Shown here piece after piece: positions 1-64,000 of a stretch of DNA of 64,000 nucleotides. Under the pieces are notes generated by a model. It made no database searches. It saw only the letters and a program-made list of their open reading frames with translations, and was not told where the DNA came from. The first letter of the stretch is position 1. Every line of letters starts with the position of its first letter. The translations under genes and the position numbers were made by a program. The DNA comes from Candidatus Curtissbacteria bacterium. GTDB lineage: Bacteria; Patescibacteriota; Microgenomatia; Curtissbacterales; GWA2-41-24. Where the stretch lies: NCBI GenBank assembly GCA_016183325.1, contig JACPEV010000003.1, forward strand, positions 18,000 to 81,999. The letters are read 5' to 3'.

Positions 1-66
1 TTAATAGGGTGGGCAGTTTTAACGTACCCAAATGTATACTTTATTGCCGGAGTTTTGTCAATATAA
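1..66 (+). CDS. 3' end of a hydrophobic ORF entering from upstream of the window (partial)
   Basis: Frame 1 open from base 1 to TAA at 64-66. Translation ...LIGWAVLTYPNVYFIAGVLSI* is membrane-like. Start lies outside the window. Confidence 0.25.
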   Translation, partial: LIGWAVLTYPNVYFIAGVLSI

Positions 67-90
67 GTCATATCGTCTACAATTCAAGTT

Positions 91-492
91 GTGAACTACA
101 TCGCAATAATTCTTAAGGGTTTTAGTCATGTTTTCTTTCAGGAAAGTATTCTTTTGGGACTGGTGATTGTTGGCGGACTGGCGATGGTTTCACCGATTGC
201 TTTATTGTTAGCATTGGTTGGTAATATCACTGGTTTTTTTACTAGCACACTGCTTGGAGTAAAAAAGCCGATTGTTGAGCTTGGGATTTATGGTTTTAAC
301 GGAGTTCTGATTGGCTGTATGGTGGCATTTTATGTCAAACAGCTTCCGATGGCGGTAGTGATAACTATTGTAACCTCAGCTCTGGCTGCAGCGATTTTTT
401 ATCTATTTTTCCGCAATCAGATTCCGGCTTTTGCCCTACCTTTTACTTTGATGGGATGGCTGATTTTGATGTTACTTAAATACTTTAAGTGA
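91..492 (+). CDS. small integral membrane protein, unknown function
   Basis: 133 aa ORF. Strongly hydrophobic throughout with several predicted TM helices. Confidence 0.4.
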   Translation: MNYIAIILKGFSHVFFQESILLGLVIVGGLAMVSPIALLLALVGNITGFFTSTLLGVKKPIVELGIYGFNGVLIGCMVAFYVKQLPMAVVITIVTSALAAAIFYLFFRNQIPAFALPFTLMGWLILMLLKYFK

Positions 493-500
493 TCGAAGCA

Positions 501-1019
501 CTATCTTTCTAAAATAGGAGGTCCTTCTTTTTCTCTTAAATAGATTTCCCTGCTTCTTCTAGCTGCTTGTAACATTTTATCCTTGTCATTAAGATAGATA
601 ATATATCTCTCTCCTTTGAACCTAATTTTTATGTTGGGATCCGTGACTACTGAAGTTTCTACTCCAGTAACTGGATCGGGTTGGCCATTGACGTGAACTA
701 TCACCTCGGCGGTTTCTGTCCAAAGGCCATCCATTTCCCAGTTTTTAACCAGAGCTAACTCTTCTGGTGAAAGTTGCCAAACTATGCCCCTGACTGATTT
801 ATCTTCGGCAGGTCGAATGCGATAGGCCCTAAAATCCGGACCCCAATCGGCACTTAAAATATTTCTGACCGGTTCTGGAATCTCATCCCACGTTTGGATG
901 CATAGTTCATAGCCATTGAGTCTGGCTGCGTAGCTTTTGGGGATACGGCCAAGAAGTGCTTCCATCATTTCGGAAACACAATTAACTCCGTAGGCGAAAT
1001 ATTCAACTGTATTTGCCAT
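501..1019 (-). CDS. gamma-glutamyl cyclotransferase-like (AIG2/GGCT fold) protein
   Basis: N-terminus MANTVEYFAYGVN resembles the YFAYGSN motif of GGCT/AIG2-like proteins. 172 aa. Confidence 0.45.
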   Translation of the reverse strand: MANTVEYFAYGVNCVSEMMEALLGRIPKSYAARLNGYELCIQTWDEIPEPVRNILSADWGPDFRAYRIRPAEDKSVRGIVWQLSPEELALVKNWEMDGLWTETAEVIVHVNGQPDPVTGVETSVVTDPNIKIRFKGERYIIYLNDKDKMLQAARRSREIYLREKEGPPILER

Positions 1020-1104
1020 GGGGGATATTTTATCCGATTTTGGATATCAATTCAAACTATCGGTTTGGGAGTAAGTTGTGGATCGCTGAAAGATTTTAGG
1101 ATTG

Positions 1105-1512
1105 CTAAACAAATTGCCAGCCCAAATTTTTGCCATACTTTAAGAAATCTTTGTCAAAAGAGAAGATTTTTCCAATATCAAATTTTTGAATAATTGCAAA
1201 GGATGTGCAATCAAAAAAACTGACATTTTTATCTTTGATTTTTTCGAATATGTCGTGGGCTAATCTGTCAATTTGTTGGTCAATAAAAATTATCTTAAAT
1301 TCACTTTTGCGAATTGAGTCTAAAAAGGCTAGCGATTTTTGTTTGGAAAGACGCATGGCCATAATTGTCGCAACTTCATAAATGACGATATTGGAAATAA
1401 CGACTGGTTCGCCTTCATTGGCTAAGTTGCGACTTTTCTCGTAAGCTATTTGGTGATGAATATTGTCCAGATCCCAAATTGCGATGAAGACATTGGAGTC
1501 GACAAAAACCAT
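1105..1512 (-). CDS. vapC: PIN-domain toxin (VapC family)
   Basis: MVFVDSNVFIA... N-terminal acidic PIN motif and a conserved later Asp (FDCTSFAI). 135 aa. Start overlaps the stop of the upstream antitoxin ORF. Confidence 0.7.
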   Translation of the reverse strand: MVFVDSNVFIAIWDLDNIHHQIAYEKSRNLANEGEPVVISNIVIYEVATIMAMRLSKQKSLAFLDSIRKSEFKIIFIDQQIDRLAHDIFEKIKDKNVSFFDCTSFAIIQKFDIGKIFSFDKDFLKYGKNLGWQFV

Positions 1513-1766
1513 TATTTTGCGTATTTGGATTTGTCCCCGTAAAGATAGCGTTTATAATCTTGGGCCAATTTTTTCAGACCGCTTCTGCCAGCTTTCTTGG
1601 CCATGGCCAAAAGAACCGATGCATCCCCTTTTTGCGCAGGAGTTTTGCCAAGTTGCTTATCAATTGTTTCCCTAATGACAGCCGAAAGTGATTTGGCTTT
1701 GCGCCTGGCTTCAAGCTGCAAATGTTGATATTGCTCAAGTCTTAGATTCATCTGCGTCCTAATCAT
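1512..1766 (-). CDS. vapB: ribbon-helix-helix antitoxin (VapB-like)
   Basis: 84 aa with N-terminal beta-strand and helices (MNLRLEQYQHLQLEARRKAKSLSAVIRETI). Translationally coupled to the PIN gene. Tail YLYGDKSKYAK is shared with the antitoxin at 24564-24992. Confidence 0.55.
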   Translation of the reverse strand: MIRTQMNLRLEQYQHLQLEARRKAKSLSAVIRETIDKQLGKTPAQKGDASVLLAMAKKAGRSGLKKLAQDYKRYLYGDKSKYAK

Positions 1767-1838
1767 ACATCTTACATCTTACATCTATAGAGCTCTGTTG
1801 TCAATGCCAAAATCGCCAAAATCGCCCGTGTAGACAAA

Positions 1839-2465
1839 TTAATGACTTAAGCGCACAATTTTGGTGACTTTGGATTTAGGCGACAGACGTTTGGCCGCTA
1901 TTATTTCGATGATGTTTTGGCCATCTTTTAGGGCAAGTTGATAAGAGAAGTTGCCATCGGAATCGACTGGAGCAAATTCGCCGTTTATAGAAACTGTTGC
2001 CTCTTTTTCCGTTTGACCTGAGATAACAATATTGGAGACTTGGGTTGTGAAGTCATCGGGAGGAGTTGTAACTTGCAGTTTCGGACTTTCTAAAATGGAA
2101 GAATATTGGATTACCAAGTAAATAATGAATATGAGAATTGCCAGAGCAGACGCGAAGTTGACGATCCTTTTGGGGGTCAGAAGAAGTTTTTTGGGTTTTT
2201 CGAAAACTGTGGTTTTTGGAGGATACTTTTTTTCATCAAACTCTCTTCTGTAAAGAGCCAAGGTGTGTTGGGCGTCTAACCCCAGATAAGAAGCATAATT
2301 TTGGATAAATCCTCTAACTATCGTCGGTTCTGGCAACTTAACCCAATTTGCGGATTCCAGAGCTTCGAGGAGTTCTTTTTTAATTAAAAGATCACGGGCA
2401 GCTCGCTCAAGGGAGATTCGTTTAGCTTTTCTTTTCGATGAAAGAATTTCAGAAAACGTTGTCAT
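1839..2465 (-). CDS. rodZ: RodZ-like cytoskeleton protein (N-terminal HTH, single TM, C-terminal domain)
   Basis: N-terminal HTH resembling RodZ (KRISLERAARDL...LPEPTIVRGFIQNYASYLGLD), followed by a hydrophobic segment and a C-terminal domain. Confidence 0.55.
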   Translation of the reverse strand: MTTFSEILSSKRKAKRISLERAARDLLIKKELLEALESANWVKLPEPTIVRGFIQNYASYLGLDAQHTLALYRREFDEKKYPPKTTVFEKPKKLLLTPKRIVNFASALAILIFIIYLVIQYSSILESPKLQVTTPPDDFTTQVSNIVISGQTEKEATVSINGEFAPVDSDGNFSYQLALKDGQNIIEIIAAKRLSPKSKVTKIVRLSH

Positions 2466-2480
2466 TATTTGTTGAACAAT

Positions 2481-4562
2481 TTATGAAGCTTGAGTTTGAG
2501 TTTGTAGAAACTCCTCAGCGTTTTTAACCAGAACGTCACGCGGTTTTGAACCTTCACCGGGGCCGACGATACCGGCTGACTCAAGTTCGTCCAAAAGTCT
2601 AGCTGCCCTGGCATAACCGATTCTTAGTCTTCTTTGAAGAAGAGAGGCGGAAGCTCGATCATACTGGCAAATTGTTCTGACTGCTTCTTCGAATAGATCA
2701 TCATGTGATCCGGCTACGCCGAACATTTTACCGACGGGAATTTGAGTGACTTCTTCGGTGTATTCAGGAGCAAGACCAGATCTTTTGAGAAAGTTAATTA
2801 AATTTCTGATTTCAGTATCCGAGACGAAGACACCCTGGAGCCTCATAGGTTTTGCAGCATCAGGAGGTACGTAAAGAAGATCACCTTTACCTAGAAGTTT
2901 GTCAGCGCCAGGTTGATCGATAATGACTCTGGAGTCAACCATTGAGGAAACATTAAAGGCGACTCGGCAAGGAATATTGGCTTTGATAAGACCGGTTATG
3001 ACGTCGACTGAGGGCCTTTGGGTGGCAATAACCAAATGAATGCCGGTTGCTCTAGCCATAGCGGCAATTCTACAAATGGCGTCTTCTACCTCAACCGGGG
3101 CAAATTCCATCAGATTATGAAGCTCGTCGACGACAATGATAATATAAGGAAGGGCTTGAAAACCAGAAAATTCATTATAGGCAGCAATATTCCTGACTTG
3201 GGCTTCATGAAAAAGCTTGTAGCGTCTATCCATTTCGGCCATAGCCCATTTTAGAGCTGAAAGAATTTTATCCGGCTCGACGATGACTGGAGTCAATAAA
3301 TGGGGAATATCGTTATATTCTGAAAGCTCGACTCTTTTGGGGTCGGCAAGGATCAGTTTAATCTCTTGAGGGCTGGCTCTAAAAAGTAACGTCGCAATGA
3401 GGGCATTTAAAAGCACAGATTTACCGGAACCGGTTGTACCGGCTATTAGAACATGAGGCATCTTGGCAATATCGGCAACGACGATGCTGCCTGAGACATC
3501 TAGCCCTAGACCAACTGCGGTTTTTGATTTATTGGAAAGGAGAACATCACTTGAGAGAATGTTTTTCAGAGGAACAAACTCTGGCGAAATATTGGGAATT
3601 TCGATACCGACTAGAGATTTACCAGGAATGGGAGCCTCAATTCTGACATTGCCTGTAAGTGTAGCTAAAGCCAAAGCAAGATCATTTTGAAGAGCTAGAA
3701 TTTTGGAAAGTTTGGTACCCATGGGAATTTCCAAGGCATATTGAGTCACCGTTGGGCCCAAATTGACTTCGACAACTTTGGCGGCAATTCCGAAACTTTC
3801 GAGGGTTTTCTCTATCGTATGAGCATTTTGTTTTACGTTACCGCGATTAGCGGCAGTGCCGTGAGAATTTGAAAGCAGTGAAAGAGGCGGATACTGCCAA
3901 ATTTGGCCTGGTGGCGGATTGTTAACGATGGTCTGATTTGGGGCAAAAACTTTATCGTTTCTGGGGGTGGGGGGAGATTTTCTAGGAAGTGCGTAGACTT
4001 CTTGCCCAGATTTAGTAATAAATTGGGGTTTACCTATAATTTTTTGTTTGATAAATTTTAGTATATTTTTGATCTTTTGGTAGACTTTAACAATTTGGGC
4101 AATAGCCTGATCCAAGCTGGTATTGAAGGCGATAACTAATGATATAAGAAAGATAAAAAATAAAACAAAAGCCGCTCCGACGGGGGTGAGAAGCGGTGAA
4201 ATTATTAACCAAAGAGACTTACCAAAAAGCCCAGAAAAATTTTGGGATAGTGGAGCAATTAGCCCTATGAGAGATAAAATCGCCGCAAAGAAACCTGCGA
4301 TAACATTTGTTTTGGAAAACCGTGAATTAATATGGAGAAAAGGTAGGCTAATAATAATAGCCAGAGGTGGTAAAAAAATAATCCCTATGCCAAAAAGGTT
4401 GTAAAAATAATCTCTCGTGGCTAGCAGAATTCCGGCTTGCGTGAAGAACGACAAAAATAGTAGAACTGAGAAAGCAAGTACAGTAAAGCCAATAATATTC
4501 ATGATTGTTTTCTTTTCTAACTGAAGAGGTGAGGTTAATTTTGCCTTTCGGTACTTTCTCAT
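2481..4562 (-). CDS. ftsK: DNA translocase FtsK/SpoIIIE
   Basis: N-terminal TM helices, a Pro-rich linker, and a motor domain with Walker A (AGTTGSGKS), Walker B (VVDELHNLM) and a C-terminal winged-helix gamma domain. 693 aa. Confidence 0.9.
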   Translation of the reverse strand: MRKYRKAKLTSPLQLEKKTIMNIIGFTVLAFSVLLFLSFFTQAGILLATRDYFYNLFGIGIIFLPPLAIIISLPFLHINSRFSKTNVIAGFFAAILSLIGLIAPLSQNFSGLFGKSLWLIISPLLTPVGAAFVLFFIFLISLVIAFNTSLDQAIAQIVKVYQKIKNILKFIKQKIIGKPQFITKSGQEVYALPRKSPPTPRNDKVFAPNQTIVNNPPPGQIWQYPPLSLLSNSHGTAANRGNVKQNAHTIEKTLESFGIAAKVVEVNLGPTVTQYALEIPMGTKLSKILALQNDLALALATLTGNVRIEAPIPGKSLVGIEIPNISPEFVPLKNILSSDVLLSNKSKTAVGLGLDVSGSIVVADIAKMPHVLIAGTTGSGKSVLLNALIATLLFRASPQEIKLILADPKRVELSEYNDIPHLLTPVIVEPDKILSALKWAMAEMDRRYKLFHEAQVRNIAAYNEFSGFQALPYIIIVVDELHNLMEFAPVEVEDAICRIAAMARATGIHLVIATQRPSVDVITGLIKANIPCRVAFNVSSMVDSRVIIDQPGADKLLGKGDLLYVPPDAAKPMRLQGVFVSDTEIRNLINFLKRSGLAPEYTEEVTQIPVGKMFGVAGSHDDLFEEAVRTICQYDRASASLLQRRLRIGYARAARLLDELESAGIVGPGEGSKPRDVLVKNAEEFLQTQTQAS

Positions 4563-4634
4563 AAGAGGATTTTGAATATTGACTTACTATTTCCTATTGT
4601 ACAACATTTTGGTGTAAATTGCTATAGGCCAATT

Positions 4635-5708
4635 TTACCAGATTGGAACATACTCCTTAAGATTTTCTGGCGTAATAGTGATTTTGGTGGCTTTGCCTTC
4701 AATTTTTAATTTAGCAAATTTACGACAAATCCCGTTTATGGTCCTATCCAAGGTTCTGAGACCCGCATCAAAACCCAATGGTCTGACAATTTGGTGCCAG
4801 ACTGCATCATCTAGAGAGATGTCGTTTGGAGAAAGACCAGAGGCGATGATGGACCTTGGCAAAAGATAATTTTTACCAATGATGATCTTTTGCTCATCAG
4901 AATAGGATGGCATATCAAGTGTCTCCATTCTGTCCAAGACAGCTGTTGCAATACCTGCGGTGTTATTGGCTGTTGTCACAAACAGGACTTCTGATAAATC
5001 AAATGGGTAATCTATATAGTGATCCAAAAAACTGCTATTTTGCTCAGGATCTAAAAGCTCCACCAAAACCCCCATGATATCGGCTTTTGCTTCTTCGGTG
5101 ACACGGTCAATTTCATCTAGGAGTATGACGGGGTTTTTGGCACCAACCCTTCTTAATACTTTCATAATCTGGCCCGGTTCTGCATCCGGATAGGCACGGG
5201 ATCTGCCGCGGAGTTGCAATGCATCACCCATACCGCCCATGGGAATTCGGCCGAATTTACGTCCAAGAGCTTGAGCAATGGAATAACCCATGGTTGTTTT
5301 ACCAGTGCCAACTAAACCAAGGAGTAACAGTGACGGAGCTTTAGGCCCAGATTGCTTTTGGGCTTGGTTTTTTTTAAGGCTGGCGACAGAGATATACTCT
5401 AGAATACGTTCTTTGACACTTTCTAGTCCATAATGATTGGAATCTAAAACTTTTTTGGCATTTTCCAAGGACAATATTTCTTCACTTCGAGTGCTCCAGG
5501 GAAGATTAACTACCCAGTCTAAATATCTTGCGACAGATTCATATTCTTGGGAATAACCAGATGAAGCAGCTAGTCTTGTGAGTCTTCCTATCATGGCCTC
5601 GGCTTTTTTGCGGAGGTCTTCTGGAATACGAGAATTTAAAAGCTTTTCTTCCAGAATTTGGAGATCTTCCCCCTGGGTTTTTATTTTATCTTGGGCAGGA
5701 GTTTTCAT
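4635..5708 (-). CDS. Lon-family AAA+ ATPase module without LAN N-domain and without S16 protease domain
   Basis: Aligns by eye to E. coli Lon residues about 270-585: YLDWVVNLPW, HYGLESVKERILEY, Walker A GLVGTGKTT, Walker B ILLDEIDR, sensor LDRMET. The ORF ends where the proteolytic domain would begin. No protease ORF follows. Confidence 0.75.
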   Translation of the reverse strand: MKTPAQDKIKTQGEDLQILEEKLLNSRIPEDLRKKAEAMIGRLTRLAASSGYSQEYESVARYLDWVVNLPWSTRSEEILSLENAKKVLDSNHYGLESVKERILEYISVASLKKNQAQKQSGPKAPSLLLLGLVGTGKTTMGYSIAQALGRKFGRIPMGGMGDALQLRGRSRAYPDAEPGQIMKVLRRVGAKNPVILLDEIDRVTEEAKADIMGVLVELLDPEQNSSFLDHYIDYPFDLSEVLFVTTANNTAGIATAVLDRMETLDMPSYSDEQKIIIGKNYLLPRSIIASGLSPNDISLDDAVWHQIVRPLGFDAGLRTLDRTINGICRKFAKLKIEGKATKITITPENLKEYVPIW

Positions 5709-6691
5709 TTTATGTTAATTAAACCAGAAAATTGATTCTCCTTCAAAGCAAATTCAAATTTGTTGATTTTTTGAAGAATTTCTGAAACTTGAGTTTCTTT
5801 ATTAAAAAGTAACTGGTAGAAATCCCCGGTTGCGGGGTTTTGGGTGGTACTTTGGAATAAGATTGCGATTGAGATCTTCTGGCTATTGTCTGATTTAGGA
5901 AATTCAATTGAGTCTGTCTGCTTTAAGTTGGATAATTCCTGCGCGGCTTCATATGAGGAAACGAAAAAAATATCTTGACCTTGCCTAAAAAGAGTGAAGG
6001 TTCTGGGATTGTCCTCTTTTGATAATTTGATTAAATGATAGTCAATATTTTGGCGAGTTTCCTGAAAGTAGACAGGTTCACCGGCAATTTGAACGTTTTT
6101 TAATGTTTCAAAATTAACCCTGTCGTTTTTAAAAATGATGGCCAGATCGGCATTTTGGCCAAAAATAATCAAACACTGGCCGGCCTCCGATGGTAAGTTA
6201 TTATTAAACCAGGCCGCAAACTCCGGGGGTAGAAAAAATCTTGACTTTACAAATTCTTTAAAGTCGGGGGCCGCGACTGCCAAGTTTGTGCTATTGGGAA
6301 TTTTATACTTTCCGGCTGGAAATTCTTTTGAATTTAGGCGTCGTGCTGTTGTGCCTTGAAAATTAACCTCCCCCGAACCCAGGTTAAGCTTTGCTTTTAT
6401 TGGGAGAATAAAAGCAAGTTTGGCTTGCGAGGTTGCATCTAAGCTGAACTCCACGCCTTTTTTGGTGCTTTGCGGCAAATTTAACTTTTCAAGGATTTGA
6501 GAAAATTTATCTTGATCAGTGTCTTGGAGGTTGAAATTTATTTCGAATTTATTATTTTGAGCTTGCAATATCAAAAAACTAGATTTTTGATGCAAACTTT
6601 TAAAATTTAAAAAGGCAATAAAGAGAATTAGAAAAAATGAAAAAATGATGAGTGTCCCCAAAAATATTTTACTGTTTTTGGGGGTGGTCAT
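5705..6691 (-). CDS. membrane-anchored hypothetical protein
   Basis: 328 aa with an N-terminal TM helix. Its start overlaps the Lon-like gene stop by 4 nt (ATGA). No recognisable motifs. Confidence 0.4.
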   Translation of the reverse strand: MTTPKNSKIFLGTLIIFSFFLILFIAFLNFKSLHQKSSFLILQAQNNKFEINFNLQDTDQDKFSQILEKLNLPQSTKKGVEFSLDATSQAKLAFILPIKAKLNLGSGEVNFQGTTARRLNSKEFPAGKYKIPNSTNLAVAAPDFKEFVKSRFFLPPEFAAWFNNNLPSEAGQCLIIFGQNADLAIIFKNDRVNFETLKNVQIAGEPVYFQETRQNIDYHLIKLSKEDNPRTFTLFRQGQDIFFVSSYEAAQELSNLKQTDSIEFPKSDNSQKISIAILFQSTTQNPATGDFYQLLFNKETQVSEILQKINKFEFALKENQFSGLINIK

Positions 6692-6694
6692 TTT

Positions 6695-8884
6695 TTAATA
6701 CCTTTTGGGGGGGCCTCTCCGATCACGTCTGTCATGCTGACCAAATCTCCTGGGAGAGAAACCTTTTCTCTCTCTGGTGGACTGGCGAGCTGCGTCTTGA
6801 CCAAAATTCATAGAAAGGTTAACTCGGCCTTGATCGTCTACTTCTGTTACCCTGACTTTAACCATTTGACCGATTTTGACAATATCTTCAACTTTTTCAA
6901 CTCTGTAGGGTGCAAGTTTTGAAATGTGAACTAAACCTTCTTTGCCTGGAAGGATTTCGACCATTGCGCCAAAGGGCAAAATTCGTCTTACCTGACCTTC
7001 GTAAACTTCTCCCGGCTGAGCTTCTTTGACGATACCTTCGACCCATTGCGCGGCTTTTTGAGCAGCTTCGCGATCTTTACTACTAATAGTCACAGTGCCT
7101 TCATCGTTGATGTCGATGGCACAGCCAGTGGCTGAGATTATTTTGTTAATGGTTCGGCCACCGGAGCCAATCACTTCTCCAATTTTTGCGGGATCAATTT
7201 TGACCAAAATTACTGTGGGCGCATGTGGAGAAATTTTCTCTCTTGATGTGGGAATAGTCGAAAGCAGCTTTTGCAAAATGTTAAGGCGAGCGGTCTTTGC
7301 TTTTTGCAGCGCTTCTTCTATCATTTTTGGTGGCACGCCTTTTAATTTAGTATCCATTTGAATAGCTGTAATGCCATTTTTGGTACCGGCCACTTTAAAA
7401 TCCATGTCGCCCTGGGAATCCTCCTGATAAGCAATATCAGTCAAGAGAAGATATTTTGATTTGTCAGATTTGTCGGTGATAAGACCTATCGAGATACCAG
7501 CAACCGGTTCTTTGATCGGAACTCCTGCATCCATCAAGGCTAGAGTTGAACCGCAGGTTGAGGCCATCGATGTTGAACCGGCTGAAGAGAGAACTTCTGA
7601 AACAACCCGAATGGTATAAGGGAATACGTCCTGAGATGGTAAAACCGGAACAAGAGCTTTTTCGGCCAAAGCACCATGACCGATTTCTCTGCGACCTGGC
7701 GAACCCAGTCTTCTAACTTCTCCGGTAGAAAATGGCGGAAAGTTATAGTGATGCATGTATTTCTTAGTGCCCTCTCCACTCATTCCCTCGATTAGCTGTT
7801 CAAGCGCAGGCGAGGCTAAAGTCAAGATTGAAATGACTTGAGTTTCGCCTCTTTGAAAAAATCCTGATCCGTGGGTTCTTGGCAGCATGCCAACTTTTGT
7901 GGTAATTGGCCTGATCTCATCGGGCGTTCTTCCATCAACACGCTTTTTTGCGGTTAATATTTGATTTCTTAGAAAGTCGGCTACGGCATCATCTAAAATG
8001 TCTTTTAAGTGTTTGGCTGAAATTTCTGAACCTTCCTTAATGAACTCTTCCTCTAGTTTCTGGGCAGATTCACTAAACCAATTTTCATCCTGCACAACTT
8101 GAGGTTTTTCAAGATCCTTAATAATTTCGCCCTCTATGAAATCTTTGATCTTTTTTTCTTGTTCTTGGGATAATTTCTTTGATTCATAAGACTGTTTTTG
8201 ACGACCGGCTTCTCTTGTGAAATCTTCAATTAGTGAAATTATGGTTTGGCCTTCTTTAAGTCCAAACTCTATTGCTTCAAACATAGCTTTTTCTTCCACC
8301 TCTTGTCCTGCTGCTTCTACCATAACGATTTCGTCTTTGGAAGTTGCGAGCACCAAGTCTAAGTTGGAAAATTTCCTTTCTTCTTCCGTCGGGTTAAGCA
8401 TGTAGCCTCCATTCTGGCGGCCTATCCTGACACCAGCGATCGGACCTGTCCATGGAATATCAGAAATAGAAAGTGCAGCTGAAGCTGCAATCAGTGAAAG
8501 GACGTCCGGGTCATTTTCTTGATCTACAGATAAAACCGTGATAACAACTTGAACTTCTGCTTGGTAATCTTTGGGGAATAAGGGTCTAATTGAGCGGTCG
8601 ATGAGCCTTGCAGTTAGAATTGCTTTTTCGCTAGGTCTACCTTCACGCTTGATAAATCTGGAAGTGGAAATTTTTCCGCCAGCGTATAGCCTTTCTTCAT
8701 AGTCAACAGCAAGCGGAAAGAAGTCCACGCTTGGCGCGGCAGGTTGAGAAACGGCGGTAGCTAAAACTACTGTTTCGCCGTAAGTGGCTAAAACTGCTCC
8801 GTTGGCCTGTCCTGCAAGCTCACCAGTTTCAAGGCTCAGTTTTTTACCTGCAATATCAATTTCGCGTTTTACAATTTTTGGCAT
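6695..8884 (-). CDS. pnp: polynucleotide phosphorylase (PNPase)
   Basis: 729 aa with the characteristic N-terminus MPKIVKREIDIAGKKLSLETGELAGQANGAV, two RNase PH-like domains, and KH and S1 C-terminal domains. Sits downstream of rpsO as in the canonical operon. Confidence 0.95.
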   Translation of the reverse strand: MPKIVKREIDIAGKKLSLETGELAGQANGAVLATYGETVVLATAVSQPAAPSVDFFPLAVDYEERLYAGGKISTSRFIKREGRPSEKAILTARLIDRSIRPLFPKDYQAEVQVVITVLSVDQENDPDVLSLIAASAALSISDIPWTGPIAGVRIGRQNGGYMLNPTEEERKFSNLDLVLATSKDEIVMVEAAGQEVEEKAMFEAIEFGLKEGQTIISLIEDFTREAGRQKQSYESKKLSQEQEKKIKDFIEGEIIKDLEKPQVVQDENWFSESAQKLEEEFIKEGSEISAKHLKDILDDAVADFLRNQILTAKKRVDGRTPDEIRPITTKVGMLPRTHGSGFFQRGETQVISILTLASPALEQLIEGMSGEGTKKYMHHYNFPPFSTGEVRRLGSPGRREIGHGALAEKALVPVLPSQDVFPYTIRVVSEVLSSAGSTSMASTCGSTLALMDAGVPIKEPVAGISIGLITDKSDKSKYLLLTDIAYQEDSQGDMDFKVAGTKNGITAIQMDTKLKGVPPKMIEEALQKAKTARLNILQKLLSTIPTSREKISPHAPTVILVKIDPAKIGEVIGSGGRTINKIISATGCAIDINDEGTVTISSKDREAAQKAAQWVEGIVKEAQPGEVYEGQVRRILPFGAMVEILPGKEGLVHISKLAPYRVEKVEDIVKIGQMVKVRVTEVDDQGRVNLSMNFGQDAARQSTRERKGFSPRRFGQHDRRDRRGPPKRY

Positions 8885-9074
8885 TAAATTATTACTTGAG
8901 GATTCTGGGGAGTTAGAAATCGGATAGCGAGAACCAGCTTTTGATTTGCACTATTCAACTTCCAACAACCCACTCCTCTAATTAGTCGTCTAATTTTAAC
9001 TTAAATTTTCTTTTTTTGCAAGTTAATGAGGGCCACAAGGATATTGCCTTATTTGCTTAAACCTATTTTCCCAA

Positions 9075-9115
9075 TTATATCCTTAAGGCCCGCAGTCGAG
9101 TCCTACTCGACGAGG
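9075..9115 (-). promoter_or_regulatory. rpsO terminator / pnp leader hairpin
   Basis: Imperfect palindrome gcagtcgagtcctactcgacgagg lies between the rpsO stop and the pnp start. This is the position of the RNase III-processed leader hairpin in the classical rpsO-pnp arrangement. Confidence 0.4.
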
Positions 9116-9127
9116 ACCGCAAAGATA

Positions 9128-9391
9128 TTATTTGGGCAAACCGATCTTGCCGATAATATCTTTATATCTTTCGGGAGCTTTTCTCATTAGATAGTGCAAG
9201 AGACGACGACGTTTATTGATTATAGAGAGTAAACCCCGTCTTGAATGATCATCGTGTTCGTGAGATTTAAGATGTTCAACTACATTGCCGACTCTTTGAG
9301 ATAAAAGGGCGATTTGAACCTCTGGTGAGCCAGTATCCCCCTCGTGCGTTTTAAATTTATCGATTACCTGTTTTTTAGAAGTTATTGCCAT
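9128..9391 (-). CDS. rpsO: 30S ribosomal protein S15
   Basis: 87 aa. Motifs SPEVQIALLSQRV, HLKSHEHDDHSRRGLLSIINKRRRLLHYL. Confidence 0.95.
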   Translation of the reverse strand: MAITSKKQVIDKFKTHEGDTGSPEVQIALLSQRVGNVVEHLKSHEHDDHSRRGLLSIINKRRRLLHYLMRKAPERYKDIIGKIGLPK

Positions 9392-9446
9392 AAAGATAGT
9401 AACTAGCGACTAGTTTCTAGTGACTAGTCCAGAATAGTACTACAAT

Positions 9447-10475
9447 TTAGTTTTCTCTGTCAAAGGATTTTGATCCTCGATAAATTTTCGGAGGTTTGAG
9501 CCAATCTTTCTCAGAGGTTTTTTGGCGCTCAACTTCTTCAAGTGGTGTGATATCAAATGGAACTTGAGGCATTTTATCATCATTTTGAGAAATTGGAGTT
9601 TGCAGAGCATTTTGCAAATTTGATTGATTCTGGAAATTATATACTGACTGACTGGTTATTACTGGGTTGGGAGTTGGTGGGGTAAATTGTTGAGAAGATT
9701 GCTTTGGAATGCTTGCACTTTTTGATTCGCTGGCGAGACTGGCTCGGCCCGCCCCAAATTTAATTAACCAAGCAGCAATTTGAAAACTATTTTGGGTACA
9801 TTTGGCAGGAGAGAAACTTTCTGTAGATTGGGAAATTCCAGTGAATAAATTATAGGCGATGTCCTCATCTACTGGAAGTGCCAAGTCTTGAATAAACTGA
9901 GCAGTTACCTCACAAACACTTGCCGATTCTGGATTGGAGAAGTTTATTTGAGCAAATTTTTGGTTCACTTGTTCAACACTTACGTTGACTATGTAGGTAC
10001 TTGAGTCTAAATTTTGTTCACGAGTAATAACTTTTATCAGATCTTCCGATGATTTAAATCCTATTGCAAAAATTAAATCTGGTTTTGCGGGTACTTGTTC
10101 GAATGAAATTTTATCTTGGGAGAGGCCTTTTGAACCTGGGAATGGATGAATGACAATTTTTAATTTATTTTCTTCTAAAAAGTAAGTAACTTTATCAACA
10201 CTTTCTACTGCATCTTGAACGACTACAGCCAAGTTTGCGGTACCTTGTGATTGACCGATTTTGTCGACTCCATAAAGCAAAGTGCCATCTTTAACAGTCG
10301 GTGATTTGCCTATAATAGAAACATTTTTGCTTAATTTTTGACAAGAAAGGTAAAGCGCTAGTCCTGCGGCGAGTCCATCTATGCCAGTATCTTGAAAAAC
10401 GGCAATTAAAATATTCTCTGCTTTAGTGATTTTTTCAAGAGTTTTGTCTTTGGTAATTTGATCCATATCAACCAA
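9447..10475 (-). CDS. hypothetical protein (possible degenerate DHH-like fold) with a Q/P/S-rich C-terminal tail
   Basis: 342 aa. The N-terminal pattern ILIAVFQDTGIDGLAAGLALYL recalls the DHH motif I context but lacks the catalytic Asp/His. It occupies the slot between infB and rpsO where nrnA, rbfA or truB sit in other taxa. Confidence 0.3.
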   Translation of the reverse strand: MVDMDQITKDKTLEKITKAENILIAVFQDTGIDGLAAGLALYLSCQKLSKNVSIIGKSPTVKDGTLLYGVDKIGQSQGTANLAVVVQDAVESVDKVTYFLEENKLKIVIHPFPGSKGLSQDKISFEQVPAKPDLIFAIGFKSSEDLIKVITREQNLDSSTYIVNVSVEQVNQKFAQINFSNPESASVCEVTAQFIQDLALPVDEDIAYNLFTGISQSTESFSPAKCTQNSFQIAAWLIKFGAGRASLASESKSASIPKQSSQQFTPPTPNPVITSQSVYNFQNQSNLQNALQTPISQNDDKMPQVPFDITPLEEVERQKTSEKDWLKPPKIYRGSKSFDREN

Positions 10476-10641
10476 TGAGGCATGTCCGCAGGCAGACGTA
10501 CACGGCTCGTGCTAAGTCAGACTTGGCTATCGAGTTTGACTCGGTGCCGCGATTTTAACGGGTGAAACCCGTTCAGTCTTACCTTTCGCCTTCAGGTGTT
10601 ATTTGTACATGGCTTACGGAGCGGACTGGACAGGTAAATTT
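10476..10641. ncRNA. candidate structured RNA / GC-rich element between infB and the downstream ORF
   Basis: A 165 bp non-coding stretch, markedly more GC-rich than its flanks. Contains a hairpin aacgggtgaaacccgtt with a GNRA-type loop and a possible long-range pairing (gtccgc...gcggac). No class assignment possible. Confidence 0.25.
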
Positions 10642-12096
10642 TTAGCCCAAAGATTCTATAATATCTCCCTCACTAAAGTCAACGTTTGTAGCGAATCCTA
10701 TCCCACAGTCTTGACCTGAAAGTACAGTTTCGGCATCTTTTTTGAATCTTTTTAAGGAGATGATTTTTGATTCTAAACTTTGACCATTTGTACGTTTAAT
10801 AATGACACTGTCCCCTATTTTTAACCTGCCATGTGTAACGACTGCGCCGGCTATTTTTTTACCTTCGATATTAAAAGCGGCGACAATTTTGGCGCGGCCG
10901 GCAACCTTCAATTCGTGTTTGGCCTCTTGAAAACTTGTAGCAACTTCTTCCATATCTTCTAAGAGCTGATAAATAACATCATAACTCTTGATGACTATTC
11001 CCTCTCTTTCTGCTCGCGATTTGATTTGTCCTGAAATTTTGGTATTAAAGGATAGGATGGGTGAATCGGTTGTTTTTGCAAAGGAGATGTCATTTTCAGT
11101 TACTTGCCCAATACCAGATGAAATGACTAATAAGTCTTTCGGCAAGTTTTCAAGAATTGCTTCAAGAGAGCCGGCTACATCAGCCTTAATGATAACCTTA
11201 AATCTACCTTTAGCTTGTTGAGCTCTGGCAATAATATCTGCCATATCTAGTGGTTTTTTAGAGAGTACTCTCGTTTGAGTTTGTTCGCGAATAATCGAGC
11301 CAACTTCTAATACTTTTTTGAAACCTAAAACTTCTACCGGTTTACCTGGAAGGGCTTCTTCAACAATTTGTCCATTTTCATCAACTAAAGCCTTAATTGT
11401 AACGCTCTCATTGTCAATCTCGATTTTTCGGTTTTTCCCTAGCGTACCTTTCTTAACAATTACAGTAACCACAGGCCCCCGATTCTTGTCCAAAAATGAC
11501 TCTACAACAACTGATTCCAATGGCTCATTTGGCTGGCTTTGTTCTGGGGACAGCTGCCATACTAAATTGATCATTTCCAGCAGCTCTTTTATACCCCTGT
11601 TCTTTATTGCTGCAACCTCGACTAAAGGGACGTCACCTCCGTAGCTTTCAACGACTACGTCTTCTTTTTGAAGTTGTTTCTTGACTTTTTCGAGATTAAT
11701 GTCTGGAAGATCAGTTTTGGTAATGGCAACAATATATGGTTTTTGTGAAGCTTTAATATGTTTGATGGCCTCGACTGTTTGTGGCTTGACGCCATCATCA
11801 GCGGAAACGACTAGAATTATGATGTCTGCAATGTTTGCGCCACGTGAGCGCATTTTCTCGAAGGCTGCGTGTCCTGGCGTATCGATAAAAGTAATCGGCT
11901 TACCTTCGTGGATTATTTGGTAAGCACCAATATGCTGAGTGATGCCACCGTGTTCACGGGCAGCAACATTAGTTTTTCTGATAGTATCAAGGAGAGTAGT
12001 TTTACCGTGATCAACATGACCCAAAACGGTCACGACTGGTGGTCGAAAGTTGGTGTCTGGTTTCTGGTTCATAGTTACTGAAATTAGCGACGGCAA
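10642..12096 (-). CDS. infB: translation initiation factor IF-2 (short form, G domain plus C-terminal domains)
   Basis: GHVDHGKTTLLD, DTPGHAAF and NKTD G-motifs. 484 aa, lacking the long N-terminal region. Immediately downstream of nusA. Confidence 0.9.
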   Translation of the reverse strand: MPSLISVTMNQKPDTNFRPPVVTVLGHVDHGKTTLLDTIRKTNVAAREHGGITQHIGAYQIIHEGKPITFIDTPGHAAFEKMRSRGANIADIIILVVSADDGVKPQTVEAIKHIKASQKPYIVAITKTDLPDINLEKVKKQLQKEDVVVESYGGDVPLVEVAAIKNRGIKELLEMINLVWQLSPEQSQPNEPLESVVVESFLDKNRGPVVTVIVKKGTLGKNRKIEIDNESVTIKALVDENGQIVEEALPGKPVEVLGFKKVLEVGSIIREQTQTRVLSKKPLDMADIIARAQQAKGRFKVIIKADVAGSLEAILENLPKDLLVISSGIGQVTENDISFAKTTDSPILSFNTKISGQIKSRAEREGIVIKSYDVIYQLLEDMEEVATSFQEAKHELKVAGRAKIVAAFNIEGKKIAGAVVTHGRLKIGDSVIIKRTNGQSLESKIISLKRFKKDAETVLSGQDCGIGFATNVDFSEGDIIESLG

Positions 12097-12106
12097 AACT
12101 TTTCAT

Positions 12107-13375
12107 TTAAGCTTTATCGCCATGCCTGCCGGTCCTCGACTCTGAGGGACTCGGACTCGAATGAGCAGGCAGGCCATCATCAGGACTTGATGATTCATTG
12201 CTTTGGGATGTTGCAACTTTCGACACTGATTTAGATCTGTTTTTCACTGATTTTCTGGCAACTACTGTTTTTGCTGTCTTAGTACTGTCTGGCACTGTAC
12301 TTTTGACAATGTTTTCAGTGTTTTTTTCAGTGCTTTGGGTGGTTGCAGTCTTTTCTGACTCTTCGACAATTCCGAGCGCTTTCTTGGCTTCTTCTTTAGC
12401 GGCCTTTTCTTTAGCCTCGACTTCTTTAGGGGAACCACTTTTACCGCGAATATCGATTTTGTAACCTGTGAGTTTGGCGGCAAGGCGGACATTTTGACCT
12501 TCTTTGCCGATAGCAAGCGAGAGTTGATTATCTGGCGCAGTAACTTCGGCAGTTTTGTCTTTTTCGTTAACTTTAACTTGTAATTCTTTGGCAGGAGAAA
12601 GGGCAGCTCTTATGAATTCTGCAGGGTCTTCCTGAAAGGCAATGACGTCAATTTTTTCGTCGCCAAGTTCATTGATAACTGCTTGGACTCTAACGCCTTT
12701 CTGGCCGACACACGAACCAACCGGATCGACCCCAAGCTGATTGGAGTAAACAGCAATTTTTGATCTCGAACCAGCTTCTCTAGCAACTACTTTGATTTCG
12801 ACAGAGCCTTGGGCAATTTCAGGAACTTCTTGACGAAATAGTCCTTCCAAAAGACCGTTTGCGGCTCTTGAGACGATAATTTCCTGACCTCTGGTGCCCT
12901 CTTTAATACCAACGACGAAAAATTTGAGCCGTTGATTAACGTAATATTTTTCGTTATGAGATTGTTCATTCGGCGGCATGATGGCTTCGGTTTTGCCAAG
13001 ATTGACGGTGACAACCGGGCCGGAAATGCGCTGAACAAGACCGGAGACAATTGTGCCTACTTTTGATGAGTATTCATCAAGGATAGCATTTTTCTCCGCT
13101 TCCCTGATTCGTTGTAAGATTACTTGTTTGGCGGTTTGAGCGGCTATTCTGCCAAAACCGGAGGGGGTGATATTTTTCTTGCCTTTGGTAAGTTGAACCT
13201 CTCCGGTATTGGCATCGAGATTGACTTCGATGCCTTCCGGATCGCCGAAATCTTTGCGGTAGGCAGCTAAAATTGCCTGTTTGATGGAGTCGATGACCAC
13301 TTCCGGTTCGACTCCCCGCTCGGAGCAAACCTGATTTAGGGCAGACGCAAATTCGGTTCTTGCTTGGATAGCCAT
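12107..13375 (-). CDS. nusA: transcription termination/antitermination factor NusA with a K/E/S-rich C-terminal extension
   Basis: N-terminus MAIQARTEFASALNQVCSERGV..., S1 and KH domains. The C-terminal tail is low-complexity and ends in a GC-rich palindromic segment (12112-12165). Confidence 0.9.
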   Translation of the reverse strand: MAIQARTEFASALNQVCSERGVEPEVVIDSIKQAILAAYRKDFGDPEGIEVNLDANTGEVQLTKGKKNITPSGFGRIAAQTAKQVILQRIREAEKNAILDEYSSKVGTIVSGLVQRISGPVVTVNLGKTEAIMPPNEQSHNEKYYVNQRLKFFVVGIKEGTRGQEIIVSRAANGLLEGLFRQEVPEIAQGSVEIKVVAREAGSRSKIAVYSNQLGVDPVGSCVGQKGVRVQAVINELGDEKIDVIAFQEDPAEFIRAALSPAKELQVKVNEKDKTAEVTAPDNQLSLAIGKEGQNVRLAAKLTGYKIDIRGKSGSPKEVEAKEKAAKEEAKKALGIVEESEKTATTQSTEKNTENIVKSTVPDSTKTAKTVVARKSVKNRSKSVSKVATSQSNESSSPDDGLPAHSSPSPSESRTGRHGDKA

Positions 13376-13377
13376 TT

Positions 13378-13420
13378 ATTCGTTAATAGTTAATAGTTAA
13401 TCGTTAATGGTTAATAGGTA
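13378..13420. repeat. tandem TTAACGAAT-type heptamer repeats in the nusA leader
   Basis: cgttaatagttaatagttaatcgttaatggttaatagg immediately upstream of the nusA start. Related repeats occur at 19395-19430 (dnaK leader) and 30868-30960 (inside lepA). Confidence 0.6.
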
Positions 13421-13556
13421 AGAAACTATATTTAAAAAAAGGCGCTAGTTCGCGCCTTAGACTCTTAACTTTCTAAAATGCAATCGGATTTTAGCAAAAT
13501 AGTATACTTGAGTCAACTTTATGAATGAACAGAGCTTGCTGAAAACCTAAGCCAAA

Positions 13557-13593
13557 CTGTCATTCTGGGGAGCGAAGCGACTCCAGAATCTGA
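13557..13593. repeat. half-copy of a GC-rich composite palindromic element (cattctgg...ccagaat type)
   Basis: tgtcattctggggagcgaagcgactccagaatctga is a perfect nested palindrome. Full composite copies lie at 52661-52772 and 60522-60613. Confidence 0.7.
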
Positions 13594-13644
13594 ACCTAGA
13601 TTTTAAAATTTTGCGTAAGTCGTATTAACTACAAAGTAATATTT

Positions 13645-14196
13645 ATGAAACCTCAGGAAGTTTTAAATAAACTAGAAGCGCAAACCAAGGATCAATTCTT
13701 GCCGATTATTGGGCCGGTGAAAGGAAAAGTTTTGGTCGATGTTGTTAAGAAGCACAAACCGAAAAGGGTTTTGGAAATTGGGACCTTGGTTGGTTATTCG
13801 GCGATTTTGATGAATATGCATTTGCAAAGAGGATCAAAGATTACCACAATTGAGATTGATCCCAAGACTGCAATTATTGCTAAGTCTAACTTCAAAAAGG
13901 CTGGTATCGCAGCGATGGTTGACCTTAAGGTTGGCAATGCTCTTGATGTGATTCCAAAGCTTGTGGGGCCTTTTGATCTTTTGTTTCTGGATGCGGCTAA
14001 AGAAGAATATTTTGATTATTTAATATTAGCTGAGTAAAAATTAAGCAAAAATGCGGTAGTGGTTGCAGACAATGTCGGCATGTTTGCGGATGCGATGGCC
14101 GATTATCTTGAATATGTAAGAAGCTCCGGGAAATACAAAAGTAAAACTTATGATTTTGGCTTTGATGCGGTTGAGGTGAGTGTTGTGGCGTCTTGA
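13645..14196 (+). pseudogene. class I SAM-dependent O-methyltransferase interrupted by an in-frame TAA (14035-14037)
   Basis: The N-terminal ORF (13645-14037) carries a SAM-binding motif (VLEIGTLVGYS, DLLFLDAAKEEY). The same frame continues after TAA with ...KLSKNAVVVADNV...YLEYVRSSGKY..., matching the conserved C-terminal half of catechol-type O-methyltransferases, up to TGA at 14194-14196. Confidence 0.6.
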
Positions 14197-14389
14197 CCTT
14201 CCAAATTAGGCGCTTTTGATGGTAGAAGACTTACTTTTAAGGTAATATATTCAATCATAATGGCAAGTTCTTTTGCTTTTGAACCAATTTTTGTCAAGCA
14301 TTTTTCATTCTATACCATTTTGTGACGATCGTCAGAAAATAGTATAGATTGGGCTTGCTCGACGAGGTCGGGCCTTGTTTTTCTTAAAC

Positions 14390-14740
14390 TTATACTCGAC
14401 CGGGGTGTTGCTCTTCCCATGATTTCTGACGAGCAGCGCCAATTTCTTCTATATCCGGATGACGTCTTTCGAGCTCCATCAAAACAATACCATGGGCAAT
14501 ATTCCTGAATACTTCATCCCATGTTTCCTCGCCATGGATTTCGAGTCCATGTTCTTCAAAATCCTTGGCTGAAATTGACGTTTCTTTAATTAGTCTTGTT
14601 GCTAAATCAACTAGATTAACATTCGATTCAACAACAGTATCCCAAGCTGCATTCCATGGTACATACGGAACTTGAACCCCGGGTGTCTCTTCAAAGAGTT
14701 TTTGAGTTTTATATCTTTGGGTAATACCTGATTTTAGCCA
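14390..14740 (-). pseudogene. start-less ORF remnant inside the IS, between the left end and the transposase
   Basis: About 115-codon open frame (...PGVQVPYVPWNAAWDTVVESNVNLVDLATRLIKETSISAKDFEEHGLEIHGEETWDEVFRNIAHGIVLMELERRHPDIEEIGAARQKSWEEQHPGRV*) with no plausible start codon. Probably a passenger-gene relic. Confidence 0.3.
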
Positions 14741-15522
14741 CTAGAATCAGTAATCTTTTTCAGTATTCGCTTTACCTGTTTTTCTGTATCCATATTGCGA
14801 TAATTGTATCGCCAAACATACTCTCCCAAAAAGAGGGGAAGATATTTTCTTCTCACTCCTCCTTTGGCGGCCAGTTTTCTTTTAAGATAACCCCAAAAGC
14901 CTTCCAGGCCATTGATATGATTCTTGCCTCGAACGTATTCTCTTTCCCCGTGTTTGACTGTTCTATGAACATAACCTTTAGCAGCCAGTCCTGTATATGC
15001 TCTCCAGGTGTCGGAGCAGATCCTAGAACCAACTTTAACTCTCCTGGTGATAATTGGCAACAAATCAATGGCTTCTGTGTCATCAACCAGCTTGGCAAAC
15101 ACCTTGCCATGACGGGTTAAAATACCGAAGACCGGTTGTTTTGTTGTTCCGAATCCTCGTTTGCTTTCTGCCTCTTTTCTGAGTTGGTTTTTCCGTTTGT
15201 TTTTCTTTTGACCACCAAGATAAGTTTCATCTACTTCGACTGTTCCCGAGAAAACCCTTGGTACATCTCTGGCCATCACCTTTCTGGTTACCATTACGGC
15301 TTTCTCTACTGAATAATGGCTGATTCCTGTTTGCCGGCAGATGGTTTTGATACTGTGTCCCAGTAAAAACCATAACAAAACCTTGTACCAGTTTCTCCTG
15401 GTTAACCCCAGGCCTCCCAGTTTTGGTTTCCACTCATAAAGACAGTTTTTGCAACGCTTTTTACCCCGTCTGACCGAGTAAAGATGTCTGTTTTGGCATC
15501 TAGGGCAAGAATAACCCTTCAT
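14734..15522 (-). CDS. IS1595-family (ISXO2-like) DDE transposase with N-terminal zinc ribbon
   Basis: N-terminal CPRC...CKNC zinc finger, VEVDETYLGG, SDTWRAY, and NGLEGFWGYLKRKL motifs characteristic of the DDE_Tnp_IS1595 domain. 262 aa. Confidence 0.8.
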   Translation of the reverse strand: MKGYSCPRCQNRHLYSVRRGKKRCKNCLYEWKPKLGGLGLTRRNWYKVLLWFLLGHSIKTICRQTGISHYSVEKAVMVTRKVMARDVPRVFSGTVEVDETYLGGQKKNKRKNQLRKEAESKRGFGTTKQPVFGILTRHGKVFAKLVDDTEAIDLLPIITRRVKVGSRICSDTWRAYTGLAAKGYVHRTVKHGEREYVRGKNHINGLEGFWGYLKRKLAAKGGVRRKYLPLFLGEYVWRYNYRNMDTEKQVKRILKKITDSSG

Positions 15523-15801
15523 AACAACCTAATTCTAACATTGTTAGTGGCTGTTTTCAGGGATTACCCTATCTTTCATAAGCTCTTTGGACGAATTCAT
15601 CTAATAACGGTCGATTTTCGCCTTCTTGTGGGGACTGGAGATCCTTCATGGTGGCGAGATTATATTAAAATCTTTGTTGCAAATCAATTTTAGGACCGGG
15701 GAATTTTAAAATGACGAGGTCGGACCTGGTAATTTTGGATAAAAGCCAATCATTCTATACTGTTTTGTGACGATCGTCATAATTTAGTATAGAATCAGAT
15801 T

Positions 15802-16674
15802 TTAGAAAGTTTCTTCGAGTTCTTCGAGAAGGTCTTTTTGATGCCGATTGAGGCGAGTTGGTACCTGGATTCTGATGGTGACGTAGTGGTCGCCTTGGCC
15901 GTGGCCGGAGACGCGGGGGACACCTTTGCCGCGAAGGCGGATTTGAGTTCCTGATTGGGTACCCGCCGGGATACGGATTTTGACAAAACCATCAATGGTT
16001 TCTATTTCTTTAACTGTCCCAAGGGCAGCTTGTGAGAAGGATATTTCATCTTGAGTAACAATATCGTAGCCTCTTCTTTTGAACCTTGGATGAGGAGAAA
16101 CTTCACAAACGAGAATGAAGTTTGAGAAACGGATTTCCGAGCCGTCATCCACACCTGCCGGGATTTTGATTTTTTGTTTTTTACCCGCTTCGCCGCGAGG
16201 CGAGCCTTCGACTTCGACCTCTTTTTGGACACCATGAACCGCTTCCATAAAGTCAAGTTTTATGATGTAGCGGGGTAGTCTTGCTTGACGACCAAAAGGT
16301 GATCGTTCACCAAAAACCATTTCGAAAATGTCAAATGGGTCGGAGAAACCTCCGAAATCAAAGTTGAAATCCTGCGGTCCGCCTTGTGATGTCCAGGTAT
16401 ATGTACGAAATCCTCCAGGACCAGCGCCAGCGCCACCAAATCCTCCGCCCGGCTCAAAGGCCGCGTGGCCAAACTGATCGTATGCTGATTTTTTCTGAGC
16501 ATCGGAAAGAACCTGATAGGCTTCGTTTATTTCTTTAAATTTTTCCTCGGCACCTGGAGCCTTGTTAACATCTGGATGATACTTCCTGGCCATGGTGCGA
16601 TAGGCCCGCTTTAGCTCATCAGGGCTGGAGTTTTTTGAAACACCCAGAATTTCGTAGTAATCGCGTTTAGCCAT
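15802..16674 (-). CDS. J-domain co-chaperone (DnaJ/CbpA-like, no zinc-finger domain)
   Basis: N-terminal J domain ([33 protein letters not shown]), G/F-rich region, and C-terminal substrate-binding domains. The CxxCxGxG repeats are absent. Last gene of the hrcA-grpE-dnaK cluster. Confidence 0.8.
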
Positions 16675-16710
16675 GGATAGTAATTATATATCTAAATATC
16701 CCTTCGTGGT

Positions 16711-16830
16711 ATTTATTCTTCGAGAGAGCCCTTCGATGTAACTCAGGGTAAACTCCGCGAATCGAGAAGTTACCTTAAAAATTAATGTTAATTTAAAGGG
16801 TAAGTTCTCACTTCGTTCGAACAATAAATG
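16711..16830. mobile_element. MITE-like palindromic element (TTATTCTTCGAG...CGAACAATAAAT family)
   Basis: Terminal inverted repeats tttattcttcgagag / cttcgttcgaacaataaat enclose a core similar to the copies at 31198-31255, 50228-50296, 50608-50800 and 58711-58912. Confidence 0.6.
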
Positions 16831-16860
16831 GAGTTGCATAGGAAAGTAGGAATTTTTAGA

Positions 16861-17289
16861 TCAATTAGAAATTTTCTTGCCTTGTAAATCTTGTCCGCCA
16901 TAGGTCGCTGTTGTCTTGTTGACACGAAACTCCAGTTGGCCGATTTGCTGATTTTCTGATGAAAGTTCTACTTTGTAAACTCCTGCCAAAGGAAGTGGAA
17001 AATTAACAAGTTCGGTTAACAAATTGGTTTTGCCGTTTTGGCCAAGAGTGACTTTAAGTTCGCGCTCGGGAAATTTTTGGTCTGTTTGGCCGGGCGGAAC
17101 AATTTTAAGCTTTAGAGGGTATTCAGTCCCTGGCTGACCTCGAAGAACAGTAACTAAAAACATTCGCGGCCAATTGGTAGGAAGATTGGCTACAAAAAAC
17201 TGGTCGAAAATACCGACTATTGAAAGCTTTTGTTCCTGGGAAACGGTGGCATAGTCGCAAAGAACGAAGATATCTGTAGATAGATTCAT
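16861..17289 (-). CDS. hypothetical protein between dnaK and the J-protein gene
   Basis: 142 aa ORF embedded in the chaperone operon with no recognisable motifs. Confidence 0.35.
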   Translation of the reverse strand: MNLSTDIFVLCDYATVSQEQKLSIVGIFDQFFVANLPTNWPRMFLVTVLRGQPGTEYPLKLKIVPPGQTDQKFPERELKVTLGQNGKTNLLTELVNFPLPLAGVYKVELSSENQQIGQLEFRVNKTTATYGGQDLQGKKISN

Positions 17290-17398
17290 TTTTAAATTTC
17301 TAATTGATCTAATTAACCTAATTTCTAAATAATTTCTTGAATTAGAAAATTTCTAAATTGGGATTTTGTTAGAAATTAGAAATTAGTAATTAGGAATT

Positions 17399-19357
17399 TT
17401 ATTCTTTGACGACTTCCCCTTCTTCTACGTCACCGGTTTTGCCGGACTTTGATCCCGGGCCTTTTGAATCGTCTGTTTGACCATCAGTAGGTTGACCTTG
17501 GGGCTGATTTTGATCGTCTGCTGGTTGACTCTGGCTGGCGCCGGGCTGACCCGCTTCGCCACCAGGCGAGCCGTACATTGATTGGCCTATTTTGGAAAGG
17601 ACACTGGAGAGTTCTTCGGTTTTGGCTTTAACTTCATCAATGGGACCGGCTGCTTGGATATCCTTAAGTGCCTTGATTTTTTCCTCGACTTCGGTCTTGA
17701 CTTCAGCGGGAACCTTGTCGCCGGCATCTTTGAGCGCTTTTTCGGCTTGATAGACAAGAGCATCTGCTCTGTTTCTGGTTTCAATCTCTTCTTTTTTGGC
17801 TTCATCTTCCTTGGCATGTTCCTCGGCTTCTTTGGTCATTCTGTCGATCTCGTCTTTGGTGAGACCGGTTGAACCGGTGATCTTTATTGACTGTTCCTTA
17901 CCTGTGGCTTTGTCTTTAGCCTTAACATTTAGGATTCCATTGGCGTCAAGATCAAAGGTGACTTCAACTTGAGGAATACCGCGGGGTGCCGGAGGAATGC
18001 CATCTAGGATAAATCGGCCGAGTGATTTGTTGTCGGCGGCCATCGGACGCTCTCCTTGGAGAACATTAATTTCAACAGACGTTTGATTGTCCGATGCGGT
18101 TGAGAAAACTTCGGATTTTGATGTAGGAACGGTAGTGTTTCTTTGAATCAGTGCGGTTGAGACACCGCCAAGAGTTTCAATTCCAAGAGTTAGCGGCGTG
18201 ACGTCCAGGAGAACCATTTCTTTCATCTCGCCGCCTAAAACTGCTCCTTGAACTGCGGCACCAACTGCCACAACTTCATCCGGATTGATGCCTTTGTGAG
18301 GCTCCTTGCCAAAAAAGTCCTGAACTTTTTGGGTTACCAGAGGCATCCTGGTCATACCGCCAACTAGAACAATCTCGTCAACTTTACTCGGGTCAATCTT
18401 GGCATCTTTCAGACAAGCTTTCACCGGACCGAAAGTTTTTTCGACAAGATCGCCGACGATTGATTCAAGTTTAGCTCGCGAAAGTTTGGTTGCAAGATGC
18501 TTTGGGCCGGTTTGGTCGGCGGTTAGATATGGAATCGAGATTTCCGTTTCGAGTGTAGTTGAAAGTTCAATTTTGGCTTTTTCAGCTGCATCACGAAGTC
18601 GTTGCAGCGCAGGCCTGTCCTTTGAAATATCCATACCAGATTCCTTGTTAAACTCCGTGGTCAAATACTCCACAATTTTGGCGTCGAAATCATCACCGCC
18701 AAGATGGGTATCACCATTGGTGGCTTTGACTTCAAATACACCTTCGCCCAGTTCCAAAATAGAGATATCAAAAGTGCCGCCGCCAAGATCGTAAACCGCA
18801 ATAGTGTGGGCATGAGATTTATCGAGACCATAGGCAAGGGCAGCAGCGGTTGGCTCGTTGATAATTCGCTCAACCTGAAGACCGGCAATTTCACCTGCTT
18901 GCTTGGTGGCTTGCCTTTGGGAATCGTCAAAGTAAGCTGGGACGGTAATTACTGCTTTTTCCACTTTGCCTCCAAGATAGGCTTCGGCGTCGGCTTTGAT
19001 TTTTTGCAGGATCATGGCGGAAATTTCTTGAGGAGTGTAATCTTTGCTTTCGACAGAAACGACGGCCATACCTTCACGGCCCGCTTTGATGTCATATGGA
19101 AGCCACTTAATATCTCTTTGAACTTCAGCGTCTTTGTATTTTCTGCCCATCAGCCTTTTTATAGAAAAGATAGTGGTTTTAGGGTTAACAATCATTTGAC
19201 GTTTGGCAACATCACCAACGATATGTTTTGTCGGATCCACCACAGATGGGATGATATTTCTGCCTTCTGCCGAGTGGATGACTTTAGGCTTTCCGCCCTC
19301 GACAACGGCTACTACTGAATTTGTTGTACCTAAATCAATACCTATTATTTTCGACAT
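17399..19357 (-). CDS. dnaK: molecular chaperone DnaK (Hsp70)
   Basis: [18 protein letters not shown], and [14 protein letters not shown] with an acidic/G-rich tail. 652 aa. Confidence 0.95.
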
Positions 19358-19478
19358 TTATTCTCCTTTTCGTCGAAAATTCGCGAATTTAAACGAATTT
19401 TTAACGAATGTAAACGAATGAACGAATATTGGTTCAAATTAGTTCTCATTAGTTCAGATTCGTCAGCGTGAACTTTGT

Positions 19479-20135
19479 TCACGCATAATCTCCAAATTCT
19501 TTGCCACTTTGGGCCTTTTGTTCAGCTGCTTGATCGACTTTAGTACGTTCGACCGCAACTTTTACAGGTCGAATAACCTTATCATTTATTTTATAACCCT
19601 TAGCAACAACTTTAACAATCTTGCCATCATTTTGGCCTTCAATCACTTCGATTGCCTCATGAAGTTTTGGGTCAAACTGGACACCTTCTGCAGGGATTTC
19701 TTCGACTCCTTCTTGGGCAAGAACATCCTTAAACTGCTTTATAACCATTTCTAACCCTTGATCATTTAAGTGTTTTTGGGCGCTTTCAAGATTATCCAAA
19801 ATCGGCAAAAGCTTTTCAATTAAGATTATTGAGGATAGCTGGCTTAAAAGTTTTCTTTCATCATCGACTCTTCGCTCTAAATTTCTGTAATCTGCAAGTG
19901 CCCTTTTGAGCTGGTCCTCAAGACTTGCCCGCCTAGACTCGTCTTGGGCGAGGCTGGCAACCACTGAGGACACTGCAACCACCAAGGTCTCTGATTTAGA
20001 ACTGTCTTGCACTGACTTCTCAGTGTCTTCATGTTTCTTTTCAGTGCTCTCAGTGGTTACAATTTTTTCAGTGACCTCTTTGGTTACAGGTTTTTCTTCA
20101 ATATGATCAGTTGCGGCAGATTTAGTTTTGCCCAT
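19479..20135 (-). CDS. grpE: nucleotide exchange factor GrpE
   Basis: Coiled-coil N-terminal region and GrpE C-terminal beta domain (VAKGYKINDKVIRPVKVAV). A GC-rich palindromic segment is inserted in-frame near 19924-19963. Confidence 0.85.
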   Translation of the reverse strand: MGKTKSAATDHIEEKPVTKEVTEKIVTTESTEKKHEDTEKSVQDSSKSETLVVAVSSVVASLAQDESRRASLEDQLKRALADYRNLERRVDDERKLLSQLSSIILIEKLLPILDNLESAQKHLNDQGLEMVIKQFKDVLAQEGVEEIPAEGVQFDPKLHEAIEVIEGQNDGKIVKVVAKGYKINDKVIRPVKVAVERTKVDQAAEQKAQSGKEFGDYA

Positions 20136-20147
20136 ATATTTCCTGAG

Positions 20148-20870
20148 TTAAATTCCCGTAAAGCCTGATAAAAGTTGCGAAAAGTATCTCATGGTTGGAA
20201 TAATTACCTGATAGTTAAGTCTGGATGGCCCGACAATAGCTATTACCCCTCTGTGATTTGGCATTGTGTAGCGCGAAACAACAAATCCACAGGGTTCCAA
20301 GTACGGAACACCAAGTTCTTCACCAAAGAGGATCTTAATTTGTTCTTCAGCTGCAAGTTGATCGAAGACTTGTCTTAGCATTTCAACCTTGTCGATCATG
20401 GAAAGTACGGTTTTGGTAATATCGATGTCGTAAAATTCTGGCATATCAAGAATGTTGGCCATGCCTGCGGCATAAATGTCGTTATTTTCGTTTGAGGCGA
20501 GGGCGAGTGAGTGAGTTTGATCGGCAAGAGCTTTTGTGGTGTGGCGAAGTAGTTGGTCAAACCTGTCTTTTGCTTCTGAAAGTTCTTCTTTTATAGCAAC
20601 TTCATCTTTTAGCGATAGAGTTTTTTCTTCCATGAGCTGGTCAACGTAGAATTTCATGCCTGCTGATGTAGGAATTCTGCCGGCTGAAGTGTGCAGTTGT
20701 TTTAGATAGCCGAGGTTGGTGAGTTTGACCATTTCGTTTCTGATGGTTGCAGGCGAAACACCGAGTCCGGCTTCTTTTTCAATGGTTTCTGAACCTACTG
20801 GATCGGCAGTTTCGATGTACTTTTCGATAATTGCTCGAAGTAGATTCTTTTGGCGATCTGAAAGGTCCAT
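20148..20870 (-). CDS. hrcA: heat-inducible transcription repressor HrcA (short form)
   Basis: N-terminal winged HTH MDLSDRQKNLLRAIIEKYIETADPVGSETI. First gene of the hrcA-grpE-dnaK cluster. A CIRCE element lies just upstream. Confidence 0.85.
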   Translation of the reverse strand: MDLSDRQKNLLRAIIEKYIETADPVGSETIEKEAGLGVSPATIRNEMVKLTNLGYLKQLHTSAGRIPTSAGMKFYVDQLMEEKTLSLKDEVAIKEELSEAKDRFDQLLRHTTKALADQTHSLALASNENNDIYAAGMANILDMPEFYDIDITKTVLSMIDKVEMLRQVFDQLAAEEQIKILFGEELGVPYLEPCGFVVSRYTMPNHRGVIAIVGPSRLNYQVIIPTMRYFSQLLSGFTGI

Positions 20871-20906
20871 GATTAATTTCCAATTAATCCCGAGTTTATC
20901 GAGGGA

Positions 20907-20934
20907 TTAGCAGACAATGTACCACGAGTGCTAA
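20907..20934 (-). promoter_or_regulatory. CIRCE operator (HrcA binding site)
   Basis: The minus strand reads TTAGCACTC-GTGGTACAT-TGTCTGCTAA. One arm is perfect and the other matches 7/9, with N9 spacing. It sits 37 bp upstream of the hrcA start. Confidence 0.7.
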
Positions 20935-20942
20935 TCGTTGTC

Positions 20943-20975
20943 AAGAGGCAATCAATTATATGATTGCCTCGTAGA
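20943..20975. terminator. perfect 10 bp stem hairpin (gaggcaatca-attata-tgattgcctc)
   Basis: Perfect inverted repeat between the NUDIX gene and the CIRCE/hrcA promoter. Could insulate hrcA from read-through. Confidence 0.35.
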
Positions 20976-21033
20976 CCCTGAGCGAAGCCTTGTACCGGAC
21001 GGTACGGGGCGAAGCCGAAGGGTCAGAGTGGAG

Positions 21034-21588
21034 CTAGACTCCAAAATATTCGAGAATATAATTTTTACCATCTGATCTCATTTTGGATTTGTGGATTTTG
21101 AGATTTTTCTTTTTCTTGAGAAAAAAGGTCTCGATCATTCTGTAGTCGCTGGGCACAGCATGAACTTTTATCTTTGGCAGTTCTTTTTTAGTAAACCATC
21201 TGACTTCACCTTCATTTTTAGTTTGGGCAGTATTCTCTTGGGCTCTTGTTTCGCAAACCCAGATCATAAAATGACCAATTTTTGATTTTCCCTTATAAAG
21301 AATCTCCTCGACCGCACCTCGAAGGGCAATAAATTTGATATCAAGACTGCTTTCTTCTTTTATTTCACGAATAATTGCTTCTTCAATCGTTTCGCCGTAT
21401 TCCATTTTGCCGCCCGGCAAACACCAAAGTCCAAAGTACGGCTCCTTGATTCTTTTGATCAGAAGAAATTTATCTTTATAAATAACCGGGGAAGCAACTA
21501 TGTTTAGGATTTGATTCATGGCAATTTCCACAATACCATGATACAATTGTATTGTATGGATTATATCACTACTAATGTTAGGTTTCAT
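21034..21588 (-). CDS. NUDIX hydrolase
   Basis: NUDIX box GGKMEYGETIEEAIIREIKEESSL. 184 aa. Its N-terminal coding segment is duplicated in the chimera at 26961-27254. Confidence 0.8.
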   Translation of the reverse strand: MKPNISSDIIHTIQLYHGIVEIAMNQILNIVASPVIYKDKFLLIKRIKEPYFGLWCLPGGKMEYGETIEEAIIREIKEESSLDIKFIALRGAVEEILYKGKSKIGHFMIWVCETRAQENTAQTKNEGEVRWFTKKELPKIKVHAVPSDYRMIETFFLKKKKNLKIHKSKMRSDGKNYILEYFGV

Positions 21589-21810
21589 AAAGAAGAGTAC
21601 ATGCGGCTAAAAGAGGAGGCGGCAAGAACTCGGAAGAGTTTTTCTGCTATCGTGAGAGAAAAAGTGCGTTCTAAAAGGAAAAAGCTGTCTAAAGCAGAAG
21701 TTGATAAGATAATGGCAGAAACTGAAAAGTTAGCGAGAGAGATAGGTAAGTATACTAAGGGATTTGATTCGGTTAAAGCCTTAAGAGAAATTCGATATCA
21801 TGATAGATGA
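21556..21810 (+). CDS. vapB: ribbon-helix-helix antitoxin (VapB-like). Track ORF starts at 21511; likely start is an internal Met.
   Basis: VRFHKEEYMRLKEEAARTRKSFSAIVREKV RHH motif. The stop overlaps the start of the downstream PIN gene (ATGA). Confidence 0.5.
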   Translation: MDYITTNVRFHKEEYMRLKEEAARTRKSFSAIVREKVRSKRKKLSKAEVDKIMAETEKLAREIGKYTKGFDSVKALREIRYHDR

Positions 21811-22226
21811 TAATCGTCGATGCTTCTGTCGCCAACAAACTTTTTTTGACTCACGAATCAGGATATAAGCAAGTTAAAACAATCTTCAGGAAGCATGTTA
21901 ATGACACTGAAAAAATCCTCGTTCCAGATCTTCTTTTCTATGAAATAGCTAATACACTAGCCACGAAATTAATGGTTCCCAGTGTAAAGATCGGTTTGGC
22001 TCTGAACCAACTTGATAAATACGACCTTGAGATTTTTCGGTCTAGTTTAAAAGATATTTTCAAAATTGCTGTTTTTGCAAAAGAATTCCACGTTTCAGTT
22101 TACGATGCAACATATGCAGTTCTAGCAAAAGAAAAAGGTTGTGAATTGATTACTGCCGATGAGAAATTTGTGAAACAAGTGAATTTGTCTTTTGTCAAAA
22201 GCTTGCAGGATTATTCAGATGTGTAA
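21807..22226 (+). CDS. vapC: PIN-domain toxin (VapC family)
   Basis: MIIVDASVANKLFL..., internal ...FYEIANTLA..., and C-terminal ITADEKF acidic residues. Confidence 0.7.
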   Translation: MIIVDASVANKLFLTHESGYKQVKTIFRKHVNDTEKILVPDLLFYEIANTLATKLMVPSVKIGLALNQLDKYDLEIFRSSLKDIFKIAVFAKEFHVSVYDATYAVLAKEKGCELITADEKFVKQVNLSFVKSLQDYSDV

Positions 22227-22282
22227 AGCTATATCATCCCCGAGGGCGTGAAGTTATTCGGCGTTTTTTTAAATATTCGAGG

Positions 22283-22318
22283 CTAAATACTCTAATACTC
22301 TAGAGTATTAGAGTAATA
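22283..22318. repeat. cassette-boundary palindrome, copy 1 (TACTCTAATACTCTAGAGTATTAGAGTA)
   Basis: 28 bp perfect palindrome preceded by ggctaaa. Copies 2-5 lie at about 24975-25035, 26300-26355, 27262-27327 and 28429-28494. Confidence 0.8.
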
Positions 22319-22357
22319 AAGATAATCATAAAATTACAAAAGCTAGATTTCTTCATT

Positions 22358-22431
22358 ATCCCGACTCGCCAAGCTATTCCAAACCCGGTTCGGAATACGT
22401 TGGCGAGTAAGGTGAGTTCTGCAATTTCTGA
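22358..22431. repeat. conserved ~75 bp hairpin-forming element, copy 1
   Basis: cgactcgccaagctattccaaacccggttcggaatacgttggcgagtaaggtgagttctgcaatttctga. A second copy (about 85% identical) lies at 28513-28593. Both sit just inside the outermost cassette palindromes. Confidence 0.6.
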
Positions 22432-22435
22432 AAGT

Positions 22436-22522
22436 TCAGGCGGGTACGGGAGCGTTTGATGCTATCAAACCTTCATCCTTAAGCTCTGTCCATAATTCTA
22501 CAGGAATCGGAAATTTCACCAT
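22436..22522 (-). pseudogene. probable C-terminal remnant of the aldo/keto reductase gene
   Basis: 29-codon frame MVKFPIPVELWTELKDEGLIASNAPVPA*, resembling AKR C-termini (VELTEEELAAL type). Lies just beyond the GC-rich insert, on the same strand as the AKR N-terminal fragment at 23871-24078. Confidence 0.3.
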
Positions 22523-22819
22523 TTGGAAATTTTCCTCCGCTTCTTTTGGAGTTCTGGCGCCGGGAATTATTGCCGCAACTGCAGAATGGACTTCTCCGCT
22601 TCAGTGTCGGCAGGGCGAGGGCCAAAAAACGAAAGACCCCAGACAAAGAATACCGGGGTCGGCGCGGGTTGGCACGCTAGTTTCTCCGCGGCTTCGGCGG
22701 CTGCGTTTTCCTCAGCTCGGGGCCGAGGACGATGTCGGAGGGCTGTACGAGCCATTAGGCACCCCTTGAACAAAGGATGCCCCTATTATAGGCTTTTCGA
22801 ATGAACCGTCAAGAAGCTA

Positions 22820-23494
22820 CTAAGGGATTTGTTGTGATTTACGCCTCTGGCGTTGGTTTGTGCCGACGTAGTGCTCCACAGCGTTTCGATCCAAGAACCA
22901 TTGCAGCCCGCGCTTCACAGCCGGCAACTTACGGCGTCGTATCAGATAGGCGACGTTGGTGGGGTGACAGCCGAGGATTTCAGCTGCCTCCGCGATCGTA
23001 ACCGTCGCAGAGGGAGACGCGTCTGTTAGCTCCTTCAGCGAAGCGGCATCTACGACGTTATGGAGCTCCTCGACCGCTCCGTTCGTAAAGATGTTGACTC
23101 TTGTGCGTCGCCGATTGGCATTGCACTCAATGGAAAGAACTGCCTGAGCATGCTTAGGCTGGTAACCTGCCGCTATTCTATCTACCGTGTACTCGCGCGA
23201 TTGAGGGTCAAAGGTGCCGGCAATAAACTGTAGCCTGACAAGCCTATCATCAGGATGCACTTGTACGTGAACGGGCGGATCCCCTTCGTTGCCTAGCCTC
23301 CAAACGTAGCCCTTCCCAAAGGACGGATGCTCAAATGCTTCGGCGTCTGTCCCTAATACTGCGTTCACTGCCTCTACCAGAAACGGCTCTCCAGGCCGCC
23401 ACAAACAATGGAGTCCGTCGGTTTCACGCTCTGCAACGGTCGGGTCGGCCGTAACGGAGCTGCGGGTGCCTGCTATTCTCTCCTGGCTGCTCAC
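22820..23494 (-). CDS. protein with C-terminal excisionase/Xis-type HTH DNA-binding domain (on foreign GC-rich segment)
   Basis: C-terminus VTIAEAAEILGCHPTNVAYLIRRRKLPAVKRG matches HTH_17/excisionase-family helices. High-GC codon usage is unlike the rest of the window. Confidence 0.5.
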   Translation of the reverse strand: MSSQERIAGTRSSVTADPTVAERETDGLHCLWRPGEPFLVEAVNAVLGTDAEAFEHPSFGKGYVWRLGNEGDPPVHVQVHPDDRLVRLQFIAGTFDPQSREYTVDRIAAGYQPKHAQAVLSIECNANRRRTRVNIFTNGAVEELHNVVDAASLKELTDASPSATVTIAEAAEILGCHPTNVAYLIRRRKLPAVKRGLQWFLDRNAVEHYVGTNQRQRRKSQQIP

Positions 23495-23616
23495 AACTCG
23501 TATGATTATACCATGGCGCCGTGTTAGTAACGGTAACGAAAGGTGGGATGAAACGGCGGGGGGAGTGACACGCTCCTAAATTTCGTGTAACATGCACATG
23601 TAACGCGGATCAGGTA

Positions 23617-23856
23617 GTGTTTGGATCGGAGACCCTCATGATCCCTCGGGTGACCATCGACGACATCGCCAGCGACACGAGGCTCTCCCGCAAGACCGTG
23701 TCCCTAGCTTTGCGTCACGACCAATCTGTTGCTGCTGCAACACTCCGTCGGGTCCTAGACGCGGCTGAGCGTCTCGGCTATACACGTAGCCGAGCCGAAA
23801 CGGCGCTCCTTGGGGTGGTGGTCCCTTACTTCAATCATCCGTTCTACTCCGAGTAA
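23617..23856 (+). pseudogene. LacI-family transcriptional regulator, N-terminal HTH fragment only
   Basis: VTIDDIASDTRLSRKTVSLALRHDQSVAAATLRRVLDAAERLGYTRSRAETALLGVVVPYFNHPFYSE is the canonical LacI HTH plus the first strand of the sugar-binding domain. It stops after 79 aa at the edge of the GC-rich segment. Confidence 0.6.
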
Positions 23857-23870
23857 TGTTTCGGCTTGTC

Positions 23871-24078
23871 CGAGCGCGTACTTTGGGGCGGTATCGAAAT
23901 AATTAACTCCCAATTTTAAAGCTGTTTTGACTTTACCAATGGTTGCGGCTTCATCCGGGTTCTCAAAATCCAAAAGGCCCGTTCCTAGGCCAAGGCGGGT
24001 AACAAAAACTCCGGTTTGACCAATTTCTACTTTTTGGGTGGGGACGAAAGAGGATTTAGGTCTTTCCATACCGAGCAA
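23871..24078 (-). pseudogene. aldo/keto reductase N-terminal fragment (gene body replaced by the GC-rich insert)
   Basis: MERPKSSFVPTQKVEIGQTGVFVTRLGLGTGLL...LKLGVNYFDTAPKYALGQAETLLG matches AKR N-terminal consensus (LGLG...G.N.FDTA..YG.G.SE.LLG). The frame then runs into foreign GC-rich DNA. Confidence 0.55.
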
Positions 24079-24175
24079 TTATACATCAGGAAGGTTTTTA
24101 AATTTTTAAAACGGTTAAGAATGCTTCTTAGGAGTTGTCCCTCTCACTTTAAAGCTTCGGAGGGCAAGCGACTTA

Positions 24176-24592
24176 TTACTTATCAATCCCGAATCGTTTG
24201 AATTTATTTGATTTATACTGCTTGTCAAAGCTAAAAACTGTATCCAGACCTTTTCCTTTTAGAATTGCCATATTAACACAGTCTGTGAAACGTGAGTTTT
24301 TGGACGTTTGTTTTTTGAAAAGCTCCAAAGCAGAACGCCTGAGAGCAGCATCAACTTCGATAATTTCCATTTGGCTTGCAAGAATTTCTTCTGCAAATTC
24401 TATCGCTTTATTTAAACCGACTTTTTGACTGATAATTGTCACTGCTTCTCCAAAAGCAGGGTCTGAAGTGAATAGTAATATAGCCTGTTCATCTACAAGA
24501 TTACTTAACTCTATTGCTTTTGAGTGGCTTGAATCTTCTATGGTGTTGAGTGCGACAAAAGCATCAGCGTCGACGAGAAGTTTTTTGATCAT
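24176..24592 (-). CDS. vapC: PIN-domain toxin (VapC family)
   Basis: MIKKLLVDADAFVALNTIEDSSH...FTDCVNMAILK. Confidence 0.7.
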   Translation of the reverse strand: MIKKLLVDADAFVALNTIEDSSHSKAIELSNLVDEQAILLFTSDPAFGEAVTIISQKVGLNKAIEFAEEILASQMEIIEVDAALRRSALELFKKQTSKNSRFTDCVNMAILKGKGLDTVFSFDKQYKSNKFKRFGIDK

Positions 24593-24992
24593 TTAGAAAA
24601 CGCTCCAGCCTCTTTTCTTCTGCTTTTGTTAATGTAGTGGTTCTCTTATCCTTACCGTACTTGGAAGATTTTTCTCCGTAAAGATAACTATATAAATTAG
24701 TAGAAAGATCCTTGGGGCCATGGCCTGCATTAGCAGCTAATCTCAAAAGGACGGCCCCAGGATTTTCCTTTTTTCGTTTTTCAATATTAAGACTTTTTTC
24801 CAGAATATTCCTGACAACTTCGGCTGTGGTTTTGCCATGCCTGCGGGCTTCGATTACGAGTTCCCTTTCAATTTCCGGAGTTAAATAAAGCTGTTTTCTG
24901 ATCATGTATACATTATACATCATACATTTATTGTAGCGTGTTGTCAAATTTTGAGCACGGCTAAGAAGGCTTCTTGGGTAATTATTAAACAT
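24564..24992 (-). CDS. vapB: ribbon-helix-helix antitoxin with C-terminal Y.YG.K tail. Likely start is an internal Met (MIRKQLYL...).
   Basis: MIRKQLYLTPEIERELVIEARRHGKTTAEVVRNILEKSL RHH. C-terminal ...LYSYLYGEKSSKYGKDKR resembles the antitoxin at 1512-1766. Overlaps the PIN gene. Confidence 0.5.
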   Translation of the reverse strand: MFNNYPRSLLSRAQNLTTRYNKCMMYNVYMIRKQLYLTPEIERELVIEARRHGKTTAEVVRNILEKSLNIEKRKKENPGAVLLRLAANAGHGPKDLSTNLYSYLYGEKSSKYGKDKRTTTLTKAEEKRLERFLNDQKTSRRR

Positions 24993-25035
24993 TCTAGGCT
25001 AAATACTCTAATGATCTAGATTAATAGAGTGAAGA
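24975..25035. repeat. cassette-boundary palindrome, copy 2
   Basis: gggtaattattaaacattctaggctaaatactctaatgatctagattaatagagtgaag. This variant has gatctagatta at the centre. It overlaps the last codons of the AAC(6')-like gene. Confidence 0.8.
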
Positions 25036-25647
25036 CTCCATTAACCAAGAATCTACTTTTTTGCCTTCGTGCTGTTCGTGATTCTTGAGAATTTTGATTT
25101 TCTTGAAACCGGCTTTTTCGTAGGCTCGAATAGCTCGGGGATTATCGACATGAGGATCAGTGACAACTTTTTTGCCTTGTAGTTTTTTAAAAATGTGGTC
25201 GGTGATCATTTTAAGAACTTGTGGTCCGATACCCTTGTTCCAATATTCAACTTCTCCAATATACATATCCACCGCCCAGATGCCATTTGTATCATCCAAT
25301 TCGTAGTCTTTTGCTTTGATAACCGGATAATATTGAATGTACCCAATTTCTTTGTTGTTGTAGGAAAAAAAACATGGAACAATTTTGTTTTTGCCAAGTA
25401 CCCTTGGGCTATATTTTCTTTTGACCTTAGAAAGATATTGCGGGTTGGTACGACCGCCGTAAAATTCAAGAACTCTTTTGTCTGTTAACCATTTAGCAAT
25501 CTGCCTGTAATCGGATTCTTTATCCTCTATTTGCCGAATTTTTAACTGGCCTTTTTTGAGAAGCATATAAACGGTTAGTTCAAATCGTATTTTCCTATAA
25601 TTTTTGTTGAGCTTGGGTGACATACTGAATTTGTGGTAATAAGACAA
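25021..25647 (-). CDS. GNAT N-acetyltransferase closely resembling aminoglycoside 6'-N-acetyltransferase AAC(6')-Ie. Likely start is an internal Met (MLLKKGQ...).
   Basis: KWLTDKRVLEFYGG, YNNKEIGYIQYY, DMYIGEVEYWNKGIGP, TDPHVDNPRAIRAYEKAGFKKI and HEQHEGKKVDSWLME align motif-for-motif with the AAC(6')-Ie domain of the staphylococcal/enterococcal AAC(6')-APH(2'') enzyme. The alignment is from memory. Confidence 0.7.
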   Translation of the reverse strand: MSYYHKFSMSPKLNKNYRKIRFELTVYMLLKKGQLKIRQIEDKESDYRQIAKWLTDKRVLEFYGGRTNPQYLSKVKRKYSPRVLGKNKIVPCFFSYNNKEIGYIQYYPVIKAKDYELDDTNGIWAVDMYIGEVEYWNKGIGPQVLKMITDHIFKKLQGKKVVTDPHVDNPRAIRAYEKAGFKKIKILKNHEQHEGKKVDSWLMESSLY

Positions 25648-26267
25648 ATTGTCCTGACCGATAACTTCCCAACTTCAACAACTTTTAACTTTTTAATTTT
25701 TTCTAAGAAAAGATTGCTTGGATGGGTAATATATCGGCAGACCGTAATGTTACCGAAAAAGATTTCATCCGATTCGTAACTTTTATTGTCTGGAACGCTT
25801 GCTTTGATTAAATTTTTTCTTAAATCTAGAACTAAATCTTTTAATGAATCATTTGAATAACATCTGATTCCAAGACTGGTTGGGAGTTCGAATAAACCTT
25901 TCACTGTGAATTCTAATTCTTTATGCTTCGGGATTATTTGATCAAAAGCTGTTTTTGCTTTTTCGACGTCCTCATCTGTAAATAACGGTGGATCACTAAT
26001 CGTTCGAATATTTTGAATAGTTAAATGAAGGCTTCGTGGTAGGTAAAAATATTGATTACTGTCTGCTTCTCTGAGAGGTTCAATAATTTTGGAAACAATT
26101 ATTTTTTGAAGATTTTCGGGAATAAAAATAACACTGGTTAAACCAATGCGGTTATCATTTGCATAATCTGCGACAGGTTCAACTATAGTTGTAGGTATTT
26201 TACCTTGTTTAAACTTTCCCTCAAGTTTTTCAAAAAGTTCAAATTGCTTCTTTTGATACGAAATCAT
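25575..26267 (-). CDS. 2H phosphoesterase superfamily protein (LigT / 2',3'-cyclic phosphodiesterase-like)
   Basis: Two H-x-[TS]-x motifs (SLHLTIQN and YITHPSNL) spaced as in LigT/2H phosphoesterases. Overlaps the downstream AAC(6')-like gene by 73 nt. Confidence 0.45.
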   Translation of the reverse strand: MISYQKKQFELFEKLEGKFKQGKIPTTIVEPVADYANDNRIGLTSVIFIPENLQKIIVSKIIEPLREADSNQYFYLPRSLHLTIQNIRTISDPPLFTDEDVEKAKTAFDQIIPKHKELEFTVKGLFELPTSLGIRCYSNDSLKDLVLDLRKNLIKASVPDNKSYESDEIFFGNITVCRYITHPSNLFLEKIKKLKVVEVGKLSVRTICLITTNSVCHPSSTKIIGKYDLN

Positions 26268-26299
26268 GAGGAAATTATATCTTAAGCATCGCCAGAAAG

Positions 26300-26355
26300 A
26301 ATTATTGGAGAATTCCTAAGCTAAATACTCTAATACTCTAGAGTAATAGAGTAAA
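26300..26355. repeat. cassette-boundary palindrome, copy 3
   Basis: gaattattggagaattcctaagctaaatactctaatactctagagtaatagagtaaag. Confidence 0.8.
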
Positions 26356-26371
26356 GAATCCAAGCACTTAA

Positions 26372-26947
26372 TTATGCGAACGAAATGGCAAGGACTATGA
26401 GCATACTTGCAGCAAAGCCGAGCGCTAGTTCTGCCAGAGAATGATGCTCGAGTTGCATGCGAGCCCAACTGATAACTCCCACTAGCGGAAGCGCAATAGC
26501 GTATTGTCGGCCATAGACCACAACAAGTCCGATAACTACGGCCGCAAATACGGCTACATGAAGGCTTGCCTTGATATACAAGTTGAGAATGGTAAAGGCG
26601 AACAAACCAGCTAGCATCATGTAAACAATAAGGCTGAGGTTTTGTGTGAATGACAGGGCATTCATTTCAATGATAAGTATCGGGGTTAGTACCGAAGCAA
26701 CCACAAACAAATAAATCCGCCTTTCCTTACGTTGCGTGACAAAGAGATCGGAGATTATGCCCATCTTCGACATTACAATCTGACATACAATGGGGATCAT
26801 AATAGTTGGAAAGACCAAAGCAATGATCGCAATAATAGCAGAGAAAAAGCTGAGACCTTCGTTATGGATTGCAACTAGTAGCCCACAGAAGCCAACAATT
26901 AATGGGTGAGAAATTAGTGATATTGCTAATGCAATGCGTCTTTGCAT
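26372..26947 (-). CDS. polytopic membrane protein, PAP2-like acid phosphatase motifs
   Basis: Six hydrophobic segments. KASLHVA (PSGH-like) and SWARMQLEHHSLAELALG (SRxxxxxHxxxD-like) resemble PAP2 motifs 2 and 3. Confidence 0.4.
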   Translation of the reverse strand: MQRRIALAISLISHPLIVGFCGLLVAIHNEGLSFFSAIIAIIALVFPTIMIPIVCQIVMSKMGIISDLFVTQRKERRIYLFVVASVLTPILIIEMNALSFTQNLSLIVYMMLAGLFAFTILNLYIKASLHVAVFAAVVIGLVVVYGRQYAIALPLVGVISWARMQLEHHSLAELALGFAASMLIVLAISFA

Positions 26948-26960
26948 TGGGTTTATTTCT

Positions 26961-27254
26961 TTAAATTTTTAATACAGCCAAAAACGCTTCCTGGGGAATA
27001 TCAACTTGGCCAAAGCGGCGCATTCTCTTTTTGCCTTTTTTCTGCTTCTCAAGTAGTTTCATTTTGCGGGTGACGTCGCCGCCGTAGAGTTTGGCGGTGA
27101 CGTCTTTGCGGTACGAGGCGATTGTTTCTCGGGCGATGATTTTGCCGCCCGGCAAACACCAAAGTCCAAAGTACGGCTCCTTGATTCTTTTGATCAGAAG
27201 AAATTTATCTTTATAAATAACCGGGGAAGCAACTATGTTTAAAATTTTGTCCAC
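26961..27254 (-). pseudogene. chimeric gene fragment: NUDIX 5' end fused to lepA 3' end
   Basis: 27140-27250 is near-identical to nudix 21420-21540 ([27 protein letters not shown]). 26961-27140 is about 90% identical to the lepA 3' end 29244-29420 ([59 protein letters not shown]). The junction is at shared microhomology gattttgcc(g)cc. Confidence 0.7.
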
Positions 27255-27261
27255 AAAGTAT

Positions 27262-27327
27262 GGGAGAATTATATCCTACGGGCAATTTCGAATCTAAATA
27301 CTCTAATGATCTAGATTATTAGAGTGA
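27262..27327. repeat. cassette-boundary palindrome, copy 4
   Basis: gggagaattatatcctacgggcaatttcgaatctaaatactctaatgatctagattattagagtgag. Confidence 0.8.
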
Positions 27328-27860
27328 GATTTAATTGATTTTTTTAAAATTAAATCAAGATTTGAATCTTTGATGATTTTGTCTAAATAAGGTAGAAATT
27401 TTTGCTTGTAGAAATTGAATTCTTTTTCGGATTCTTTTGAATTTTTGGTCGTTTCAATCTCGAAAATTTTGCCGACAGTTAATATATTATCTAGATTGAA
27501 GATTGTATTGCCTTTTTTCCAAAGCTCGCGTTTTTTGTAAACAGTAGCTTTAATTCCTAAAACTTTTTTCAGATATGGTAAAAGTTTTTTATCTTTTACA
27601 GAAAGTAGGCTTACTTTTGCTTGGTTGCTTTTGTTTTCTTGAAAAGCTCTTCTTTTGTAATAAATTATGGTTTGTTTCCCTTTCTGTATTCTTAATTTAA
27701 GTCTTGGATGGATCTTGATATCCGATTGAGGTAAGTTGAAAAAGTAATCTTTTTGAAAAAAAGTTCCAACTTTCTTGGCATTTAACTCTTTTAGAATTTT
27801 CCTAATTGGAGAAAAATCGTTGCAAAAATACTTCAGCTCGAGATTAACTTTATTTTGCAT
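27303..27860 (-). CDS. CYTH-domain protein (triphosphate tunnel metalloenzyme / class IV adenylate cyclase-like)
   Basis: N-terminal VNLELKYF (ExExK), spaced basic residues (KLRIQKGK, IIYYKRR) and FEIETT acidic motif typical of CYTH/CyaB folds. Directly follows the GNAT gene with a 0 nt gap. Confidence 0.5.
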   Translation of the reverse strand: MQNKVNLELKYFCNDFSPIRKILKELNAKKVGTFFQKDYFFNLPQSDIKIHPRLKLRIQKGKQTIIYYKRRAFQENKSNQAKVSLLSVKDKKLLPYLKKVLGIKATVYKKRELWKKGNTIFNLDNILTVGKIFEIETTKNSKESEKEFNFYKQKFLPYLDKIIKDSNLDLILKKSIKSHSNNLDH

Positions 27861-28421
27861 CTAGAAAGTCAGATTTTGGTACATTAATATTTGATCGATA
27901 AATTTGTCCCGGTGGACTATTCCTTTTGGAAGCACACCATATTTTTTAAACCCGAAGTTTTTATACATTTCAATCGCTATATTATTGTTTGCATAGACAA
28001 CTAGCGTGACAATTTTTAGATTGAAGAGATTTTTCCCTGCTTCTTCTAAAATTTTTTCTGTTAAAAGTTTCCCGATGCCTTGATTTCTAAATTGTTTGGC
28101 CACCGAAATGCCAAAATCACCAACATGTGTTTCAACTCTTTCTCTAAGTGTTATGTTTGCGATCCCAATTAAGGCCTTTTGGGAGTAGGCCAAGATGTGA
28201 ATATCTTCATTTTTATTCATTTTATTAAGAACGTTATCTAAATATTTTTTTTCTTCGTCAACTGTTAGTTGTTGTCCTTGGAAACTGATATACGTACGCT
28301 CTTTTGAAAGCGTGTTGATGTAATTTAAAAGATCTTTGAGATCATTCGCTTCGGGGTAACGTAAAACAATTGGGAGACCGTTTTTAATTTTGCCTTCGAA
28401 GATAATTTGTCCTGGTTGCAT
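27861..28421 (-). CDS. GNAT family N-acetyltransferase
   Basis: Acetyl-CoA binding motif FRNQGIGKLLTEKILEEAG and C-terminal YKNFGFKKYG. 186 aa. Confidence 0.75.
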   Translation of the reverse strand: MQPGQIIFEGKIKNGLPIVLRYPEANDLKDLLNYINTLSKERTYISFQGQQLTVDEEKKYLDNVLNKMNKNEDIHILAYSQKALIGIANITLRERVETHVGDFGISVAKQFRNQGIGKLLTEKILEEAGKNLFNLKIVTLVVYANNNIAIEMYKNFGFKKYGVLPKGIVHRDKFIDQILMYQNLTF

Positions 28422-28428
28422 AAATAAG

Positions 28429-28494
28429 ATTATATCCTAAGCTGTCGCTTTAGAAGATTTCTAAGCTTAATACTCTATTACTCTAGAGTAACGG
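28429..28494. repeat. cassette-boundary palindrome, copy 5
   Basis: attatatcctaagctgtcgctttagaagatttctaagcttaatactctattactctagagtaacgg. Confidence 0.8.
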
Positions 28495-28512
28495 TAATTT
28501 GTACTTTTAGAA

Positions 28513-28593
28513 TCTCGACTCGCAGAGCTATTCCAATATTCCAAACCGGGTTTAGAATACGTTGGCGAATAAGGTTGGCTCTGCAATTTCTGA
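28513..28593. repeat. conserved ~75 bp hairpin-forming element, copy 2
   Basis: cgactcgcagagctattccaatattccaaaccgggtttagaatacgttggcgaataaggttggctctgcaatttctga. Paired with the copy at 22358-22431. Confidence 0.6.
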
Positions 28594-28670
28594 CAAAATT
28601 CCTGTGAACTACATCACTTCCGATGTGTGTTTGTTGACAAAGTGGTTCCGATATTATAGGATATGTTCCT

Positions 28671-29192
28671 ATGGCTAACGTCGAACAAGACCCAAACTCA
28701 GGAGAGGCCATTATAGTTGATCCAAGATCTCGTGCTGAGTTCTGGGCTTCACAGGGTATTCCCTTTGCCACTCACGAATTTGCGATTTATGCAAATCTTG
28801 CTGAACAAGAAAGAGACTCTTTAATGACGGAGGCTCATTTGAATGCGGCTGAGAGAGCTAAAAAGTTGTCTTTGCAGGAGATAACTGACATAAAAACTGG
28901 GCCTTTTGAAACAACTCCAAAGGACGTTCAGTGGGCTGATTATTGGACCCGAAGAGTCCTAGGTATCGCTGATTATTCTGGATTTGGCTTATCAAGAAGG
29001 CAAGTTCTAACTAACCTGTTTACAAGAGACGACAAACTTGGAAACGCGGCCAGAGAGACATTTATTACTGCTTGGGAGTCTTTGGTAACCTATTTGAGAA
29101 CGGCAACAGAGCAAGCAAAACCTGAGACTCAAGCCCACTTAGAACTAGCGAAATACTTGCAACAAAGATCCGAACAAAGAGGAACTATCTAA
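28671..29192 (+). CDS. hypothetical cytoplasmic protein
   Basis: 173 aa ORF with good coding periodicity and no recognisable motif. Confidence 0.4.
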   Translation: MANVEQDPNSGEAIIVDPRSRAEFWASQGIPFATHEFAIYANLAEQERDSLMTEAHLNAAERAKKLSLQEITDIKTGPFETTPKDVQWADYWTRRVLGIADYSGFGLSRRQVLTNLFTRDDKLGNAARETFITAWESLVTYLRTATEQAKPETQAHLELAKYLQQRSEQRGTI

Positions 29193-29243
29193 TCTTCAAA
29201 ACTCTATTTATCATACTCTGTAGTATGGTATTAAAGTGATTTA

Positions 29244-31115
29244 TTATATTTTTAATACAGCTAAGAATGCCTCTTGGGGAATATCTACTTGCCCAAAACG
29301 CCTCATTCTCTTTTTGCCTTTTTTCTGCTTCTCAAGTAGTTTCATTTTGCGGGTGACGTCGCCGCCGTAGAGTTTGGCGGTGACGTCTTTGCGGTACGAG
29401 GCGATTGTTTCTCGGGCGATGATTTTGCCCGCCCCCTTCGCCGAGGCTACGGAGGCCGAGCCGATGGCCGCCTGAATCGGTATAGGAATTTGTTGGCGAG
29501 GAATGGCATCTTTTAGTTTTTCGCAAAGTTTTCGGGCAATTTCTTCCGCGCGCACTCGCGGCACTATTTGGGACAGCCCTTCTATCGGTTCGTGGTTAAC
29601 CAGAATATCAAGTTTAACAAGATCGGCCGGGCGATAGTCTGCTATTTCAAAATCTAATGAGGCATAGCCCGAGGTTTGTGACTTGAGCTGATCATAGAAG
29701 CCGATTAAAAGTTCAAGAAGGGGAATTTTCGCTTCTATTTTTAAAAGATTGCCGATTGTTTCAAAATTTTCTTGCTCTCCCCTTTTATCGGTGATAAGCT
29801 TTGACACTACTCCCGAATAAGCCTGAGGAACAAATATCGTAACGCTGGCGATGGGCTCTTTGACGTTTTTTTCAGTCGGGTCAAAATCGCCGGCTTTGTT
29901 GATCAGTTTGTCGTTAACAATGAAATTGACAGAGGGAGAAGTTGTAATGATGTCCAGATCGTATTCACGCTCAAGGCGTTCTTGGGTGATTTGAGCATGC
30001 AAAAGTCCTAAAAAACCAATTCTGAATCCTTGGCCAAGACTGATGGAAGATTCTGTGGTGAAGCTAAGCGATGAATCATTTAGTTTGAGTTTTTCGAGTG
30101 CATCTTTGAGTTTGACAAGGTCTTTGGGGTCTGAGGGGTAAAATGACAGGAAAACAACAGGTTTGGCCGCTTGATAACCAGGAAGTGGTTGAGCCGGCGA
30201 TTTGGGATCGGTGATAGTATCTCCAACTTTTACTTTTGATAAATCTTTAAGGTTAGTTACAACAAAGGCGATCTCCCCGCTGGTTACGTTTTCGACGAAG
30301 TGGGGTTTGGGGGTAAGATAACCTATTTGCAAAATGGTGGCCTTGGCATTCGGGTTGGCCAAAAATAAAATCCGGTCCCCCACATTTATTCTGCCTCCAA
30401 AGACACGGACCGTTGCAACGACACCTTTGTAAGGGTCTAGGGAAGAATCGAAGATTAGTGCTTGGGGTTTGCTCACCCCCGGGGAGCCAGAGCTCACCCC
30501 GGGGGTGTTGCCTGGCGCAGGAATGCGGTCAATTATTGCACGAATAACTGCTTCGACACCCTCGCCGGTTCTGGCGGAGACTTTGATGATTTCTTTTTCG
30601 GAAAATCCAAGAGAGACCAGTTCTTGTGCCGTCTTTTCAATTTGAGCTTGTGGCAAATCAATTTTGTTAATCACCGGAATAATAGTTAAATTGGCTTCAA
30701 GGGCAAGATTAAAATTGGCCAAAGTTTGAGCTTGGATTCCCTGAGTTGCATCGACTACCAGAACTGCGCCTTCTACAGAAGCAAGTGATCGTGAAACTTC
30801 GTAGGAAAAGTCGACGTGGCCGGGAGTATCGATCAAATTCAAAACAAAGTTTTGAATTTGAGGTGAATCGTTAATGGTTAATGGTTCATCGGGAGATTCT
30901 TTTTCAATACGATTAACGATAAACGATGAACGATACACTAATCGTATGGCTTTCAACTTAATGGTGATGCCGTGTTCGCGCTCAAGCTCTAGGCTGTCGA
31001 GAAGTTGTTCTGGGTGATTTTGATCAACTGCACCGCAGATTTCCATGATACGGTCGGCAAGAGTCGATTTACCGTGGTCGACGTGGGCGATGAGGGCAAA
31101 ATTACGAATTTCCAT
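29244..31115 (-). CDS. lepA: elongation factor 4 (LepA), with two short in-frame insertions
   Basis: NFALIAHVDHGKSTLADR, DTPGHVDFSYEV, NKIDLP, and C-terminal LepA domain ending ...[24 protein letters not shown]. Inserts: an about 25 aa segment encoded by TTAACGAT-type repeats (30868-30960) and PAPGNTPGVSSGSPGVS encoded by a GC-rich palindrome (30471-30508). Confidence 0.9.
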   Translation of the reverse strand: MEIRNFALIAHVDHGKSTLADRIMEICGAVDQNHPEQLLDSLELEREHGITIKLKAIRLVYRSSFIVNRIEKESPDEPLTINDSPQIQNFVLNLIDTPGHVDFSYEVSRSLASVEGAVLVVDATQGIQAQTLANFNLALEANLTIIPVINKIDLPQAQIEKTAQELVSLGFSEKEIIKVSARTGEGVEAVIRAIIDRIPAPGNTPGVSSGSPGVSKPQALIFDSSLDPYKGVVATVRVFGGRINVGDRILFLANPNAKATILQIGYLTPKPHFVENVTSGEIAFVVTNLKDLSKVKVGDTITDPKSPAQPLPGYQAAKPVVFLSFYPSDPKDLVKLKDALEKLKLNDSSLSFTTESSISLGQGFRIGFLGLLHAQITQERLEREYDLDIITTSPSVNFIVNDKLINKAGDFDPTEKNVKEPIASVTIFVPQAYSGVVSKLITDKRGEQENFETIGNLLKIEAKIPLLELLIGFYDQLKSQTSGYASLDFEIADYRPADLVKLDILVNHEPIEGLSQIVPRVRAEEIARKLCEKLKDAIPRQQIPIPIQAAIGSASVASAKGAGKIIARETIASYRKDVTAKLYGGDVTRKMKLLEKQKKGKKRMRRFGQVDIPQEAFLAVLKI

Positions 31116-31197
31116 TGTGGATTAGTATAACATCGAGTTAAGGCCAAATTCGCACTAGAAAGAAATTAGGTAACTACTCACCATTACTGATACATCA

Positions 31198-31255
31198 ATT
31201 ATTGTTCGAGGCTAACAGCCGAGAACTAAACTTCTCGCTCGCGCTCGAAGAATAG
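31198..31255. mobile_element. short MITE-like palindromic element (TTATTGTTCGAG...CTCGAAGAATA)
   Basis: ttattgttcgaggctaacagccgagaactaaacttctcgctcgcgctcgaagaata. The ends are reverse complements with one mismatch. Confidence 0.6.
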
Positions 31256-31280
31256 AACCCTATCAATACCTGTGAGTAGT

Positions 31281-31430
31281 TACGAAATTAGTTACTGGAA
31301 ATTTGATAATAGTAATGGAGAGTGGAAAATGGAAAATGACTTAATTAATGCTTTCCAATCTCCCTCAGGGCCGGGCCAGAGGCAAGTTTCGATTACCATT
31401 TTCCAGTTTCTAGTTACCAATCTCTAAATT
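31281..31430. repeat. left arm of long inverted repeat flanking murJ
   Basis: Reverse complement of 33110-33262 at about 85-90% over about 130 bp, including the perfect core ccaatctccctcagggccgggccagaggcaa. Confidence 0.8.
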
Positions 31431-33098
31431 TCACGGGTTTGGCTGTTGGGCGTCGATAGAGGTTGGGGCGGGACTAACCAGGCGGGATGGTAAGGTGATG
31501 ACTTTTTTAACTAAATGATAAAAAATTACGACTTCTTTAACTTTGAGAAGCCAGGATAGAAAAATATAAACTGAAAGACCGATCAGGGTGGCGGTTGCTG
31601 TTAGAAAAATTAATCCGATGGTTCTGGTTGTGTCAAAGACAAGTTGATCTAGAAGTTTCATGGGGATATAGAGTGCAACTGCGGTTAAAAGTGCAATAAG
31701 GCCCATTTTGAATGCTGGAAGAAGTAGCTCTTTTTTGTTAAAAACTACTTTTTTATCCAAAAGATAGAGCAGCAAAATGGCGTTTAAAATGTTGCTTATA
31801 GAGTATGCTAGGGCAAGATAAATGATCGATAGTTTGAGAACTAAAATAAAAATCAGACTTAAGATGATGTTAATACTGACTGTAAAAACATTAACCTTTA
31901 CTGGAGTTAGACTATCTCTTATGGCATAAAATCCTCTCAAAAGAAGAAGACTGACGGCTTGGGCGGCAATACCTATCGAAAAGGCCATCAGCGTTCTGCC
32001 AGTTAAGACTGTGATCTCCCAGGGAAATTCGCGAGCACCGAAGACAAGACGTACAGCAGGAATTCTCAGAATTGCCAGGATGGCAGCAGCGGGCAAAATT
32101 AGAAAGAGAATCTGATGGAAGGAATCGATGAATATCTTTTTAAACTGTTCATATCTTTTGGCATTAAATTCAACAGAAAGTGAAGGCAGAGCTGCCTGGA
32201 CGATACTGCCAGCAAAAAGAGAGATTGGCAAAAGCTGTAAAACTTGGGCGAAGGTAAAGGTAACGATTGAACCTACGGCGACGACTGATGCAAGAGCTAT
32301 GTTTATAATGTCAGAAATTCTAAGAAGAGCAAGAGATATCGACCTTGGCCACATTAAAGCAAATACTTCACGAACATCTTTATTTTTAAAATCCAAGATA
32401 AACGTCACTCGAAACCCTAGGGAAAGAGCGAGTGGCAATTGAATAACCAAATGCAGAAGAGCGCCTAGGACCATACCAACCGCGGGAGCGTAAATGCCCA
32501 AAACAGGAGCTAAAAAAATGATTGAGATAATAATACCGACGTTATAAAAAATCGAGGCAATTGCTGGAATAATGAATCTTTGAAATGATTGGAGAATACC
32601 TGTCAAAAAAATCGAGCCGACAAAGAAAAGTTGGGCAAAAATCATGATACGCATGAGACGGGCGATTAGTGGTTTGGTAAGAGGATCTTGATCCACAAGG
32701 CCAGGAGCAACGATAGGTGCTATAAAATCGGCAGTGGCGACGATTAAAATAGCAAAAATAACAAAAACTAAAAGGGCAGTAGAAATCATGGTGGATGAAA
32801 AATTCCAAGCTTTTTCGAGCTTGTCGTGGGAGAGAAATTTGGAGAAAACTGGAATGAAAGCCAAGGCAATTGTTCCGAAGATCAAAACTTCAAATATGGC
32901 ATCGGGTACGATTGAGGCAGCGATGAAGCTATCCAGAAGATGAATATTATCACCAAAGTAAGAGGCTAAAAGACGGTAGCGGATCAGTCCTAAGATCCTG
33001 GAGATGGCGACCGAGGCAACGATAACAAAGGCGGCAGTAAGGATATTTTCTTGTTTTCTCTTGAAAAAATCAGTGCCATTTTTGAGGATGTACAGCAT
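31431..33098 (-). CDS. murJ: lipid II flippase MurJ (MviN)
   Basis: 555 aa polytopic membrane protein with MurJ N-terminal signature ...ILTAAFVIVASVAISRILGLIRYRLLASYFG... Confidence 0.85.
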   Translation of the reverse strand: MLYILKNGTDFFKRKQENILTAAFVIVASVAISRILGLIRYRLLASYFGDNIHLLDSFIAASIVPDAIFEVLIFGTIALAFIPVFSKFLSHDKLEKAWNFSSTMISTALLVFVIFAILIVATADFIAPIVAPGLVDQDPLTKPLIARLMRIMIFAQLFFVGSIFLTGILQSFQRFIIPAIASIFYNVGIIISIIFLAPVLGIYAPAVGMVLGALLHLVIQLPLALSLGFRVTFILDFKNKDVREVFALMWPRSISLALLRISDIINIALASVVAVGSIVTFTFAQVLQLLPISLFAGSIVQAALPSLSVEFNAKRYEQFKKIFIDSFHQILFLILPAAAILAILRIPAVRLVFGAREFPWEITVLTGRTLMAFSIGIAAQAVSLLLLRGFYAIRDSLTPVKVNVFTVSINIILSLIFILVLKLSIIYLALAYSISNILNAILLLYLLDKKVVFNKKELLLPAFKMGLIALLTAVALYIPMKLLDQLVFDTTRTIGLIFLTATATLIGLSVYIFLSWLLKVKEVVIFYHLVKKVITLPSRLVSPAPTSIDAQQPNP

Positions 33099-33109
33099 TG
33101 TGGTAGAAT

Positions 33110-33262
33110 ACTTGCGAAACTCGAAACCTAGAAATTGGTTACTGGAAACTGGAAATTGGTAATGGAAATTTGCCTCTGGCCCGGCCCTGAGGGAGATTGG
33201 AAATTAGTTAGGAGCTATTTTCCCATTTTCTACTTTCCACTTTCCATTACTACTTTCTCTTT
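33110..33262. repeat. right arm of long inverted repeat flanking murJ
   Basis: ttgcctctggcccggccctgagggagattgg plus flanking ggaaattggtaatggaaa-type sequence. Inverted relative to 31281-31430. Confidence 0.8.
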
Positions 33263-33363
33263 TTCAAGAAAAAATATGCTCTCATATTTTCCAGTAACTA
33301 TTTTCGCCTTGATTCTGATTTCGTGCTTAGGATTTCGGATTTTGTAGAGTAATCTTAATAGAT

Positions 33364-33636
33364 ATGCCGGTAACAAAACAAGCAATCAAAAAGGTTAGGC
33401 AAGACAGGCGAAAGACTGTTTATAACCTTCGTGTGAAGAAGATCTATAAGGCAACGGTCTCGGCTTTTGGCAAGAAGCCGACAATTGCAGGTTTAAGTGC
33501 TGTTTATAGAGCTTTAGATAGGGCTGCTAAGGTTAATGTCATCCATAAAAACAAGGCTTCAAGGCTTAAATCCAGATTATCGAAATTGATAAAGGTGAAA
33601 AAGGTGAGTAAGAAATCGGCGGGCGCGAAAACATAA
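33364..33636 (+). CDS. rpsT: 30S ribosomal protein S20
   Basis: MPVTKQAIKKVRQDRRKTVYNLRVKKIYKATV... is a basic 90 aa protein with the S20 signature. Confidence 0.9.
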   Translation: MPVTKQAIKKVRQDRRKTVYNLRVKKIYKATVSAFGKKPTIAGLSAVYRALDRAAKVNVIHKNKASRLKSRLSKLIKVKKVSKKSAGAKT

Positions 33637-33682
33637 TTTGCTTGACAAAAGGTTGCTTCCCATATTACGCTAGATAAAGAGT

Positions 33683-33970
33683 ATGAAAAAACTTGCCCGC
33701 CTAGACTCGAATAAATCTGGAAATTCAAACCCTCGCTTGGCGAGGCTGGCCCGCTTGATAGGTTTCTCTTCTTCAGTAGGAATTGCGCTTTCTAGGGTTG
33801 GTAGTATTTTTGCCCAGTCTCCTTCAGCTGCTCCGGCAACTGGCGGTGGAGCAACTAGCGGAGCACTGCCTTCTGCAGGCACAACTGAGTTGACTTATAT
33901 TCTATTTCTGGGAGGAGTAATACTGTTTGTTTTTGGAACCATAAAACTTCTTTTGAGCTTCCGGGATTAG
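33683..33970 (+). CDS. small protein with C-terminal TM anchor. N-terminal part is encoded by a GC-rich palindromic element.
   Basis: 95 aa. 33693-33754 matches the element inside grpE (19924-19963). The C-terminal hydrophobic helix plus charged tail resembles a membrane anchor or sorting signal. Confidence 0.3.
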   Translation: MKKLARLDSNKSGNSNPRLARLARLIGFSSSVGIALSRVGSIFAQSPSAAPATGGGATSGALPSAGTTELTYILFLGGVILFVFGTIKLLLSFRD

Positions 33971-35103
33971 TTTTCTTCTAATTTAAAAATTTCTCCTTGA
34001 ACGTATTCGGCCAGGTCTGTCCAGCTACCACCTTTGGGGACAAGAACAAATTGGCCTTGGTAACTTGCCGGATCGCCGGATTCCAGGACTGATTCTTTTC
34101 TACCTTGATCTAAAACCACACGTCTTATCGTGGAAGGATCGATTTTTTGGAAAAGTTTTAGAAAAAGAGGAACGTCGCTGCTTGAGACGTCAGTATCTAT
34201 GGACTGGCCAAAGGTATTGGCCAGATCAAGTATTGTTTTTGGACTGGCAAAGGTTTCTTGCGAAATTACTTTTTGGCGGAAGGCAAGAATAATTTTTTGC
34301 TGGCGGGCAGAGCGAGCGAAGTCGGAGCCCTCGTCATTTGTGCCATATCGAGATCTGACAAATTTTAGGGCAGTGACTCCATCAAAATGGGCTGGGCCTT
34401 TTTTAAAGGTAATAGTTTCGTAGCGGCAGGTGAAAGGGTTGTTTTGATCGTTAATTTCGGAAAGCAGCATTGCTGATCCGGTTGCATCTTTAACAACTTT
34501 TACAATTTGGCTATCTTTTTCTTGATCTTCAATAGTTAGTCCACAAGTATCTTCTTCTTTGCTGGGAATCGGGTATTTGGGATCAGTGAAAGTATTTTCT
34601 ACTTCAAGATCGAGACCGCCGACTTGATCTATTGCTTTTGTAAAACCATCAAACTCTACACGCAGGGCATAATGCGCGGGAATACCGAAAAGTTCGCTGA
34701 CTGTTTTTTTGGCCTGCTGTAAGCCCTGACCTTTTTCTTGACCGAAAGCGTAAGCAGCGTTGATTTTTGCGCCTTGTGATGGAGCCCAAAGATCTCTCGG
34801 TATGGAAATTAAAACAACATCTTTACCATTCTTTTCAATCGAAGCCAAAATAATAGTATCAGTAAGATCAGGCCCTTCGTGCCCAGCACCGCCAGTGCCG
34901 AGTAGTAAAATGTTTATTCTCCCATTATCATTTTTAAGTCCTGTGTCAGTAATTAACTGAATAACTGTAGCTGGACCTTTAAAAATATACTTATCGAGAT
35001 TAAAAAATTTAATTAAAATAACTGCAAGGATTGTCAAAATTGCAGAAAAAGCCAGAATATTAAATACTGAAATTCTCCTTTTTTTGGAGCCTAGGTCGCT
35101 CAT
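33967..35103 (-). CDS. LytR-CpsA-Psr (LCP) family cell-envelope phosphotransferase
   Basis: N-terminal TM helix and LCP core (NILLLGTGGAGHEGPDLTDTIILASI...ISIPRDLW). 378 aa. Confidence 0.8.
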   Translation of the reverse strand: MSDLGSKKRRISVFNILAFSAILTILAVILIKFFNLDKYIFKGPATVIQLITDTGLKNDNGRINILLLGTGGAGHEGPDLTDTIILASIEKNGKDVVLISIPRDLWAPSQGAKINAAYAFGQEKGQGLQQAKKTVSELFGIPAHYALRVEFDGFTKAIDQVGGLDLEVENTFTDPKYPIPSKEEDTCGLTIEDQEKDSQIVKVVKDATGSAMLLSEINDQNNPFTCRYETITFKKGPAHFDGVTALKFVRSRYGTNDEGSDFARSARQQKIILAFRQKVISQETFASPKTILDLANTFGQSIDTDVSSSDVPLFLKLFQKIDPSTIRRVVLDQGRKESVLESGDPASYQGQFVLVPKGGSWTDLAEYVQGEIFKLEEN

Positions 35104-35108
35104 AATTT

Positions 35109-35825
35109 TTAAGCGGCGGAGTTTAAGATCTGTATAAAATTCTGGGGATCAAGGCTATTTGTACCTACCAAGGCTCCGTTAATCATCCCTTTTTCCAAAA
35201 AAGATTTTGTGTTCTCGGGAGTAACGGATCCTCCATAGACAACAACATAGTCGCCTTTGGCCAGCTTCGCACGCCCGCTCCGACTCGGAATCGAGGCGAG
35301 CGCAGCGAGGCGAGCTTTTAGCGTTTCGCTTACCGCCTTGGCGTTTTCGGGAGTGTCGGGATTACCGGTACCGATGGCGAAAACAGGTTCATAGGCAACT
35401 ATTTCGATGCCTTGCGGAATTGGGGTGTCTGGTCCCTGGACACAAAAGATGGGAGTAATACCAGCTTTTTGGGCATTTAGAACTTTTTGGACAAGAATGT
35501 CGTCTGTTTCTGCAAAATTCTGGCGTCTTTCGGAATGACCAATGATGGCATAGCTGACAAGACCTGCAATTTGAGAAGCGGCAACTTCACCGGTGTAGGC
35601 GCCTTGTTCAAATCGGGAGATATCTTGTGCTCCCAGTTTCAATGAAGAAGAAAGCGACGCCAGTTTTTGGTTTGCTGAGGCAATAAATGTGGCGGTAGGA
35701 CAAACAATGATTGTGCCGGGAAATGAGCCTGTCCCCTTAGTTATTTCTTCAAGCCAAAGGCTCATTTCGTCCCAAGTTTTGTTGGCCTTGAGATTGGCAA
35801 TAACTAGCGGCAGCCGATCATTCAT
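35109..35825 (-). CDS. tpiA: triosephosphate isomerase
   Basis: VIANLKANKTW, AIIGHSERR, and YGGSVTPEN catalytic and loop motifs. Contains a GC-rich in-frame insert (about 35265-35330) encoding RLAALASIPSRSGRAKLA. Confidence 0.85.
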   Translation of the reverse strand: MNDRLPLVIANLKANKTWDEMSLWLEEITKGTGSFPGTIIVCPTATFIASANQKLASLSSSLKLGAQDISRFEQGAYTGEVAASQIAGLVSYAIIGHSERRQNFAETDDILVQKVLNAQKAGITPIFCVQGPDTPIPQGIEIVAYEPVFAIGTGNPDTPENAKAVSETLKARLAALASIPSRSGRAKLAKGDYVVVYGGSVTPENTKSFLEKGMINGALVGTNSLDPQNFIQILNSAA

Positions 35826-36099
35826 GTTTGGAGATAATATTTATTAAGTTTTCTTTTGAGGTGGCTCCAATTATTCTTTCGAGTTCTTTGTCATCTTTGA
35901 TGATGATATAGGTGGGGATGGACATGACACCGTATTTGGCAGTTAGCTCTTGGTTTTCATCGACATTGATTTTTTCAATTTGGACTTTTCCGGTAAGCTC
36001 TTTTTCCAGCTCGTCCATAATCGGCTCCATAAATTTACATGGGGCGCACCACTCGGCCCAAAAATCTAAAAGTTTTAGCATACTTGTGTAATTATACAA
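35818..36099 (-). CDS. trxA: thioredoxin
   Basis: WCAPCK active site. 93 aa. Confidence 0.85.
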   Translation of the reverse strand: MYNYTSMLKLLDFWAEWCAPCKFMEPIMDELEKELTGKVQIEKINVDENQELTAKYGVMSIPTYIIIKDDKELERIIGATSKENLINIISKHE

Positions 36100-36143
36100 A
36101 AATGCCCCAAGTTTCGTCAGTTGCAGGAATTTAAAGAAGTAAA

Positions 36144-36182
36144 CTATACAAATTTCTGACGATCGTCAAAGAACAGTATAAA
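36144..36182. repeat. solo copy of the IS-end palindrome (cTGACGATCGTCA core)
   Basis: ctatacaaatttctgacgatcgtcaaagaacagtataaa matches the ends of the IS at 14309-15794. Confidence 0.6.
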
Positions 36183-36306
36183 TTAAATTTGATACTATGA
36201 TTCGAATCATTAGAACAATTGCTGCTAAACAAATCCAGCAATTTAATAATAAAACAATAGAACAATTATTATAATCTATAAATTTGAAGAGGGAGAAGAT
36301 ATTAGT

Positions 36307-37182
36307 TTATATTTTTGTATAGTATTTTTCATTTGTTCCATAAACAGTACAGGTATGTGCACCAACAGACAAACTTAGCTTAGGGACAGGGTATGATTTG
36401 TCCTTAATGGAATAAAATTTCCAATCTTTACTTAAATCTTCTATAGCGGCACTAGAGCTCGGCTCACCCCAAACTACAAGTGTTCCCGGGACAAATTTCT
36501 GATACTCTTTATATTCGTTTCTATGCTCTTTTAAATATTTTTCTGCACATTCAATTGCTTCTTCAGGAGAATAGTCAATATTGGCTATAGATAATTCTGG
36601 ATCGTTAATCTTAAAGTGCTCGGGCAAATCCCAATAAACATTACAAGTTTGAGCCCCAACGTAAAAATTGGGACTAAAGGGAAATTTTTCGGGCTTGGTT
36701 TTATGATTCATATACATGAAGTAGCAGAATTTGTCTTCTTTGCTATATTTGCTGTTTTTTTCTAAAAGTTGTGAGCAAGAATAAGACTCTTTTCCCGATT
36801 CTTTATCATCAATAATTAGACTGCTCAAGATGGGATATACGATTTGGTTTTCAGCTACGAAATCCTTTACGCATTGCTTAGCTTGTTCAGGTGTAACCTC
36901 TTTATATTCGTCTTTTAAATAGAGATCCTTATATTCACAAGTATAACCTCCTAACACACATCCAAAATTATCACTCCCTCCTCCGCAATAAGCAGCTAAA
37001 TTACACTTATCTTTAGGACAACCATTTTCCATTGAACAGTAAGAGAAAAGTACGTTGGGAACTGGGTTAGTATAGAGGATTTGTCTAGAAATGGATCTAG
37101 AGTGGATGAAATAAAAGATTCCACCTGTTACAAGTAGTCCTATTACAACCAAGATTAAAATCGGAGCAAAACCGCGGCGCAC
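36307..37182 (-). CDS. secreted protein of unknown function (MRRGFAPILIL signal-peptide family), GTG start
   Basis: GTG at 37180-37182 gives MRRGFAPILILVVIGLLV..., the same N-terminus as the ATG-initiated paralog at 39204-40250. Cys-rich mature region. The track ORF extends further upstream only as stop-free read-through. Confidence 0.55.
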   Translation of the reverse strand: MRRGFAPILILVVIGLLVTGGIFYFIHSRSISRQILYTNPVPNVLFSYCSMENGCPKDKCNLAAYCGGGSDNFGCVLGGYTCEYKDLYLKDEYKEVTPEQAKQCVKDFVAENQIVYPILSSLIIDDKESGKESYSCSQLLEKNSKYSKEDKFCYFMYMNHKTKPEKFPFSPNFYVGAQTCNVYWDLPEHFKINDPELSIANIDYSPEEAIECAEKYLKEHRNEYKEYQKFVPGTLVVWGEPSSSAAIEDLSKDWKFYSIKDKSYPVPKLSLSVGAHTCTVYGTNEKYYTKI

Positions 37183-37225
37183 AATTTTATAATTGCACTT
37201 TTTACGGCCGTTGACAATGGAGAAC

Positions 37226-37489
37226 ATCTGTGTGTATAATTGTGTGTATATGAGAACAAATGTAATTTTACCTGATGATTTAATTGCAGAAATAGATAAG
37301 ATAGCGGGCGCCAGAAAAAGAAGTAAATTCTTAGAAGAAGCCGCACGTGATCGGATTGAGTCAGAAAAATTAATGGATGCTTTTGAAAAAGCTCGAGGTA
37401 TTTTGAAGAACGATCCCAGATTTGCCACCAGAGCTAAAGTCCGCAAGTATATTCGTGACTTCAGACGCAAAAATAGTTACAGATTCTAA
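37226..37489 (+). CDS. vapB: ribbon-helix-helix (CopG-like) antitoxin. Track ORF starts at 37193.
   Basis: MRTNVILPDDLIAEIDKIAGARKRSKFLEEAARDRI RHH motif. Followed 2 nt later by a PIN gene. Confidence 0.55.
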   Translation: MCVYNCVYMRTNVILPDDLIAEIDKIAGARKRSKFLEEAARDRIESEKLMDAFEKARGILKNDPRFATRAKVRKYIRDFRRKNSYRF

Positions 37490-37491
37490 TC

Positions 37492-37869
37492 ATGCCCGTG
37501 GTTAGATATCTTCTTGACTCCGACGTAATCATAGAATATCTAAAAGATAACAGAGAAACAGTCACGCTTATAAATAAGACTGGTGGTAAAGGGTTATCTT
37601 GCAGCGTTTTAACTATTATTGAGGTTAAACGAGGCGTGAGACCAAAACAAGAAGCTACTTCAGCAGATTTATTCAAAATAATCAAAGCTTACCCTGTGGA
37701 TAAACAGATTGCAGAACTTGCTGTTGCTTTTGCACGGGAATGGCAGGGAAAGGGCAAATTTTTGCAGCTAGTTGATGCTTGCATTGCCGCAACTTGTGTT
37801 ATCTACGATTTGACTCTGGTTACGTATAACAAGCGTGATTATCCGATGAAAGAGCTGAGGATAATTTAG
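37492..37869 (+). CDS. vapC: PIN-domain toxin (VapC family)
   Basis: MPVVRYLLDSDVIIEYL...IAATCVIYDLTLVTYNKRDY. Confidence 0.7.
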   Translation: MPVVRYLLDSDVIIEYLKDNRETVTLINKTGGKGLSCSVLTIIEVKRGVRPKQEATSADLFKIIKAYPVDKQIAELAVAFAREWQGKGKFLQLVDACIAATCVIYDLTLVTYNKRDYPMKELRII

Positions 37870-37929
37870 TCGAGGAATTTGTCCACCTAATCTTACCTCA
37901 AGTCTTTTCATCCGCCAGTTGGCGGAACG

Positions 37930-38060
37930 ACTTGAAGAGCGATCTTTGGCGGATCAGTCTATAAACTGAAAGGTGGAGAGGATTTGGTTGAATTAAAATC
38001 GGAGCAAAACCGCGGCGCATACTTTTATCTTGGCAGTTTTGGCGCAGTTTTACAAATTCT
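37930..38060. repeat. gene-end mini-repeat: 3'-end motif plus promoter/5' start of the secreted-protein family, without a gene body
   Basis: ctgaaaggtggagaggatttgg (the QILSTFQF-encoding 3' motif) is joined directly to attaaaatcggagcaaaaccgcggcgcat (the MRRGFAPILI start) and the conserved upstream cttggcagtttt promoter region. The same arrangement recurs at 38820-38905. Confidence 0.65.
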
Positions 38061-38138
38061 GACATAACTACTCGCGTAGTTACTTACAAAGTAATGGATA
38101 TTGACAAATGTAATGCAATTTGTTAAATTTAATGCATT

Positions 38139-38390
38139 ATGAGCTATATTGTTTCCATCACCTCACAAGGGCAAATTAGCATCCCGGCAAAAATACGTCG
38201 AGAGCTTGGATTGGATAAAAAGAAAAAGGCATTAGTGACGGTCAAGGAAGGAAATATTGTCGTGGAACCTGTAAAGGATTTGCTGGAACTGCGAGGTTCA
38301 TTAAAAACTACTATAAAAGCGACCCGTAAACAAATTCGTGATGCGTTCGAAACGTATCTGGGGAAAGAAGCTGTTAAAGGGATAAGGTGA
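38139..38390 (+). CDS. AbrB/MazE/SpoVT-type antitoxin
   Basis: MSYIVSITSQGQISIPAKIRRELGL swapped-hairpin motif. Overlaps the downstream PIN gene by 4 nt. Confidence 0.6.
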   Translation: MSYIVSITSQGQISIPAKIRRELGLDKKKKALVTVKEGNIVVEPVKDLLELRGSLKTTIKATRKQIRDAFETYLGKEAVKGIR

Positions 38391-38770
38391 CGAGAACTGT
38401 TATTGACGCAAATGCTTTCCTAAGACTTCTATTGGACGATATCCCAAGCCAAGCAGATCAAATTCAAAAGATTCTTCTTGAAGCGAAGAAAAATAAAAAG
38501 GAGTTGTTAGTACCGCAGATTATTATTTTTGAAATAGTGTTTGCTCTCGAGAAATATTATCATTTTCCTAAACAAAAAATTGTAGATAATATTAAGTCAA
38601 TTTTAGCAATGAGGTATTTTAAAATTCAAGACAGAGAAATCTTTAAAAGGGCAATAGATCTTTTTGATAAAAAGAATGTTTCATTAACTGATTGTTTTCT
38701 TGTGTATTTTGTACAGCACAACGATGCAAATCTCTTCAGTTTCGATAAAGATTTAAAGAAATTACAGTAA
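38387..38770 (+). CDS. vapC: PIN-domain toxin (VapC family)
   Basis: MTRTVIDANAFLRLLLDD...LTDCFLVYF...FSFDKD. Confidence 0.7.
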   Translation: MTRTVIDANAFLRLLLDDIPSQADQIQKILLEAKKNKKELLVPQIIIFEIVFALEKYYHFPKQKIVDNIKSILAMRYFKIQDREIFKRAIDLFDKKNVSLTDCFLVYFVQHNDANLFSFDKDLKKLQ

Positions 38771-38819
38771 AAGATAAGCTTCATTACTCTTTAAAGTAGA
38801 TTAGTCGGGGGATTGATCC

Positions 38820-38905
38820 TACTTTTAGCGGATCAGTTAATAAACTGAAAGGTGGAGAGGATTTGGTTGAATTAAAATCGGGGCAAAACCGCGGCGCATA
38901 CTTTT
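38820..38905. repeat. gene-end mini-repeat, second copy
   Basis: ttagcggatcagttaataaactgaaaggtggagaggatttggttgaattaaaatcggggcaaaaccgcggcgcatac is near-identical to 37930-38010. Confidence 0.65.
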
Positions 38906-39203
38906 ATCATGGCAGTTGGAGAGAAAAGAGTCAAAGTTTCAATGAGTCTATGAAATACCAAAACCACGCAATAGCGTGAAAGTGGTATGTGGACCGTTTT
39001 GGTTGCTAGGGTAAACTCAGTGATGAATCTTACAGCACATTGTCATTGCGAGGAGTCCTTCGACTTCTCTCAGGACGAGAAAGCAATCTAATACATAAAA
39101 AATTGATTCGTTTCACTCGCGATGACAAATGTAATTATCCAGTTTAAAGATCTAAAGGTGAAGCAGATTTGTTTCTAACTTAATGGGATTTCTCACTAAA
39201 AAG

Positions 39204-40250
39204 TTATTTAAGTCTTTGATATTTCACCCCATCCCAATCTAATAGTTCTTGATTAAAATCATAACTAGTAGAAATAGGTCCGCCAGACTCACTTTTTGCA
39301 TTCAATAAATTATTCTTACATGAATAAAAACCACTCTCTGAGAAATCGGAGTGATTCCACTCGAAAGTTGACTGTCCATAGTCTGAAAGAGTTGTTCCCT
39401 CTTGAAATTGTATACTCCAATAACCCATTTCAGCTCCATTTGGTCCAAGTCCAACCTCATGCTTATCTACCGAACGAAAAGTAGAATTACTAAAAAGAGT
39501 ACAAAAATCTGAATTATTTGGTCCGATCTGGGAATTTAAAAATTTAAAGGTGGAGAGGATTTGGTGAAAAACTCCAAGAATATCATTCTTTTTAAGATAA
39601 GTATCCCAATAATGAATGACGATCACTATCAGTGAGCCATCAAAATTGCCGGGTATATAGTATGTTTTTGTTATCTGCGATGTATGATTTGATTCATAAA
39701 TACAGAGTGGATGGGAGACTTGCACCATTGCCCTGACATTTCCTATTATTACTTCGTTCGGTTCATTCAAGTAATATATACCGGCTGGTCCTTGGCAGGC
39801 TATTGGCGTCTCGCTTAGGTTAATTTTCCAGAAAGAACTTTTGGGATTAAATAATTCTGCTTGCGTAATTTCCTTTTCTCCATATTTTTTTCTAAATTCT
39901 GTTGTTTCTACTGATATTTCTCCATAAACTCTGCTAGGTTGATCTATTTCATAATAAATTTCTGCATTTCGGGCTTCATTTTCGAAATCAGCATTAGTGT
40001 TACTAATGATTTTAAATTGCCAAGAATCAGGGTATTTCAGGGTAAATTTTCCCACTGTATTTGTATATGTCTTCCAATTGGCCCCGATTGAATCGGGGTT
40101 AGCTGTTTCGTCGGTTGAAGATGGGGACGGTGATGTTGTTGATTGAGGTTGTGATTGAGTTTTAGGTTTACTTTGCTGATATAGAAAGGCTCCGATTACA
40201 GAGATAGCAACTATGATTAGAATTAAAATCGGGGCAAAACCGCGGCGCAT
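39204..40250 (-). CDS. secreted protein of unknown function (MRRGFAPILIL / YTNxxGKFxLKYPxxW family) with internal QILSTFKFL motif and C-terminal extension
   Basis: Signal peptide, S/T/P-rich linker, WKTYTNTVGKFTLKYPDSWQF start of the mature domain. Paralogous to 36307-37182 and the partial gene at 63577-64000. Confidence 0.6.
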   Translation of the reverse strand: MRRGFAPILILIIVAISVIGAFLYQQSKPKTQSQPQSTTSPSPSSTDETANPDSIGANWKTYTNTVGKFTLKYPDSWQFKIISNTNADFENEARNAEIYYEIDQPSRVYGEISVETTEFRKKYGEKEITQAELFNPKSSFWKINLSETPIACQGPAGIYYLNEPNEVIIGNVRAMVQVSHPLCIYESNHTSQITKTYYIPGNFDGSLIVIVIHYWDTYLKKNDILGVFHQILSTFKFLNSQIGPNNSDFCTLFSNSTFRSVDKHEVGLGPNGAEMGYWSIQFQEGTTLSDYGQSTFEWNHSDFSESGFYSCKNNLLNAKSESGGPISTSYDFNQELLDWDGVKYQRLK

Positions 40251-40495
40251 AATTTTATCTTGGCAGTTTTCGGGAAACTTTACAAACTATACCCCAAATT
40301 CTTTTGGTATACTGAGAAACTATAAGTATTCACCTTTTTCCAATGTCATCCTCGCGAAAGCGAGGATCCAGCTTCAATTAAATAGATTCCCGCATTCGCG
40401 GGAATGACAAGTGGGGGGCGGGAATGACAAATTAACTAAAAACTTAAATTTGCCATCAATTTCTTTTGGTATACTGAGAAACTGACTTTCCCAAG

Positions 40496-42376
40496 ATGGA
40501 CATTTTGAAAGATTTAAATTCAGACCAGATTGCTGCAGTTAAGCAAACCGACGGCCCGGTTTTAATTTTAGCAGGTGCTGGCAGCGGAAAAACAAGAGTT
40601 TTGACATATAAGGTTGCCTATTTGATTCAAAAAGGGATCAGACCGGAAAATATCATTGCCATGACATTCACCAACAAAGCGGCCAATGAGATGAAAGAGA
40701 GGGTCTATCGTCTCCTCCACCTCCGAGGCTTCGGCCGTGAGCTCAGCCGAATCGGTGAAAGCTCCTCACACCTCGGAGGTGTTGCCGGCGGTGATTCACC
40801 ATTTGTTGGGACTTTTCATGCTTTTTGTGCAAAACTACTCCGACTTGACGGCAAATTTATTGGAATACCATCGGGCTATTTAATTTATGACGATGACGAC
40901 AGTCTGAGTTTAATTAAAAAAATTATGTCTGATAACAATATTTCGGTTAAAAATTTCAGGCCGAGTTCAATTTTGAACGCTATTTCTTCTGCAAAAAGTG
41001 AATTAATCGGGCCGACCGATTACATACAGTTTGCAAGAGGTTACTTTGCTGAAACGGTTGCCAAAGTTTATGAACCATATCAGGCGACTTTACATGAAAT
41101 AAATGCTTGCGACTTTGATGATCTTTTAATGCAGACAGTTAGACTTTTTCGAGAATATCCAAATGTCCTTGAAAAATGGGCAGTGCGATTCCAGTACGTA
41201 TTGGTTGACGAATATCAAGACGTAAATACCGCTCAATATGTTTTAACTAAACAACTTGCAAGTGTCCATGGTAATCTGACAGTGGTCGGTGATGCATCCC
41301 AGGCGATTTATTCTTTTAGAGGAGCGGATTTTAGGAATATTTTAAACTTCGAAAGAGACTTCCCTAAGGCGAAGGTTTTTAATTTGGAGCGAAATTATAG
41401 ATCAACTCAGACAATACTTTCGGCTGCAAATGTAGTGATTGCTAAAAACAGTTCACATCCGATTTTGAAACTTTGGACAAAAAACGATCAGGGTGATCTG
41501 ATTAGTACTTACAATGCCCACAATGAAGTCGATGAGGCGAATTTTATTGTTGAGATGATAGTTTCTTCGGGTAAATCGTTGTCTTGCTTCGCTGTACTTT
41601 ACCGAACTAATGCTCAATCAAGAACGATTGAGGAAGCACTCCTTCATGCCAATATTCCCTATAAACTGTACGGCGGGGTAAGTTTCTATGCCAGAAAGGA
41701 AGTCAAAGACGTCTTAGCTTACTTAAGATTGATTGCCAACCCACGCGACAACGTTTCCAAAAATCGGATTGAGAAATTGGGTAAGAAGCGGTATGAGAAA
41801 TTTGAAGAGCTGGTTAAGAGATTCCAAGGGTCGGACCCTCAAGAAAGAAAAGGTTCTAAAAAGGGTCCGACCCTAAATAGGTTGCCACCGATAGATCTTA
41901 TTGATAAAGTTTTGGCGGCAACTGATTACCTAGCACTGATCGATGATGGTTCGGAACAAGGATTATCTCGAGTTGAAAACGTAAAGGAATTACGATCTGT
42001 GGCTGCTGACTTTGAAAATTTGGCAACTTTTTTGGAAGCGGTTACTTTGATGGAGGGTAAGGTTGCCCCTGATAAATCGTATGAGGCCGAGTCTGACTCG
42101 GTGAAGTTGATGACTTTGCATGCTGCAAAGGGATTGGAGTTTGATAATGTTTTTATCATTGGTATGGAGGAAGGACTCTTTCCCCATTCGCGCAGTATGC
42201 TAGACGTGGCGCAGCTTGAGGAAGAAAGAAGATTGGCTTATGTGGGCATGACGCGGGCAAAGCAAAAATTGTACCTAACTTATGCCACAAACCGCCTTTA
42301 TTTTGGAACCCAAAGTTCCAATTTAGTTTCGCGATTTGTGGTGGATATACCGGAAGAATTAATAACCCCCATCTAG
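40496..42376 (+). CDS. pcrA: UvrD/PcrA-family DNA helicase
   Basis: Walker A AGAGSGKT, motif VDEYQD, GDASQAIYSFRGA, and C-terminal YVGMTRAK. 626 aa. Contains a GC-rich palindromic in-frame insert (40713-40781) encoding LHLRGFGRELSRIGESSSHLGGV. Confidence 0.85.
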   Translation: MDILKDLNSDQIAAVKQTDGPVLILAGAGSGKTRVLTYKVAYLIQKGIRPENIIAMTFTNKAANEMKERVYRLLHLRGFGRELSRIGESSSHLGGVAGGDSPFVGTFHAFCAKLLRLDGKFIGIPSGYLIYDDDDSLSLIKKIMSDNNISVKNFRPSSILNAISSAKSELIGPTDYIQFARGYFAETVAKVYEPYQATLHEINACDFDDLLMQTVRLFREYPNVLEKWAVRFQYVLVDEYQDVNTAQYVLTKQLASVHGNLTVVGDASQAIYSFRGADFRNILNFERDFPKAKVFNLERNYRSTQTILSAANVVIAKNSSHPILKLWTKNDQGDLISTYNAHNEVDEANFIVEMIVSSGKSLSCFAVLYRTNAQSRTIEEALLHANIPYKLYGGVSFYARKEVKDVLAYLRLIANPRDNVSKNRIEKLGKKRYEKFEELVKRFQGSDPQERKGSKKGPTLNRLPPIDLIDKVLAATDYLALIDDGSEQGLSRVENVKELRSVAADFENLATFLEAVTLMEGKVAPDKSYEAESDSVKLMTLHAAKGLEFDNVFIIGMEEGLFPHSRSMLDVAQLEEERRLAYVGMTRAKQKLYLTYATNRLYFGTQSSNLVSRFVVDIPEELITPI

Positions 42377-42390
42377 TAAAATAGTTTTGA

Positions 42391-43571
42391 ATGATCTTTA
42401 AATCTATCCCCCGGCAAGTTAAAAATCTGGGACTGGTGAGTCTTTTTAATGATATCGCTTCTGAAATGCTTTATCCGGTGATGCCGATTTTTTTAACGCA
42501 AGTGTTGGCGGCTCCAGTTGCTGTGGTGGGCATTATTGAAGGCGTGGCAGAGGGATCTTCTGCAATTTTTAAGACTCTATTTGGCTTGTGGTCGGACAAA
42601 CTTGGCAAGCGGAAAATATTTGTAGTTTTTGGCTATCTTTCTTCGGCGATTGCTAAAGTTATTATTGCTTTATCGATAATTTGGCCATGGGTATTTTTGG
42701 GAAGATTTGTTGACAGATTTGGCAAGGGAGTAAGAACAGGCGCGCGAGATGCTTTGCTTTTGGAAGCGGCTGATAAGAACAATAAGGGGTTGATTTTTGG
42801 CTTTCACAGATCCATGGATAGCGCCGGCGCGGTTTTGGGACCACTGATTGGTTTTTTCCTGCTTTTAAGTTTTGAGGAAAATATCAGATTGATTTTGTAT
42901 TTAGCCGCGATTCCCTCTCTTTTTGCTTTATTCTTTTTGATTTTCATCAAAGATGCCAAAAAAAATGAGAAGAAGAATTTGAGGTTGAGTCTAACTTTTA
43001 AAAATTTACCTAGTCAATTCAAATTATTTCTCTTAACTGTCGCGATTTTTTCGCTGGGAAACAGTTCTGATGTTTTTTTGATATTGCGAGCACAAAATTT
43101 GGGTTTAACTTTGAGCTTGGTGATTCTTGCTTATGTTATTTATAACTTTGTCTACACTTTTGCTTCAACACCCGCCGGAGGTTTCTCGGACAAAATCGGG
43201 CCTAAAAAGATTTTTTGGTGGGAATTTTAATTTATATTGCAGTTTATTTGGGATTTGCATTTACCAATAGTGCCTTTTATGTTTGGCCGCTGTTTGCAAT
43301 TTATGGATTTTATATTGCGCTGACAGATGGAATTGCTAAGGCATTAGTCGGGTCGTATATTGAAAAAGAACAAGCAGGAACGGCGTATGGGGTACTGCAG
43401 ACGACGATTTCCATCTTTACACTTTTGGCATCGGTGATTGGCGGATTTTTGTGGCAGGTAATCTCACCGCAAGCGACTTTTTTATTCGCAGCTGGTTGTG
43501 CCTTGTTAGCTTTGGGATTATTTTTAGCTTATGGCAAGATTAGGGTAAAAGAGGATTTGATTGAACATTGA
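42391..43571 (+). pseudogene. MFS transporter split by a frameshift in a T6 run (about 43205-43212)
   Basis: The track ORF 42391-43230 ends ...DKIGPKKIFWWEF*. The +1 frame continues VGILIYIAVYLGFAF... (43215-43571). One extra T in aagatttttt|ggtggg would restore a single 12-TM MFS protein. Confidence 0.6.
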
Positions 43572-43749
43572 GATTTCGGGTTGACATACTACCTCGGGAA
43601 TCAATAATAGCTATATGAACTTAAAAATATTCGCATTCGCTGTATCGAGAAGTTTAGACTTTTACACTTGGTTCCCTATTTTACTTTTAATATCTATTTT
43701 TAATTAGGGCTTAACCGACGGGCAAATTAAGATTCTTCTTCCGCTTTTA

Positions 43750-44199
43750 TTGTTTTTTGACGTGTTTATTCCCATTTTTCTTTTCTTTTTAATTCTAAAA
43801 AGAGGTGGCATAAGTGACATCGATGTGACTAAACGTGAGGAAAGATATAAGTTATTCGGTGGCATGACAGTGATACTAATTATCCCAACGATTTTTGCCT
43901 ATATTTTCGGTAATAATCTTTTCTTTGTGCTGCATCTAATTTCCTTAATTGCAGCGTTCACGCTGTATTTAATAACTTTACGCTTTAAGATTAGCGGTCA
44001 TCTTATCATGAATAGTGGGGGTATCTTTATTATAAATTATCTGTTTGACTGGAAACTGTTATGGCTTTTTGTAATTGTCCTTATTGTCGCCTTTGCGAGA
44101 ATTTATTTGAAGAAACATACGATTTTGGAAATTTTGACTGGTGGATTGGTAGGATTTCTCGTTCCTTACTTAGTCCTCAAATTTTTTAAGTTAATTTAA
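43750..44199 (+). CDS. small PAP2-like membrane phosphatase domain protein
   Basis: KISGHLIMNSG (PSGH-like) and FARIYLKKHTILEILTGGLVG (SRxxxxxHxxxD-like) within four TM helices. Confidence 0.45.
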   Translation: MFFDVFIPIFLFFLILKRGGISDIDVTKREERYKLFGGMTVILIIPTIFAYIFGNNLFFVLHLISLIAAFTLYLITLRFKISGHLIMNSGGIFIINYLFDWKLLWLFVIVLIVAFARIYLKKHTILEILTGGLVGFLVPYLVLKFFKLI

Positions 44200-44259
44200 A
44201 AGCCGCGCAAAATGCGCAATTGAGAAATTTGCGCGGATAGTGTGGGCTGTGCGGATATT

Positions 44260-44580
44260 TTACAGGTGAGCAGACTTGCTGTTGGTTTGGGGAACAATGC
44301 GAATTTCCAGGCGTGCCTTTAGGGCTTTGGTGATTTTTTCAAGTGTTTTAAAAGTATAAGCCGTGTAATCGGCGGACTCCAGCCGGGCGATGTTTGATTG
44401 TTTGGTACCCACGAGTTTGGCCAATTGAGCTTGAGTTAAACCTGCTTTTTTACGCAAATCGTAAACTTGGAATGCAATATCCCAAGCCCTATCTGCCTTC
44501 TCTAAACCTTCCGCAAGGTTTGGACGTTGTTTTAATAATTTTTCTGTAAATCTATCTAAATCGTCTTTTTTTCTTTTCAT
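44260..44580 (-). CDS. higA: HTH XRE-family antitoxin (HigA-like)
   Basis: GLTQAQLAKLVGTKQSNIARLE helix-turn-helix. Start overlaps the upstream toxin gene stop. Confidence 0.65.
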   Translation of the reverse strand: MKRKKDDLDRFTEKLLKQRPNLAEGLEKADRAWDIAFQVYDLRKKAGLTQAQLAKLVGTKQSNIARLESADYTAYTFKTLEKITKALKARLEIRIVPQTNSKSAHL

Positions 44581-44581
44581 A

Positions 44582-44974
44582 TCAGCTTTCCTTAATTTTA
44601 ATTTCTCTTAATCTTTTTCTAGCCAATTCCAGTTCGTTACTTGGTATCTTCTGTTGCTTCTTTATAAAAACATGTAAAAGAATTATTACTCGCCCTTTTT
44701 CAAAAGTGTATAAGATCCTTAAGATATTATTTCCTGATTTGATCCTTAATTCCCATAATCCAGGTTCAACATATTTTGACAATGGCTCACGATGGTAAGC
44801 CCTCTTTCTTAATTTTTCAATACCGCTTCTGGTTTTGACGACTAAGTCTATATTGGTTTTAGCCAAATCCAGTAGAAATTCTTCGACAGGACTTTTACCA
44901 TCGACGTCTTTATAAAAATAGATTCCAAAGTCCATTTTTATTATATCAATTTTGATATAAAAATCAAGGGGCAA
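44582..44974 (-). CDS. higB: RelE/HigB-like toxin (phage Gp49-like, PF05973-type)
   Basis: ...GLWELRIKSGNNILRILYTFEKGRVIILLHVFIKKQQKIPSNELELARKRL matches the Gp49/HigB-like toxin family that pairs with XRE antitoxins. Confidence 0.6.
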   Translation of the reverse strand: MPLDFYIKIDIIKMDFGIYFYKDVDGKSPVEEFLLDLAKTNIDLVVKTRSGIEKLRKRAYHREPLSKYVEPGLWELRIKSGNNILRILYTFEKGRVIILLHVFIKKQQKIPSNELELARKRLREIKIKES

Positions 44975-44977
44975 TAA

Positions 44978-45142
44978 TTACTTTTTAGATTTCTTCTCCT
45001 TTTCGCCATAATCTCGACTACTGATTAGAATGACTAGGGGTTTACCGGAGCGGGTGATGAGAATCTTTTTGCGGCCAAAGTGAACTTCGTTGAGAATATC
45101 TGCAAAATGTTGTCTGGCGAATCTTGCAGTAACTGTTTTCAT
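44978..45142 (-). CDS. Phd/YefM-family antitoxin-like protein. Track ORF starts at 45217; likely start is an internal Met.
   Basis: MKTVTARFARQHFADILNEVHFGRKKILITRSGKPLVILIS is the Phd/YefM fold signature. It sits 3 nt upstream of the HigB-like toxin gene. Confidence 0.5.
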   Translation of the reverse strand: MKTVTARFARQHFADILNEVHFGRKKILITRSGKPLVILISSRDYGEKEKKSKK

Positions 45143-45473
45143 TAACAGCATTGTATCTTTATGAAAAAATTGTGTCAATTGTGTACATTTGATACATTTT
45201 GTACCGATTGACAACATGGGTATTAAATGTTATTTTGTTTTTATGATGCATAATTTGTGTCTTTATTTAACTGGGGAATCTTCAAAAACTCTTTCAGATT
45301 TCTTCCAGTAAGTATTTTCGAAACAGGTGGAAGGTCGGGCTGAAGCCTTCTTAAATCCCGTAAGGGTAAGTAAAGTTCTGCGAGGTTGCGAAGCATTTGG
45401 GTGGGAAAGTTCTGACAAACCCAATTAACAACCAGCCTGTTTCTAAATGCAAATTTCAATATTTGTGGGTAGT

Positions 45474-45710
45474 GACTGAATTAAACCGCTATGCAGGGTT
45501 AAGGTGGCTTCTGGTCGGATGATGAATTCGGCAGCTGACGGCAAGTGTTGAGGCTAAACAGGAGCGCTGGGGGCCAAAAGTCCGGTTGATGTGAAAGCAA
45601 CCCTACAGCTTGGGACTGACTACTGCAGAGGCTTCCAAACTTGGGAGAGTAGGTTGAGAGGCGAGGAGAAGTCCTCAAATCAAGACAATTCTTCCCTACC
45701 CACTTTGTTA
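45474..45710 (+). ncRNA. candidate structured RNA closed by an 8 bp terminal helix (GUGGGUAG...CUACCCAC)
   Basis: About 237 nt GC-rich non-coding stretch between converging or diverging genes. Perfect terminal pairing gtgggtag/ctacccac. Internal AAAGUCCGG and GUGAAAGC motifs. Strand and class unresolved. Confidence 0.35.
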
Positions 45711-45720
45711 CAATTGAATT

Positions 45721-46506
45721 GTGAACATTAAGGTGATTTTTAATGAGTTTAAGAGCCAGGTTACATTTACTCTCTTTTTAATTTGGATTTTGGCGGTTTG
45801 GCATCTGCGGACGATCAACTCTTTTGTCTATCCCCTTTTGGCGGTTCTGACGGTTGCTGTGGCTGACTTGTTTGTAACGTGGATTCGAGATCGTAAGTTA
45901 TATTTCCCTTCCGCATCTTTGGTCACGGGCTTTTTGATTGGGTTGATTATAGCTCCAAGCGAACCATTTTGGATGATTATTCTGGCGGCAATCTTAGCTT
46001 CTCTTTCAAAACAATTTATAAATGTAGGTCTTAGGCAACATATTTTTAATCCGGCAGCATTTGGAATTATGGCAACTTCCTTGGCCTTGAATGTACCGGT
46101 CGCTTGGTGGGCTGTTGCCTGGAGTCGATGGCCTTTGATTATTTTGGTACCTCTAATGATCAGAATTTTATGGCGGATGAAACGCTTGATCTTACCAGTA
46201 ACTTTTTTAACAACTTATTTTATTTATTTATTTTTTCAATTTTCACCAAACGATGCAGTAGTGACATTGGTTGATGGAACTTTTTTGCTTTTCGCGCTAG
46301 TAATGTTGCCGGAGCCAATAACTTCCAAAACTCAAGGTTCATTAAAATACTTGTTTGGTGTAATGGTAGCCTTTTTGGCAATTTTGATTTCAAGGACGAA
46401 CTTTTTAACAGACGCTTTTTTATCTGCCCTTCTGATCTCCAATCTAATAGGATTTTTGTTACTGAGGTTTAGAAAAACTTTTAGCCAAAGCAAAAGACCC
46501 AATTAA
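45721..46506 (+). CDS. polytopic membrane protein, unknown function
   Basis: 261 aa with 7-8 hydrophobic segments. Confidence 0.4.
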   Translation: MNIKVIFNEFKSQVTFTLFLIWILAVWHLRTINSFVYPLLAVLTVAVADLFVTWIRDRKLYFPSASLVTGFLIGLIIAPSEPFWMIILAAILASLSKQFINVGLRQHIFNPAAFGIMATSLALNVPVAWWAVAWSRWPLIILVPLMIRILWRMKRLILPVTFLTTYFIYLFFQFSPNDAVVTLVDGTFLLFALVMLPEPITSKTQGSLKYLFGVMVAFLAILISRTNFLTDAFLSALLISNLIGFLLLRFRKTFSQSKRPN

Positions 46507-47001
46507 AATTAAAACAAATCCTCCAGCTAAAAAGGCGAGAGTTGGCGAGATTGATCCAGCAGGCGCAAGTCCGGCTGCGCCGGATGTGGCAATACTTTCT
46601 GGAAGTTGGCCAATTGTAAGGGTGAAAGCAGTCGTCGTTGAGCCAGAAGTGATGGTGACGGTGTTATCACCAGAGAGATCACTTGCTGGAGTCCACGACC
46701 AGTTACCGGAGGAATCGGCTGTTGCGGCAACTGATTGACTGCCGACTGTGCCTGAAACCGCTGCACCAGCTGTGGTAATACCGGAAAAAGTTGGTCTTGC
46801 TGAAGTTACCCAAAATTGATTGGCACCTTGCACAAAGGTAACGCCACCAATTGTGGAGACTAAACCGCTGCCAGCAAAAACAGCATTTAGTAAAAGTCCC
46901 GTTCCCTGGCGGGAAGAGAAAATGGAAAATAGTAAATAGGAGGCAACAATCAAGGCTATAGTCGTTAGTCGTTGAGCATTTAGCGTCAATTGGGCAGGCA
47001 T
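46459..47001 (-). CDS. cell-surface protein with N-terminal signal anchor, S/T/G-rich repeats and C-terminal TM anchor
   Basis: 180 aa. Low-complexity T/S/G/A central region. C-terminal LAFLAGGFVLILIGSFALAKSFSKPQ hydrophobic anchor plus basic tail. Confidence 0.4.
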   Translation of the reverse strand: MPAQLTLNAQRLTTIALIVASYLLFSIFSSRQGTGLLLNAVFAGSGLVSTIGGVTFVQGANQFWVTSARPTFSGITTAGAAVSGTVGSQSVAATADSSGNWSWTPASDLSGDNTVTITSGSTTTAFTLTIGQLPESIATSGAAGLAPAGSISPTLAFLAGGFVLILIGSFALAKSFSKPQ

Positions 47002-47083
47002 AGATTAAGCATAACAACTTCTGGATCCAAAATGCAACGTGGACGGCTGGATAGTTGGATAGAGGGGTGGTAGGATAAGAAAA

Positions 47084-48091
47084 ATGATTGTCAGGGAGGT
47101 TTTGGATAAAGAAAAAGCCGCTTATAACAAACTTGTAAAACACGTAGTTCAATCATGGGAATGGGGAGAATTTCGTAAAAAAGTTGGTTTGGACCTGGCA
47201 AGGATCGGACACTTTGAGGACGATAAAATGCTTTCTGCTTATCAGCTAACTTTTCACTCCGTTCCTTTTCTGAAACAAACAATAGGATATTTACCTAAAG
47301 GTCCAATGGTGGATCAAAAAACGGTTGAAGCCCTTTCTGATTTGGGCGATAAAAAGAATGCCGCCTTTATAAAGATTGAGCCGAATGTGATAGCTAGTGG
47401 GCAAACAGATGGCGAACAGCTTGAAAAGCTGGGGCTGATACCTTCTGCCAAATCGTTATTTACCAGATATAACTTCTTGATCGATCTTACCAAGAGCGAG
47501 GGGGAGCTACTTTCGGCAATGCATCCCAAGACCCGTTACAATATCGGTTTGGCACAAAAAAAAGGCGTAGAGGTTTACGAAAGTGTTGATGATTCCGATT
47601 TTGAGATTTACTTAAAACTTTATTTTGAGACTACAAAAAGACAAGGCTACTTTGGTCATACACCTGACTATCACAAGCTAGTTTGGGAAACATTAAAGCC
47701 ATCTAAGATGGCTCGGTTTTTGATTGCAAAATATAAAGGCAAGCCACTTACAGCTTGGATGCTTTTTAATTTTGGGGAAACAATGTATTATCCTTATGGA
47801 GGATCTTCTAACGAACATAAGGAAGTAATGGCTTCGAACTTGGTTGCCTGGGAAGCAATAAAATTGGGCAAGAGGCTGGGATTTTCCGTTTTTGATATGT
47901 GGGGAGCTTTAGGACCGGAGGCAACCGAAGCCGACCCATGGTATGGATTCCACCGATTCAAGGCCGGCTATGGCCCTTCCCATGTTGAATATATCGGTAC
48001 TTATGACTTGATCTTAAAACCGACTTATTATAATCTTTTGAATATTGCTGACAAATTGCGCTGGACGTTCTTACGGGCAACTAGAAGATAG
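47084..48091 (+). CDS. FemAB-family peptidoglycan interpeptide-bridge aminoacyltransferase
   Basis: 335 aa. Twin GNAT-like fold pattern with the FemX-like N-terminal region and KYKGKPLTAWMLFNFGETMYYPYGGS motif. Confidence 0.7.
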   Translation: MIVREVLDKEKAAYNKLVKHVVQSWEWGEFRKKVGLDLARIGHFEDDKMLSAYQLTFHSVPFLKQTIGYLPKGPMVDQKTVEALSDLGDKKNAAFIKIEPNVIASGQTDGEQLEKLGLIPSAKSLFTRYNFLIDLTKSEGELLSAMHPKTRYNIGLAQKKGVEVYESVDDSDFEIYLKLYFETTKRQGYFGHTPDYHKLVWETLKPSKMARFLIAKYKGKPLTAWMLFNFGETMYYPYGGSSNEHKEVMASNLVAWEAIKLGKRLGFSVFDMWGALGPEATEADPWYGFHRFKAGYGPSHVEYIGTYDLILKPTYYNLLNIADKLRWTFLRATRR

Positions 48092-48439
48092 CCATCACAT
48101 TTTTTGACATGTCAAATTTTGTGATGGTTTTAGTTTTTGACTTATAGTTTAATTGGCCTATTGCAGGATTTTCTCAGGTTTAGTATAATTTTAGCACTTC
48201 AATTTTCGATTTTCCCGATAAATTTGCAGCTTCTAAACATTTTAACGATTTTTTGGCACTTCCGAGCCACTTAGTATATCTAAAGATCGATAATTCTGAC
48301 AAAATTTGGCAATTTTGTTACACTTTTTGACAATTTGAGCTTTTAAAGTTGATAAACTTCGTGACTATTTTGAATATTTAATCTTTGGACAGGAAAGAAA
48401 ATGGACAAATAACCGGATGGTTTTTTGCAGGACCTATAA

Positions 48440-49024
48440 TTGGTTTCTTCTTGTCGGACTTCGTCAGCGAGGATGACAGTTTTGGGTTATCATGAAATGA
48501 TGGAGGATAACCAACCGCAAAGTTTAGAAGATTTAAACAGGTTATCTCAGCAAAAACAAGAAAAGGAGGCTTCTGTTTTTGGCTATATTATTATCAGCCT
48601 TATTATCCCCCCGTTTAGTACTGCTTGGGCCATGTATCGCGCTTGGAAAAAAGGTGTTTTATATCGATTTGTTCCGGTATTAACAATTGTCTATACGATT
48701 CTTTTTGCACTGTATAGTTGGCTTCTTTTGTCTTCTCCGGGTGCAGTTTCGAGTGTTTTAGGTAAGAATCTACTGAAACAACCAGAAGTACCCAGCGGCC
48801 AAAATACAATATTTGTGATTATGACTGTAGTTTTGACAATAGCCGGGATTGTGGGCGGTTTTTATCTTAGAAATAAAGCGCAGAAAGAAGATACGCTTCC
48901 AACTGTTATGATTTTAGCTCTAATTTTCATTTTGCTATTGCAGTTTTGGGTCGGATTTTCAGAACTTTCATTTGTGGGCTCGATAATAAATCAGTCGGTC
49001 GGGAATATTTATGAAGGTTTGTAG
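48440..49024 (+). CDS. membrane protein, unknown function
   Basis: 194 aa with four hydrophobic helices. Confidence 0.4.
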   Translation: MVSSCRTSSARMTVLGYHEMMEDNQPQSLEDLNRLSQQKQEKEASVFGYIIISLIIPPFSTAWAMYRAWKKGVLYRFVPVLTIVYTILFALYSWLLLSSPGAVSSVLGKNLLKQPEVPSGQNTIFVIMTVVLTIAGIVGGFYLRNKAQKEDTLPTVMILALIFILLLQFWVGFSELSFVGSIINQSVGNIYEGL

Positions 49025-49243
49025 TCAAATTTTGTAGAGCAAAATGCCGTTTTGGGATTTTTCTGGTTTTTTGGTGGGGAAAGGGATGGTTTTGTCGGTG
49101 TTGACGATGATGCGAGCTCCACGCTTGGCGTTTTGATAGACGAATTTTTCAAATCTGGGCATGGTTTTGGCGCGGCCGTAGACGAAAATGACATCGGCTT
49201 CTTTGAGATCGGCTTGCCAGAGGTCTTTGCGAATCACTATCAC
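49025..49243 (-). pseudogene. duplicated 3' fragment of the methyltransferase gene at 49998-50600
   Basis: 49041-49200 is near-identical to 50010-50170 (...DLWQADLKEADVIFVYGRAKTMPRFEKFVYQNAKRGARIIVNTDKTIPFPTK...). The duplication ends at a GC-rich palindrome (49241-49270). Confidence 0.7.
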
Positions 49244-49270
49244 ACCTCCGAGGTGTGAAGAGCTTTCACC
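49241..49270. repeat. GC-rich palindromic element (cacctccgaggtg family), intergenic copy
   Basis: cacacctccgaggtgtgaagagctttcacc. Related copies lie inside pcrA (40713-40781) and inside the large helicase (53103-53140). Confidence 0.7.
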
Positions 49271-49280
49271 TATACGATAA

Positions 49281-49964
49281 TTATTTATCCTTGTTCCAAA
49301 GTCCTAAGAAACCTGTGGCCAAAAAGAGACCGGCTAAGGTATCTTTACATTGCAGCTCCAGTGTTGGGATATCTTCAATTGCATACCAATCCTTATCTCC
49401 AACTTTAATGTCTTCATCTTCTCCCAATGACTGTTGATACTTTAGTTCCGTGGCATCAACCTCTGCTAGAAAAAAAGGGGATTTGGTGTGAGAATTAGAA
49501 GTGCTGAAATAAACTTCTCCAATTTGCTGAATTGATATTGGTTCAAGGCCCGTTTCCTCTTTAACTTCGCGAAGTGCTGCTTCTTTCGGGTCTTCATGTT
49601 CCCAAAACCGGACTTGACCCTGAGGGATATTTTTTACATAAACATTGCCCTGTTGTCCATTTTCATCTTTGAGGAGAACTCTACGTTCCTCAGGAAGTAA
49701 GAATTCAATTTTTTCCCCTCTCCTTCTAAAAACTACTACAAAGACTCCTCGACCATCTGCATGAAGATCAATCTTGTCAAAAATTCTACCTGTCTCATTG
49801 TTGATAACTGCTATATGACTAATCGTGGCCCAGCCAGGATCATAGACTTCTGACCAGTCGGGAATTTGTTCACCTGAAGTGGTTTGAACAACCCAATTTG
49901 GTCTTGGAATTCTCTGGCGTTCTTCTGGGGTTAGCCCGGAAAATGGAACGACTCTATCTGGCAT
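49281..49964 (-). CDS. NUDIX hydrolase
   Basis: NUDIX box GQVRFWEHEDPKEAALREVKEETGL. 227 aa. Confidence 0.8.
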   Translation of the reverse strand: MPDRVVPFSGLTPEERQRIPRPNWVVQTTSGEQIPDWSEVYDPGWATISHIAVINNETGRIFDKIDLHADGRGVFVVVFRRRGEKIEFLLPEERRVLLKDENGQQGNVYVKNIPQGQVRFWEHEDPKEAALREVKEETGLEPISIQQIGEVYFSTSNSHTKSPFFLAEVDATELKYQQSLGEDEDIKVGDKDWYAIEDIPTLELQCKDTLAGLFLATGFLGLWNKDK

Positions 49965-49997
49965 GGTAGCTATTTATATAAAAAAGTGCTTTAGAAG

Positions 49998-50600
49998 TCA
50001 AACTTTATAGAGGTAAAAGCCGTTTTCGGCTTTAGTAGGGTTTTTGGTGGGGAAAGGGATGGTTTTGTCGGTGTTGACGATGATGCGAGCTCCACGCTTG
50101 GCGTTTTGATAGACGAATTTTTCAAATCTGGGCATGGTTTTGGCGCGGCCGTAGACGAAGATAACGTTGGCTGATGACAGATCGGCTTCCCAAAGATCTT
50201 GACGCTTGATGGTGATGGTTCCTTTTTTTATTGTTCGAGCCTGTCGAGAACTAATAATCAAAGACTTCTCGACTCGCTGGCGCTCGCTCGAAGAATAACC
50301 AAGAAGGCCTGCTTTAAATCTTGTAAACATCACCAAAAGCGGATTGAGTTCGTAGCCAATGGCGTGAGCACCTTTTTTGGCCGCTGCAAAGAGCAGACGG
50401 CCGTCACCGGAGCCAAGATCAATAACCGTATCACCTTTTTTAATCGATGCAAGTTTGATAATCGTTGAGATTTTATCTCTTCTGGTGGCAACGTACGGCA
50501 GTTCTAAAAAAGCATCGAAGGCAAAAAGAAGAAAAATAATCAAAAGATAAAGTAAAAGAAGAATAATTAGGAACAAGAAAATAATTATTATGATTTGCAT
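49998..50600 (-). CDS. membrane-anchored class I SAM-dependent methyltransferase
   Basis: N-terminal TM helix. SAM motif I VIDLGSGDGRLLFAAA. An in-frame MITE-derived insert (50228-50296) encodes ...GYSSSERQRVEKSLIISSRQARTI... Confidence 0.65.
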   Translation of the reverse strand: MQIIIIIFLFLIILLLLYLLIIFLLFAFDAFLELPYVATRRDKISTIIKLASIKKGDTVIDLGSGDGRLLFAAAKKGAHAIGYELNPLLVMFTRFKAGLLGYSSSERQRVEKSLIISSRQARTIKKGTITIKRQDLWEADLSSANVIFVYGRAKTMPRFEKFVYQNAKRGARIIVNTDKTIPFPTKNPTKAENGFYLYKV

Positions 50601-50607
50601 TTATGGT

Positions 50608-50800
50608 AGCTTCTCGACCTCGTCCTTCGACACATTCGATATCAGCCTTCACCTTCGGTGAATCTGATATATCAGAGGAGCGTCATTGAATCGAAGATTC
50701 AAGACGACCTGCTGATATAAACTCAGTGCAAGCAAGCTCAGGACTTCGCTCGAAAAAGAAAGAATTTTATTGTTCGAGCGTTAGCGAGAACTATTAAATA
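50608..50800. mobile_element. long-form MITE (inverted orientation relative to 58711-58912) plus an adjacent short-form fragment
   Basis: The core tcgacacattcgatatcagccttcaccttcggtgaatctgatatatcagaggagc...gacctgctgatataaactcagtg is the reverse complement of 58755-58865 at about 85%. It is followed by ttattgttcgagcgttagcgagaac. Confidence 0.65.
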
Positions 50801-51053
50801 ATAATTCTTTCTTCTGCCTACTAAAATCTTTTAATTGATGTTCTCGATCTCTAGCCTGAATTATTTCTGTAAATTCTTCTACGTAACAGAGCCTTTTGAA
50901 ACCATGTCTGGATGTAAATTTAGACCCTTTACCAATTTTATGCTGTTCCATTCTTTTTTCTAAATCCCAGGTAATTCCGGTGTAATAAAAACCGTCTAAA
51001 CATTCAATAATGTAAACATACCACTTCCATTGTTTATTTAATGAACTTCTCAC
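50781..51053 (-). CDS. small GIY-YIG nuclease-superfamily protein
   Basis: WYVYIIECLDGFYYTGITWDLEKRMEQH is a canonical GIY-YIG N-terminal motif. 90 aa, stand-alone domain. Confidence 0.75.
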   Translation of the reverse strand: MRSSLNKQWKWYVYIIECLDGFYYTGITWDLEKRMEQHKIGKGSKFTSRHGFKRLCYVEEFTEIIQARDREHQLKDFSRQKKELLFNSSR

Positions 51054-51153
51054 TTCGTTCGAAGAATAATATGTATTTGTTAAATTTTAGCTAGGCTGAA
51101 CGGACAGATGGAATTATATCAGCCCTCGCTTCGCTCGCCTGATGTAACAGCAT

Positions 51154-54100
51154 TTACTGTATTTTTGCTAAAGAAAAAGGACAAATGCTGTTATAGGCGC
51201 AGTAAACACAAGCCGGTTCGCGGCCGAAATATTTGGGGTTGGCGACAAAAGAATTATTTTTGGTATCACGGCGGATTTTGTCGGCAGTTTCCAAAATCAA
51301 CTCTTCGGTTTTTTCTAAATCTTTTTGAGTGGGAGTGTGTGCTCCTTCGATGCCGGTTTCCAAGAAGTTGAGGACGACCTTTTCGGGAACGATCCTGTGG
51401 CGCTTAAAGTAGTAAAGCGCGTAGATAGCAAGCTGAATTGATTCTTTAGCCTGAGAATCGGCTTTGTCTTGATCGATGTTTTCGGAAGATTTGTAATCGA
51501 TGATGGTGATTTTCCCGCCAGGTTTTACATCTACCCTATCAAAACGACCGGTAATCGTGACACCTTTTAGCGCGAAATCGAACCTTGCTTCGATAAGGCT
51601 GGGCAGATCTTTTGATTTTGATTCTCGTTGCCAAAAATTTTGGAGGGCAAGTTTGCCTTGAGATTTTCTTTTTTCTTCATGTTCGATGGTTAAAAATCCT
51701 TCACTATCCCAAGCGTTTTCGAAAATTTCCAAAAGCTGGGGAAGGGTTAAAATCCTGCCGCTTTTTTTGGCCCGGAAAAATCCGGCAACGGCGCTGTGGA
51801 GAGCGGCACCGTATACGATAGCGTGATGCCTGAGAGTAGGAATTCTAAGGATATGAATATAGCGGTATTTGTAGGCACACGTTAGATAATCGTCGATTGA
51901 ACCTTGGGTAAGTTTTAAAACATCGACATCGAAAAGTAAAGTTTGGGTTGTGCGGGTAGGTGTTGGTGCAAATTTTTCGATTTTTTCCAGTGGTGAGAGT
52001 CTGGCAATCTCCGCGTCTGATTTGATCTTATCTAATGCTTCCAGCACAAACGGGGATATTTTTTTGACTCTGGCTCCACCAATATCGCGAGACCAGGAAA
52101 AGTAAAGCAAATCTTTAGCACGAGTCATGCCGACATAGAAAAGGCGCCTTTCCTCTTGTTGGTGCCAATCACCGATGGGCAGAGTTTCTTTGATCAAGAC
52201 TTCGGGAACCTCGATGGCATCACCTCGCGCGCGTGTTGGGAAACGATCGGCAACTAAATTGACCAAAAAAACGACCGAAAATTCCAAACCTTTGGCGCCA
52301 TGGACAGTCATTACATTGACGGCATCCACTTCTGGATCAAACTGGACTGTGGCAGGGTCATCACCAGCCCCCCGAATCGCTTCGAGATAATCGACGAATT
52401 GGGTGACTGATTCGACCTTAGCTACGTCAACAAATTCTTTAATTTTATCGAAGAATTTTGCAATATTCTGGATTTTAAGCTGATTTTCAACGCCGCCTTG
52501 CCTTTCTAACTTTTTGAGATAACCGGTTGTTTTCAAAAAGCCGTAGGTAACTTTGCCTACATTTTCGCGCCTGGAGAGTTTAATTGACTCATCAAGATCT
52601 AACAAAAGTTTTTCGATGATGGCTTTGGACTCTTCTGATAGGTCTAAATCTGATATTCCACTGTCATTCTGGCCCTTCGGCAGTGAGCTGCTCAGGACAG
52701 TCGAACTGCTTGTCCAGAATCCGCTTTTTTTGATTCTGGAGTCGTCGCTTCGCTCCTCCCCAGAATGACGGTGTTGGGGTGTAAGTCTATCTAGATTTTT
52801 TAGAACATAATAAAGTGAGCGATTTTTTCTTTTGGCGTATGAAGCGAGTTTGATGGCATCGGCAGGCGGCATTTTGTAAACATCAGATGTACTGAGATTA
52901 AAAAGGTTAAGACTATCTTCAAAATTGGAAATGGCTGTTAAGAAAGAGATTAGGAGATTTACTTCTTCCTGCTGGTATAGGCCTGATGAACCGACAAATT
53001 TATGGGGAATACCCTTCATATTAAGAGCGCGCAAGAAATGGTCGGCTTGGGCGTTGGCGCGAACAAGAATGGCGAAATCGCGATATGAATAACCATCTCT
53101 GCCACCTCCGAGGTGTGAGGAACTTTCACCTCGGAGGTATTTGCTTCTTTTAGCCATTAACTTTTCAATTTCTGCAGCCACTAGATCAGCTTCTTCTGAA
53201 ATTGTATCGGCGAAAATTTCCTGAGGGGATAAGCCATGCCTTATTCCAAGCTCACCCCGGGGGTGTAACCAGACAGCCTTTAATTTTTTATCTATTTTGT
53301 TTTGGACTTCCAGCCGGTCGGGGTCATTGTGGCGGATGAGACGATAAGCACTATTTAAAATGGATTGGGTTGAACGGTAGTTTTGGTTTAGAACCACTTG
53401 GTGGGCTTTTGGATATGTTTTTTTAAACTCTAAAATGTTTGAAATTGCAGCGCCGCGGAATTTGTAGATTGAATTATGAACAACAATATTGTTTGCAATA
53501 AAATTATGCGTTTTTTCAATTTCAAGATCATAGACTGTTAGTGTTTTTTCTTCTTCTGTGATTTCAATTATTTCATCATAATAAACCCGATTATTAACAA
53601 CTATCGGTACACGATGGCCAAGAACTAGATTACTTGCTGGCATTATCAGGGCTGGCTTGCTCTGAAAGCTTGCAAAACCTAAAGCGAATTTTGCCTCTAG
53701 AAAACCACCAGTAAAATCAGTTATTTTTTGTGCGAGTTTGCCCAGATTTAACAAATCGCTGCTTTGAATTCTTAATCTTAGGCCTTTTTTTGCTTTCTGG
53801 AGTTGATAGCCCGCATCTTGCAATAGTTTAATTATCTTAGGATTAGTGGTCTCTAAGTGCAGTGTGTGGGCTATCAATGGGCTTTTAAGAATTTCCTTGG
53901 ATTTGGAGTGATAATTTCTTGAACAGATTTCCAAATTAATTTTTATTCTTCGACTTGATCCTCGAGTGACTGCATTTAAGGTATAGTGAGAAGAATTGAG
54001 GTCTATATGTAAGTCTTGAGCCAGTTTAGCAGCGTTAGCATAACTATCAATATCTTTGTATAACTTCATGAGGGAATCTCCTTTTATTTCAATTCCAATC

Positions 54101-55386
54101 CGTTCTTGAAAAACCGTCGGTGGAATCCCGTATTTGAGAGCCCAAAACATTTCGTAATATCTTGCTTCAGAATCTGTTCTAAATGCTCTTATGCCTATTA
54201 TTTTATCAGCAGATCTTTCCAGCCTAAGTCTCGTAGCAAGATCATTAGTAACTCCAATTCTCCAACCTAAGTTCTGTCTATACATCAAATAAACATAGTG
54301 ATACTGGTTTTGGGAGACTTTGGATGGGACATAACAGAAAACTTTATGATTGTCGGTTAATGTTAGCTTACATCCACTTTTTGTTTTAACCGTTAATAAG
54401 CGTGCAGTTTTTCTGTTCTTGAAGACCTTTGTTATCTTTGAGATGCCTAAGTGACCTTTACCAACCGCAGTTAGAACTTGGTCGCTAATTTTGAGCTTTT
54501 CAATCTTTCTCTTGCCATTGGAAGTAGTAATGAGAGTGCCAGGAGGCAAGCATTGATCATCGTCGCCAACAACACAGATGTTTTTGTGACTGGCGGCGAG
54601 CAATTTGACCAGTTCGTTTTGGGCATAATTGGTATCTTGGTATTCATCGACTAAGATGTATTTGAATTGATCTTGATATTTTTTGAGAATTTTGGGGCGC
54701 TTTTGGAAAAGTTCGATGGTTTTGACAACTTGATCACCAAAATCCAAAAAACCGGCTTCGTCTTTAAATTTCTCGTATTGCTGATAAGAACTTGCTAATT
54801 CTTGATATTTCTTGGCTTCGATCCTTCGACTTCGCTCAGGACCTTCGGTTTTCTCTTCTTTTCTGGCGTCAGTTGCCAGTCGTTTAGAGTATAGCGAGAA
54901 TTCCTCCGGATTGATGTTTTCGTCCTTAAGTCTGGAGAAAAAAGAAAGAATTGCAGAGATGAATTTTGTAGGATTAGAAAGTGGAAGATAGTACTCTAGA
55001 TTAAACCTGAAAAGGTTTTGTTGGAAAAAGAGAACTTGTTGAGGGCGAGAAAGAACTTTGAAATCTGGAGAAAGACCAATTTCCAGAACATTGTCGCGCA
55101 AAATTCTGTCACCAAAAGCATGAAAGGTAGAAATCCAGGTGTCGATAAAACCGTAAGGGACAAGTATATCCACGCGTTCTTCCATTTCGGCGGCAGCTTT
55201 GTCGGTAAAGGTCAGCGCCAAAATTTCCGAAGGTTTGGCGAGGCGTTTTTCAATAATGTAGGCAATACGTCTTGCGATAACGGCGGTTTTGCCAGTGCCA
55301 GCACCGGCGATTATTAAAAGCGGCCCTTCGGTTGTGGTAACCGCCTGTTTTTGCTCAAGGTTGAGATCTTTGAGAATATCTGACAT
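51154..55386 (-). CDS. UvrD-like helicase fused to a C-terminal PD-(D/E)XK (RecB/Cas4-like, 4-Cys) nuclease domain. Contains an intein and two in-frame palindromic inserts.
   Basis: Walker A AGAGTGKT, VDEYQDT, VVGDDDQ|C...HN|SIYKFRGA (motif III split by the intein), and C-terminal CxxCxxxxxC cluster (EPACVYCAYNSICPF). 1410 aa precursor. Confidence 0.8.
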   Translation of the reverse strand: MSDILKDLNLEQKQAVTTTEGPLLIIAGAGTGKTAVIARRIAYIIEKRLAKPSEILALTFTDKAAAEMEERVDILVPYGFIDTWISTFHAFGDRILRDNVLEIGLSPDFKVLSRPQQVLFFQQNLFRFNLEYYLPLSNPTKFISAILSFFSRLKDENINPEEFSLYSKRLATDARKEEKTEGPERSRRIEAKKYQELASSYQQYEKFKDEAGFLDFGDQVVKTIELFQKRPKILKKYQDQFKYILVDEYQDTNYAQNELVKLLAASHKNICVVGDDDQCLPPGTLITTSNGKRKIEKLKISDQVLTAVGKGHLGISKITKVFKNRKTARLLTVKTKSGCKLTLTDNHKVFCYVPSKVSQNQYHYVYLMYRQNLGWRIGVTNDLATRLRLERSADKIIGIRAFRTDSEARYYEMFWALKYGIPPTVFQERIGIEIKGDSLMKLYKDIDSYANAAKLAQDLHIDLNSSHYTLNAVTRGSSRRIKINLEICSRNYHSKSKEILKSPLIAHTLHLETTNPKIIKLLQDAGYQLQKAKKGLRLRIQSSDLLNLGKLAQKITDFTGGFLEAKFALGFASFQSKPALIMPASNLVLGHRVPIVVNNRVYYDEIIEITEEEKTLTVYDLEIEKTHNFIANNIVVHNSIYKFRGAAISNILEFKKTYPKAHQVVLNQNYRSTQSILNSAYRLIRHNDPDRLEVQNKIDKKLKAVWLHPRGELGIRHGLSPQEIFADTISEEADLVAAEIEKLMAKRSKYLRGESSSHLGGGRDGYSYRDFAILVRANAQADHFLRALNMKGIPHKFVGSSGLYQQEEVNLLISFLTAISNFEDSLNLFNLSTSDVYKMPPADAIKLASYAKRKNRSLYYVLKNLDRLTPQHRHSGEERSDDSRIKKSGFWTSSSTVLSSSLPKGQNDSGISDLDLSEESKAIIEKLLLDLDESIKLSRRENVGKVTYGFLKTTGYLKKLERQGGVENQLKIQNIAKFFDKIKEFVDVAKVESVTQFVDYLEAIRGAGDDPATVQFDPEVDAVNVMTVHGAKGLEFSVVFLVNLVADRFPTRARGDAIEVPEVLIKETLPIGDWHQQEERRLFYVGMTRAKDLLYFSWSRDIGGARVKKISPFVLEALDKIKSDAEIARLSPLEKIEKFAPTPTRTTQTLLFDVDVLKLTQGSIDDYLTCAYKYRYIHILRIPTLRHHAIVYGAALHSAVAGFFRAKKSGRILTLPQLLEIFENAWDSEGFLTIEHEEKRKSQGKLALQNFWQRESKSKDLPSLIEARFDFALKGVTITGRFDRVDVKPGGKITIIDYKSSENIDQDKADSQAKESIQLAIYALYYFKRHRIVPEKVVLNFLETGIEGAHTPTQKDLEKTEELILETADKIRRDTKNNSFVANPKYFGREPACVYCAYNSICPFSLAKIQ
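52661..52772. repeat. GC-rich composite palindromic element inserted in-frame in the helicase gene
   Basis: tgtcattctggcc...gtccagaatcc...gattctggagtcgtcgcttcgctcctccccagaatgacgg, translated in the helicase as ...TPQHRHSGEERSDDSRIKKSGFWTSSSTVLSSSLPKGQNDSGISDL... Paralog of the intergenic copy at 60522-60613. Confidence 0.75.
53103..53140. repeat. GC-rich palindromic element (cacctccgaggtg family) in-frame in the helicase gene
   Basis: cacctccgaggtgtgaggaactttcacctcggagg encodes ...GESSSHLGGG..., the same peptide motif inserted in pcrA. Confidence 0.7.
53473..54552 (-). mobile_element. intein (~360 aa) inserted in helicase motif III, with a putative GIY-YIG-like homing-endonuclease region
   Basis: Block A CLPPGTLITTSNGK, block B LTLTDNHKVF, block F/G VYDLEIEKTHNFIANNIVVHN followed by the +1 Ser of the extein. 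The internal YHYVYLMYRQNLGWRIGVTNDLATRLRLE resembles a GIY-YIG core. Confidence 0.75.
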
Positions 55387-55419
55387 TCGGAAGTTATTTT
55401 ATCACGTAGTATTTCGGAC

Positions 55420-55836
55420 TTAGGATAATACTTCTATTTTTAGACCGTTGATTTTTCGCGGCAACCTTCGGTCTGCAGTTACGAAAATCTCTGCGCCTGA
55501 CTCGAGAGCAGTGGCCAGGTGAATTGCGTCTGGAGTTCTTATCTGCTTATATTGCGCTCGAATTTGAGCAGATTTGATTGCTATATTTCTAGTAAAATCG
55601 ACTATGGAAATATTGCCAGAATTGGATATGAAATTTAAATATGCGTGCACTTTTCTAATTAATCCTTCTTTGTAGACACCAACAAGTATCTCTTGGAGTG
55701 TTAAAACGGATGTGAAGACTTGAAGATTTGTTTCTTTTATCTCGAAAAGTTTTTTTCTAGATGCGTTGCCTGACCTGCCTTTATTTTCTAATGCATAGAT
55801 AAAGATATTGGAATCTAAGGCGATTTTTAATCCCAC
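55420..55836 (-). CDS. vapC: PIN-domain toxin (VapC family)
   Basis: MGLKIALDSNIFIYALE...FVTADRRL. Confidence 0.7.
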   Translation of the reverse strand: MGLKIALDSNIFIYALENKGRSGNASRKKLFEIKETNLQVFTSVLTLQEILVGVYKEGLIRKVHAYLNFISNSGNISIVDFTRNIAIKSAQIRAQYKQIRTPDAIHLATALESGAEIFVTADRRLPRKINGLKIEVLS

Positions 55837-56075
55837 GAATTTCTTTCTTCATCAAGATATTTTTCGATATCTTTGGTATTTTTCCATAATCCCCTTAGAT
55901 TCTTAATGTAATCGTCAGGCCAAACCCATGCCCGCTTACCCGGCTTTGGTGACAGAATAATCTGATTTCCCTTAGTATCAATGTCCAGTTTCTGACCAGG
56001 TTTAACCTTAATCTTTTTGCGGATTTCTTTGGGTATGACTACTTGATATTTGGTACTGACAGACGTTTGGATCAT
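55827..56075 (-). CDS. AbrB/SpoVT-type antitoxin
   Basis: MIQTSVSTKYQVVIPKEIRKKIKVKPGQKLDID swapped-hairpin motif. Overlaps the PIN gene start. Confidence 0.6.
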   Translation of the reverse strand: MIQTSVSTKYQVVIPKEIRKKIKVKPGQKLDIDTKGNQIILSPKPGKRAWVWPDDYIKNLRGLWKNTKDIEKYLDEERNSWD

Positions 56076-56159
56076 TTCGTATTACATTTTACCAAAACGT
56101 ATTACGTTTTGTCAATCACGCAGACTGAGATTTCTTCGTGGCGGAGGTGAAGAAGTTGG

Positions 56160-56966
56160 TTAATTTGGTCTTTGCCAATCGATGCCAAAATGATGTTTAA
56201 GATCTAATTCTTTCCAGTAATCAAATTCAATAGAGGCATTGAAAGGATCTTGCAACAATTGCGGGGAGAATAATTTTCCCAAAATATCTTCAAGGTCGAT
56301 TCTTTTTGGGAAGCTTAACTGATCAACATGTTTGTTGGTAACTCTTCTTTCGAGAGTGATAATTTGTCCATCATTTACTCTAACTTCGGAACCATCCCAA
56401 TTATTAATAATAATTGAACCCTTTGCATCTGGAAACATTGAAACAAGACTTTTCTCTTTAAGGGCAGAACTCTTAAAATTTAATGAATTGAACTCTAGGT
56501 TCTGATAGTAGATATCAAGAATATTACTTTCATACTGAACGCGTATTCCAAAATGACTCGAAGATAATAGGAATACGTTTATGTGCTCTGGTGATCTGCC
56601 GGTTAATAACCTCTCCCCATATTTATCGATTGAGAACCTAACTGGATATTCATCGAAATATTCGATTGATAATTTTGATGATAAATCGTCTATATCGAAA
56701 TCTTTGTTATGTGGAGTCTTGTAGTAATTTCGTGCATAGCATACTTGGTCGTAAAAAAAACTCTGTCCAACATAAAACAGATTTTCAGGTACAATTTTTA
56801 ACCCGGTCCAATATATCTGCGATTCTAATGAATTCACATAATCAATAAAGGCTATTTGAATATCTTTGGGTACTTTGCCATTTTCTAAGCCAGACAGTGG
56901 GAACATTCTCGAATCATGGAATGAGGTGTTAGGAGGAAGAAAATCGGAAAATTGTTCGTCGTTCAT
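56160..56966 (-). CDS. hypothetical protein
   Basis: 268 aa ORF with no recognisable motif, between two toxin-antitoxin pairs. Confidence 0.35.
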   Translation of the reverse strand: MNDEQFSDFLPPNTSFHDSRMFPLSGLENGKVPKDIQIAFIDYVNSLESQIYWTGLKIVPENLFYVGQSFFYDQVCYARNYYKTPHNKDFDIDDLSSKLSIEYFDEYPVRFSIDKYGERLLTGRSPEHINVFLLSSSHFGIRVQYESNILDIYYQNLEFNSLNFKSSALKEKSLVSMFPDAKGSIIINNWDGSEVRVNDGQIITLERRVTNKHVDQLSFPKRIDLEDILGKLFSPQLLQDPFNASIEFDYWKELDLKHHFGIDWQRPN

Positions 56967-57060
56967 TGATATGTGAAGCCAAATTATATCACTATTGATA
57001 GAATTTACTTGCTTTTGAGGGATTTTATGGCTTTTGCTTCGATAGTTTATTTCAGAGATT

Positions 57061-57426
57061 TTATTCTAGCGGTTCGAGGCCAAGCACGATTTTTAGAGCT
57101 TCTTCGACTTCGTAAAGCTTTTCTTTGGTAAGAGTACTAAGTTTTTTGGCAAGGCGGGATTTGTCGATTGCTCTAATTTGGTTTGGTAGGGCAACTGAAT
57201 TTTTATCCAAGAAGCTATTTTCTTTTTCCAGCAATATTCTCTCTGGGCCTAGTATTTCGGGAACTTGTGATGAGATAGGAATTATAATGACAAGAGGTGA
57301 GATCTTATTTATTTCGTTTGCGGAAATAACAATGACGGGTCTTTTCTTGGCAACTTCCCAACCTTTTCCTGGAATTAAATCAGCGACCCAGATTTCTCCG
57401 CGTTTTGGTTTTAATACTCTGGCCAT
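57061..57426 (-). CDS. mazF: MazF/PemK-family endoribonuclease toxin
   Basis: RGEIWVADLIPGKGWEVAKKRPVIVIS...LVIIIPISS is the canonical MazF/PemK fold signature. Confidence 0.75.
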   Translation of the reverse strand: MARVLKPKRGEIWVADLIPGKGWEVAKKRPVIVISANEINKISPLVIIIPISSQVPEILGPERILLEKENSFLDKNSVALPNQIRAIDKSRLAKKLSTLTKEKLYEVEEALKIVLGLEPLE

Positions 57427-57644
57427 CCATCTAGTTCAGTTGCCTTCCAAGTCTCTGCTTCTTTTTTGTCAAATTCGCGATTTGCCTTTAAACTTCTAAT
57501 CAAATCTTTTTTAAGATTCTTTTTGCGATGCAGTTTTTCTTCGAGCGCCTTTGCAATAAATTTGCTGCGAGACCTTGAAGGGATAGTTTTGCGAAGATCT
57601 CGGGCTAAATTTGATGGGAGTGTGATATTTATTCTTTGTTGCAT
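57411..57644 (-). CDS. mazE: ribbon-helix-helix antitoxin (MazE/CopG-like)
   Basis: INITLPSNLARDLRKTIPSRSRSKFIAKALEEKL. Overlaps the mazF start. Confidence 0.6.
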   Translation of the reverse strand: MQQRINITLPSNLARDLRKTIPSRSRSKFIAKALEEKLHRKKNLKKDLIRSLKANREFDKKEAETWKATELDGWPEY

Positions 57645-57685
57645 TACACACTAATTATACACACTCTATAATTCTGTGTCAACAA

Positions 57686-58681
57686 TTATTTTGATTTCAG
57701 GGACTTTGTGGTTTTGGCTTCTATATTCTGTACGGTTGATATTCGAGAGGATAAGCGGGAAAAGCGGGAGTTTACGTCGTCAGTTGAGGCGGCGGCGTTT
57801 TTGATGTGTTTGGTAAGAACTGAGAGCGATCCACCGAATTTTTCGGTTTCGTCGCCGATCTCTCTTAAGGCGGCCAGTATCTGGCCGGCGCTTTTTTCGA
57901 TTTTTGAGCCTTCAAGAGACATAATTATGGCGCGAAGATAGGCGTAGAGTGTGTTAGGTGAAACCGGACGGACACGTTTTCGGTAGGCATATTCATCCAG
58001 TTGGGGGCTATTGGTCAGAATTTCGTAGTAGATTGGTTCCGAGGGAATATACATGAGGGCAAAGTCGAGTGTGCCTTCTTGAGGACGGATGTATTTAGTG
58101 GAGATTGCATCGATGTGTTTTTTGATGTCGGCAATAAATGACTTTCGATAAAGATCCCGATCCTTTTCGCCTTCGGCTTTGGCCATTTTTCTGAAATTTT
58201 CCATGGGAAATTTGGCATCAATCGGGATTATCCCCTGTTCAAGTTTTAAGGCGGCATCGACAATTTCGCCGGATTTAAAAGCATATTGCAGATGGAAATT
58301 TTGCTTAGGCAAAGTTTGGCCAAGTAAATCTTTTAAGATGGACTCGCCTATTTGACCGCGAAGCTTTGGCGAGCGCAAGAATTCTTGCAAATCTTTCATA
58401 CTTCTGCCAAGTTCGGTCATTTCACCGACGGATTTTGAAACTCCGGAGATAACCTGGGCGGCACGATCCAGTCTTTCGTTGATGGCGCGTGTCTGGCGGA
58501 CCATCGAATCGGTCGTCTTATCCATTGATCCGCGCATATCGGAAACTAACTGGGTTAAAAGTTTTGTGGTTTCGTCAGAGTTTTTATTTTCGGTTAATTT
58601 TTTAATTTGCAAATAGAGAATGGCGAAGGCGGCGATGACTATCAGGGTGCCGACGACAAATAATGCTGTTTGAGAATCCAT
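57686..58681 (-). CDS. rmuC: DNA recombination protein RmuC
   Basis: N-terminal TM helix, long coiled-coil, and RmuC C-terminal nuclease-like domain (FALMYIPSEPIYYEIL). Confidence 0.75.
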   Translation of the reverse strand: MDSQTALFVVGTLIVIAAFAILYLQIKKLTENKNSDETTKLLTQLVSDMRGSMDKTTDSMVRQTRAINERLDRAAQVISGVSKSVGEMTELGRSMKDLQEFLRSPKLRGQIGESILKDLLGQTLPKQNFHLQYAFKSGEIVDAALKLEQGIIPIDAKFPMENFRKMAKAEGEKDRDLYRKSFIADIKKHIDAISTKYIRPQEGTLDFALMYIPSEPIYYEILTNSPQLDEYAYRKRVRPVSPNTLYAYLRAIIMSLEGSKIEKSAGQILAALREIGDETEKFGGSLSVLTKHIKNAAASTDDVNSRFSRLSSRISTVQNIEAKTTKSLKSK

Positions 58682-58710
58682 CCTGATGATTTTAGCAGAT
58701 ATATGAAATC

Positions 58711-58912
58711 TTTATTGTTCGAGCGTAGTCGACCCTTCGATTTTACTCAGGGTCGACACTGAGTTTATATCAGCAGGTCAATTTGAAACTTCGTTTCAAT
58801 ATTGCTCCTCTGATATATCAGATTCGCCGAAGGCGAAGGTTGATATCGAATGTGTCGAGAACTTACCTTAAGGAAACTTCTCGACTCGCTCCGCTCGCTC
58901 GAAGAGTATTAA
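58711..58912. mobile_element. long-form MITE (TTATTGTTCGAGCG...GCTCGAAGAGTATTA) with ~105 bp conserved core
   Basis: Terminal inverted repeats tttattgttcgagcg / gctcgctcgaagagtatta. The core is shared, inverted, with 50608-50730. Confidence 0.7.
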
Positions 58913-58921
58913 TATTAAAGT

Positions 58922-59293
58922 ATGGTTCGGCTTTTACCTTTCTCGTTTTTACTGCTGTTTGCTTCACTTTTCGGTCTGGCGTGGATAGTTGTGGAAGTGG
59001 ATCCGGATTCGACTGAATGGTATATTTTTGCGCTTTTTATTATTCTACTTTTTCTTTCTTTATTTAATTTTCTGGGACTAGTGCTTTATTTTGCCAGAAC
59101 AAGATTTTACAGAAGGTACAGCGCCAACTGGTATTTTAAGACTTCCTATAAAATGGCTTTTTTTTTCGCATTCTTTTTAGCAATTGTGGCGACTTTGGCA
59201 CTTTTTTCGCAAATTAATACTTTTAATGTGACTTTGGCGATATTGGCAGTTTCGCTGTTTGCATTCTGGAGTTATTTGGGAAAGAGAGGTTAG
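58922..59293 (+). CDS. small membrane protein, unknown function
   Basis: 123 aa with four hydrophobic helices. Confidence 0.35.
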   Translation: MVRLLPFSFLLLFASLFGLAWIVVEVDPDSTEWYIFALFIILLFLSLFNFLGLVLYFARTRFYRRYSANWYFKTSYKMAFFFAFFLAIVATLALFSQINTFNVTLAILAVSLFAFWSYLGKRG

Positions 59294-60408
59294 AGGTACT
59301 GGTAGTGTTTTTTAATTCTCGTATTCCAATAAAGAGCAATTGGAAAAAGTAATAGAACAGATCCCAAAACCAAAAAAATTATCTGGGGAGATTTTTCCAG
59401 CGAGAAACTGATGAAGGCTATCAGTATCCCCAGAGTTCTTCCAGACGATAAAAAAACTTCGCGGCCGGGCATGGCAAGTTTTAAGTCTTGGTGGGTGTCA
59501 ACGACCATGGCAATCGTTAGATTCCAAAAAATGGGTAGAAGGAAACTGATTGCGCCGGTAAGGATAATCCATAGGTTGAGACTTTCGGTGGCAAATGGAA
59601 ATAAATAAGTAACGACTGCCATTATGACTGTTACCGGATAGAGAAAAACAGCTCTCTTTTGAATTTTGTCGGTAAATTTCCCTAAGATAAAACTCGAGAT
59701 TGCCCCCAAAAGTGCAAGATACGACGCAAATATACCGTAATTTAAGGGAGTGTTGATAAAAAATAGAGTATAAACTGGAATAACCGCAAAGACCATGGCT
59801 TCCCAAATACCTTCAAGAAAAACGTAAATTCTGGTTGCGGCGACATAACTTAGAGCTTTTTTGATTGAATATTCATAACTAAAATCTTTTTGTAAAAAAG
59901 TGAGGTAATAACAAAAAATAAAAACAATGCCGGAGACAAGCCAAACTAAGGAAAATTTTATTTGGGCTAAAATGCCCGCAGCAAACGGAGCAATAATGCT
60001 TATGATTGGGCCAAAGGCGACCATGACAGCTGTGCTTTCTCCTCGTCTGTTTTGAGGAGTGTAATCAAAATGGATAACGTTGTAAACAATAAAAAATAAA
60101 AATATTGAGATACCGTTGGCAATCATCGCCAAATAAAATTGGAGATGGTTTTCTAATCTGACAACTAAAAGGATAAAGATTAGCCAAGCGATAAGAGAGA
60201 ACCGCCAAGCAATTAGCAGTGAAGGTTTTTTGAAAATAAAGAGGCAAATTAATTGTGCCAAAAAAATAATTCCACCTGAAGCGACGATTTCTTTAAATGA
60301 AAAACCTTCTTTTAAGAAGTATGTTGGTAATAAAGACCGGCTAAAAGTGACGAAGAAAATGTAGGAAAAATAGAATAGGAGAAGTGCTCTGAATTCCCTA
60401 ACGTACAT
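59290..60408 (-). CDS. MFS-type transporter
   Basis: 372 aa, 10-12 hydrophobic helices with a central loop. Confidence 0.5.
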   Translation of the reverse strand: MYVREFRALLLFYFSYIFFVTFSRSLLPTYFLKEGFSFKEIVASGGIIFLAQLICLFIFKKPSLLIAWRFSLIAWLIFILLVVRLENHLQFYLAMIANGISIFLFFIVYNVIHFDYTPQNRRGESTAVMVAFGPIISIIAPFAAGILAQIKFSLVWLVSGIVFIFCYYLTFLQKDFSYEYSIKKALSYVAATRIYVFLEGIWEAMVFAVIPVYTLFFINTPLNYGIFASYLALLGAISSFILGKFTDKIQKRAVFLYPVTVIMAVVTYLFPFATESLNLWIILTGAISFLLPIFWNLTIAMVVDTHQDLKLAMPGREVFLSSGRTLGILIAFISFSLEKSPQIIFLVLGSVLLLFPIALYWNTRIKKHYQYL

Positions 60409-60521
60409 GACAAAAGAATCAAAGCATCAAAGTGTCAAGGAATCAAGGGGAGAGAAGAGCTTGTTGAAAACCTCTTAGCCTCGCAACAATCAGAAAAGGC
60501 TATTAAGACAAGCCATCAGTT

Positions 60522-60613
60522 TGTCATTCTGGCCCTAAGGTCCGGGTCTAGGACTTGTCCAGAATCCTTACTAGAATCAGATTCTGGAGTCGCTTCGCTC
60601 CCCAGAATGACAG
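60522..60613. repeat. GC-rich composite palindromic element, intergenic copy
   Basis: tgtcattctggccctaaggtccgggtctaggacttgtccagaatcc...gattctggagtcgcttcgctccccagaatgacag. Confidence 0.75.
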
Positions 60614-60636
60614 TTTGACTTAGGTTTTCAACAAAC

Positions 60637-61137
60637 TTAAGGGGAGAGAATTATAATTCCCTCTCTCCAGCCGCCGGGGTCTTTGATAATAGAGTCGTCT
60701 TTTGTATAGAGATGAGATGTGATGGCAATGGCTTTGTTTTTGAAACTGGCGGGAGGCGCCCATTCGATTTCAAAAGGGACTAAGTTGTCTTCACCGATAA
60801 CTTCCCAACGGTTGTCAACGTAAGTCTTAGCCCAGAAAACAACTTTGGTGATTTTTGAGGTATCAGTGGCCGCCAGTTTAATTTTTAGGTTGTTGCTTCT
60901 TACGATTTCGCCTGATTGGGGAGAAATAATTTGACCATCGACAATATTCTCTTTAGGCAAGTTTTGATTAACAAGCGGCCTGACGATTAAAAAAACGATT
61001 ATTAAGAAAAAAATGATAAGTGCGACTATCCCAAACGGATTTATTGGCCAGCCGGCTTCGCCTTTTTCGATTGGCCCGCGCTTTTCAGAAATTTCTGCCA
61101 TATTTTGCAGTGTAGTGCCCATTTGACTGGGTGTCAA
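60637..61137 (-). CDS. membrane-anchored hypothetical protein
   Basis: 166 aa with one TM helix (ALIIFFLIIVFLIV) and a C-terminal globular domain. Confidence 0.4.
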   Translation of the reverse strand: MTPSQMGTTLQNMAEISEKRGPIEKGEAGWPINPFGIVALIIFFLIIVFLIVRPLVNQNLPKENIVDGQIISPQSGEIVRSNNLKIKLAATDTSKITKVVFWAKTYVDNRWEVIGEDNLVPFEIEWAPPASFKNKAIAITSHLYTKDDSIIKDPGGWREGIIILSP

Positions 61138-61172
61138 ATGATTTTTTTTGAGATAGAATACTTACACTCAGT

Positions 61173-63506
61173 ATGGCTTTTTTGCAAAAAATTGCCACTT
61201 TGATTTTTTCGGCGGTTATTGGTTTTTTGACCTGGTTTATCAGGTTAATCACTTTCATTGGTGACGTTTCCGTTTGGATTGTTAAAGCATTTTTGACAGG
61301 CTATGCTCGACTCTTAAAAAAACTAAATTGGGATGTGCGCAAAAAAGCACCGGTTCTGGCCAAAAAAGTTGAGAGACTTGTCCACCACCCTATCATTCAC
61401 GAAGAGAGAAGCTTTAAAGTTGGACTTTTGACAATTGCAGTCGTGATTTTTTCGATCTGGTATTTTACGCGCGATTTACCAAATCCTAAGTTGCTGGAGA
61501 CCAGACAAGTTGCCCAAACAACCAAGATTTTCGCCAGGAATGGCAAACTACTGTTCAATATCTATACAGACCAAAACCGGACGATTGTACCGCTGTCTGA
61601 GATTCCAGAAAATTTAAGGAAGGCCACTATTGCTATTGAGGACAAAGATTTTTACAGGCATCGGGGTTTTGACATTTTCGGCATTATCAGAGCTACCAGA
61701 AATACGCTATTTGAGGGCAACGTGCAAGGTGGTTCAACGATCACCCAGCAGCTTGTCAAAAGTGTTTTCCTTTCCCCTGAGCGAACTTTGTCCCGCAAAA
61801 TTAAAGAGCTGTACTTGGCCTTTAGGGTGGAAATGGCTTTTGCAAAAGATAGGATTTTGGAAATTTACTTAAATCAGGTGCCTTATGGCGGTACCGCGTG
61901 GGGCGTGTCTGCTGCGGCAGAACAGTATTTTGGCAAGAATGTGCATGATCTGACTTTGGGAGAAGCGGCATTTTTGGCTGGCTTGCCGGCAGCGCCCAGT
62001 TTCTATTCCCCATTCGGACAAGACCCTCAACGGTCGCGAGACAGGCAAAAACAAGTTTTGAGAAGAATGGTCGAGGACAGAATGATATCCAAAGAAGACG
62101 CAGAAAAAGCTGGTAAGGAAGAGTTAAAAATTAAACCTCAGATAAATGACATTCGTGCCCCCCATTTTGTAATGTTTGTACGGGAATACTTAGCCGAAAA
62201 GTACGGAGAAACGGTAGCGGCCCAAGGCGGTCTGAAGGTGACAACAACACTGGATCTTGATATTCAGGAGATGACCCAAAAACAAGTTGCTGAAAACGTG
62301 GAGAAAATTAAGAATTTGCGGGTTTCCAACGGAGCAGCGTTGGTAACCAAACCTGAAACCGGTGAGATTTTGGCGATGGTTGGTTCAAAAGACTTTTTTG
62401 ATCAATCGATCGATGGCAATGTCAACGTGACCATTGCACTTAGGCAACCAGGCTCATCGATAAAACCGATAAATTATGCGACTGCGCTATATCGCAGACT
62501 GATCACAGCGGCCACGGTTCTGATGGATGTGCCGACAACTTTTTCAGCCCAGCCTAAACCTTATAAACCGGTAAATTACGACGGCAAATTTCATGGACCG
62601 GTGCAAGTTAGATATGCACTGGCTAATTCTTACAATATTCCGGCGGTCAAGGTTTTGGCGATTAATGAGGTAGTTGAAATGATAAAAATGGCCAGGGAAA
62701 TGGGAATAACAACTTTTGAGGACGAGTCGCGCTACGGACTTTCTTTAACTTTGGGCGGTGGTGAGGTGAAAATGACTGAAATGGCGCAAGCTTTTGGAGT
62801 TTTTGCCAATGAAGGGACAAGGGTTTATTTGACATCAATATTAAAAGTTGAGGATCCAGATGGCAGAATCTTGGAAGAATTTAAGCCAAAGACCGGAAGG
62901 CGAGTTTTGCCGCCTGAGGTAACATTTCTGATTTCTTCGATACTTTCGGATAACGGCGCAAGATCGGCAGCTTTTGGATCTTCAAGTTTTCTTAACATCC
63001 CAGGAAAGACAGTGGCGGTTAAAACAGGAACAACTGATGATAAACGCGATAACTGGACGATTGGTTATACGCCAAGTTTTCTGGTTGTAACGTGGGTTGG
63101 CAATAATGATAATACGCCGATGCATCCTTATCTTTCCTCCGGAATTACAGGTGCGGCGCCAATTTGGAACGGGATCATGAAGGAAATTTTGAAAGATAAG
63201 GTGGATGAGAAATTTAAGATTCCTTCAGGGGTAAACGGTATTGAAATATGTTCTGTGACCGGCGGTAAGAAAGTTGACGGATGCCCGAGTCGTTTTGAAT
63301 ATTTTATCGCCGGCACGGAACCGAAAGAGGATACGTTCAAAAAAGCCAAGGTTTGGATAGATGTAACCACAGGTAAGATCGTCGAGGCGGGATCACCTAA
63401 CGCGGTAGAAAAAGAAGAAATTATTATTTCCGATCCTTATGAAAAGCGGCAATTTTGTGTAACCTGTCCGATTTCGACTGAACCTTCGCCGACACCGTCA
63501 CCGTGA
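61173..63506 (+). CDS. class A penicillin-binding protein (bifunctional glycosyltransferase/transpeptidase)
   Basis: GT51 motifs EDKDFYRHRGFD and GGSTITQQLVK. Transpeptidase SIKP (SxxK), SYN and KTGT motifs. 777 aa. Confidence 0.9.
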   Translation: MAFLQKIATLIFSAVIGFLTWFIRLITFIGDVSVWIVKAFLTGYARLLKKLNWDVRKKAPVLAKKVERLVHHPIIHEERSFKVGLLTIAVVIFSIWYFTRDLPNPKLLETRQVAQTTKIFARNGKLLFNIYTDQNRTIVPLSEIPENLRKATIAIEDKDFYRHRGFDIFGIIRATRNTLFEGNVQGGSTITQQLVKSVFLSPERTLSRKIKELYLAFRVEMAFAKDRILEIYLNQVPYGGTAWGVSAAAEQYFGKNVHDLTLGEAAFLAGLPAAPSFYSPFGQDPQRSRDRQKQVLRRMVEDRMISKEDAEKAGKEELKIKPQINDIRAPHFVMFVREYLAEKYGETVAAQGGLKVTTTLDLDIQEMTQKQVAENVEKIKNLRVSNGAALVTKPETGEILAMVGSKDFFDQSIDGNVNVTIALRQPGSSIKPINYATALYRRLITAATVLMDVPTTFSAQPKPYKPVNYDGKFHGPVQVRYALANSYNIPAVKVLAINEVVEMIKMAREMGITTFEDESRYGLSLTLGGGEVKMTEMAQAFGVFANEGTRVYLTSILKVEDPDGRILEEFKPKTGRRVLPPEVTFLISSILSDNGARSAAFGSSSFLNIPGKTVAVKTGTTDDKRDNWTIGYTPSFLVVTWVGNNDNTPMHPYLSSGITGAAPIWNGIMKEILKDKVDEKFKIPSGVNGIEICSVTGGKKVDGCPSRFEYFIAGTEPKEDTFKKAKVWIDVTTGKIVEAGSPNAVEKEEIIISDPYEKRQFCVTCPISTEPSPTPSP

Positions 63507-63576
63507 AGCATGAATTATGAAGTTAGAATTATGGGAGATTGTTCAATCCATAATTCATGATTCTTAATTCATAATT

Positions 63577-64000
63577 CTAGTCCAAAAACTGAAAGGTGGA
63601 GAGGATTTGGTCAAAAATTTTTGTATCTTCAAGTATTGCTTTAGAAGTAAACCCTATCATAAAAATTTTTTGATATTTAGGGATGTATACGTTTTGAAAA
63701 GGTACTGTTTCACCAAATCCTTCTGATGAAGTTTTTGCAGGATAAGATGTTTTAAAAGCGGAATATCCATCAACTTTTAAATTTGATTGAGTTGGGATTT
63801 CGATGTAACCATCAGGATTTCTCTCAATGAAATCCTTATACCATTCATTTGGCGGCAATTCTTTAGGATTATTCAAAACACCTGTACTAAGAGAAAAGTC
63901 CGACTGATAATCAAAAAAGATTATTGATTCTGCTACGTCTTCATTTATTAAATTTTCATCGCTTACATTGAAATTACCTGGATATTTGATTTGATAAGGG
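63577..64000 (-). CDS. secreted-protein family member (partial; continues beyond window end)
   Basis: C-terminus ...DQILSTFQFLD* is the family 3' motif. The frame stays open from 63577 to base 64000 (...YQIKYPGNFNVSDEN...). Confidence 0.5.
   Translation of the reverse strand, partial: PYQIKYPGNFNVSDENLINEDVAESIIFFDYQSDFSLSTGVLNNPKELPPNEWYKDFIERNPDGYIEIPTQSNLKVDGYSAFKTSYPAKTSSEGFGETVPFQNVYIPKYQKIFMIGFTSKAILEDTKIFDQILSTFQFLD

Follow-up and report, generated by a model that had tools for sequence, protein, structure and literature searches.

Short palindromic hairpin families in frame within genes of a Candidatus Curtissbacteria bacterium

The window analysed here, a 64-kb stretch of a Candidatus Curtissbacteria contig with a GC content of 40.5%, contains short palindromes that recur both between genes and within them, and so raises the question of whether these are inserted repeat elements and, if so, of what kind. 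A first-pass annotation had proposed that several GC-rich families are inserted in frame into essential genes in the manner of the Rickettsia palindromic elements (RPEs), and the sequences that it quoted were found where it had placed them. The identities of the host genes (LepA, PcrA, AddA-like helicase, GrpE, TIM and NusA) are confirmed by Pfam. Insert status was judged against orthologues in the PDB, 232 orthologues from Curtissbacteria and three relatives with shared synteny, and the background expectation for family motifs was taken from dinucleotide shuffles. We consider that the palindromes probably represent several families of non-autonomous repeats, about 27-112 nt long and able to form hairpins, that have been copied widely in Curtissbacteria genomes.

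Recurrence of the palindromes and status of the inserts

The proposed recurrence is borne out within the window, where it lies far above shuffled sequence, and outside it as well. Family A, CACCTCSGAGGTG, counted with up to one mismatch, has 4 matches in the window against 0.02 expected; family B, CACCCCSGGGGTG, has 3 against 0.00; and family D, GTCATTCTGG, has 5 against 0.11. The window has 23 hairpins whose stem reaches 11 bp or more, compared with 7.2 +/- 2.3 in block-wise shuffles, and 7 GC-rich stems compared with 0.9. The copies designated A1, A2, B1, D1 and G are strong hairpins (fold z of -3.2 to -6.05), while family C, copies B2 and A3, the tpiA insert and a 30-nt lepA insert fold no better than shuffles. 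Hairpins with palindromic arms occur at 5.8 per 100 kb of Curtissbacteria loci versus 0.47 per 100 kb of non-CPR loci (1.27 Mb).

The segments in pcrA, lepA, tpiA, the helicase gene and a small ORF are not ancestral protein sequence; as had been suggested, they are lineage-specific inserts in variable loops. They coincide with alignment gaps relative to solved structures, none of which carries an insert, and their sites are empty in many orthologues, cleanly so in close relatives. Four window-specific inserts with clean borders measure 27, 30, 54 and about 57 nt. All inserts that could be delimited have lengths divisible by three and no stop codon in the host frame, and no gene in the window is broken out of frame by an element. 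These properties bear on the idea that the segments are untranslated, either because they are lost from the mRNA or because the ribosome passes over them, in the manner of the 'byp' elements, GC-rich sequences in Magnusiomyces mitochondria, or of the gap in T4 gene 60. Strong hairpins within essential genes would suit such a mechanism, but the preserved frame of every delimited insert speaks against it, and the sole frameshifted gene in the window (MFS, ~43215) breaks at a T-run that has no hairpin; we regard bypass as extremely unlikely.

Families and their host genes

The best-defined units are built like REPINs, with a 13-nt palindrome (6 + S/W + 6) followed by a 7-31-nt spacer and then by the palindrome's reverse complement. 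Family A is represented in pcrA site 1 by copy A1 (40718..40781, forward strand, z = -3.2), which consists of a left arm CACCTCCGAGG, a nested hairpin, a loop GAAAGCTCCTCA and a right arm CACCTCGGAGGTG; it encodes HLRG-FGRELSRIG-ESSSHLGG within an insert of 19 aa that orthologue alignments place as lineage-specific. The nested 27-nt secondary hairpin, CTTCGGCCGTGAGCTCAGCCGAATCGG (FGRELSRIG; 40729..40755, forward strand), is missing from the orthologous family-A copy of L088/P0057. Copy A2, in the AddA-like helicase gene (53103..53139, reverse strand, z = -4.7), has a 12/13-bp stem and an 11-nt loop and encodes YLRGESSSHLGGG at about residues 750-761. Copy A3 (49241..49270, reverse strand), which has lost its left arm, had been called intergenic, but it sits at the 5' breakpoint of a paralogue copy that has been truncated (49018-49240), and in the frame of that remnant it encodes GESSSHLGGV. 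Three unrelated loci in the window share the full 37-nt family-A unit, loop included. Outside the window, family-A arms are present in another Curtissbacteria species (L001), and the family occurs at 4 more distinct loci on JGI metagenome contigs that are not assigned to genomes, all inside long ORFs (transketolase-, TsaD-, Fic- and DUF72-like), where conservation of the loop is partly built in by the search pattern; a pattern scan of the genome contig collection gave 0 matches. A single frame (HLRGESSSHLGG), out of four that are stop-free, is used by 7 of 7 family-A copies, a regularity not obviously predicted by neutral insertion followed by filtering.

A second site in pcrA carries a new family, G, with the motif AGGGTCSGACCCT (41827..41874, forward strand, z = -6.05). 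Its arms, AGGGTCGGACCCT and AGGGTCCGACCCT, form a perfect 13-bp stem around a 22-nt loop, and it encodes GSDPQERKGSKKGPTL. Near-identical arms are found in the window, L087 and L089, despite a host PcrA identity of about 75%; among the same three the loops have diverged, and the central pair has flipped from G..C to C..G, a compensatory change. The site is empty in L088. In L089, family G is found at two loci with common arms, unrelated loops and the same frame at both; the unrelated loops count against reading this family as a copied element.

The shared frames raise the possibility that selection acts on the protein, with a peptide module (HLRGESSSHLGG or GSDP...GRTL) acting as a flexible linker or as a tag for interactions. 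The single frame of all seven family-A copies and of both G loci, and the hydrophilic, Gly- and Ser-rich character of the peptides, are what such a module would lead one to expect. Yet the third-codon positions of the arms are kept although the central residue can be P or R, two frames are used for family B and both orientations for family C, copies of family D are also intergenic, and in a mediocre AF2 model of PcrA (mean pLDDT 67.7) the insert residues 79-99 and 450-458 fall below a pLDDT of 50. The pattern suggests a nucleotide-level constraint on the arms that exceeds the needs of the peptide, and a peptide module is in our judgement highly unlikely.

Family B forms a doublet in lepA where the G domain meets domain II (B1; 30474..30507, reverse strand, z = -4.2), with an 11-12-bp stem and the peptide NTPGVSSGSPGVS; orthologue alignments show the junction insert to be 9-17 aa long and lineage-specific. 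A singlet in the helicase gene (B2; 53249..53266, reverse strand, fold not significant) encodes LHPRGEL at about residues 705-716, in a frame different from that of the lepA copy. Two further inserts lie in lepA. One, a window-specific, GC-rich insert of 30 nt in the C-terminal domain (29430..29459, reverse strand), encodes the 10 aa SASVASAKGA without a significant hairpin, and its boundary is the breakpoint of a duplication. The other, at lepA site 1 (30867..30920, reverse strand), belongs to an AT-rich hairpin family (IVNR...LTINDS) and is common to the window, L087 and L001, which marks it as an earlier insertion of this type. GC-richness is therefore not general to these elements, contrary to the first-pass annotation: AT-rich hairpin families behave alike, both here and in many orthologues.

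The elements of family D are larger and end in inverted repeats, GTCATTCTGG...CCAGAATGAC. In the helicase gene (D1; 52661..52772, reverse strand, z = -4.4) these repeats enclose two sub-hairpins, and the insert measures about 41 aa (RHSGEERSDDSRIKKSGFW...GQND) rather than the 37 aa first estimated. A second composite is intergenic (60522..60613, z = -2.8), as is a single unit, GTCATTCTGG-GGAGCGAAGCGACT-CCAGAATC, upstream of nusA (13559..13593). A D repeat of 67 nt shows 93% identity between positions 47 kb apart, and between the window and L087 the D arms are kept while the interior has diverged. Alignments of AddA-like helicase orthologues show the inserts to be lineage-specific at sites A, B and D; site D, like the LepA G/II junction, carries different families in different species.

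The remaining cases are less uniform. The grpE copy of family C (C1, ASLAQDESRRAS; 19924..19960, reverse strand, z = -0.3) is a member of the repeat family but not a proven insertion; grpE shows no length difference from that of the relative L087. Copy C2, with a longer interior (33691..33754, forward strand), lies in frame at the N-terminus of a small membrane ORF (33683-33970), where it adds about 19 lineage-specific aa; its flanks form a 9-nt direct repeat, CT(T/G)GCCCGC, the only possible target-site duplication. The two copies have two collinear exact blocks in common, of 12 nt and 18 nt. In tpiA, a 54-nt (18-aa) insert, RLAALASIPSRSGRAKLA (35259..35312, reverse strand, z = -1.5), forms an imperfect hairpin between helix 6 and strand 7 and is absent in 3 relatives; by eye it resembles family C (GCCCGC..GACTCG..GGCGAG). 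The palindrome noted at the nusA 3' end (12112..12165, reverse strand), covering the last ~18 aa of NusA, is GC-rich and imperfect, but its status as a repeat element is not confirmed (weak, z = -1.1). The non-significant hairpins (C1, C2, tpiA, the lepA 30-mer and nusA) count against the copied-element reading.

Origin and maintenance of the hairpins

Conserved arms could also mean that only the arms matter, the 13-nt palindromes being recognition sites selected by the host: DNA-uptake signals for natural competence, restriction/modification or repair sites, or sites of a dimeric DNA-binding protein, with their position in genes following from selected density. The DUS of Neisseria and USS of Haemophilus occupy permissive, frame-biased protein positions, often as inverted pairs. 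Several observations fit this explanation: between species the arms are kept at every codon position and the loops drift, one genome has two G copies with the same arms and different loops, family A has a strict frame preference, and the hosts include genes of genome maintenance (pcrA, the AddA-like helicase gene and RecF). The explanation has more difficulty with the many families, none supplying one dominant motif, with the low density (4-5 family-A palindromes in 64 kb), with a second arm that is always the reverse complement, central base included (the logic of a hairpin rather than of site counting), with a family-A loop conserved in three unrelated window copies, and with family D, a composite of 90-110 nt. 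Host-selected sites are thus, in our assessment, unlikely. Membership of DUS/USS, which have one dominant motif at roughly one per kb, was considered separately and rejected: at least six different palindromes are present, none of them exceeding about 0.08 per kb.

A local origin was also weighed, in which template switching or quasipalindrome correction generates hairpins in low-constraint loops, and likeness among them arises by convergence or gene conversion without transposition. The loops concerned are hypervariable and hairpin-bearing in most orthologues, the flip in family G is compensatory, and duplication breakpoints with microhomology occur at inserts. Moreover, no transposase, RAYT or IS200-like gene was found by Pfam in ~40 ORFs (the 64-kb window and relatives' flanks of up to 10 kb), and no target-site duplication, target motif or common flank at 6 family-A loci; these absences count against copying among loci as well. 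Against this stand the near-identical 37-nt units, loop included, at unrelated loci in unrelated genes, the 67-nt D repeat that is 93% identical at its distant positions, arms that are identical despite about 25-33% protein divergence between species, and the cleanly empty sites in close relatives. Taken together, these make a purely local origin quite unlikely.

The reading that we prefer, of several hairpin families copied among loci, would operate as follows. The arms may stay constant because they serve as recognition sites for a mobilising or maintaining activity specific for hairpins or single-stranded DNA, which could be REP/RAYT-like, IS200/IS605-like or something else. Existing hairpins may be preferred targets, which would account for the hotspots and the nesting, and the hairpins are probably recombinogenic, since two duplication breakpoints lie at elements. 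Because about 82% of the window is coding, copies would be found mostly in genes; they would settle at permissive surface loops and linkers, with stop-free lengths in multiples of three, and expression of the host gene would carry them through transcription and translation, giving short peptides that are mostly hydrophilic. The low pLDDT of the insert segments in the PcrA model agrees with this reading.

Comparison with known repeat systems

The GC clusters of yeast mitochondrial DNA and the 'byp' elements of Magnusiomyces are GC-rich mobile palindromes in AT-rich genomes, and occur also in coding sequence. Both, however, are organellar and eukaryotic, and the byp elements, over which the ribosome skips, may be out of frame, whereas here every insert is in frame. 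Miniature inverted-repeat elements (MITEs), among them Correia/NEMIS, ERIC, BOX and cyanobacterial families, occasionally form in-frame fusions with host ORFs (review PMC10969869). Family D resembles MITEs as a non-autonomous element with terminal inverted repeats (the arms of A, B and G being 13 nt), but MITEs normally come with target-site duplications and a parent IS with matching ends, neither of which was found here apart from the possible 9-nt repeat at C2, and in-frame intragenic copies, the exception among MITEs, are the majority among the copies described above.

RPEs, grouped in families 1-10, are specific to Rickettsia (Alphaproteobacteria); as summarised in PMC10969869 after Ogata et al. 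(2000, 2002), they measure about 100-150 bp, and the inserts can be accommodated by protein fold and function. The likeness to RPEs proposed at the outset holds for behaviour: both comprise several palindromic families that lie in frame in unrelated housekeeping ORFs and encode a conserved peptide (here in pcrA, lepA, tpiA, the helicase gene, the small ORF and four metagenome ORF types), and both have copies outside genes. It does not extend to membership of the family, because size, architecture and taxon all differ, the Curtissbacteria elements being 27-112 nt long, for the most part hairpins of 34-60 nt whose palindromic arms measure 13 nt, and belonging to a CPR host. This separation is drawn from the described properties of RPEs, to which no sequence relationship is known. 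Turnover of families at the same site and nesting, seen here, do not feature in the summary of RPEs consulted (PMC10969869). No account of such elements was found in the literature on CPR/Patescibacteria, of which coverage was incomplete, in agreement with the earlier belief that they are undescribed in this group.

In architecture, these elements come nearest to REPINs, as doublets of short palindromes. REPINs are inverted REP doublets with a spacer less conserved than the arms, compensatory changes and decayed singlets (PMC3116915); they are extragenic, about 70-110 nt long, present in hundreds of copies with a single-copy RAYT gene flanked by them (Bertels and Rainey 2011, PMC3116915), and persist vertically across related species (PMC3116915). 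Doublet hairpins of this kind are formed by families A, B and G and by three further families in L001 and L083. The Curtissbacteria copies differ in being mostly intragenic and in frame (of 9 hairpins with palindromic arms in Curtissbacteria loci, 8 fall within long ORFs), in having arms of only 13 nt, and in that no RAYT gene was found among the ~40 ORFs scanned. REPINs number tens to hundreds per genome; the 64 kb of the window contain 3 family-A copies. The Curtissbacteria elements thus behave like RPEs but are smaller, and are built as miniature REPINs.

Recurrence, folding and architecture of the hairpin families

Every sequence quoted in the first-pass annotation lies where it was said to lie, and the repeats recur in the window (40.5% GC) far above chance: the family A palindrome CACCTCSGAGGTG has 4 matches against 0.02 expected, the family B palindrome CACCCCSGGGGTG 3 against 0.00, and the family D terminal repeat GTCATTCTGG 5 against 0.11. 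A 67-nt family D stretch at 13533-13599 is 93% identical to 60571-60637, and the two family C copies, C1 in grpE (19924-19960) and C2 in a small membrane ORF (33691-33754), have two collinear exact blocks of 12 nt and 18 nt in common. The window has 23 hairpins whose stems reach 11 bp or more, where shuffles with the local composition kept give 7.2 +/- 2.3; for GC-rich stems the counts are 7 and 0.9.

PcrA and the helicase of the window match NCBI proteins of a Candidatus Curtissbacteria bacterium at 100% identity, so that the source belongs to CPR/Patescibacteria, as the first-pass annotation had guessed. The main host genes, all identified by Pfam, are lepA (29244-31115, minus strand), pcrA/uvrD (40496-42376, plus strand) and a gene for an AddA-like helicase-nuclease of 1410 aa (51154-55386, minus strand); the calls for GrpE, TIM, NusA, DnaK, DnaJ, MurJ and a LytR-family protein are likewise backed by Pfam. 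Folding is clearly better than in shuffles for the family A copies in pcrA (A1, 40718-40781; z = -3.2) and the helicase (A2, 53103-53139; z = -4.7), the B copy in lepA (B1, 30474-30507; z = -4.2), and the D copies in the helicase (D1, 52661-52772; z = -4.4) and in intergenic DNA (D2, 60522-60613; z = -2.8). A hairpin in pcrA at 41827-41874, missed in the first pass and assigned here to a family G, reaches z = -6.05. Folds no better than shuffles were obtained for A3 (49241-49270), B2 (helicase, 53249-53266), C1, C2, the tpiA insert (35259-35312), a 30-nt lepA insert (29430-29459) and the nusA tail (12112-12165). The GC-rich C-terminal tail of dnaK and stretches of dnaJ, which have 11-mers in common with the tpiA insert, were rejected as elements, as they too fold no better than shuffles; we put these stretches down to a composition rich in Gly, Ala and Pro. 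Scanning the window for Rfam families and tRNAs gave no match, so that the elements are not known RNA families.

In its full form the family A unit, CACCTCCGAGGTG-AAAGCTCCTCA-CACCTCGGAGGTG, measures 37 nt: a 13-nt palindrome is followed by an 11-nt loop and then by the palindrome's exact reverse complement. The same palindromic-arm plan is found in B of lepA (CACCCCSGGGGTG), in G of pcrA (AGGGTCSGACCCT), in LepA of another Curtissbacteria locus, L001 (AAGGCCWGGCCTT), in a glycosyltransferase on a further Curtissbacteria contig (CACTCCSGGAGTG) and, as CAAACCSGGTTTG, twice on other Curtissbacteria contigs, in a methyltransferase and in RecF. Generic hairpin density was discarded as a discriminator, being equally high in high-GC controls; only the palindromic-arm architecture discriminates, with 5.8 such hairpins per 100 kb in Curtissbacteria loci (a figure somewhat inflated, since part of these loci were obtained via the family A pattern) versus 0.47 in non-CPR control loci (1.27 Mb) and zero in the other CPR sequence (92 kb). 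Family D is larger, with two sub-hairpins between terminal inverted repeats GTCATTCTGG/CCAGAATGAC, and the insertion hotspots of many orthologues hold translated D relatives (RHSG...QND, VIPAKAGIQ..., VIASEAKQS...). AT-rich hairpins behave alike, as in IVNR...TINDS at lepA site 1 and HSSQFT...PSTVN in many PcrAs; GC-richness, by which the first-pass annotation had defined the elements, is thus what drew the eye rather than a defining property.

The peptides VIPAKAGIQ...DQVGNDK, VIASEAKQSR...DSTRDDK and RHSGERSDSRI...GQARMT recur in PcrA, the helicase and LepA of many Curtissbacteria (orthologues P0001-P0232; loci L001 and L089), and peptides of these types are translated GTCATT...AATGAC-type hairpin repeats. 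Motifs of the same types are frequent in "hypothetical proteins" of many phyla.

In-frame insertion and reading frame

The claim that the elements are in-frame inserts holds for pcrA, lepA, tpiA, the helicase and the small ORF, by comparison with structures, orthologues and relatives, and is not borne out for grpE, where length is unchanged: the family C copy there spans 12 residues, the syntenic relative L087 likewise has 12, and this copy is the exception. Against solved structures, PcrA carries 19 additional residues exactly at A1, and TIM about 11-18 at its GC island; LepA is longer than the structures at three positions, of which one is the B1 site and another a second GC island. The A1 site is empty, judged by eye, in roughly 30% of 120 Curtissbacteria PcrA orthologues (592-671 aa), and most of the others have different 15-50-aa segments in its place; a second PcrA hotspot is occupied by family G. 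Across 112 helicase orthologues, B2 (aa 705-716), A2 (aa 750-761) and D1 (aa 870-910) all fall in mostly gapped columns, and in LepA the three window segments are 22, 8 and 10 residues longer than the mode of 100 diverse representatives.

Clean empty sites are provided by the syntenic relatives L087, L088 and L089. All three lack 18 aa (54 nt) of tpiA, and the two that bear lepA (L087 and L089) lack 10 aa of the LepA C-terminal domain (30 nt, between GGC|GGC). Family C accounts for about 19 additional residues in the small membrane ORF (33683-33970). Both PcrA inserts have pLDDT <50 in an AF2 model of moderate quality (mean pLDDT 67.7), and peptides predicted from element inserts include HLRGESSSHLGG and GSDPQERK.

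The helicase gene also holds an intein of about 360 aa (53473-54552, aa 279-638; Pfam Intein_splicing and Hint; start CLPPGT...), present in only 10 of the 112 orthologues. Next to pcrA, a frameshift in a T-run (near 43210-43225) divides an MFS transporter gene (42391-43571) into two ORFs that overlap; in L088 the gene is intact (394 aa). The split reflects either a sequencing error or a pseudogene, and breakage by a hairpin element was ruled out by the position of the break. The weakest of the alternative explanations is that the segments are removed or bypassed during expression of their hosts: every delimited insert has a length divisible by three and contains no stop, and the only frameshifted gene of the window breaks at this T-run and not at an element.

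Frame usage in family A is narrow. HLRGE(S/R)SSHLGG is read in all six intact CDS copies; A3, previously called intergenic, sits in a truncated paralogue copy and reads GESSSHLGG there, so that 7/7 copies use one of four stop-free frames. The chance of all six independent intact loci matching the first is about (1/4)^5. Selection at the peptide level is an unlikely alternative; family B uses two reading frames and family C both orientations, and a concatenated-peptide query on family A frame usage returned no candidates from the protein database.

Copies at unrelated loci, site reuse and breakpoints

The A loop is common, at 10 of 11 positions, to three unrelated window loci, and a pattern scan of JGI metagenomes found family A at four further distinct loci, all within long ORFs, whose products are transketolase-like (net +13 aa relative to human transketolase), TsaD-like, Fic and DUF72-like. 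The exact pattern had no match in GTDB species-representative genomes, which implies that this genome or close kin are not among them. A genome scan with the PcrA alignment was dominated by generic UvrD motifs and returned one Curtissbacteria locus (L001) among 80. Matches to proteins at the window edges lay only on Logan contigs of 3-4 kb. Pattern scans of viral contigs for families A and D found nothing, and the viral matches of a scan for the G architecture were set aside as unrelated, consisting only of tandem direct repeats on 59%-GC contigs.

At the second PcrA site the window, L087 and L089 have almost the same G arms, in host proteins only about 75% identical, while the loops differ and the central base pair is flipped in a compensatory manner (G..C versus C..G); L088 is empty there. 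L089 has two G copies, in pcrA and the helicase, with the same arms and different loops, and the D elements of the window and L087 have kept their arms while the interior has diverged. Two less likely readings are that local template switching produced the hairpins and that the arms are recognition sites selected by the host, for example uptake sequences; each of these, like selection on the peptide and removal or bypass of the segments, is in conflict with specific observations.

Sites are also reused. At the LepA G/II junction the window has B, L001 has AAGGCCWGGCCTT, L089 has a D-like element and L087 has nothing; at helicase site D, the elements of the window, L087 and L001 are of D type, whereas that of L089 is a G element. 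A1 contains an additional nested 27-nt hairpin (FGRELSRIG) that is missing from the orthologous A copy of L088.

The end of a duplicated lepA 3' fragment (26961-27146) coincides exactly, through a microhomology of 8 nt, with the start of the 30-nt lepA insert, and a truncated paralogue (49018-49270 region) ends inside A3. In both partial gene duplications of the window a breakpoint falls precisely on a GC-rich insert (the boundary of lepA 29430-29459; the interior of A3), which suggests that the elements are recombinogenic.

Several other repeats and rearrangements were observed. An island of about 7.6 kb (about 21600-29240) is missing in the syntenic relatives, where hrcA, CYTH and lepA adjoin. 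It contains PIN toxins, GNAT acetyltransferases, an aldo-keto-reductase fragment and, in a patch of 50% GC (22.6-23.9 kb), an HTH_17 protein. It also contains a chimera in which the microhomology ATTTTGCC joins the lepA 3' fragment to a duplicated piece of a NUDIX-like gene (27139-27247 = 21404-21512). The palindrome TACTCTAATACTCTAGAGTATTAGAGTA has five intergenic copies in the island (22267-28491) and is probably a shared operator of toxin-antitoxin-like cassettes. The ORF at 21034-21588 is NUDIX-like (it has GGKMEYGETIEEAIIREIKEE) and occupies the position held in relatives by the CYTH gene; the real CYTH gene of the window is at 27303-27860. An inverted pair of intergenic repeats of about 117 nt (31316-31432 and 33123-33239, 82% complementary) flanks murJ, and the lepA-murJ and murJ-rpsT spacers are 315 nt and 265 nt in the window versus 0-134 nt in relatives. 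A second inverted intergenic pair (50627-50728 and 58757-58858; 102 nt, 89%, 8 kb apart) lies either side of the helicase region, with internal hairpins that include a GTCATTGAATC...GATTCAAGAC unit resembling family D. A block of about 4 kb (36270-40290) that separates pcrA from the thioredoxin/TIM genes is missing in relatives. It contains paralogous genes (N-termini ATGCGCCGCGGTTTTGC..., MRRGFAPILILI), which alternate with PIN-domain genes, and a 64-94-nt repeat in four copies spans the starts of these paralogues and the DNA upstream of them. The AT-rich perfect-core palindrome TATAC..TTTGTGACGATCGTCA..AGTATAG, intergenic at 14305-14348, 15750-15793 and 36139-36182, with two copies around dnaJ, looks like an operator or terminator motif.

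Interpretation and relation to known systems

The most economical reading is that these are non-autonomous hairpin repeats that would be copied around the genome and survive where they fall in frame within permissive loops. The conservation of the arms across species, together with the two G copies with unrelated loops, leads us to infer that the arms may be recognition sites for some putative activity; nesting and site reuse point to hairpins that would attract further insertions. No transposase-like domain was found among about 40 ORFs, and neither a target-site duplication nor a target motif was found at the family A loci.

More speculatively, and as a whole rather doubtful, Curtissbacteria and perhaps other CPR may harbor long-lived, miniature REPIN-like hairpin elements that reside mainly inside genes, whose arms a putative hairpin-specific enzyme would keep constant across species, and which, by preferentially inserting into or replacing earlier hairpins, would create fixed protein "landing pads", favor one reading frame and trigger rearrangements. 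Were this true, it would represent a new mode of coexistence of selfish DNA with ultra-compact genomes and a steady supply of protein-loop variation. Repeats are usually considered scarce in the small, gene-dense genomes of CPR/Patescibacteria. If dozens of hairpin elements persist in housekeeping genes, they would constitute a second independent case of the behavior of Rickettsia palindromic elements (RPE), in a very distant lineage and with a different architecture; they would point to an undiscovered hairpin-specific mobilization system in CPR, and make it possible to test how selfish DNA is tolerated in, and recruited by, the loops of proteins. They would also explain part of the puzzling protein length variation and "hypothetical" peptide motifs of CPR, which bear on annotation, alignments and phylogenomic markers such as LepA, and assembly fragmentation and rearrangements in MAGs may result.

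As the first-pass annotation had supposed, such elements appear undescribed for CPR: full-text searches of a literature of incomplete coverage turned up nothing on in-frame elements, whether palindromic or REP/MITE-like, from Curtissbacteria, Patescibacteria or CPR, which is absence of evidence only. For hotspot turnover, nesting, single-frame bias and breakpoint association, the available sources contain no description that we could find. The proposed likeness to RPE agrees with what is described for those repeats, namely survival in frame in permissive loops (PMC10969869). The closest architecture is that of REPINs, in which short palindromic REP sequences form inverted doublets around a variable spacer, with changes that compensate each other and singlets that have decayed (PMC3116915), although the Curtissbacteria elements are much smaller and mostly intragenic. 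The elements of the window combine RPE-like behavior with a REPIN-like build, in a new lineage.

Follow-up and report, generated by a model that had tools for sequence, protein, structure and literature searches.

Within the 64 kb stretch of Curtissbacteria DNA analyzed here (hereafter, the window), the lipid II flippase gene murJ (31431-33098, minus strand) encodes a full-length protein of 555 amino acids (Pfam MurJ, 3.5e-67). The downstream gene lepA is located on the same strand (29244-31115), and rpsT (S20; 33364-33636, plus strand) is transcribed divergently from murJ. The murJ-lepA spacer measures 315 bp and the rpsT-murJ spacer 265 bp. We compared this locus with those of relatives (L002-L005 and L007-L018) whose MurJ proteins are 71-85% identical, and found the same order and orientation of rpsT, murJ, and lepA in all relatives examined (at least nine related lineages).

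Our analysis confirmed that murJ is bracketed by inverted repeats, as the original prediction had proposed. These correspond to two copies of a palindromic repeat, here named E, each of ~150-180 bp and flanking murJ in inverted orientation. The left copy, E1 (31284-31430, plus strand; 147 bp), is located directly after the murJ stop codon, and the right copy, E2 (~33126-33306, minus strand; ~181 bp), is situated between the start codons of the divergent genes murJ and rpsT. A repeat search identified inverted arms of 117 nt at 31316-31432 and 33123-33239, which are 82% complementary, are separated by 1690 nt, and constitute the longest inverted pair of the whole window. The repeats had also been predicted to share a perfect core of 31 bp. 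A 31-mer from this core is indeed present at exactly two sites (31355-31385, plus strand, and 33170-33200, minus strand; 0 expected, 100 shuffles), and the perfect stretch in fact extends over 34 nt, from 31352 to 31385 in E1 (plus strand) and from 33170 to 33203 in E2 (minus strand). On the plus strand in E1 this core reads CCAATCTCCC..., and a GC-rich tip hairpin (CCTC-A-GGGCC-G-GGCC-A-GAGG) sits within its 34 nt. The only gene between the arms is murJ, accompanied by ~27 nt of its own upstream region. It should be noted that the right arm had been placed at 33110-33262, limits that we corrected on both sides: the element reaches ~33306, and the segment 33110-33125 is not part of the repeat, being ancestral flank homologous to that of relatives.

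Each copy of E is an imperfect, self-complementary palindrome of the hairpin type, with arms of 7-nt periodic GAAA-type motifs and a GC-rich tip. Both copies carry terminal inverted repeats that are GAAAWTAGTTACTGGAAA-like, found at the outer end of E1 (31284-31301; GAAATTAGTTACTGGAAA), the inner end of E2 (33131-33148; GAAATTGGTTACTGGAAA), and the outer end of E2 (33288-33305; TTTCCAGTAACTATTTTC). The first two of these sequences and the reverse complement of the third agree at 89-95%, and the outer terminal repeat of E2 matches the outer end of E1 over 19 nt with 95% identity. Owing to their imperfectly palindromic structure, E1 and E2 score as direct repeats as well (83% and 78%), and their true inversion is recognizable from the asymmetric core only. 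Overall, the arms of the two copies are 82-92% identical, with indels of 7 nt and ~27 nt separating them; the inner arms share 92% identity over 75 nt, and the outer arms are far less alike. In addition, E2 contains an extra block of ~27-35 nt near 33263-33290 that has no counterpart in E1. Given these indels, reading frames are not kept between the two copies and no ORF is conserved; a search of 5.8 billion proteins with the longest ORF across E2 (70 amino acids), which served also as a proxy for further copies of E, did not reveal any relative. As is typical of a MITE, E is thus short (below ~600 bp), devoid of coding capacity, and delimited by terminal inverted repeats.

Each of the three genes is preceded by a promoter-like box. 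In the case of murJ, a -10-like TATTCT hexamer (33105-33110, minus strand) is located 6 nt before the ATG, within an ancestral upstream block (33099-33125, minus strand) that lies inside the bracket. The hexamer is conserved in relatives; the block matches L007 at 24 of 28 nt, its last 15 nt are identical in L011, and the sequence TATTCTACCACAATG, also inside the bracket, is common to L007 and L011. The promoter-like block of lepA (31116-31132, minus strand) comprises TGT-TATACT (31124-31132), followed after 8 nt by the ATG at 31115, and a block of this kind, TGATATACT, precedes lepA in L005. A -10-like box is also present upstream of rpsT (TAATCT; 33350-33355, plus strand), and both it and the lepA block lie outside the bracket. 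In this genome, strong -10-like hexamers cluster 5-10 nt before start codons (13, compared to 2.0 in bins of equal size), and only 7 of 54 genes have an SD-like core. Judging from these sequence features, murJ probably has its own leaderless-type promoter inside the bracket, and lepA and rpsT would have theirs outside it. Our search of the literature on MITEs in CPR bacteria or on leaderless expression in Patescibacteria returned nothing relevant.

The predicted location of the murJ promoter relative to the repeats, which the original prediction had left to be mapped, bears directly on one of its two readings, namely that the bracketed segment is a gene-sized invertible unit that switches murJ on or off. 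Our analysis does not support this reading. Since the promoter-like box is inside the bracket, inversion would not uncouple murJ from its promoter; both the box and no less than 60 nt of its upstream sequence are located inward of the core and would move together with the gene, and separate promoter-like boxes precede lepA and rpsT. A more elaborate version would make murJ a programmed invertible cassette, flipped via the 34-nt core by a recombinase encoded elsewhere, with effects on its expression or on its coupling to lepA. A perfect inverted core that flanks a single gene, and whose length is within the range of known recombinase sites, agrees with such a cassette. So does the fact that a Logan contig from an independent assembly (L001; k = 31, 1.5 kb) stops exactly at the E2 core (33170-33203), a break that fits either orientation and gives no evidence for a second one. 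However, a Pfam scan of 57 of the 60 ORFs of at least 120 amino acids in the window (the three skipped ORFs overlap larger ones) revealed no serine or tyrosine recombinase domain. Furthermore, the arms beyond the core are diverged and contain indels instead of being kept identical, the assembled orientation of murJ is the ancestral one seen in all relatives, and the absence of E from relatives argues against a conserved regulatory design. We consider the probability of a programmed cassette to be very small, and infer that murJ is not undergoing inversion.

A different kind of function would be that of selected cis-acting structures that insulate murJ transcription, with a terminator or mRNA-stabilizing hairpin at the 3' side and an architectural or -35/UP element at the 5' side. 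Consistent with this, the murJ stop codon is immediately followed by E1, at a point where a lepA gene with a promoter of its own would call for a terminator, and the -35 region of the putative murJ promoter is supplied by the inner arm of E2; the inner arms are also the better conserved ones (92%), and the 7-nt periodic GAAA motifs resemble repeated binding sites. Nevertheless, the hairpins of E1 and E2 are only modestly more stable than those of shuffled sequences (z -1.3 to -3.2), a terminator scan yielded nothing at E1, no T-run follows the hairpins, and Rfam gave no match reaching the gathering score in the window, with only chance-level matches in 31000-33500. Compensatory changes between E1 and E2 were not seen either, in a comparison of two sequences only that is uninformative by itself. 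Moreover, the same element occupies two functionally different spacers (a 3' end and a divergent promoter region), and relatives manage without it. Such a role is, in our view, improbable. Pairing between 5' and 3' UTRs was rejected, as E2 would be upstream of the predicted murJ transcript.

The comparison with relatives revealed that E is polymorphic for its presence at orthologous sites, as nhmmer searches did not find it in either murJ-flanking spacer of any relative fetched; no exact empty site of E was present among these relatives. At these positions, relatives have shorter spacers or none, and different palindromes are present in several of them. The rpsT-murJ spacer of relatives is 93-181 bp long, compared to 265 bp here. 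The murJ and lepA genes overlap in L002 and L016, and L007, L011, L015, and L018 each have a palindrome of a different kind in the murJ-lepA spacer. In the window, this latter spacer is filled by E1 plus P2 (31157-31296), a 140-nt imperfect palindrome that is unrelated to E, adjoins E1 on its outer side, and is without a second copy in either the window or the fetched loci. In addition, a dead ancestral lepA start codon (ATG to ACG) survives in the murJ tail. The conserved setting leaves next to no room for the idea that murJ and the two repeats form a composite mobile unit with murJ as horizontally acquired cargo, in spite of inverted repeats that bracket exactly one gene. Apart from the dead lepA start, murJ is orthologous and its synteny with rpsT and lepA extends to all relatives, MurJ (85%), LepA (79%), and S20 (76%) have comparable levels of identity to L007, and the repeats encode no transposase. 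A composite transposon was ruled out by synteny.

In the rpsT-murJ spacer, both flanks of E2 align to the spacer of L007 (30 of 34 and 24 of 28 nt identical), where the E2 body has no counterpart. These flanks are arm relics of a second palindrome family, F: the rpsT-side relic corresponds to 33310-33343 (minus strand; 30/34 nt), and the murJ-side relic coincides with the ancestral upstream block at 33099-33125. Since the two relics enclose E2, this copy is nested in an older family F relic. Family F, including an exact 21-mer, is present in the rpsT-murJ spacer in L007-L010 and L012, and in the murJ-lepA spacer in L005. Family F moves between loci, occupying different sites in two species.

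In order to find further copies of E, as the original prediction had suggested, we searched the window, which belongs to an NCBI contig of 165,637 bp, with nhmmer and blastn, and no third copy was found. An exact scan with a 24-nt core pattern produced 0 matches in 185,579 representative genomes and 0 matches in JGI metagenomes and IMG/VR; a degenerate 23-nt inner-arm pattern also produced 0 matches in JGI metagenomes and IMG/VR, and a BLAST search of E2 against plasmids and phages returned no match. When a contig index was queried for exact matches, S20 led to the Logan contig L001, and MurJ and LepA had no match; the read set SRR12113383 contains this organism, with 100% identity over L001. 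Other two-copy repeat families are present in the window, with inverted copies separated by 8 kb and 47 kb. A single transposase is encoded there, that of an IS1595 family element (14734-15522; ends ATTCTATAC...GACGATC), whose ends are unrelated to E; no IS with ends matching E and no Y1_Tnp/RAYT domain were detected in the window. Beside E1 and E2, which are old copies, there is no convincing direct repeat that could represent a target-site duplication. A motif shared by the murJ end and the lepA start around the whole 315-bp spacer (AAYCCnnnA) is weak, with 6/9 matches and a probability of ~2-3% by chance. Two random insertions among ~55-60 spacers would have only a few-percent chance of flanking one gene, a point against the MITE-like reading proposed below.

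The low copy number could also reflect a local event without any wider family, in which one palindromic spacer was copied onto its neighbor 1.7 kb away, through either hairpin template switching or an ectopic gene conversion involving two similar palindromes with heptad arms. Such an event would agree with the detection of only two copies, which are adjacent, with the 0 matches in every collection scanned, and with the lack of a visible target-site duplication; both spacers of relatives already hold 7-nt GAAA-periodic palindromes, a possible source of homology. We nonetheless find a local event unlikely, given that the ends of E2 are discrete and nested in the family F relic arms, resembling an insertion and not a conversion tract, that related palindrome families occupy different loci in different species, and that E1 and E2 show the divergence of old copies (82-92% identity plus indels).

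Taking into account the evidence above, E1 and E2 are probably two old, diverged copies of a lineage-specific, non-coding, MITE-like palindromic repeat of ~150-180 bp. This agrees with the other reading of the original prediction, two MITE copies in opposite orientation, in that the copies are palindromic, non-coding, bounded by terminal inverted repeats, and absent in relatives; dispersal, which also belongs to the definition of a MITE, is unproven, as neither the 64 kb nor the public collections scanned yielded a third copy. Copies of a MITE-like element are better supported than an on/off inversion, and we infer the mode of copying behind the pair. Both copies would have lodged in the only non-coding DNA adjoining murJ, with E1 entering the murJ-lepA spacer and E2 entering the middle of the older family F palindrome in the rpsT-murJ spacer, and murJ is bracketed because the two copies happen to face opposite ways. 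The bracket is probably no regulatory device and would simply result from the kind of site that tolerates or attracts these elements, namely pre-existing palindromic spacers in a very compact CPR genome. In principle, the 34-nt core might permit infrequent RecA-type recombination that flips murJ, but the promoter would move with the gene.

An essential flippase gene subject to phase variation would have been a striking finding, and the evidence points away from it. The MITE-like reading implies that the tiny, compact genomes of CPR bacteria too carry several small palindromic repeat families, which turn over fast at the same few spacers and nest in one another. Such repeats interrupt short-read assemblies where k-mers are shared, and repeat-based screens can mistake them for invertons. 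This locus is also an example of how insertion into a murJ/lepA overlap accompanies a relocated start codon and promoter. As a speculative extension, which we put forward as a long shot, an undescribed class of fast-turnover palindromes with tandem 7-nt GAAA-type arms and a GC-rich tip, of which E would be one family, might populate Curtissbacteria spacers. Its members might insert preferentially into each other's centers, split overlapping genes such as murJ and lepA, and force or supply leaderless promoters and start codons, and the 34-nt core might let the essential murJ gene flip occasionally.

Several known systems are comparable to this locus. In invertons, such as fimS, the hin segment, the capsule promoters of Bacteroides, and others of the PhaseFinder class, the orientation of a promoter or of a coding end changes expression, and a dedicated recombinase is usually encoded nearby. 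The murJ locus is similar in that a segment lies within inverted repeats whose perfect 34-nt core would be usable by a recombinase or by RecA. It differs in that the predicted murJ promoter is inside together with the gene, that the ORFs scanned in the 64 kb window contained no recombinase domain, and that the repeats are long, diverged, and self-palindromic instead of being short exact sites.

Small mobile elements are known to nest in palindromes, as shown by the insertion of IS1397 and ISKpn1 into REP/BIME loops and by nested MITEs. Unlike IS1397 and ISKpn1, E has no transposase gene and no known autonomous partner, and palindrome targeting would be deduced from a single case; like them, E2 is placed centrally in an older palindrome, that of family F, with both arms still flanking it. 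REP/BIME palindromes associated with RAYT were rejected as a classification, as they are clustered palindromes of 20-40 nt, whereas E spans ~150 nt and no Y1_Tnp/RAYT domain accompanies it in the window.

The closest architecture is that of the Correia elements (CREE/NEMIS) of Neisseria and of ERIC/IRU, RUP, and BOX-type repeats, which are non-coding imperfect palindromes of ~100-180 bp with terminal inverted repeats. Correia, ERIC, and RUP-type repeats are intergenic, beside gene starts or ends and in either orientation, their presence varies among close relatives, and they can lend promoter elements or hairpins to neighboring genes. These families reach tens to hundreds of copies per genome, and Correia elements are flanked by a TA target duplication. 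The likeness of E to Correia, ERIC, and RUP is one of architecture. E has no known sequence relationship to these families, was seen in only two copies with no duplication, and belongs to a CPR host, and its arms consist of 7-nt periodic GAAA-type units arranged around a GC-rich tip.

Our analysis confirmed that murJ is bracketed by two inverted copies of a repeat, here termed E. A repeat search recovered inverted arms of 117 nt (31316-31432 and 33123-33239), which are 82% complementary, lie 1690 nt apart and represent the longest inverted pair of the 64 kb window. The 31-mer described in the original prediction occurs exactly twice, once per strand, at 31355-31385 (+) and 33170-33200 (-), with 0 occurrences expected in shuffles, and reading of the sequence extends the perfect match to a 34-nt core (31352-31385 and 33170-33203). 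As had been claimed, the arms enclose no gene other than the murJ ORF (31431-33098, -), which encodes a 555 amino acid protein (Pfam MurJ, E = 3.5e-67) and is located between lepA downstream (29244-31115, -) and the divergent rpsT upstream (33364-33636, +). The best delimitation places the left copy, E1, at 31284-31430 and the right copy, E2, at about 33126-33306; the right arm first proposed (33110-33262) took in 16 nt of ancestral flank and missed the outer end. A Logan k=31 contig with the rpsT region (SRR12113383) matches the window at every position and terminates exactly at the shared core, as expected of a k=31 graph where a k-mer is repeated; this confirms at least two copies of the core in that sample and has no bearing on their orientation.

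Repeat pairs and folds showed that E1 and E2 are each an imperfect palindrome on their own, with arms made of approximately 7-nt periodic units (TGGAAAA/TGGAAAG in one arm and CAGTTTC/CAATTTC in the other) and a GC-rich tip hairpin between them (CCTC..GGC-CGG-GCC..GAGG). Since each copy is self-symmetric, direct-repeat matches between the two are found as well (83% and 78%), and only the asymmetric core proves their inverted orientation. The inner, murJ-proximal arms share 92% identity across 75 nt, and the outer arms are less alike: they are offset by a 7-nt indel, and E2 alone has an extra ~27-35 nt block. Terminal inverted repeats resembling GAAAWTAGTTACTGGAAA mark the ends of both copies (31284-31301, 33131-33148 and, as reverse complement, 33288-33305). 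E could have a selected cis-function, be it as terminator, as insulator or as binding array, but this idea is unsupported and we consider it improbable: the hairpins are only modestly more stable than shuffled controls (z -1.3 to -3.2), E has no match in Rfam, and a terminator scan found no terminator-like site at E.

We compared the murJ locus with those of at least nine other lineages, the nearest genomes being Curtissbacteria MAGs (MurJ identity to the window of 85% in L007-L010 and L012, 84% in L011, 78% in L013-L015, 77% in L016-L018 and 71-77% in L002-L005). The order and orientation of rpsT, murJ and lepA are those of the window in all fetched relatives, and this synteny contradicts a composite mobile unit formed by murJ, E1 and E2. 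An nhmmer search showed that E is absent from all of these loci, and the rpsT-murJ spacer measures 265 bp in the window versus 93-181 bp in relatives. In some relatives lepA starts inside murJ or at the murJ stop, with an overlap of 23 nt in L002 (6646-6668) and of TAATG in L016 (4538-4545). The window has a murJ-lepA gap of 315 bp, with a dead ancestral lepA start in the murJ tail (ATG to ACG, 31451-31453), and its lepA begins beyond this gap with two new N-terminal residues (ME-IRNF); the overlap is split by a spacer insertion in this lineage. Among relatives with a murJ-lepA spacer, the imperfect palindrome found there differs from lineage to lineage; it is located at 7680-7783 in L007, 4445-4555 in L015 and 4713-4768 in L018, and takes the form of a GTCATTCCCGCG...CGCGGGAATC hairpin in L011.

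One such palindrome family, F, which contains the exact 21-mer TTTCGGATTTCGATATTCGAG, occupies the rpsT-murJ spacer in L007-L010 and L012 (5854-5978 in L007), whereas in L005, a far more distant relative, it occupies the murJ-lepA spacer (5780-5900). This is direct evidence that such palindromes form repeat families that are dispersed and can move. At both edges of its rpsT-murJ spacer, the window matches the F arms of L007 (30/34 at 33310-33343 and 24/28 at 33099-33125). Only these relics of F are kept, with E2 between them, and in the alignment the E2 body has no counterpart in the L007 spacer; therefore, E2 inserted into or replaced the center of an older F palindrome. The resulting 213 nt (33114-33326) fold end to end. 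E1 abuts an unrelated 140-nt palindrome, P2 (31157-31296), and the longest local palindromes of the entire window are those in the two spacers flanking murJ.

Strong -10-like hexamers cluster 5-10 nt upstream of the start codons of the window (13 versus 2.0 per equal-sized bin further upstream) and an SD-like core was found in only 7 of 54 genes, a pattern which suggests that mRNAs of this Curtissbacteria genome are mostly leaderless or have very short leaders. The box of murJ (TATTCT, 33105-33110) lies 6 nt before the ATG and inside the bracket; L007 and L011 have exactly the same 15-nt block, TATTCTACCACAATG, leading up to and covering the murJ start. The boxes of lepA (TGT-TATACT, 31124-31132, 8 nt before the ATG and similar to that of L005) and rpsT (TAATCT, 33350-33355) fall outside. 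The putative murJ promoter would thus be enclosed by E1 and E2, and a crossover in the 34-nt core would move murJ together with its -10 box and no less than 60 nt of the sequence upstream of that box. This predicted position argues against the suggestion that the segment is a programmed inversion switch turning murJ on or off. The inverted repeats of an inverton are present, but neither promoter separation nor a nearby recombinase was found, no serine or tyrosine recombinase being detected in the 57 of 60 window ORFs of at least 120 aa scanned with Pfam (the other three overlap larger ORFs). Given also that the arms have diverged, that murJ is assembled in its ancestral orientation and that E is missing from relatives, we consider such a switch very unlikely.

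In E. coli, RmuC keeps inversions between short inverted repeats in check, and an RmuC homologue is encoded at 57686-58681 (-) in this genome rich in inverted repeats. A 1410 aa AddA-like UvrD helicase/PD-(D/E)XK nuclease (51154-55386, -) is interrupted at residues about 277-638 by an intein, recognized by its Intein_splicing and Hint domains. At 22000-24000 the GC content reaches 50.5%, in a genome of roughly 40% GC; this patch holds an ORF (22820-23494, -) with a C-terminal, excisionase-like HTH_17 domain, and on its flanks are repeated PIN/GNAT modules and the repeat families D6-D8, D9 and D11 (21-29 kb). At least six PIN-domain (toxin-like) genes are present in the 64 kb (1105-1512, 21807-22226, 24176-24592, 37492-37869, 38387-38770 and 55420-55836), several of them adjoining repeat families D3-D5 (36-40 kb).

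E1 and E2 are probably both old copies of the same MITE-like palindromic repeat, which is non-coding and lineage-specific; this reading has the best support. Copies of E would have entered the spacers on either side of murJ, in at least one case within a pre-existing palindrome, and the bracket would be incidental to where they landed. The size, non-coding nature, terminal repeats and presence/absence polymorphism of E agree with the MITE reading of the original prediction; its main weakness is that the known copies are only two, and adjacent. No convincing target-site duplication was recognized beside E1 or E2. No third copy is present in the window, where no autonomous partner IS was found either, and the following searches for copies elsewhere had no hit: a 24-nt core pattern gave 0 exact hits in representative genomes, this pattern and a 23-nt arm pattern gave 0 in JGI metagenomes and IMG/VR, BLAST against plasmids and phages returned no match to E2, and a protein-database proxy search for other copies found nothing. 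Because of these empty searches and the two adjacent copies, a strictly local origin, by inverted duplication or through gene conversion between neighboring palindromic spacers, stays a serious, albeit less probable, rival to the MITE-like reading.

Other repeats of the window include an IS1595-family DDE transposase gene identified by the Pfam scan (14734-15522, -), within an element (14307-15795) whose 45-nt palindromic ends with GACGATCGTC are unrelated to E and have a solo third copy at 36141-36187. Two further intergenic families are present as two inverted copies each, one at 50627-50728 and 58757-58858 (102 nt, 89% identity, 8 kb apart) and the other at 13533-13599 and 60571-60637 (67 nt, 93%, 47 kb apart), the latter carrying a hairpin (GTCATTCTGGGGAGCGAAGCGACTCCAGAATC) of a similar kind to the one that follows murJ in L011. 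Tandem 7-nt repeats and more heptad-based palindromes are found in other spacers (13376-13420, 17294-17351 and 63505-63577); upstream of nusA, for instance, TTAATNG occurs five times in a row. A 7-nt periodicity seems to characterize the non-coding DNA here in general.

Overall, the bracket is real and its more exciting interpretation, a murJ switch, is unsupported. E is similar in architecture to small palindromic repeats of the Correia, ERIC and RUP type, but its sequence belongs to none of them. E is a low-copy repeat in a CPR genome, a new member of an already known kind of element.

Follow-up and report, generated by a model that had tools for sequence, protein, structure and literature searches.

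Toxin-antitoxin genes between secreted-protein paralogs: a probably eroded array in a Candidatus Curtissbacteria genome and intact arrays in related CPR bacteria

The DNA analysed here (the window) is a stretch of 64,000 nucleotides from the genome of a Candidatus Curtissbacteria bacterium (CPR). The 4.4 kb that separate trx from uvrD (positions 36100-40490) form a lineage-specific island, since these two genes are adjacent in relatives: the gap between them is only 75-105 nt in L001 and in L089-L094, whose UvrD proteins are 67% and 77% identical, respectively, to that of the window. No relative nearer than 77% UvrD identity was found. The GC content of the island is 34-39%, compared with a window average of ~41%. 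The island carries genes A and C, two toxin-antitoxin (TA) pairs and two short units without a gene body (Table 1).

Table 1. Features of the island and of a further PsbP-like gene in the window.
Feature	Position	Strand	Description
Gene A	36307..37182	-	Cys-rich secreted protein, 291 aa, GTG start; apart from PsbP-like family
Gene A 5' module	37154..37217	-	First ~10 codons (VRRGFAPILI) and promoter-like TTGTCA-17-AATTAT (repeat family D2)
TA1 promoter-like site	37211..37240	+	TTGACA-18-TATAAT, 12/12 matches (promoter scan)
TA1 antitoxin	37250..37489	+	Ribbon-helix-helix (RHH, VapB-like), 79 aa; PF01402, 21.1 bits (cut-off 20.5)
TA1 toxin	37492..37869	+	VapC-type PIN-domain protein (PIN1), 125 aa; PF01850, 38.2 bits
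3' flank	37866..37953	.	Common to TA1 and former PsbP-like gene; left end TAGTCGAGGAATTTGTCCACC conserved
Mini-unit 1	37954..38056	-	Relic of PsbP-like gene
TA2 promoter-like site	38101..38129	+	TTGACA-17-TAAATT (promoter scan)
TA2 antitoxin	38139..38390	+	AbrB/MazE-type, 83 aa; PF04014, 31.3 bits; TIGR01439 AbrB domain
TA2 toxin	38387..38770	+	PIN domain (PIN2), 127 aa; PF01850, 49.6 bits
Mini-unit 2	about 38797..38934	-	Second copy of the relic of mini-unit 1
Spacer	38935..39203	.	Non-coding, between mini-unit 2 and gene C
Gene C	39204..40250	-	348 aa; sole intact PsbP-like family member in island
Gene C 5' module	40222..40286	-	Start codons and promoter-like TTGTAA-17-CAAGAT
PsbP-like gene, 3' part	63577..64000	-	Ends FDQILSTFQFLD*

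Gene C encodes a signal anchor, a PsbP/Mog1-fold domain and a 111-aa C-terminal extension. The match to PF18933 is weak (21.4 bits, cut-off 27). The best PDB matches of its AlphaFold model (mean pLDDT 65) are the PsbP structures 4rth and 2xb3 (E 3e-5 to 5e-5; TM 0.63-0.72 on target). Gene C and the intact paralogs of its relatives resemble in fold or family the extracytoplasmic PsbP/Mog1-fold proteins (PsbP_2 PF18933; 4rth; 2xb3; LpqN 6e5d; Tsi3 3wa5), but the CPR family has its own N-terminal anchor (M-R/K-x-GFAPI...), an ETANPDxIGANWKTYTN box and a C-terminal (F)(D/N)QILSTFKF strand, and the bodies between the conserved boxes are merely 24-37% identical. The modelled resemblance of the PsbP fold to the immunity protein Tsi3 is only a lead. 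HQILSTFKF (39540-39560, about residues 231-237 of 348) closes the PsbP-like domain of gene C; its homologs are 190-250 aa long and most end in ...QILSTFKF plus 0-3 residues.

Two short sequences recur at the locus. The 28-nt 5' module ATTAAAATCGGRGCAAAACCGCGGCGCA is present in 4 copies (37154, 37992, 38871 and 40222; 0.00 expected by chance) and the 20-nt 3' motif AAAGGTGGAGAGGATTTGGT also in 4 (37969, 38848, 39546 and 63592; 0.01 expected). All four 5' modules, both relics included, have -35/-10-like hexamers spaced 17 nt apart, the start codon following the -10 by 6 nt, and a single site varies over the 28 nt, synonymous positions included; the gene C module matches the 5' part of mini-unit 1 at 89.6% identity across 67 nt. 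Unlike these four copies, the paralogs of L103 differ at synonymous sites of the module, and the near-identity in the window suggests gene conversion. An earlier note on this DNA had described genes A and C as paralogs with a common promoter/5' region and a common 3' motif. The common 5' region was confirmed but the paralogy was not: BLASTP aligned residues 1-24 of the two proteins and nothing more, and the 3' motif is absent from gene A and internal, not terminal, in gene C. We therefore rejected gene A as a PsbP-like family member. Its kinship is limited to the promoter, which sits 6 nt ahead of the start codon, and the first ~8-24 codons; otherwise it belongs to a separate, small Cys-rich family with the motif YCSMENGCPxDKC (23 representatives, N-termini varied), with no match in Pfam or NCBIfam.

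Each mini-unit follows a TA pair (RHH+PIN, 37250-37869; AbrB+PIN, 38139-38770), in agreement with the earlier note, and all four TA proteins score above the Pfam cut-offs. Similar to VapBC-type type II systems, both modules are two-gene operons in which an RHH or AbrB antitoxin precedes a PIN-domain toxin, and from the sequence no difference from VapBC is apparent in either. The TA1 coding regions are separated by 2 nt, and the toxin, named VapC family toxin by NCBI, has the acidic residues D9, E43, D95 and D116 in place when aligned to VapC 7by2. The TA2 toxin starts with a GTG that overlaps the antitoxin stop by 4 nt. PIN2 is unrelated to PIN1, and its acidic residues were read off the sequence without an alignment.

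The mini-units do consist of the 3' motif joined to a 5' start, as had been proposed, with boundaries that we redraw as in Table 1. In mini-unit 1, the promoter-like TTGTAA-17-CAAGAT and an ATG (38018-38020) lead into 10 codons (MRRGFAPILI), and codon 10 is joined directly and out of frame to the last 12 codons (FNQILSTFQFID, 37954-37992). Mini-unit 2 has its ATG at 38897-38899 and FNQILSTFQFIN at 38833-38871, retains a shortened copy of the 3' flank (TTAGTCGGGGGATTGATCC) and keeps the promoter geometry (TTGACT-17-CATGAT) though its -35 region differs in sequence. The two units are 95% identical over 94 nt (37945-38038 versus 38824-38917), the N- and C-terminal pieces are out of frame in both (frame analysis, F*FNQILSTFQFI(D/N)*), and the junction GGATTTGGTTGAATTAAAATCGG is identical, which argues for a single deletion copied later. 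Such bodiless units could also arise as chimeric joins when an assembler collapses repeats, and the short-read Logan contigs do break exactly at these repeats, leaving mini-unit 2 with no independent assembly support. However, Logan contig L085, which comes from an independent sample, runs through TA1 and mini-unit 1 into the beginning of the AbrB gene, matches the window by eye over the stretch read and confirms the mini-unit 1 junction, and four more contigs with the same sequence stop within the 3' part of this unit. An assembly artefact is very improbable.

A functional role for the mini-units, as small genes or antisense regulators, was also considered. A short peptide (MRRGFAPILIQPNPLHLSVY...), or an RNA antisense to the 3' end of the convergent toxin gene that tunes TA expression, would be expressed from their promoters. 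The hexamers, 17-nt spacing and start position are kept in all four 5' modules, and in mini-unit 2 the geometry persists despite the altered -35 region. Against such a role, the peptide, with 40 aa in unit 1 and 20 aa in unit 2, is conserved just to the edge of the DNA repeat, its two pieces are not joined in frame, the units matched no Rfam family, and in relatives the TA1 homologs adjoin intact genes and not such units. We regard this explanation as improbable.

The comparison with relatives shows what the mini-units derive from. Window positions 37231-37992 align with L095 4736-5479 (74.8% over 762 nt), 37160-37869 with L103 198-903 (73.5%) and 37231-37880 with L108 (74.2%), and the TA1 promoter-like site falls within the aligned block. 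In all three genomes TA1 is bracketed by intact paralogs, which occupy the places of mini-unit 1 and of the start of gene A, and a complete PsbP-like gene of 209-229 aa converges on the PIN gene. The TA1 3' flank has two counterparts in L095, one at 5370-5440 and a second copy at 4057-4170; past its left end it contains a hairpin (about 37897-37940; DNA fold -14 kcal/mol, z = -1.9). The window is homologous to the intact genes of L095 and L108 only as far as 37992/37994, the junction of mini-unit 1. Since relatives hold intact genes at this place and the homology stops at the junction, the mini-units are relics, and the paralog downstream of TA1 has been reduced to mini-unit 1. All that is left of the upstream paralog is the promoter and the first ~8 codons, now part of gene A: homology to L103 begins at 37160 and continues through TA1, and the upstream gene in L103 is a PsbP-like paralog. 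The TA1 toxin is 76-79% identical to its homologs and the antitoxin 82-84% identical to their partners in the three genomes, close to the 75% identity of the PBP between the window and L095, which fits vertical descent rather than recent transfer. This linkage of TA1 to the paralogs, conserved across four genomes, may reflect another link, functional or regulatory.

Intact arrays, in which PsbP-like genes of 213-228 aa alternate with TA pairs, were found in L103/L104 and L111, corroborating the proposal that the locus goes back to secreted-protein paralogs arrayed in tandem, their ends conserved. The TA pairs between the paralogs of L103 and L111 are Phd-PIN, AbrB-PIN, RHH-PIN or BrnTA; past paralog P215/P228, L103 has RHH-PIN and L111 has BrnT/BrnA. 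The AbrB-PIN pair of the window is inverted, and it is only 28% identical to that of L103 (PIN2 versus PIN137). TA content thus varies at equivalent positions among genomes, and the invariant mini-units that the earlier note had named as evidence against its reading were not what we found. Across 80 metagenome loci of Microgenomates, TA modules of at least 8 families lie in 13-14 of the 52 junctions between adjacent PsbP-like ORFs, a roughly tenfold excess over other places. TA families were matched by 23 of 35 small ORFs in PsbP-like gaps and by about 12-20 of 150 elsewhere in the same loci (Fisher p 1e-9 to 1e-12), in a test with crude ORF calls, partly non-independent loci and gaps of <=2 kb, a limit favouring small genes. 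The PsbP-like gene array is a hotspot for TA genes, and this type of array, with tandem genes of conserved ends and highly variable bodies alternating with type II TA operons, is common in this group; the copy in the window is decayed and those in related CPR bacteria are intact.

The further proposal that TA cassettes had replaced the gene bodies was not upheld. Intact arrays already place TAs between complete paralogs, each TA of the window has the 5' end of one unit on one side and the 3' end of the following unit on the other, and the bodies were lost by a separate internal deletion, the junction being identical in both relics. We think it likely that the island is an eroded, relocated piece of a PsbP-like paralog/TA array whose TA modules have outlasted their neighbours. 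The gene body would have been lost in a single ~0.6 kb deletion between two GAATT microhomologies, at codons 9-11 and 12 codons ahead of the stop, an overlap deduced from the 5' sequence of gene C together with the 3' sequence of L108. The relic would then have been copied, so that its copies came to bracket TA2; segmental duplication, gene conversion of a paralog nearby, or a circle with TA2 that inserted in the Campbell manner could each have done this. Judged by their distribution, TA modules would build up and persist between paralogs as ordinary genes erode, because repeat-flanked DNA may be easily gained or lost by recombination and loss of an addictive TA would kill the cell. The promoters of the relics are probably still active, with transcripts that look leaderless, and we ascribe no function to these units.

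A possible but less likely explanation, which overlaps with the erosion of an array and is not mutually exclusive with it, is cassette exchange by homologous recombination. The paralog ends would be portable homology arms that swap TA operons or foreign bodies between arrays or strains, TA2 having entered as a circle with one relic copy and a single crossover having left two direct repeats. TA2 is bracketed by direct repeats of 94 to about 120 nt, and two comparable cases exist in the window, where a single NUDIX-like gene lies between copies of a methyltransferase 3' end (205 nt, 88%) and a 2.1 kb segment between copies of the lepA 3' end (191 nt, 93.7%). The different TAs of L103, L111 and the window at equivalent positions, the near-identity of the 5' modules even at synonymous positions, and gene A as a foreign body on the family promoter and first codons are also in agreement with exchange. 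On the other hand, we found neither a presence/absence polymorphism of TA2, nor a circular form, nor an array with this relic that could have been the donor, and a metagenome scan for the 5' module returned 0 matches. The exact identity at the ends is short (20-45 nt) and marginal for RecA-type recombination, an apparent rearrangement in L105 is simpler as an assembly path through near-identical P214/P216 bodies, and elsewhere only 3 of 125 motif occurrences are bodiless relics.

The ~100-nt repeated unit after each TA cassette also recalls an integron-like site-specific array, with mini-units as attC-type sites and TA operons as cassettes; sedentary chromosomal integrons typically hold own-promoter, often inverted TA cassettes (PMC13108822). 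No integrase was found in the island or among the genes called within about 2.3 kb on its left and 6 kb on its right, and no attC-like fold in the mini-units (DNA fold z +0.3 to -1.4, both strands). With neither integrase nor imperfect hairpins, and with units fully accounted for by the promoter, start and C-terminal codons of a gene intact in relatives, this reading is largely refuted and we give it almost no chance. Chromosomal integrons such as the Vibrio superintegron (Richard et al. 2024, PMC13108822) are nevertheless similar: they are arrays of repeat-bounded units in which TA operons are interspersed and enriched, each with its own promoter and facing either way, and excision of these TA cassettes kills cells (PMC13108822). 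We propose that in the island, too, TA loss by repeat recombination would kill the cell, so that TA modules would persist and hold the array together. In contrast to integrons, the island is without attI, its repeats are coding ends and promoters of a paralogous protein family, and the remaining genes of the array, expressed and coding for secreted proteins, have promoters of their own, unlike promoterless cassettes.

TA systems also cluster in high-turnover spots with eroding neighbours (Belot et al. 2026, PMC13617665). As in those spots, several TA pairs lie here in a small lineage-specific region between conserved core genes, with intact TA modules and streamlined or decayed neighbours. In Photorhabdus, TA systems are reported not to conserve their neighbourhoods (PMC13617665), whereas the RHH-VapC of the island, at ~75% nucleotide identity, is linked to one paralog family in each of four genomes. 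A gene family, and not a mobile-element recombinase, sets the hotspot here. The orphan cassette arrays of polymorphic toxin/immunity loci (CDI, Rhs) likewise have tandem units with variable bodies and with conserved ends, which may permit recombinational swapping; unlike these, the island has no large toxin gene or delivery system nearby.

The PsbP-like gene at the right end of the window adjoins the PBP gene, where L095 has its paralog/TA array. It is seen only to the window end, and Logan contig L109 ends 72 nt past the PBP gene. The spacer at 38935-39203 contains a terminator-like hairpin (38964-38979) and, at about 39039-39090, a palindromic repeat that we take to be of a type common in CPR genomes. 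A 68% copy of repeat family D3 at 39143-39173 is a candidate degenerate 3' motif, an assignment that is only suggestive.

The repeated gene ends described in the earlier note are genuine: the 28-nt 5' module and the 20-nt 3' motif each occur four times in the window (0.00 and 0.01 occurrences expected, respectively), far beyond chance. The two toxin-antitoxin (TA) pairs seen among them are likewise present, with Pfam matches above cut-offs. TA1 consists of co-directional 79-aa and 125-aa genes, antitoxin first, with a 2-nt gap and a consensus-like promoter upstream. Its antitoxin has a marginal match to the RHH_1 DNA-binding domain (PF01402, 21.1 bits; cut-off 20.5) and its toxin a clear PIN domain (PF01850, 38.2 bits; cut-off 23.6). 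When aligned to the solved VapC 7by2, this toxin retains the acidic residues D9, E43, D95, and D116, and NCBI names it a VapC family toxin. In TA2, an AbrB-type antitoxin gene is followed by a PIN toxin gene (PF04014, 31.3 bits; PF01850, 49.6 bits; TIGR01439), the two being translationally coupled by a 4-nt GTGA overlap. A sequence search gave no solved-structure relative for TA2, and exact-protein look-ups of gene C, the AbrB antitoxin, and the TA2 toxin returned no record. Both pairs are predicted to be ordinary VapBC-type modules, each with a putative toxin and antitoxin. The two PIN toxins are unrelated to each other. Six PIN-domain ORFs were found in the 64 kb window by PIN search.

Features of the window and their positions (strand where given)
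Feature	Position	Remarks
Second variable region	21000-29200	
NUDIX gene	21034-21588	
TA pairs in this region	21511-22226; 24176-24992	PIN toxins
ORF with excisionase-like stretch	22820-23494	
GC-rich segment	23001-24000	
97-aa chimeric ORF	26961-27254 (-)	
NUDIX copy and its source	27139-27247; 21404-21512	98% over 109 nt
LepA copy and its source	26961-27150; 29244-29434	93.7% over 191 nt
murJ	31431-33098	
Inverted repeats at murJ	31307-31432; 33123-33252	81-83% identical
Island	36100-40490	
Palindromic element, ~45 nt	36141-36187; 14303-14351; 15750-15795	
Gene A	36307-37182 (-)	Cys-rich secreted protein
TA1	37250-37869	RHH_1 + PIN
Mini-unit 1	37954-38056	
TA2	38139-38770	AbrB/MazE + PIN
Mini-unit 2	~38797-38934	
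Gene C	39204-40250 (-)	348 aa, PsbP-like
5' module	37154; 37992; 38871; 40222	
3' motif	37969; 38848; 39546; 63592	
Promoter-like sites	37189-37240; 38027-38129; 38906-38934; 40257-40286	
27-nt direct repeat	40295-40321; 40457-40483	96% identical
uvrD	40496-42376	
UvrD in-frame insert	40737-40790	
Short repeats matching the insert	49242-49276; 53103-53130	
Insertion past uvrD	42391-44974	
Gp49/HigB-like toxin with HTH antitoxin	44260-44974	
72-aa ORF	49023-49243	
NUDIX-like gene	49281-49964	227 aa
Methyltransferase	49998-50600	copied region 49996-50600
PBP	61173-63506	
Further PsbP-like gene	63577 onward	

Genes A and C had been taken as paralogs sharing both ends, and this part of the observation did not hold. 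Only residues 1-24 of the two proteins align. Gene A falls into another family, which is small and Cys-rich and whose N-termini vary; gene A lacks the 3' motif, and it has neither homology over the mature domain nor the C-terminal QILSTFKF strand of the PsbP-like family; the family promoter and first codons appear to have been inherited by, or converted into, gene A. In gene C the motif is internal, where it encodes HQILSTFKF at the end of the PsbP-like domain and is followed by 111 further residues. The match of gene C to PF18933 is under the cut-off (21.4 bits against 27) and covers residues 10-102 only; several of its homologs carry PF18933 or PF01789. An AlphaFold model of gene C (mean pLDDT 65, with 10-residue block means of 54-87 across the domain) best matched the PsbP structures 4rth and 2xb3 (E of 2.9e-5 and 4.6e-5; TM of 0.63 and 0.72 on target) and also other PsbP/Mog1-fold proteins, for example LpqN and Tsi3, so that the model predicts a PsbP-type alpha/beta fold. 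The homologs are mostly 190-250 aa long and share a conserved anchor, an ETANPDxIGANWKTYTN box, and the terminal QILSTFKF strand; their bodies are only 24-37% identical. This is an abundant, uncharacterised family of CPR surface proteins, whose ends are conserved and whose bodies evolve fast.

The two mini-units between these genes had been described as the 3' motif fused directly to the 5' start. The fusion is real and the junction GGATTTGGTTGAATTAAAATCGG is common to both units, but the pieces are out of frame: an ATG and 10 codons (MRRGFAPILI) run into FNQILSTFQFI(D/N) and a stop codon, the leftover C-terminal frame reading FNQILSTFQFID followed by the stop. To trace their origin, proteins closely homologous to the TA1 toxin, at 76-79% identity, were followed back to their contigs. 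In three different genomes (L095, L103, and L108) the RHH-PIN pair is preceded by an opposite-strand secreted-protein gene and followed by a convergent intact gene of 209-229 aa, which starts M-R/K-x-G-F/Y and ends F(D/N)QILSTFKFxx before the stop. Identity to the window is 74.8% over 762 nt for L095 (37231-37992), 73.5% for L103 (37160-37869), and 74.2% for L108 (37231-37880). The block that can be aligned with these contigs runs from TA1 to the last 12-13 codons of the intact PsbP-like gene and ends at the window junction 37992; with L095 it takes in the TA1 promoter, both TA genes, the spacer, and the last 13 codons. As the L095 alignment enters the end of an intact gene and stops exactly at the junction, mini-unit 1 is a PsbP-like gene with an internal deletion. 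By position and by sequence match to an intact member, the mini-units belong to the PsbP-like paralog family. The L103 homology begins within the first codons of gene A, and the corresponding codons in L103 are those of a PsbP-like paralog.

The two relics are 95% identical over 94 nt, and this, together with the identical junction, indicates that both derive from one deletion that was copied later. Such a deletion could have occurred between two GAATT pentamers, as found in the 5' end of gene C (TAGAATTAAAATCGG) and the 3' end of the L108 gene (GGTTGAATTC). As TA1 is not a duplicate of TA2, a tandem duplication of the entire unit (TA plus relic) is excluded. Bodiless relics are scarce elsewhere (3 of 125 motif occurrences), which makes the mini-units a local decay product and not a widespread element. 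A functional small gene or sRNA was also considered and rejected: conservation stops at the repeat, and there was no Rfam match. Rfam and tRNA scans over the whole window were empty, and DNA folding of the mini-units gave no significant attC-like or other structured-element fold. Pairing of the 3' motif (AGGTGGA) with the left end of the 3' flank (TCCACCT) was considered as a conserved hairpin and dropped, since only 7 bp pair and the flank is wholly absent from L103 and L108. An assembly artefact was likewise rejected, as contig L085 independently spans mini-unit 1; mini-unit 2 is without such support. An exact-pattern scan for the 5' module in JGI metagenomes, a collection without the window genome or its close kin, gave 0 matches.

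The relics retain the promoter-like geometry of the intact genes, with the start codon 6 nt past the -10, and may therefore be transcribed. At all the promoter-like sites of the island the start codon lies only 6-9 nt past the -10 hexamer, without a Shine-Dalgarno sequence, which suggests leaderless mRNAs for the secreted-protein genes and TA operons alike. This geometry recurs in the L095 homologs. A stretch of L095 (4057-4209) that could pass for a second bodiless relic is better explained as a C-terminus truncated by a nonsense change in a 153-aa secreted-protein gene. This gene ends in STPQPD before the stop (region 4187-4210), the in-frame continuation being ILSTFQLTD and a second stop; its family C-terminal strand appears to have been lost through a CAA-to-TAA change. 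Eight assemblies from different samples show the same truncated state (L096-L102 and L136).

UvrD, at the right edge of the island, matches a Candidatus Curtissbacteria protein in NCBI with 100% identity, and the next relative is at 77%. In that relative (L089-L094) and in one at 67% (L001), lytR-tpiA-trx adjoin uvrD at a distance of 75-105 nt. Since trx and uvrD are adjacent in the relatives, the intervening 4.4 kb of the window form a lineage-specific island, which is slightly poorer in GC (34-39%, compared with about 41%). The TA1 block looks vertically inherited, as its identity is close to that of the housekeeping PBP (75%). It adjoins MetRS in L095 and L108, and also PBP in L095. In the window, the gene after PBP is again PsbP-like and lies 23 kb away from the island, and for this reason the island is probably a relocated or copied fragment of an array. 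The PBP-bearing contig found by look-up ends 72 nt past PBP.

The earlier note had proposed that TA cassettes took the place of gene bodies. Intact arrays argue against this, as they place TA operons between complete paralogs: the order is x / RHH-PIN / P215 / AbrB-PIN / P214 / Phd-PIN / P213 in L103 and P220 / Phd-PIN / P214 / AbrB-PIN / P228 / BrnTA in L111, where the P numbers are PsbP-like paralogs. The comparison it suggested, a search for alternative cassette contents among relatives, did reveal that TA content varies between genomes at equivalent array positions. Contig L105 could be taken for a rearranged array; more likely, the assembly passed through the bodies of P214 and P216, which are near-identical. 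Overall, what had been observed is largely real and its interpretation partly right.

A metagenome scan with the PsbP-like family alignment yielded 80 loci, 36 of which contain at least two PsbP-like ORFs, giving 52 junctions. The genes abut in 21 junctions, and another 21 have a gap of 401-1500 nt. Pfam scans of the ORFs in gaps >400 nt found TA modules in 13-14 of the 52, comprising Phd-PIN, AbrB-PIN, HicBA, Doc with a MazE-type partner, MazF, MNT-HEPN, Phd-ParE, DUF433-DUF5615, and possibly DUF6883-DUF4926. TA-family matches were found for 23 of 35 small gap ORFs and for about 12 of 150 small ORFs elsewhere in the same loci (upper bound 20; Fisher p = 1e-9 to 1e-12), and at the level of junctions for 14/52 versus <=15/458 (p = 6e-8), figures that carry crude ORF calls, some redundant loci, and a gap-size limit that favours small genes. 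In Microgenomates contigs, about one in four junctions between neighbouring PsbP-like genes thus holds a TA operon, from at least eight families and at about 10 times background. Literature searches on PsbP in CPR, TA in Curtissbacteria, and TA with paralogs in Patescibacteria did not find the TA/PsbP-like association described, and we consider it a modestly novel, testable pattern.

Other genes were seen in such gaps. In L110 (986-1567) two PsbP-like genes enclose a lone 193-aa ORF with a Phd antitoxin domain as well as a PIN toxin domain. The ORF is a fused antitoxin and toxin, or else it results from a frameshift or an error in assembly. Two-gene modules occupy the slot used by TA elsewhere in L174 (3819-4400; DUF6883 + DUF4926) and L155 (1073-1688; DUF5674 with a 94-aa partner); they are candidates for uncharacterised TA-like modules.

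An integron was considered as the source of the repeats. No IntI tyrosine recombinase with attI was found beside the array, in the island or its called flanking genes (~2.3 kb on the left side, ~6 kb on the right): the island holds gene A, the two TA pairs, gene C, and no others, and the flanks lytR, tpiA, trx, uvrD, MFS, HTH/Gp49, Phd, RnfD-like, and FemAB. When both strands of each unit were folded as DNA, no attC-type hairpins resulted (z = +0.27, -1.07, -1.41, and -0.31). With neither integrase nor hairpin fold, this reading was rejected.

The locus itself reduces to ordinary gene decay and two standard VapBC-type modules, plus a corrected gene model, and the TA excess at PsbP-like junctions may be of more use. 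Should this excess hold up, the idea of TA modules lodging in, and protecting, repeat-bounded arrays, so far shown for integrons, would extend to plain paralog arrays of reduced CPR genomes, which are not expected to carry integrons. These arrays would also offer a concrete and countable system in which to ask what determines the position of chromosomal TA modules. Repeated ends would make paralog arrays recombination-prone, and DNA lying between the repeats would be readily gained and lost. Addictive TA modules would be insertions whose loss kills the cell, and could for that reason build up and outlive neighbouring genes. Chromosomal integrons, with their TA cassettes, offer a parallel for such persistence (PMC13108822), and TA modules cluster in high-turnover spots where linked genes are eroded (PMC13617665). 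Exchange by recombination through the conserved ends, which would add to this account of decay and retention, is compatible with the data but unproven; it agrees with the direct repeats on both sides of TA2, with the near identity of the four 5' modules, synonymous sites included, with the chimeric start of gene A, and with the copies of gene 3' ends that bracket extra DNA at two other sites of the window.

Taken much further, and in our opinion improbable as a whole, Microgenomates tandem arrays of hypervariable PsbP-like proteins would be integrase-free cassette platforms, whose conserved promoter/signal-peptide and C-terminal ends act as arms for recombination, by which gene bodies are shuffled and small operons taken up, with TA modules selected or selfishly retained because they penalise array collapse by recombination. 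The window would then be a snapshot after relocation and collapse of a platform, and the lepA and methyltransferase gene-end duplications would point to a way of gaining genes that is general in this genome. Such a platform would be a homologous-recombination analogue of a TA-stabilised chromosomal integron.

The 97-aa ORF is a chimera, its first ~38 aa copying part of the NUDIX gene and its last 59 aa the LepA C-terminus. The two lepA-end copies enclose about 2.1 kb; lepA, CYTH, and hrcA are contiguous in relatives. The 72-aa ORF repeats the C-terminal ~68 aa of the methyltransferase (88% over 205 nt), and the copies enclose a single NUDIX-like gene that is missing at this position in L089. 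The signature is that seen around TA2, where an insert likewise lies between direct repeats of a gene end. The second variable region holds GNAT genes and two more TA pairs, as well as a GC-rich segment (55%, against about 41%) and an ORF whose C-terminal stretch resembles, by eye, an excisionase-type helix-turn-helix. Just past uvrD lies another insertion relative to L089, with split MFS transporter ORFs, a Gp49/HigB-like toxin with its HTH antitoxin, and a Phd-type antitoxin. The UvrD insert (about LRGFGRELSRIGESSSHLGGVAGG), lacking in the L001 orthologue, matches short window repeats and looks like a small repeat element tolerated within the coding region. Just upstream of uvrD, the 27-nt direct repeat CAAWTTCTTTTGGTATACTGAGAAACT encloses a 135-nt block of palindromic repeats (gtcatcctcgcgaaagcgaggatc..., cccgcattcgcgggaatgac), of a type that we take to be common in CPR genomes; the whole resembles a small insertion by which the promoter region was duplicated. 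The ~45-nt palindromic element has at least three copies in the window, one of them downstream of gene A at the island's left edge, and murJ is flanked by inverted repeats of ~130 nt.
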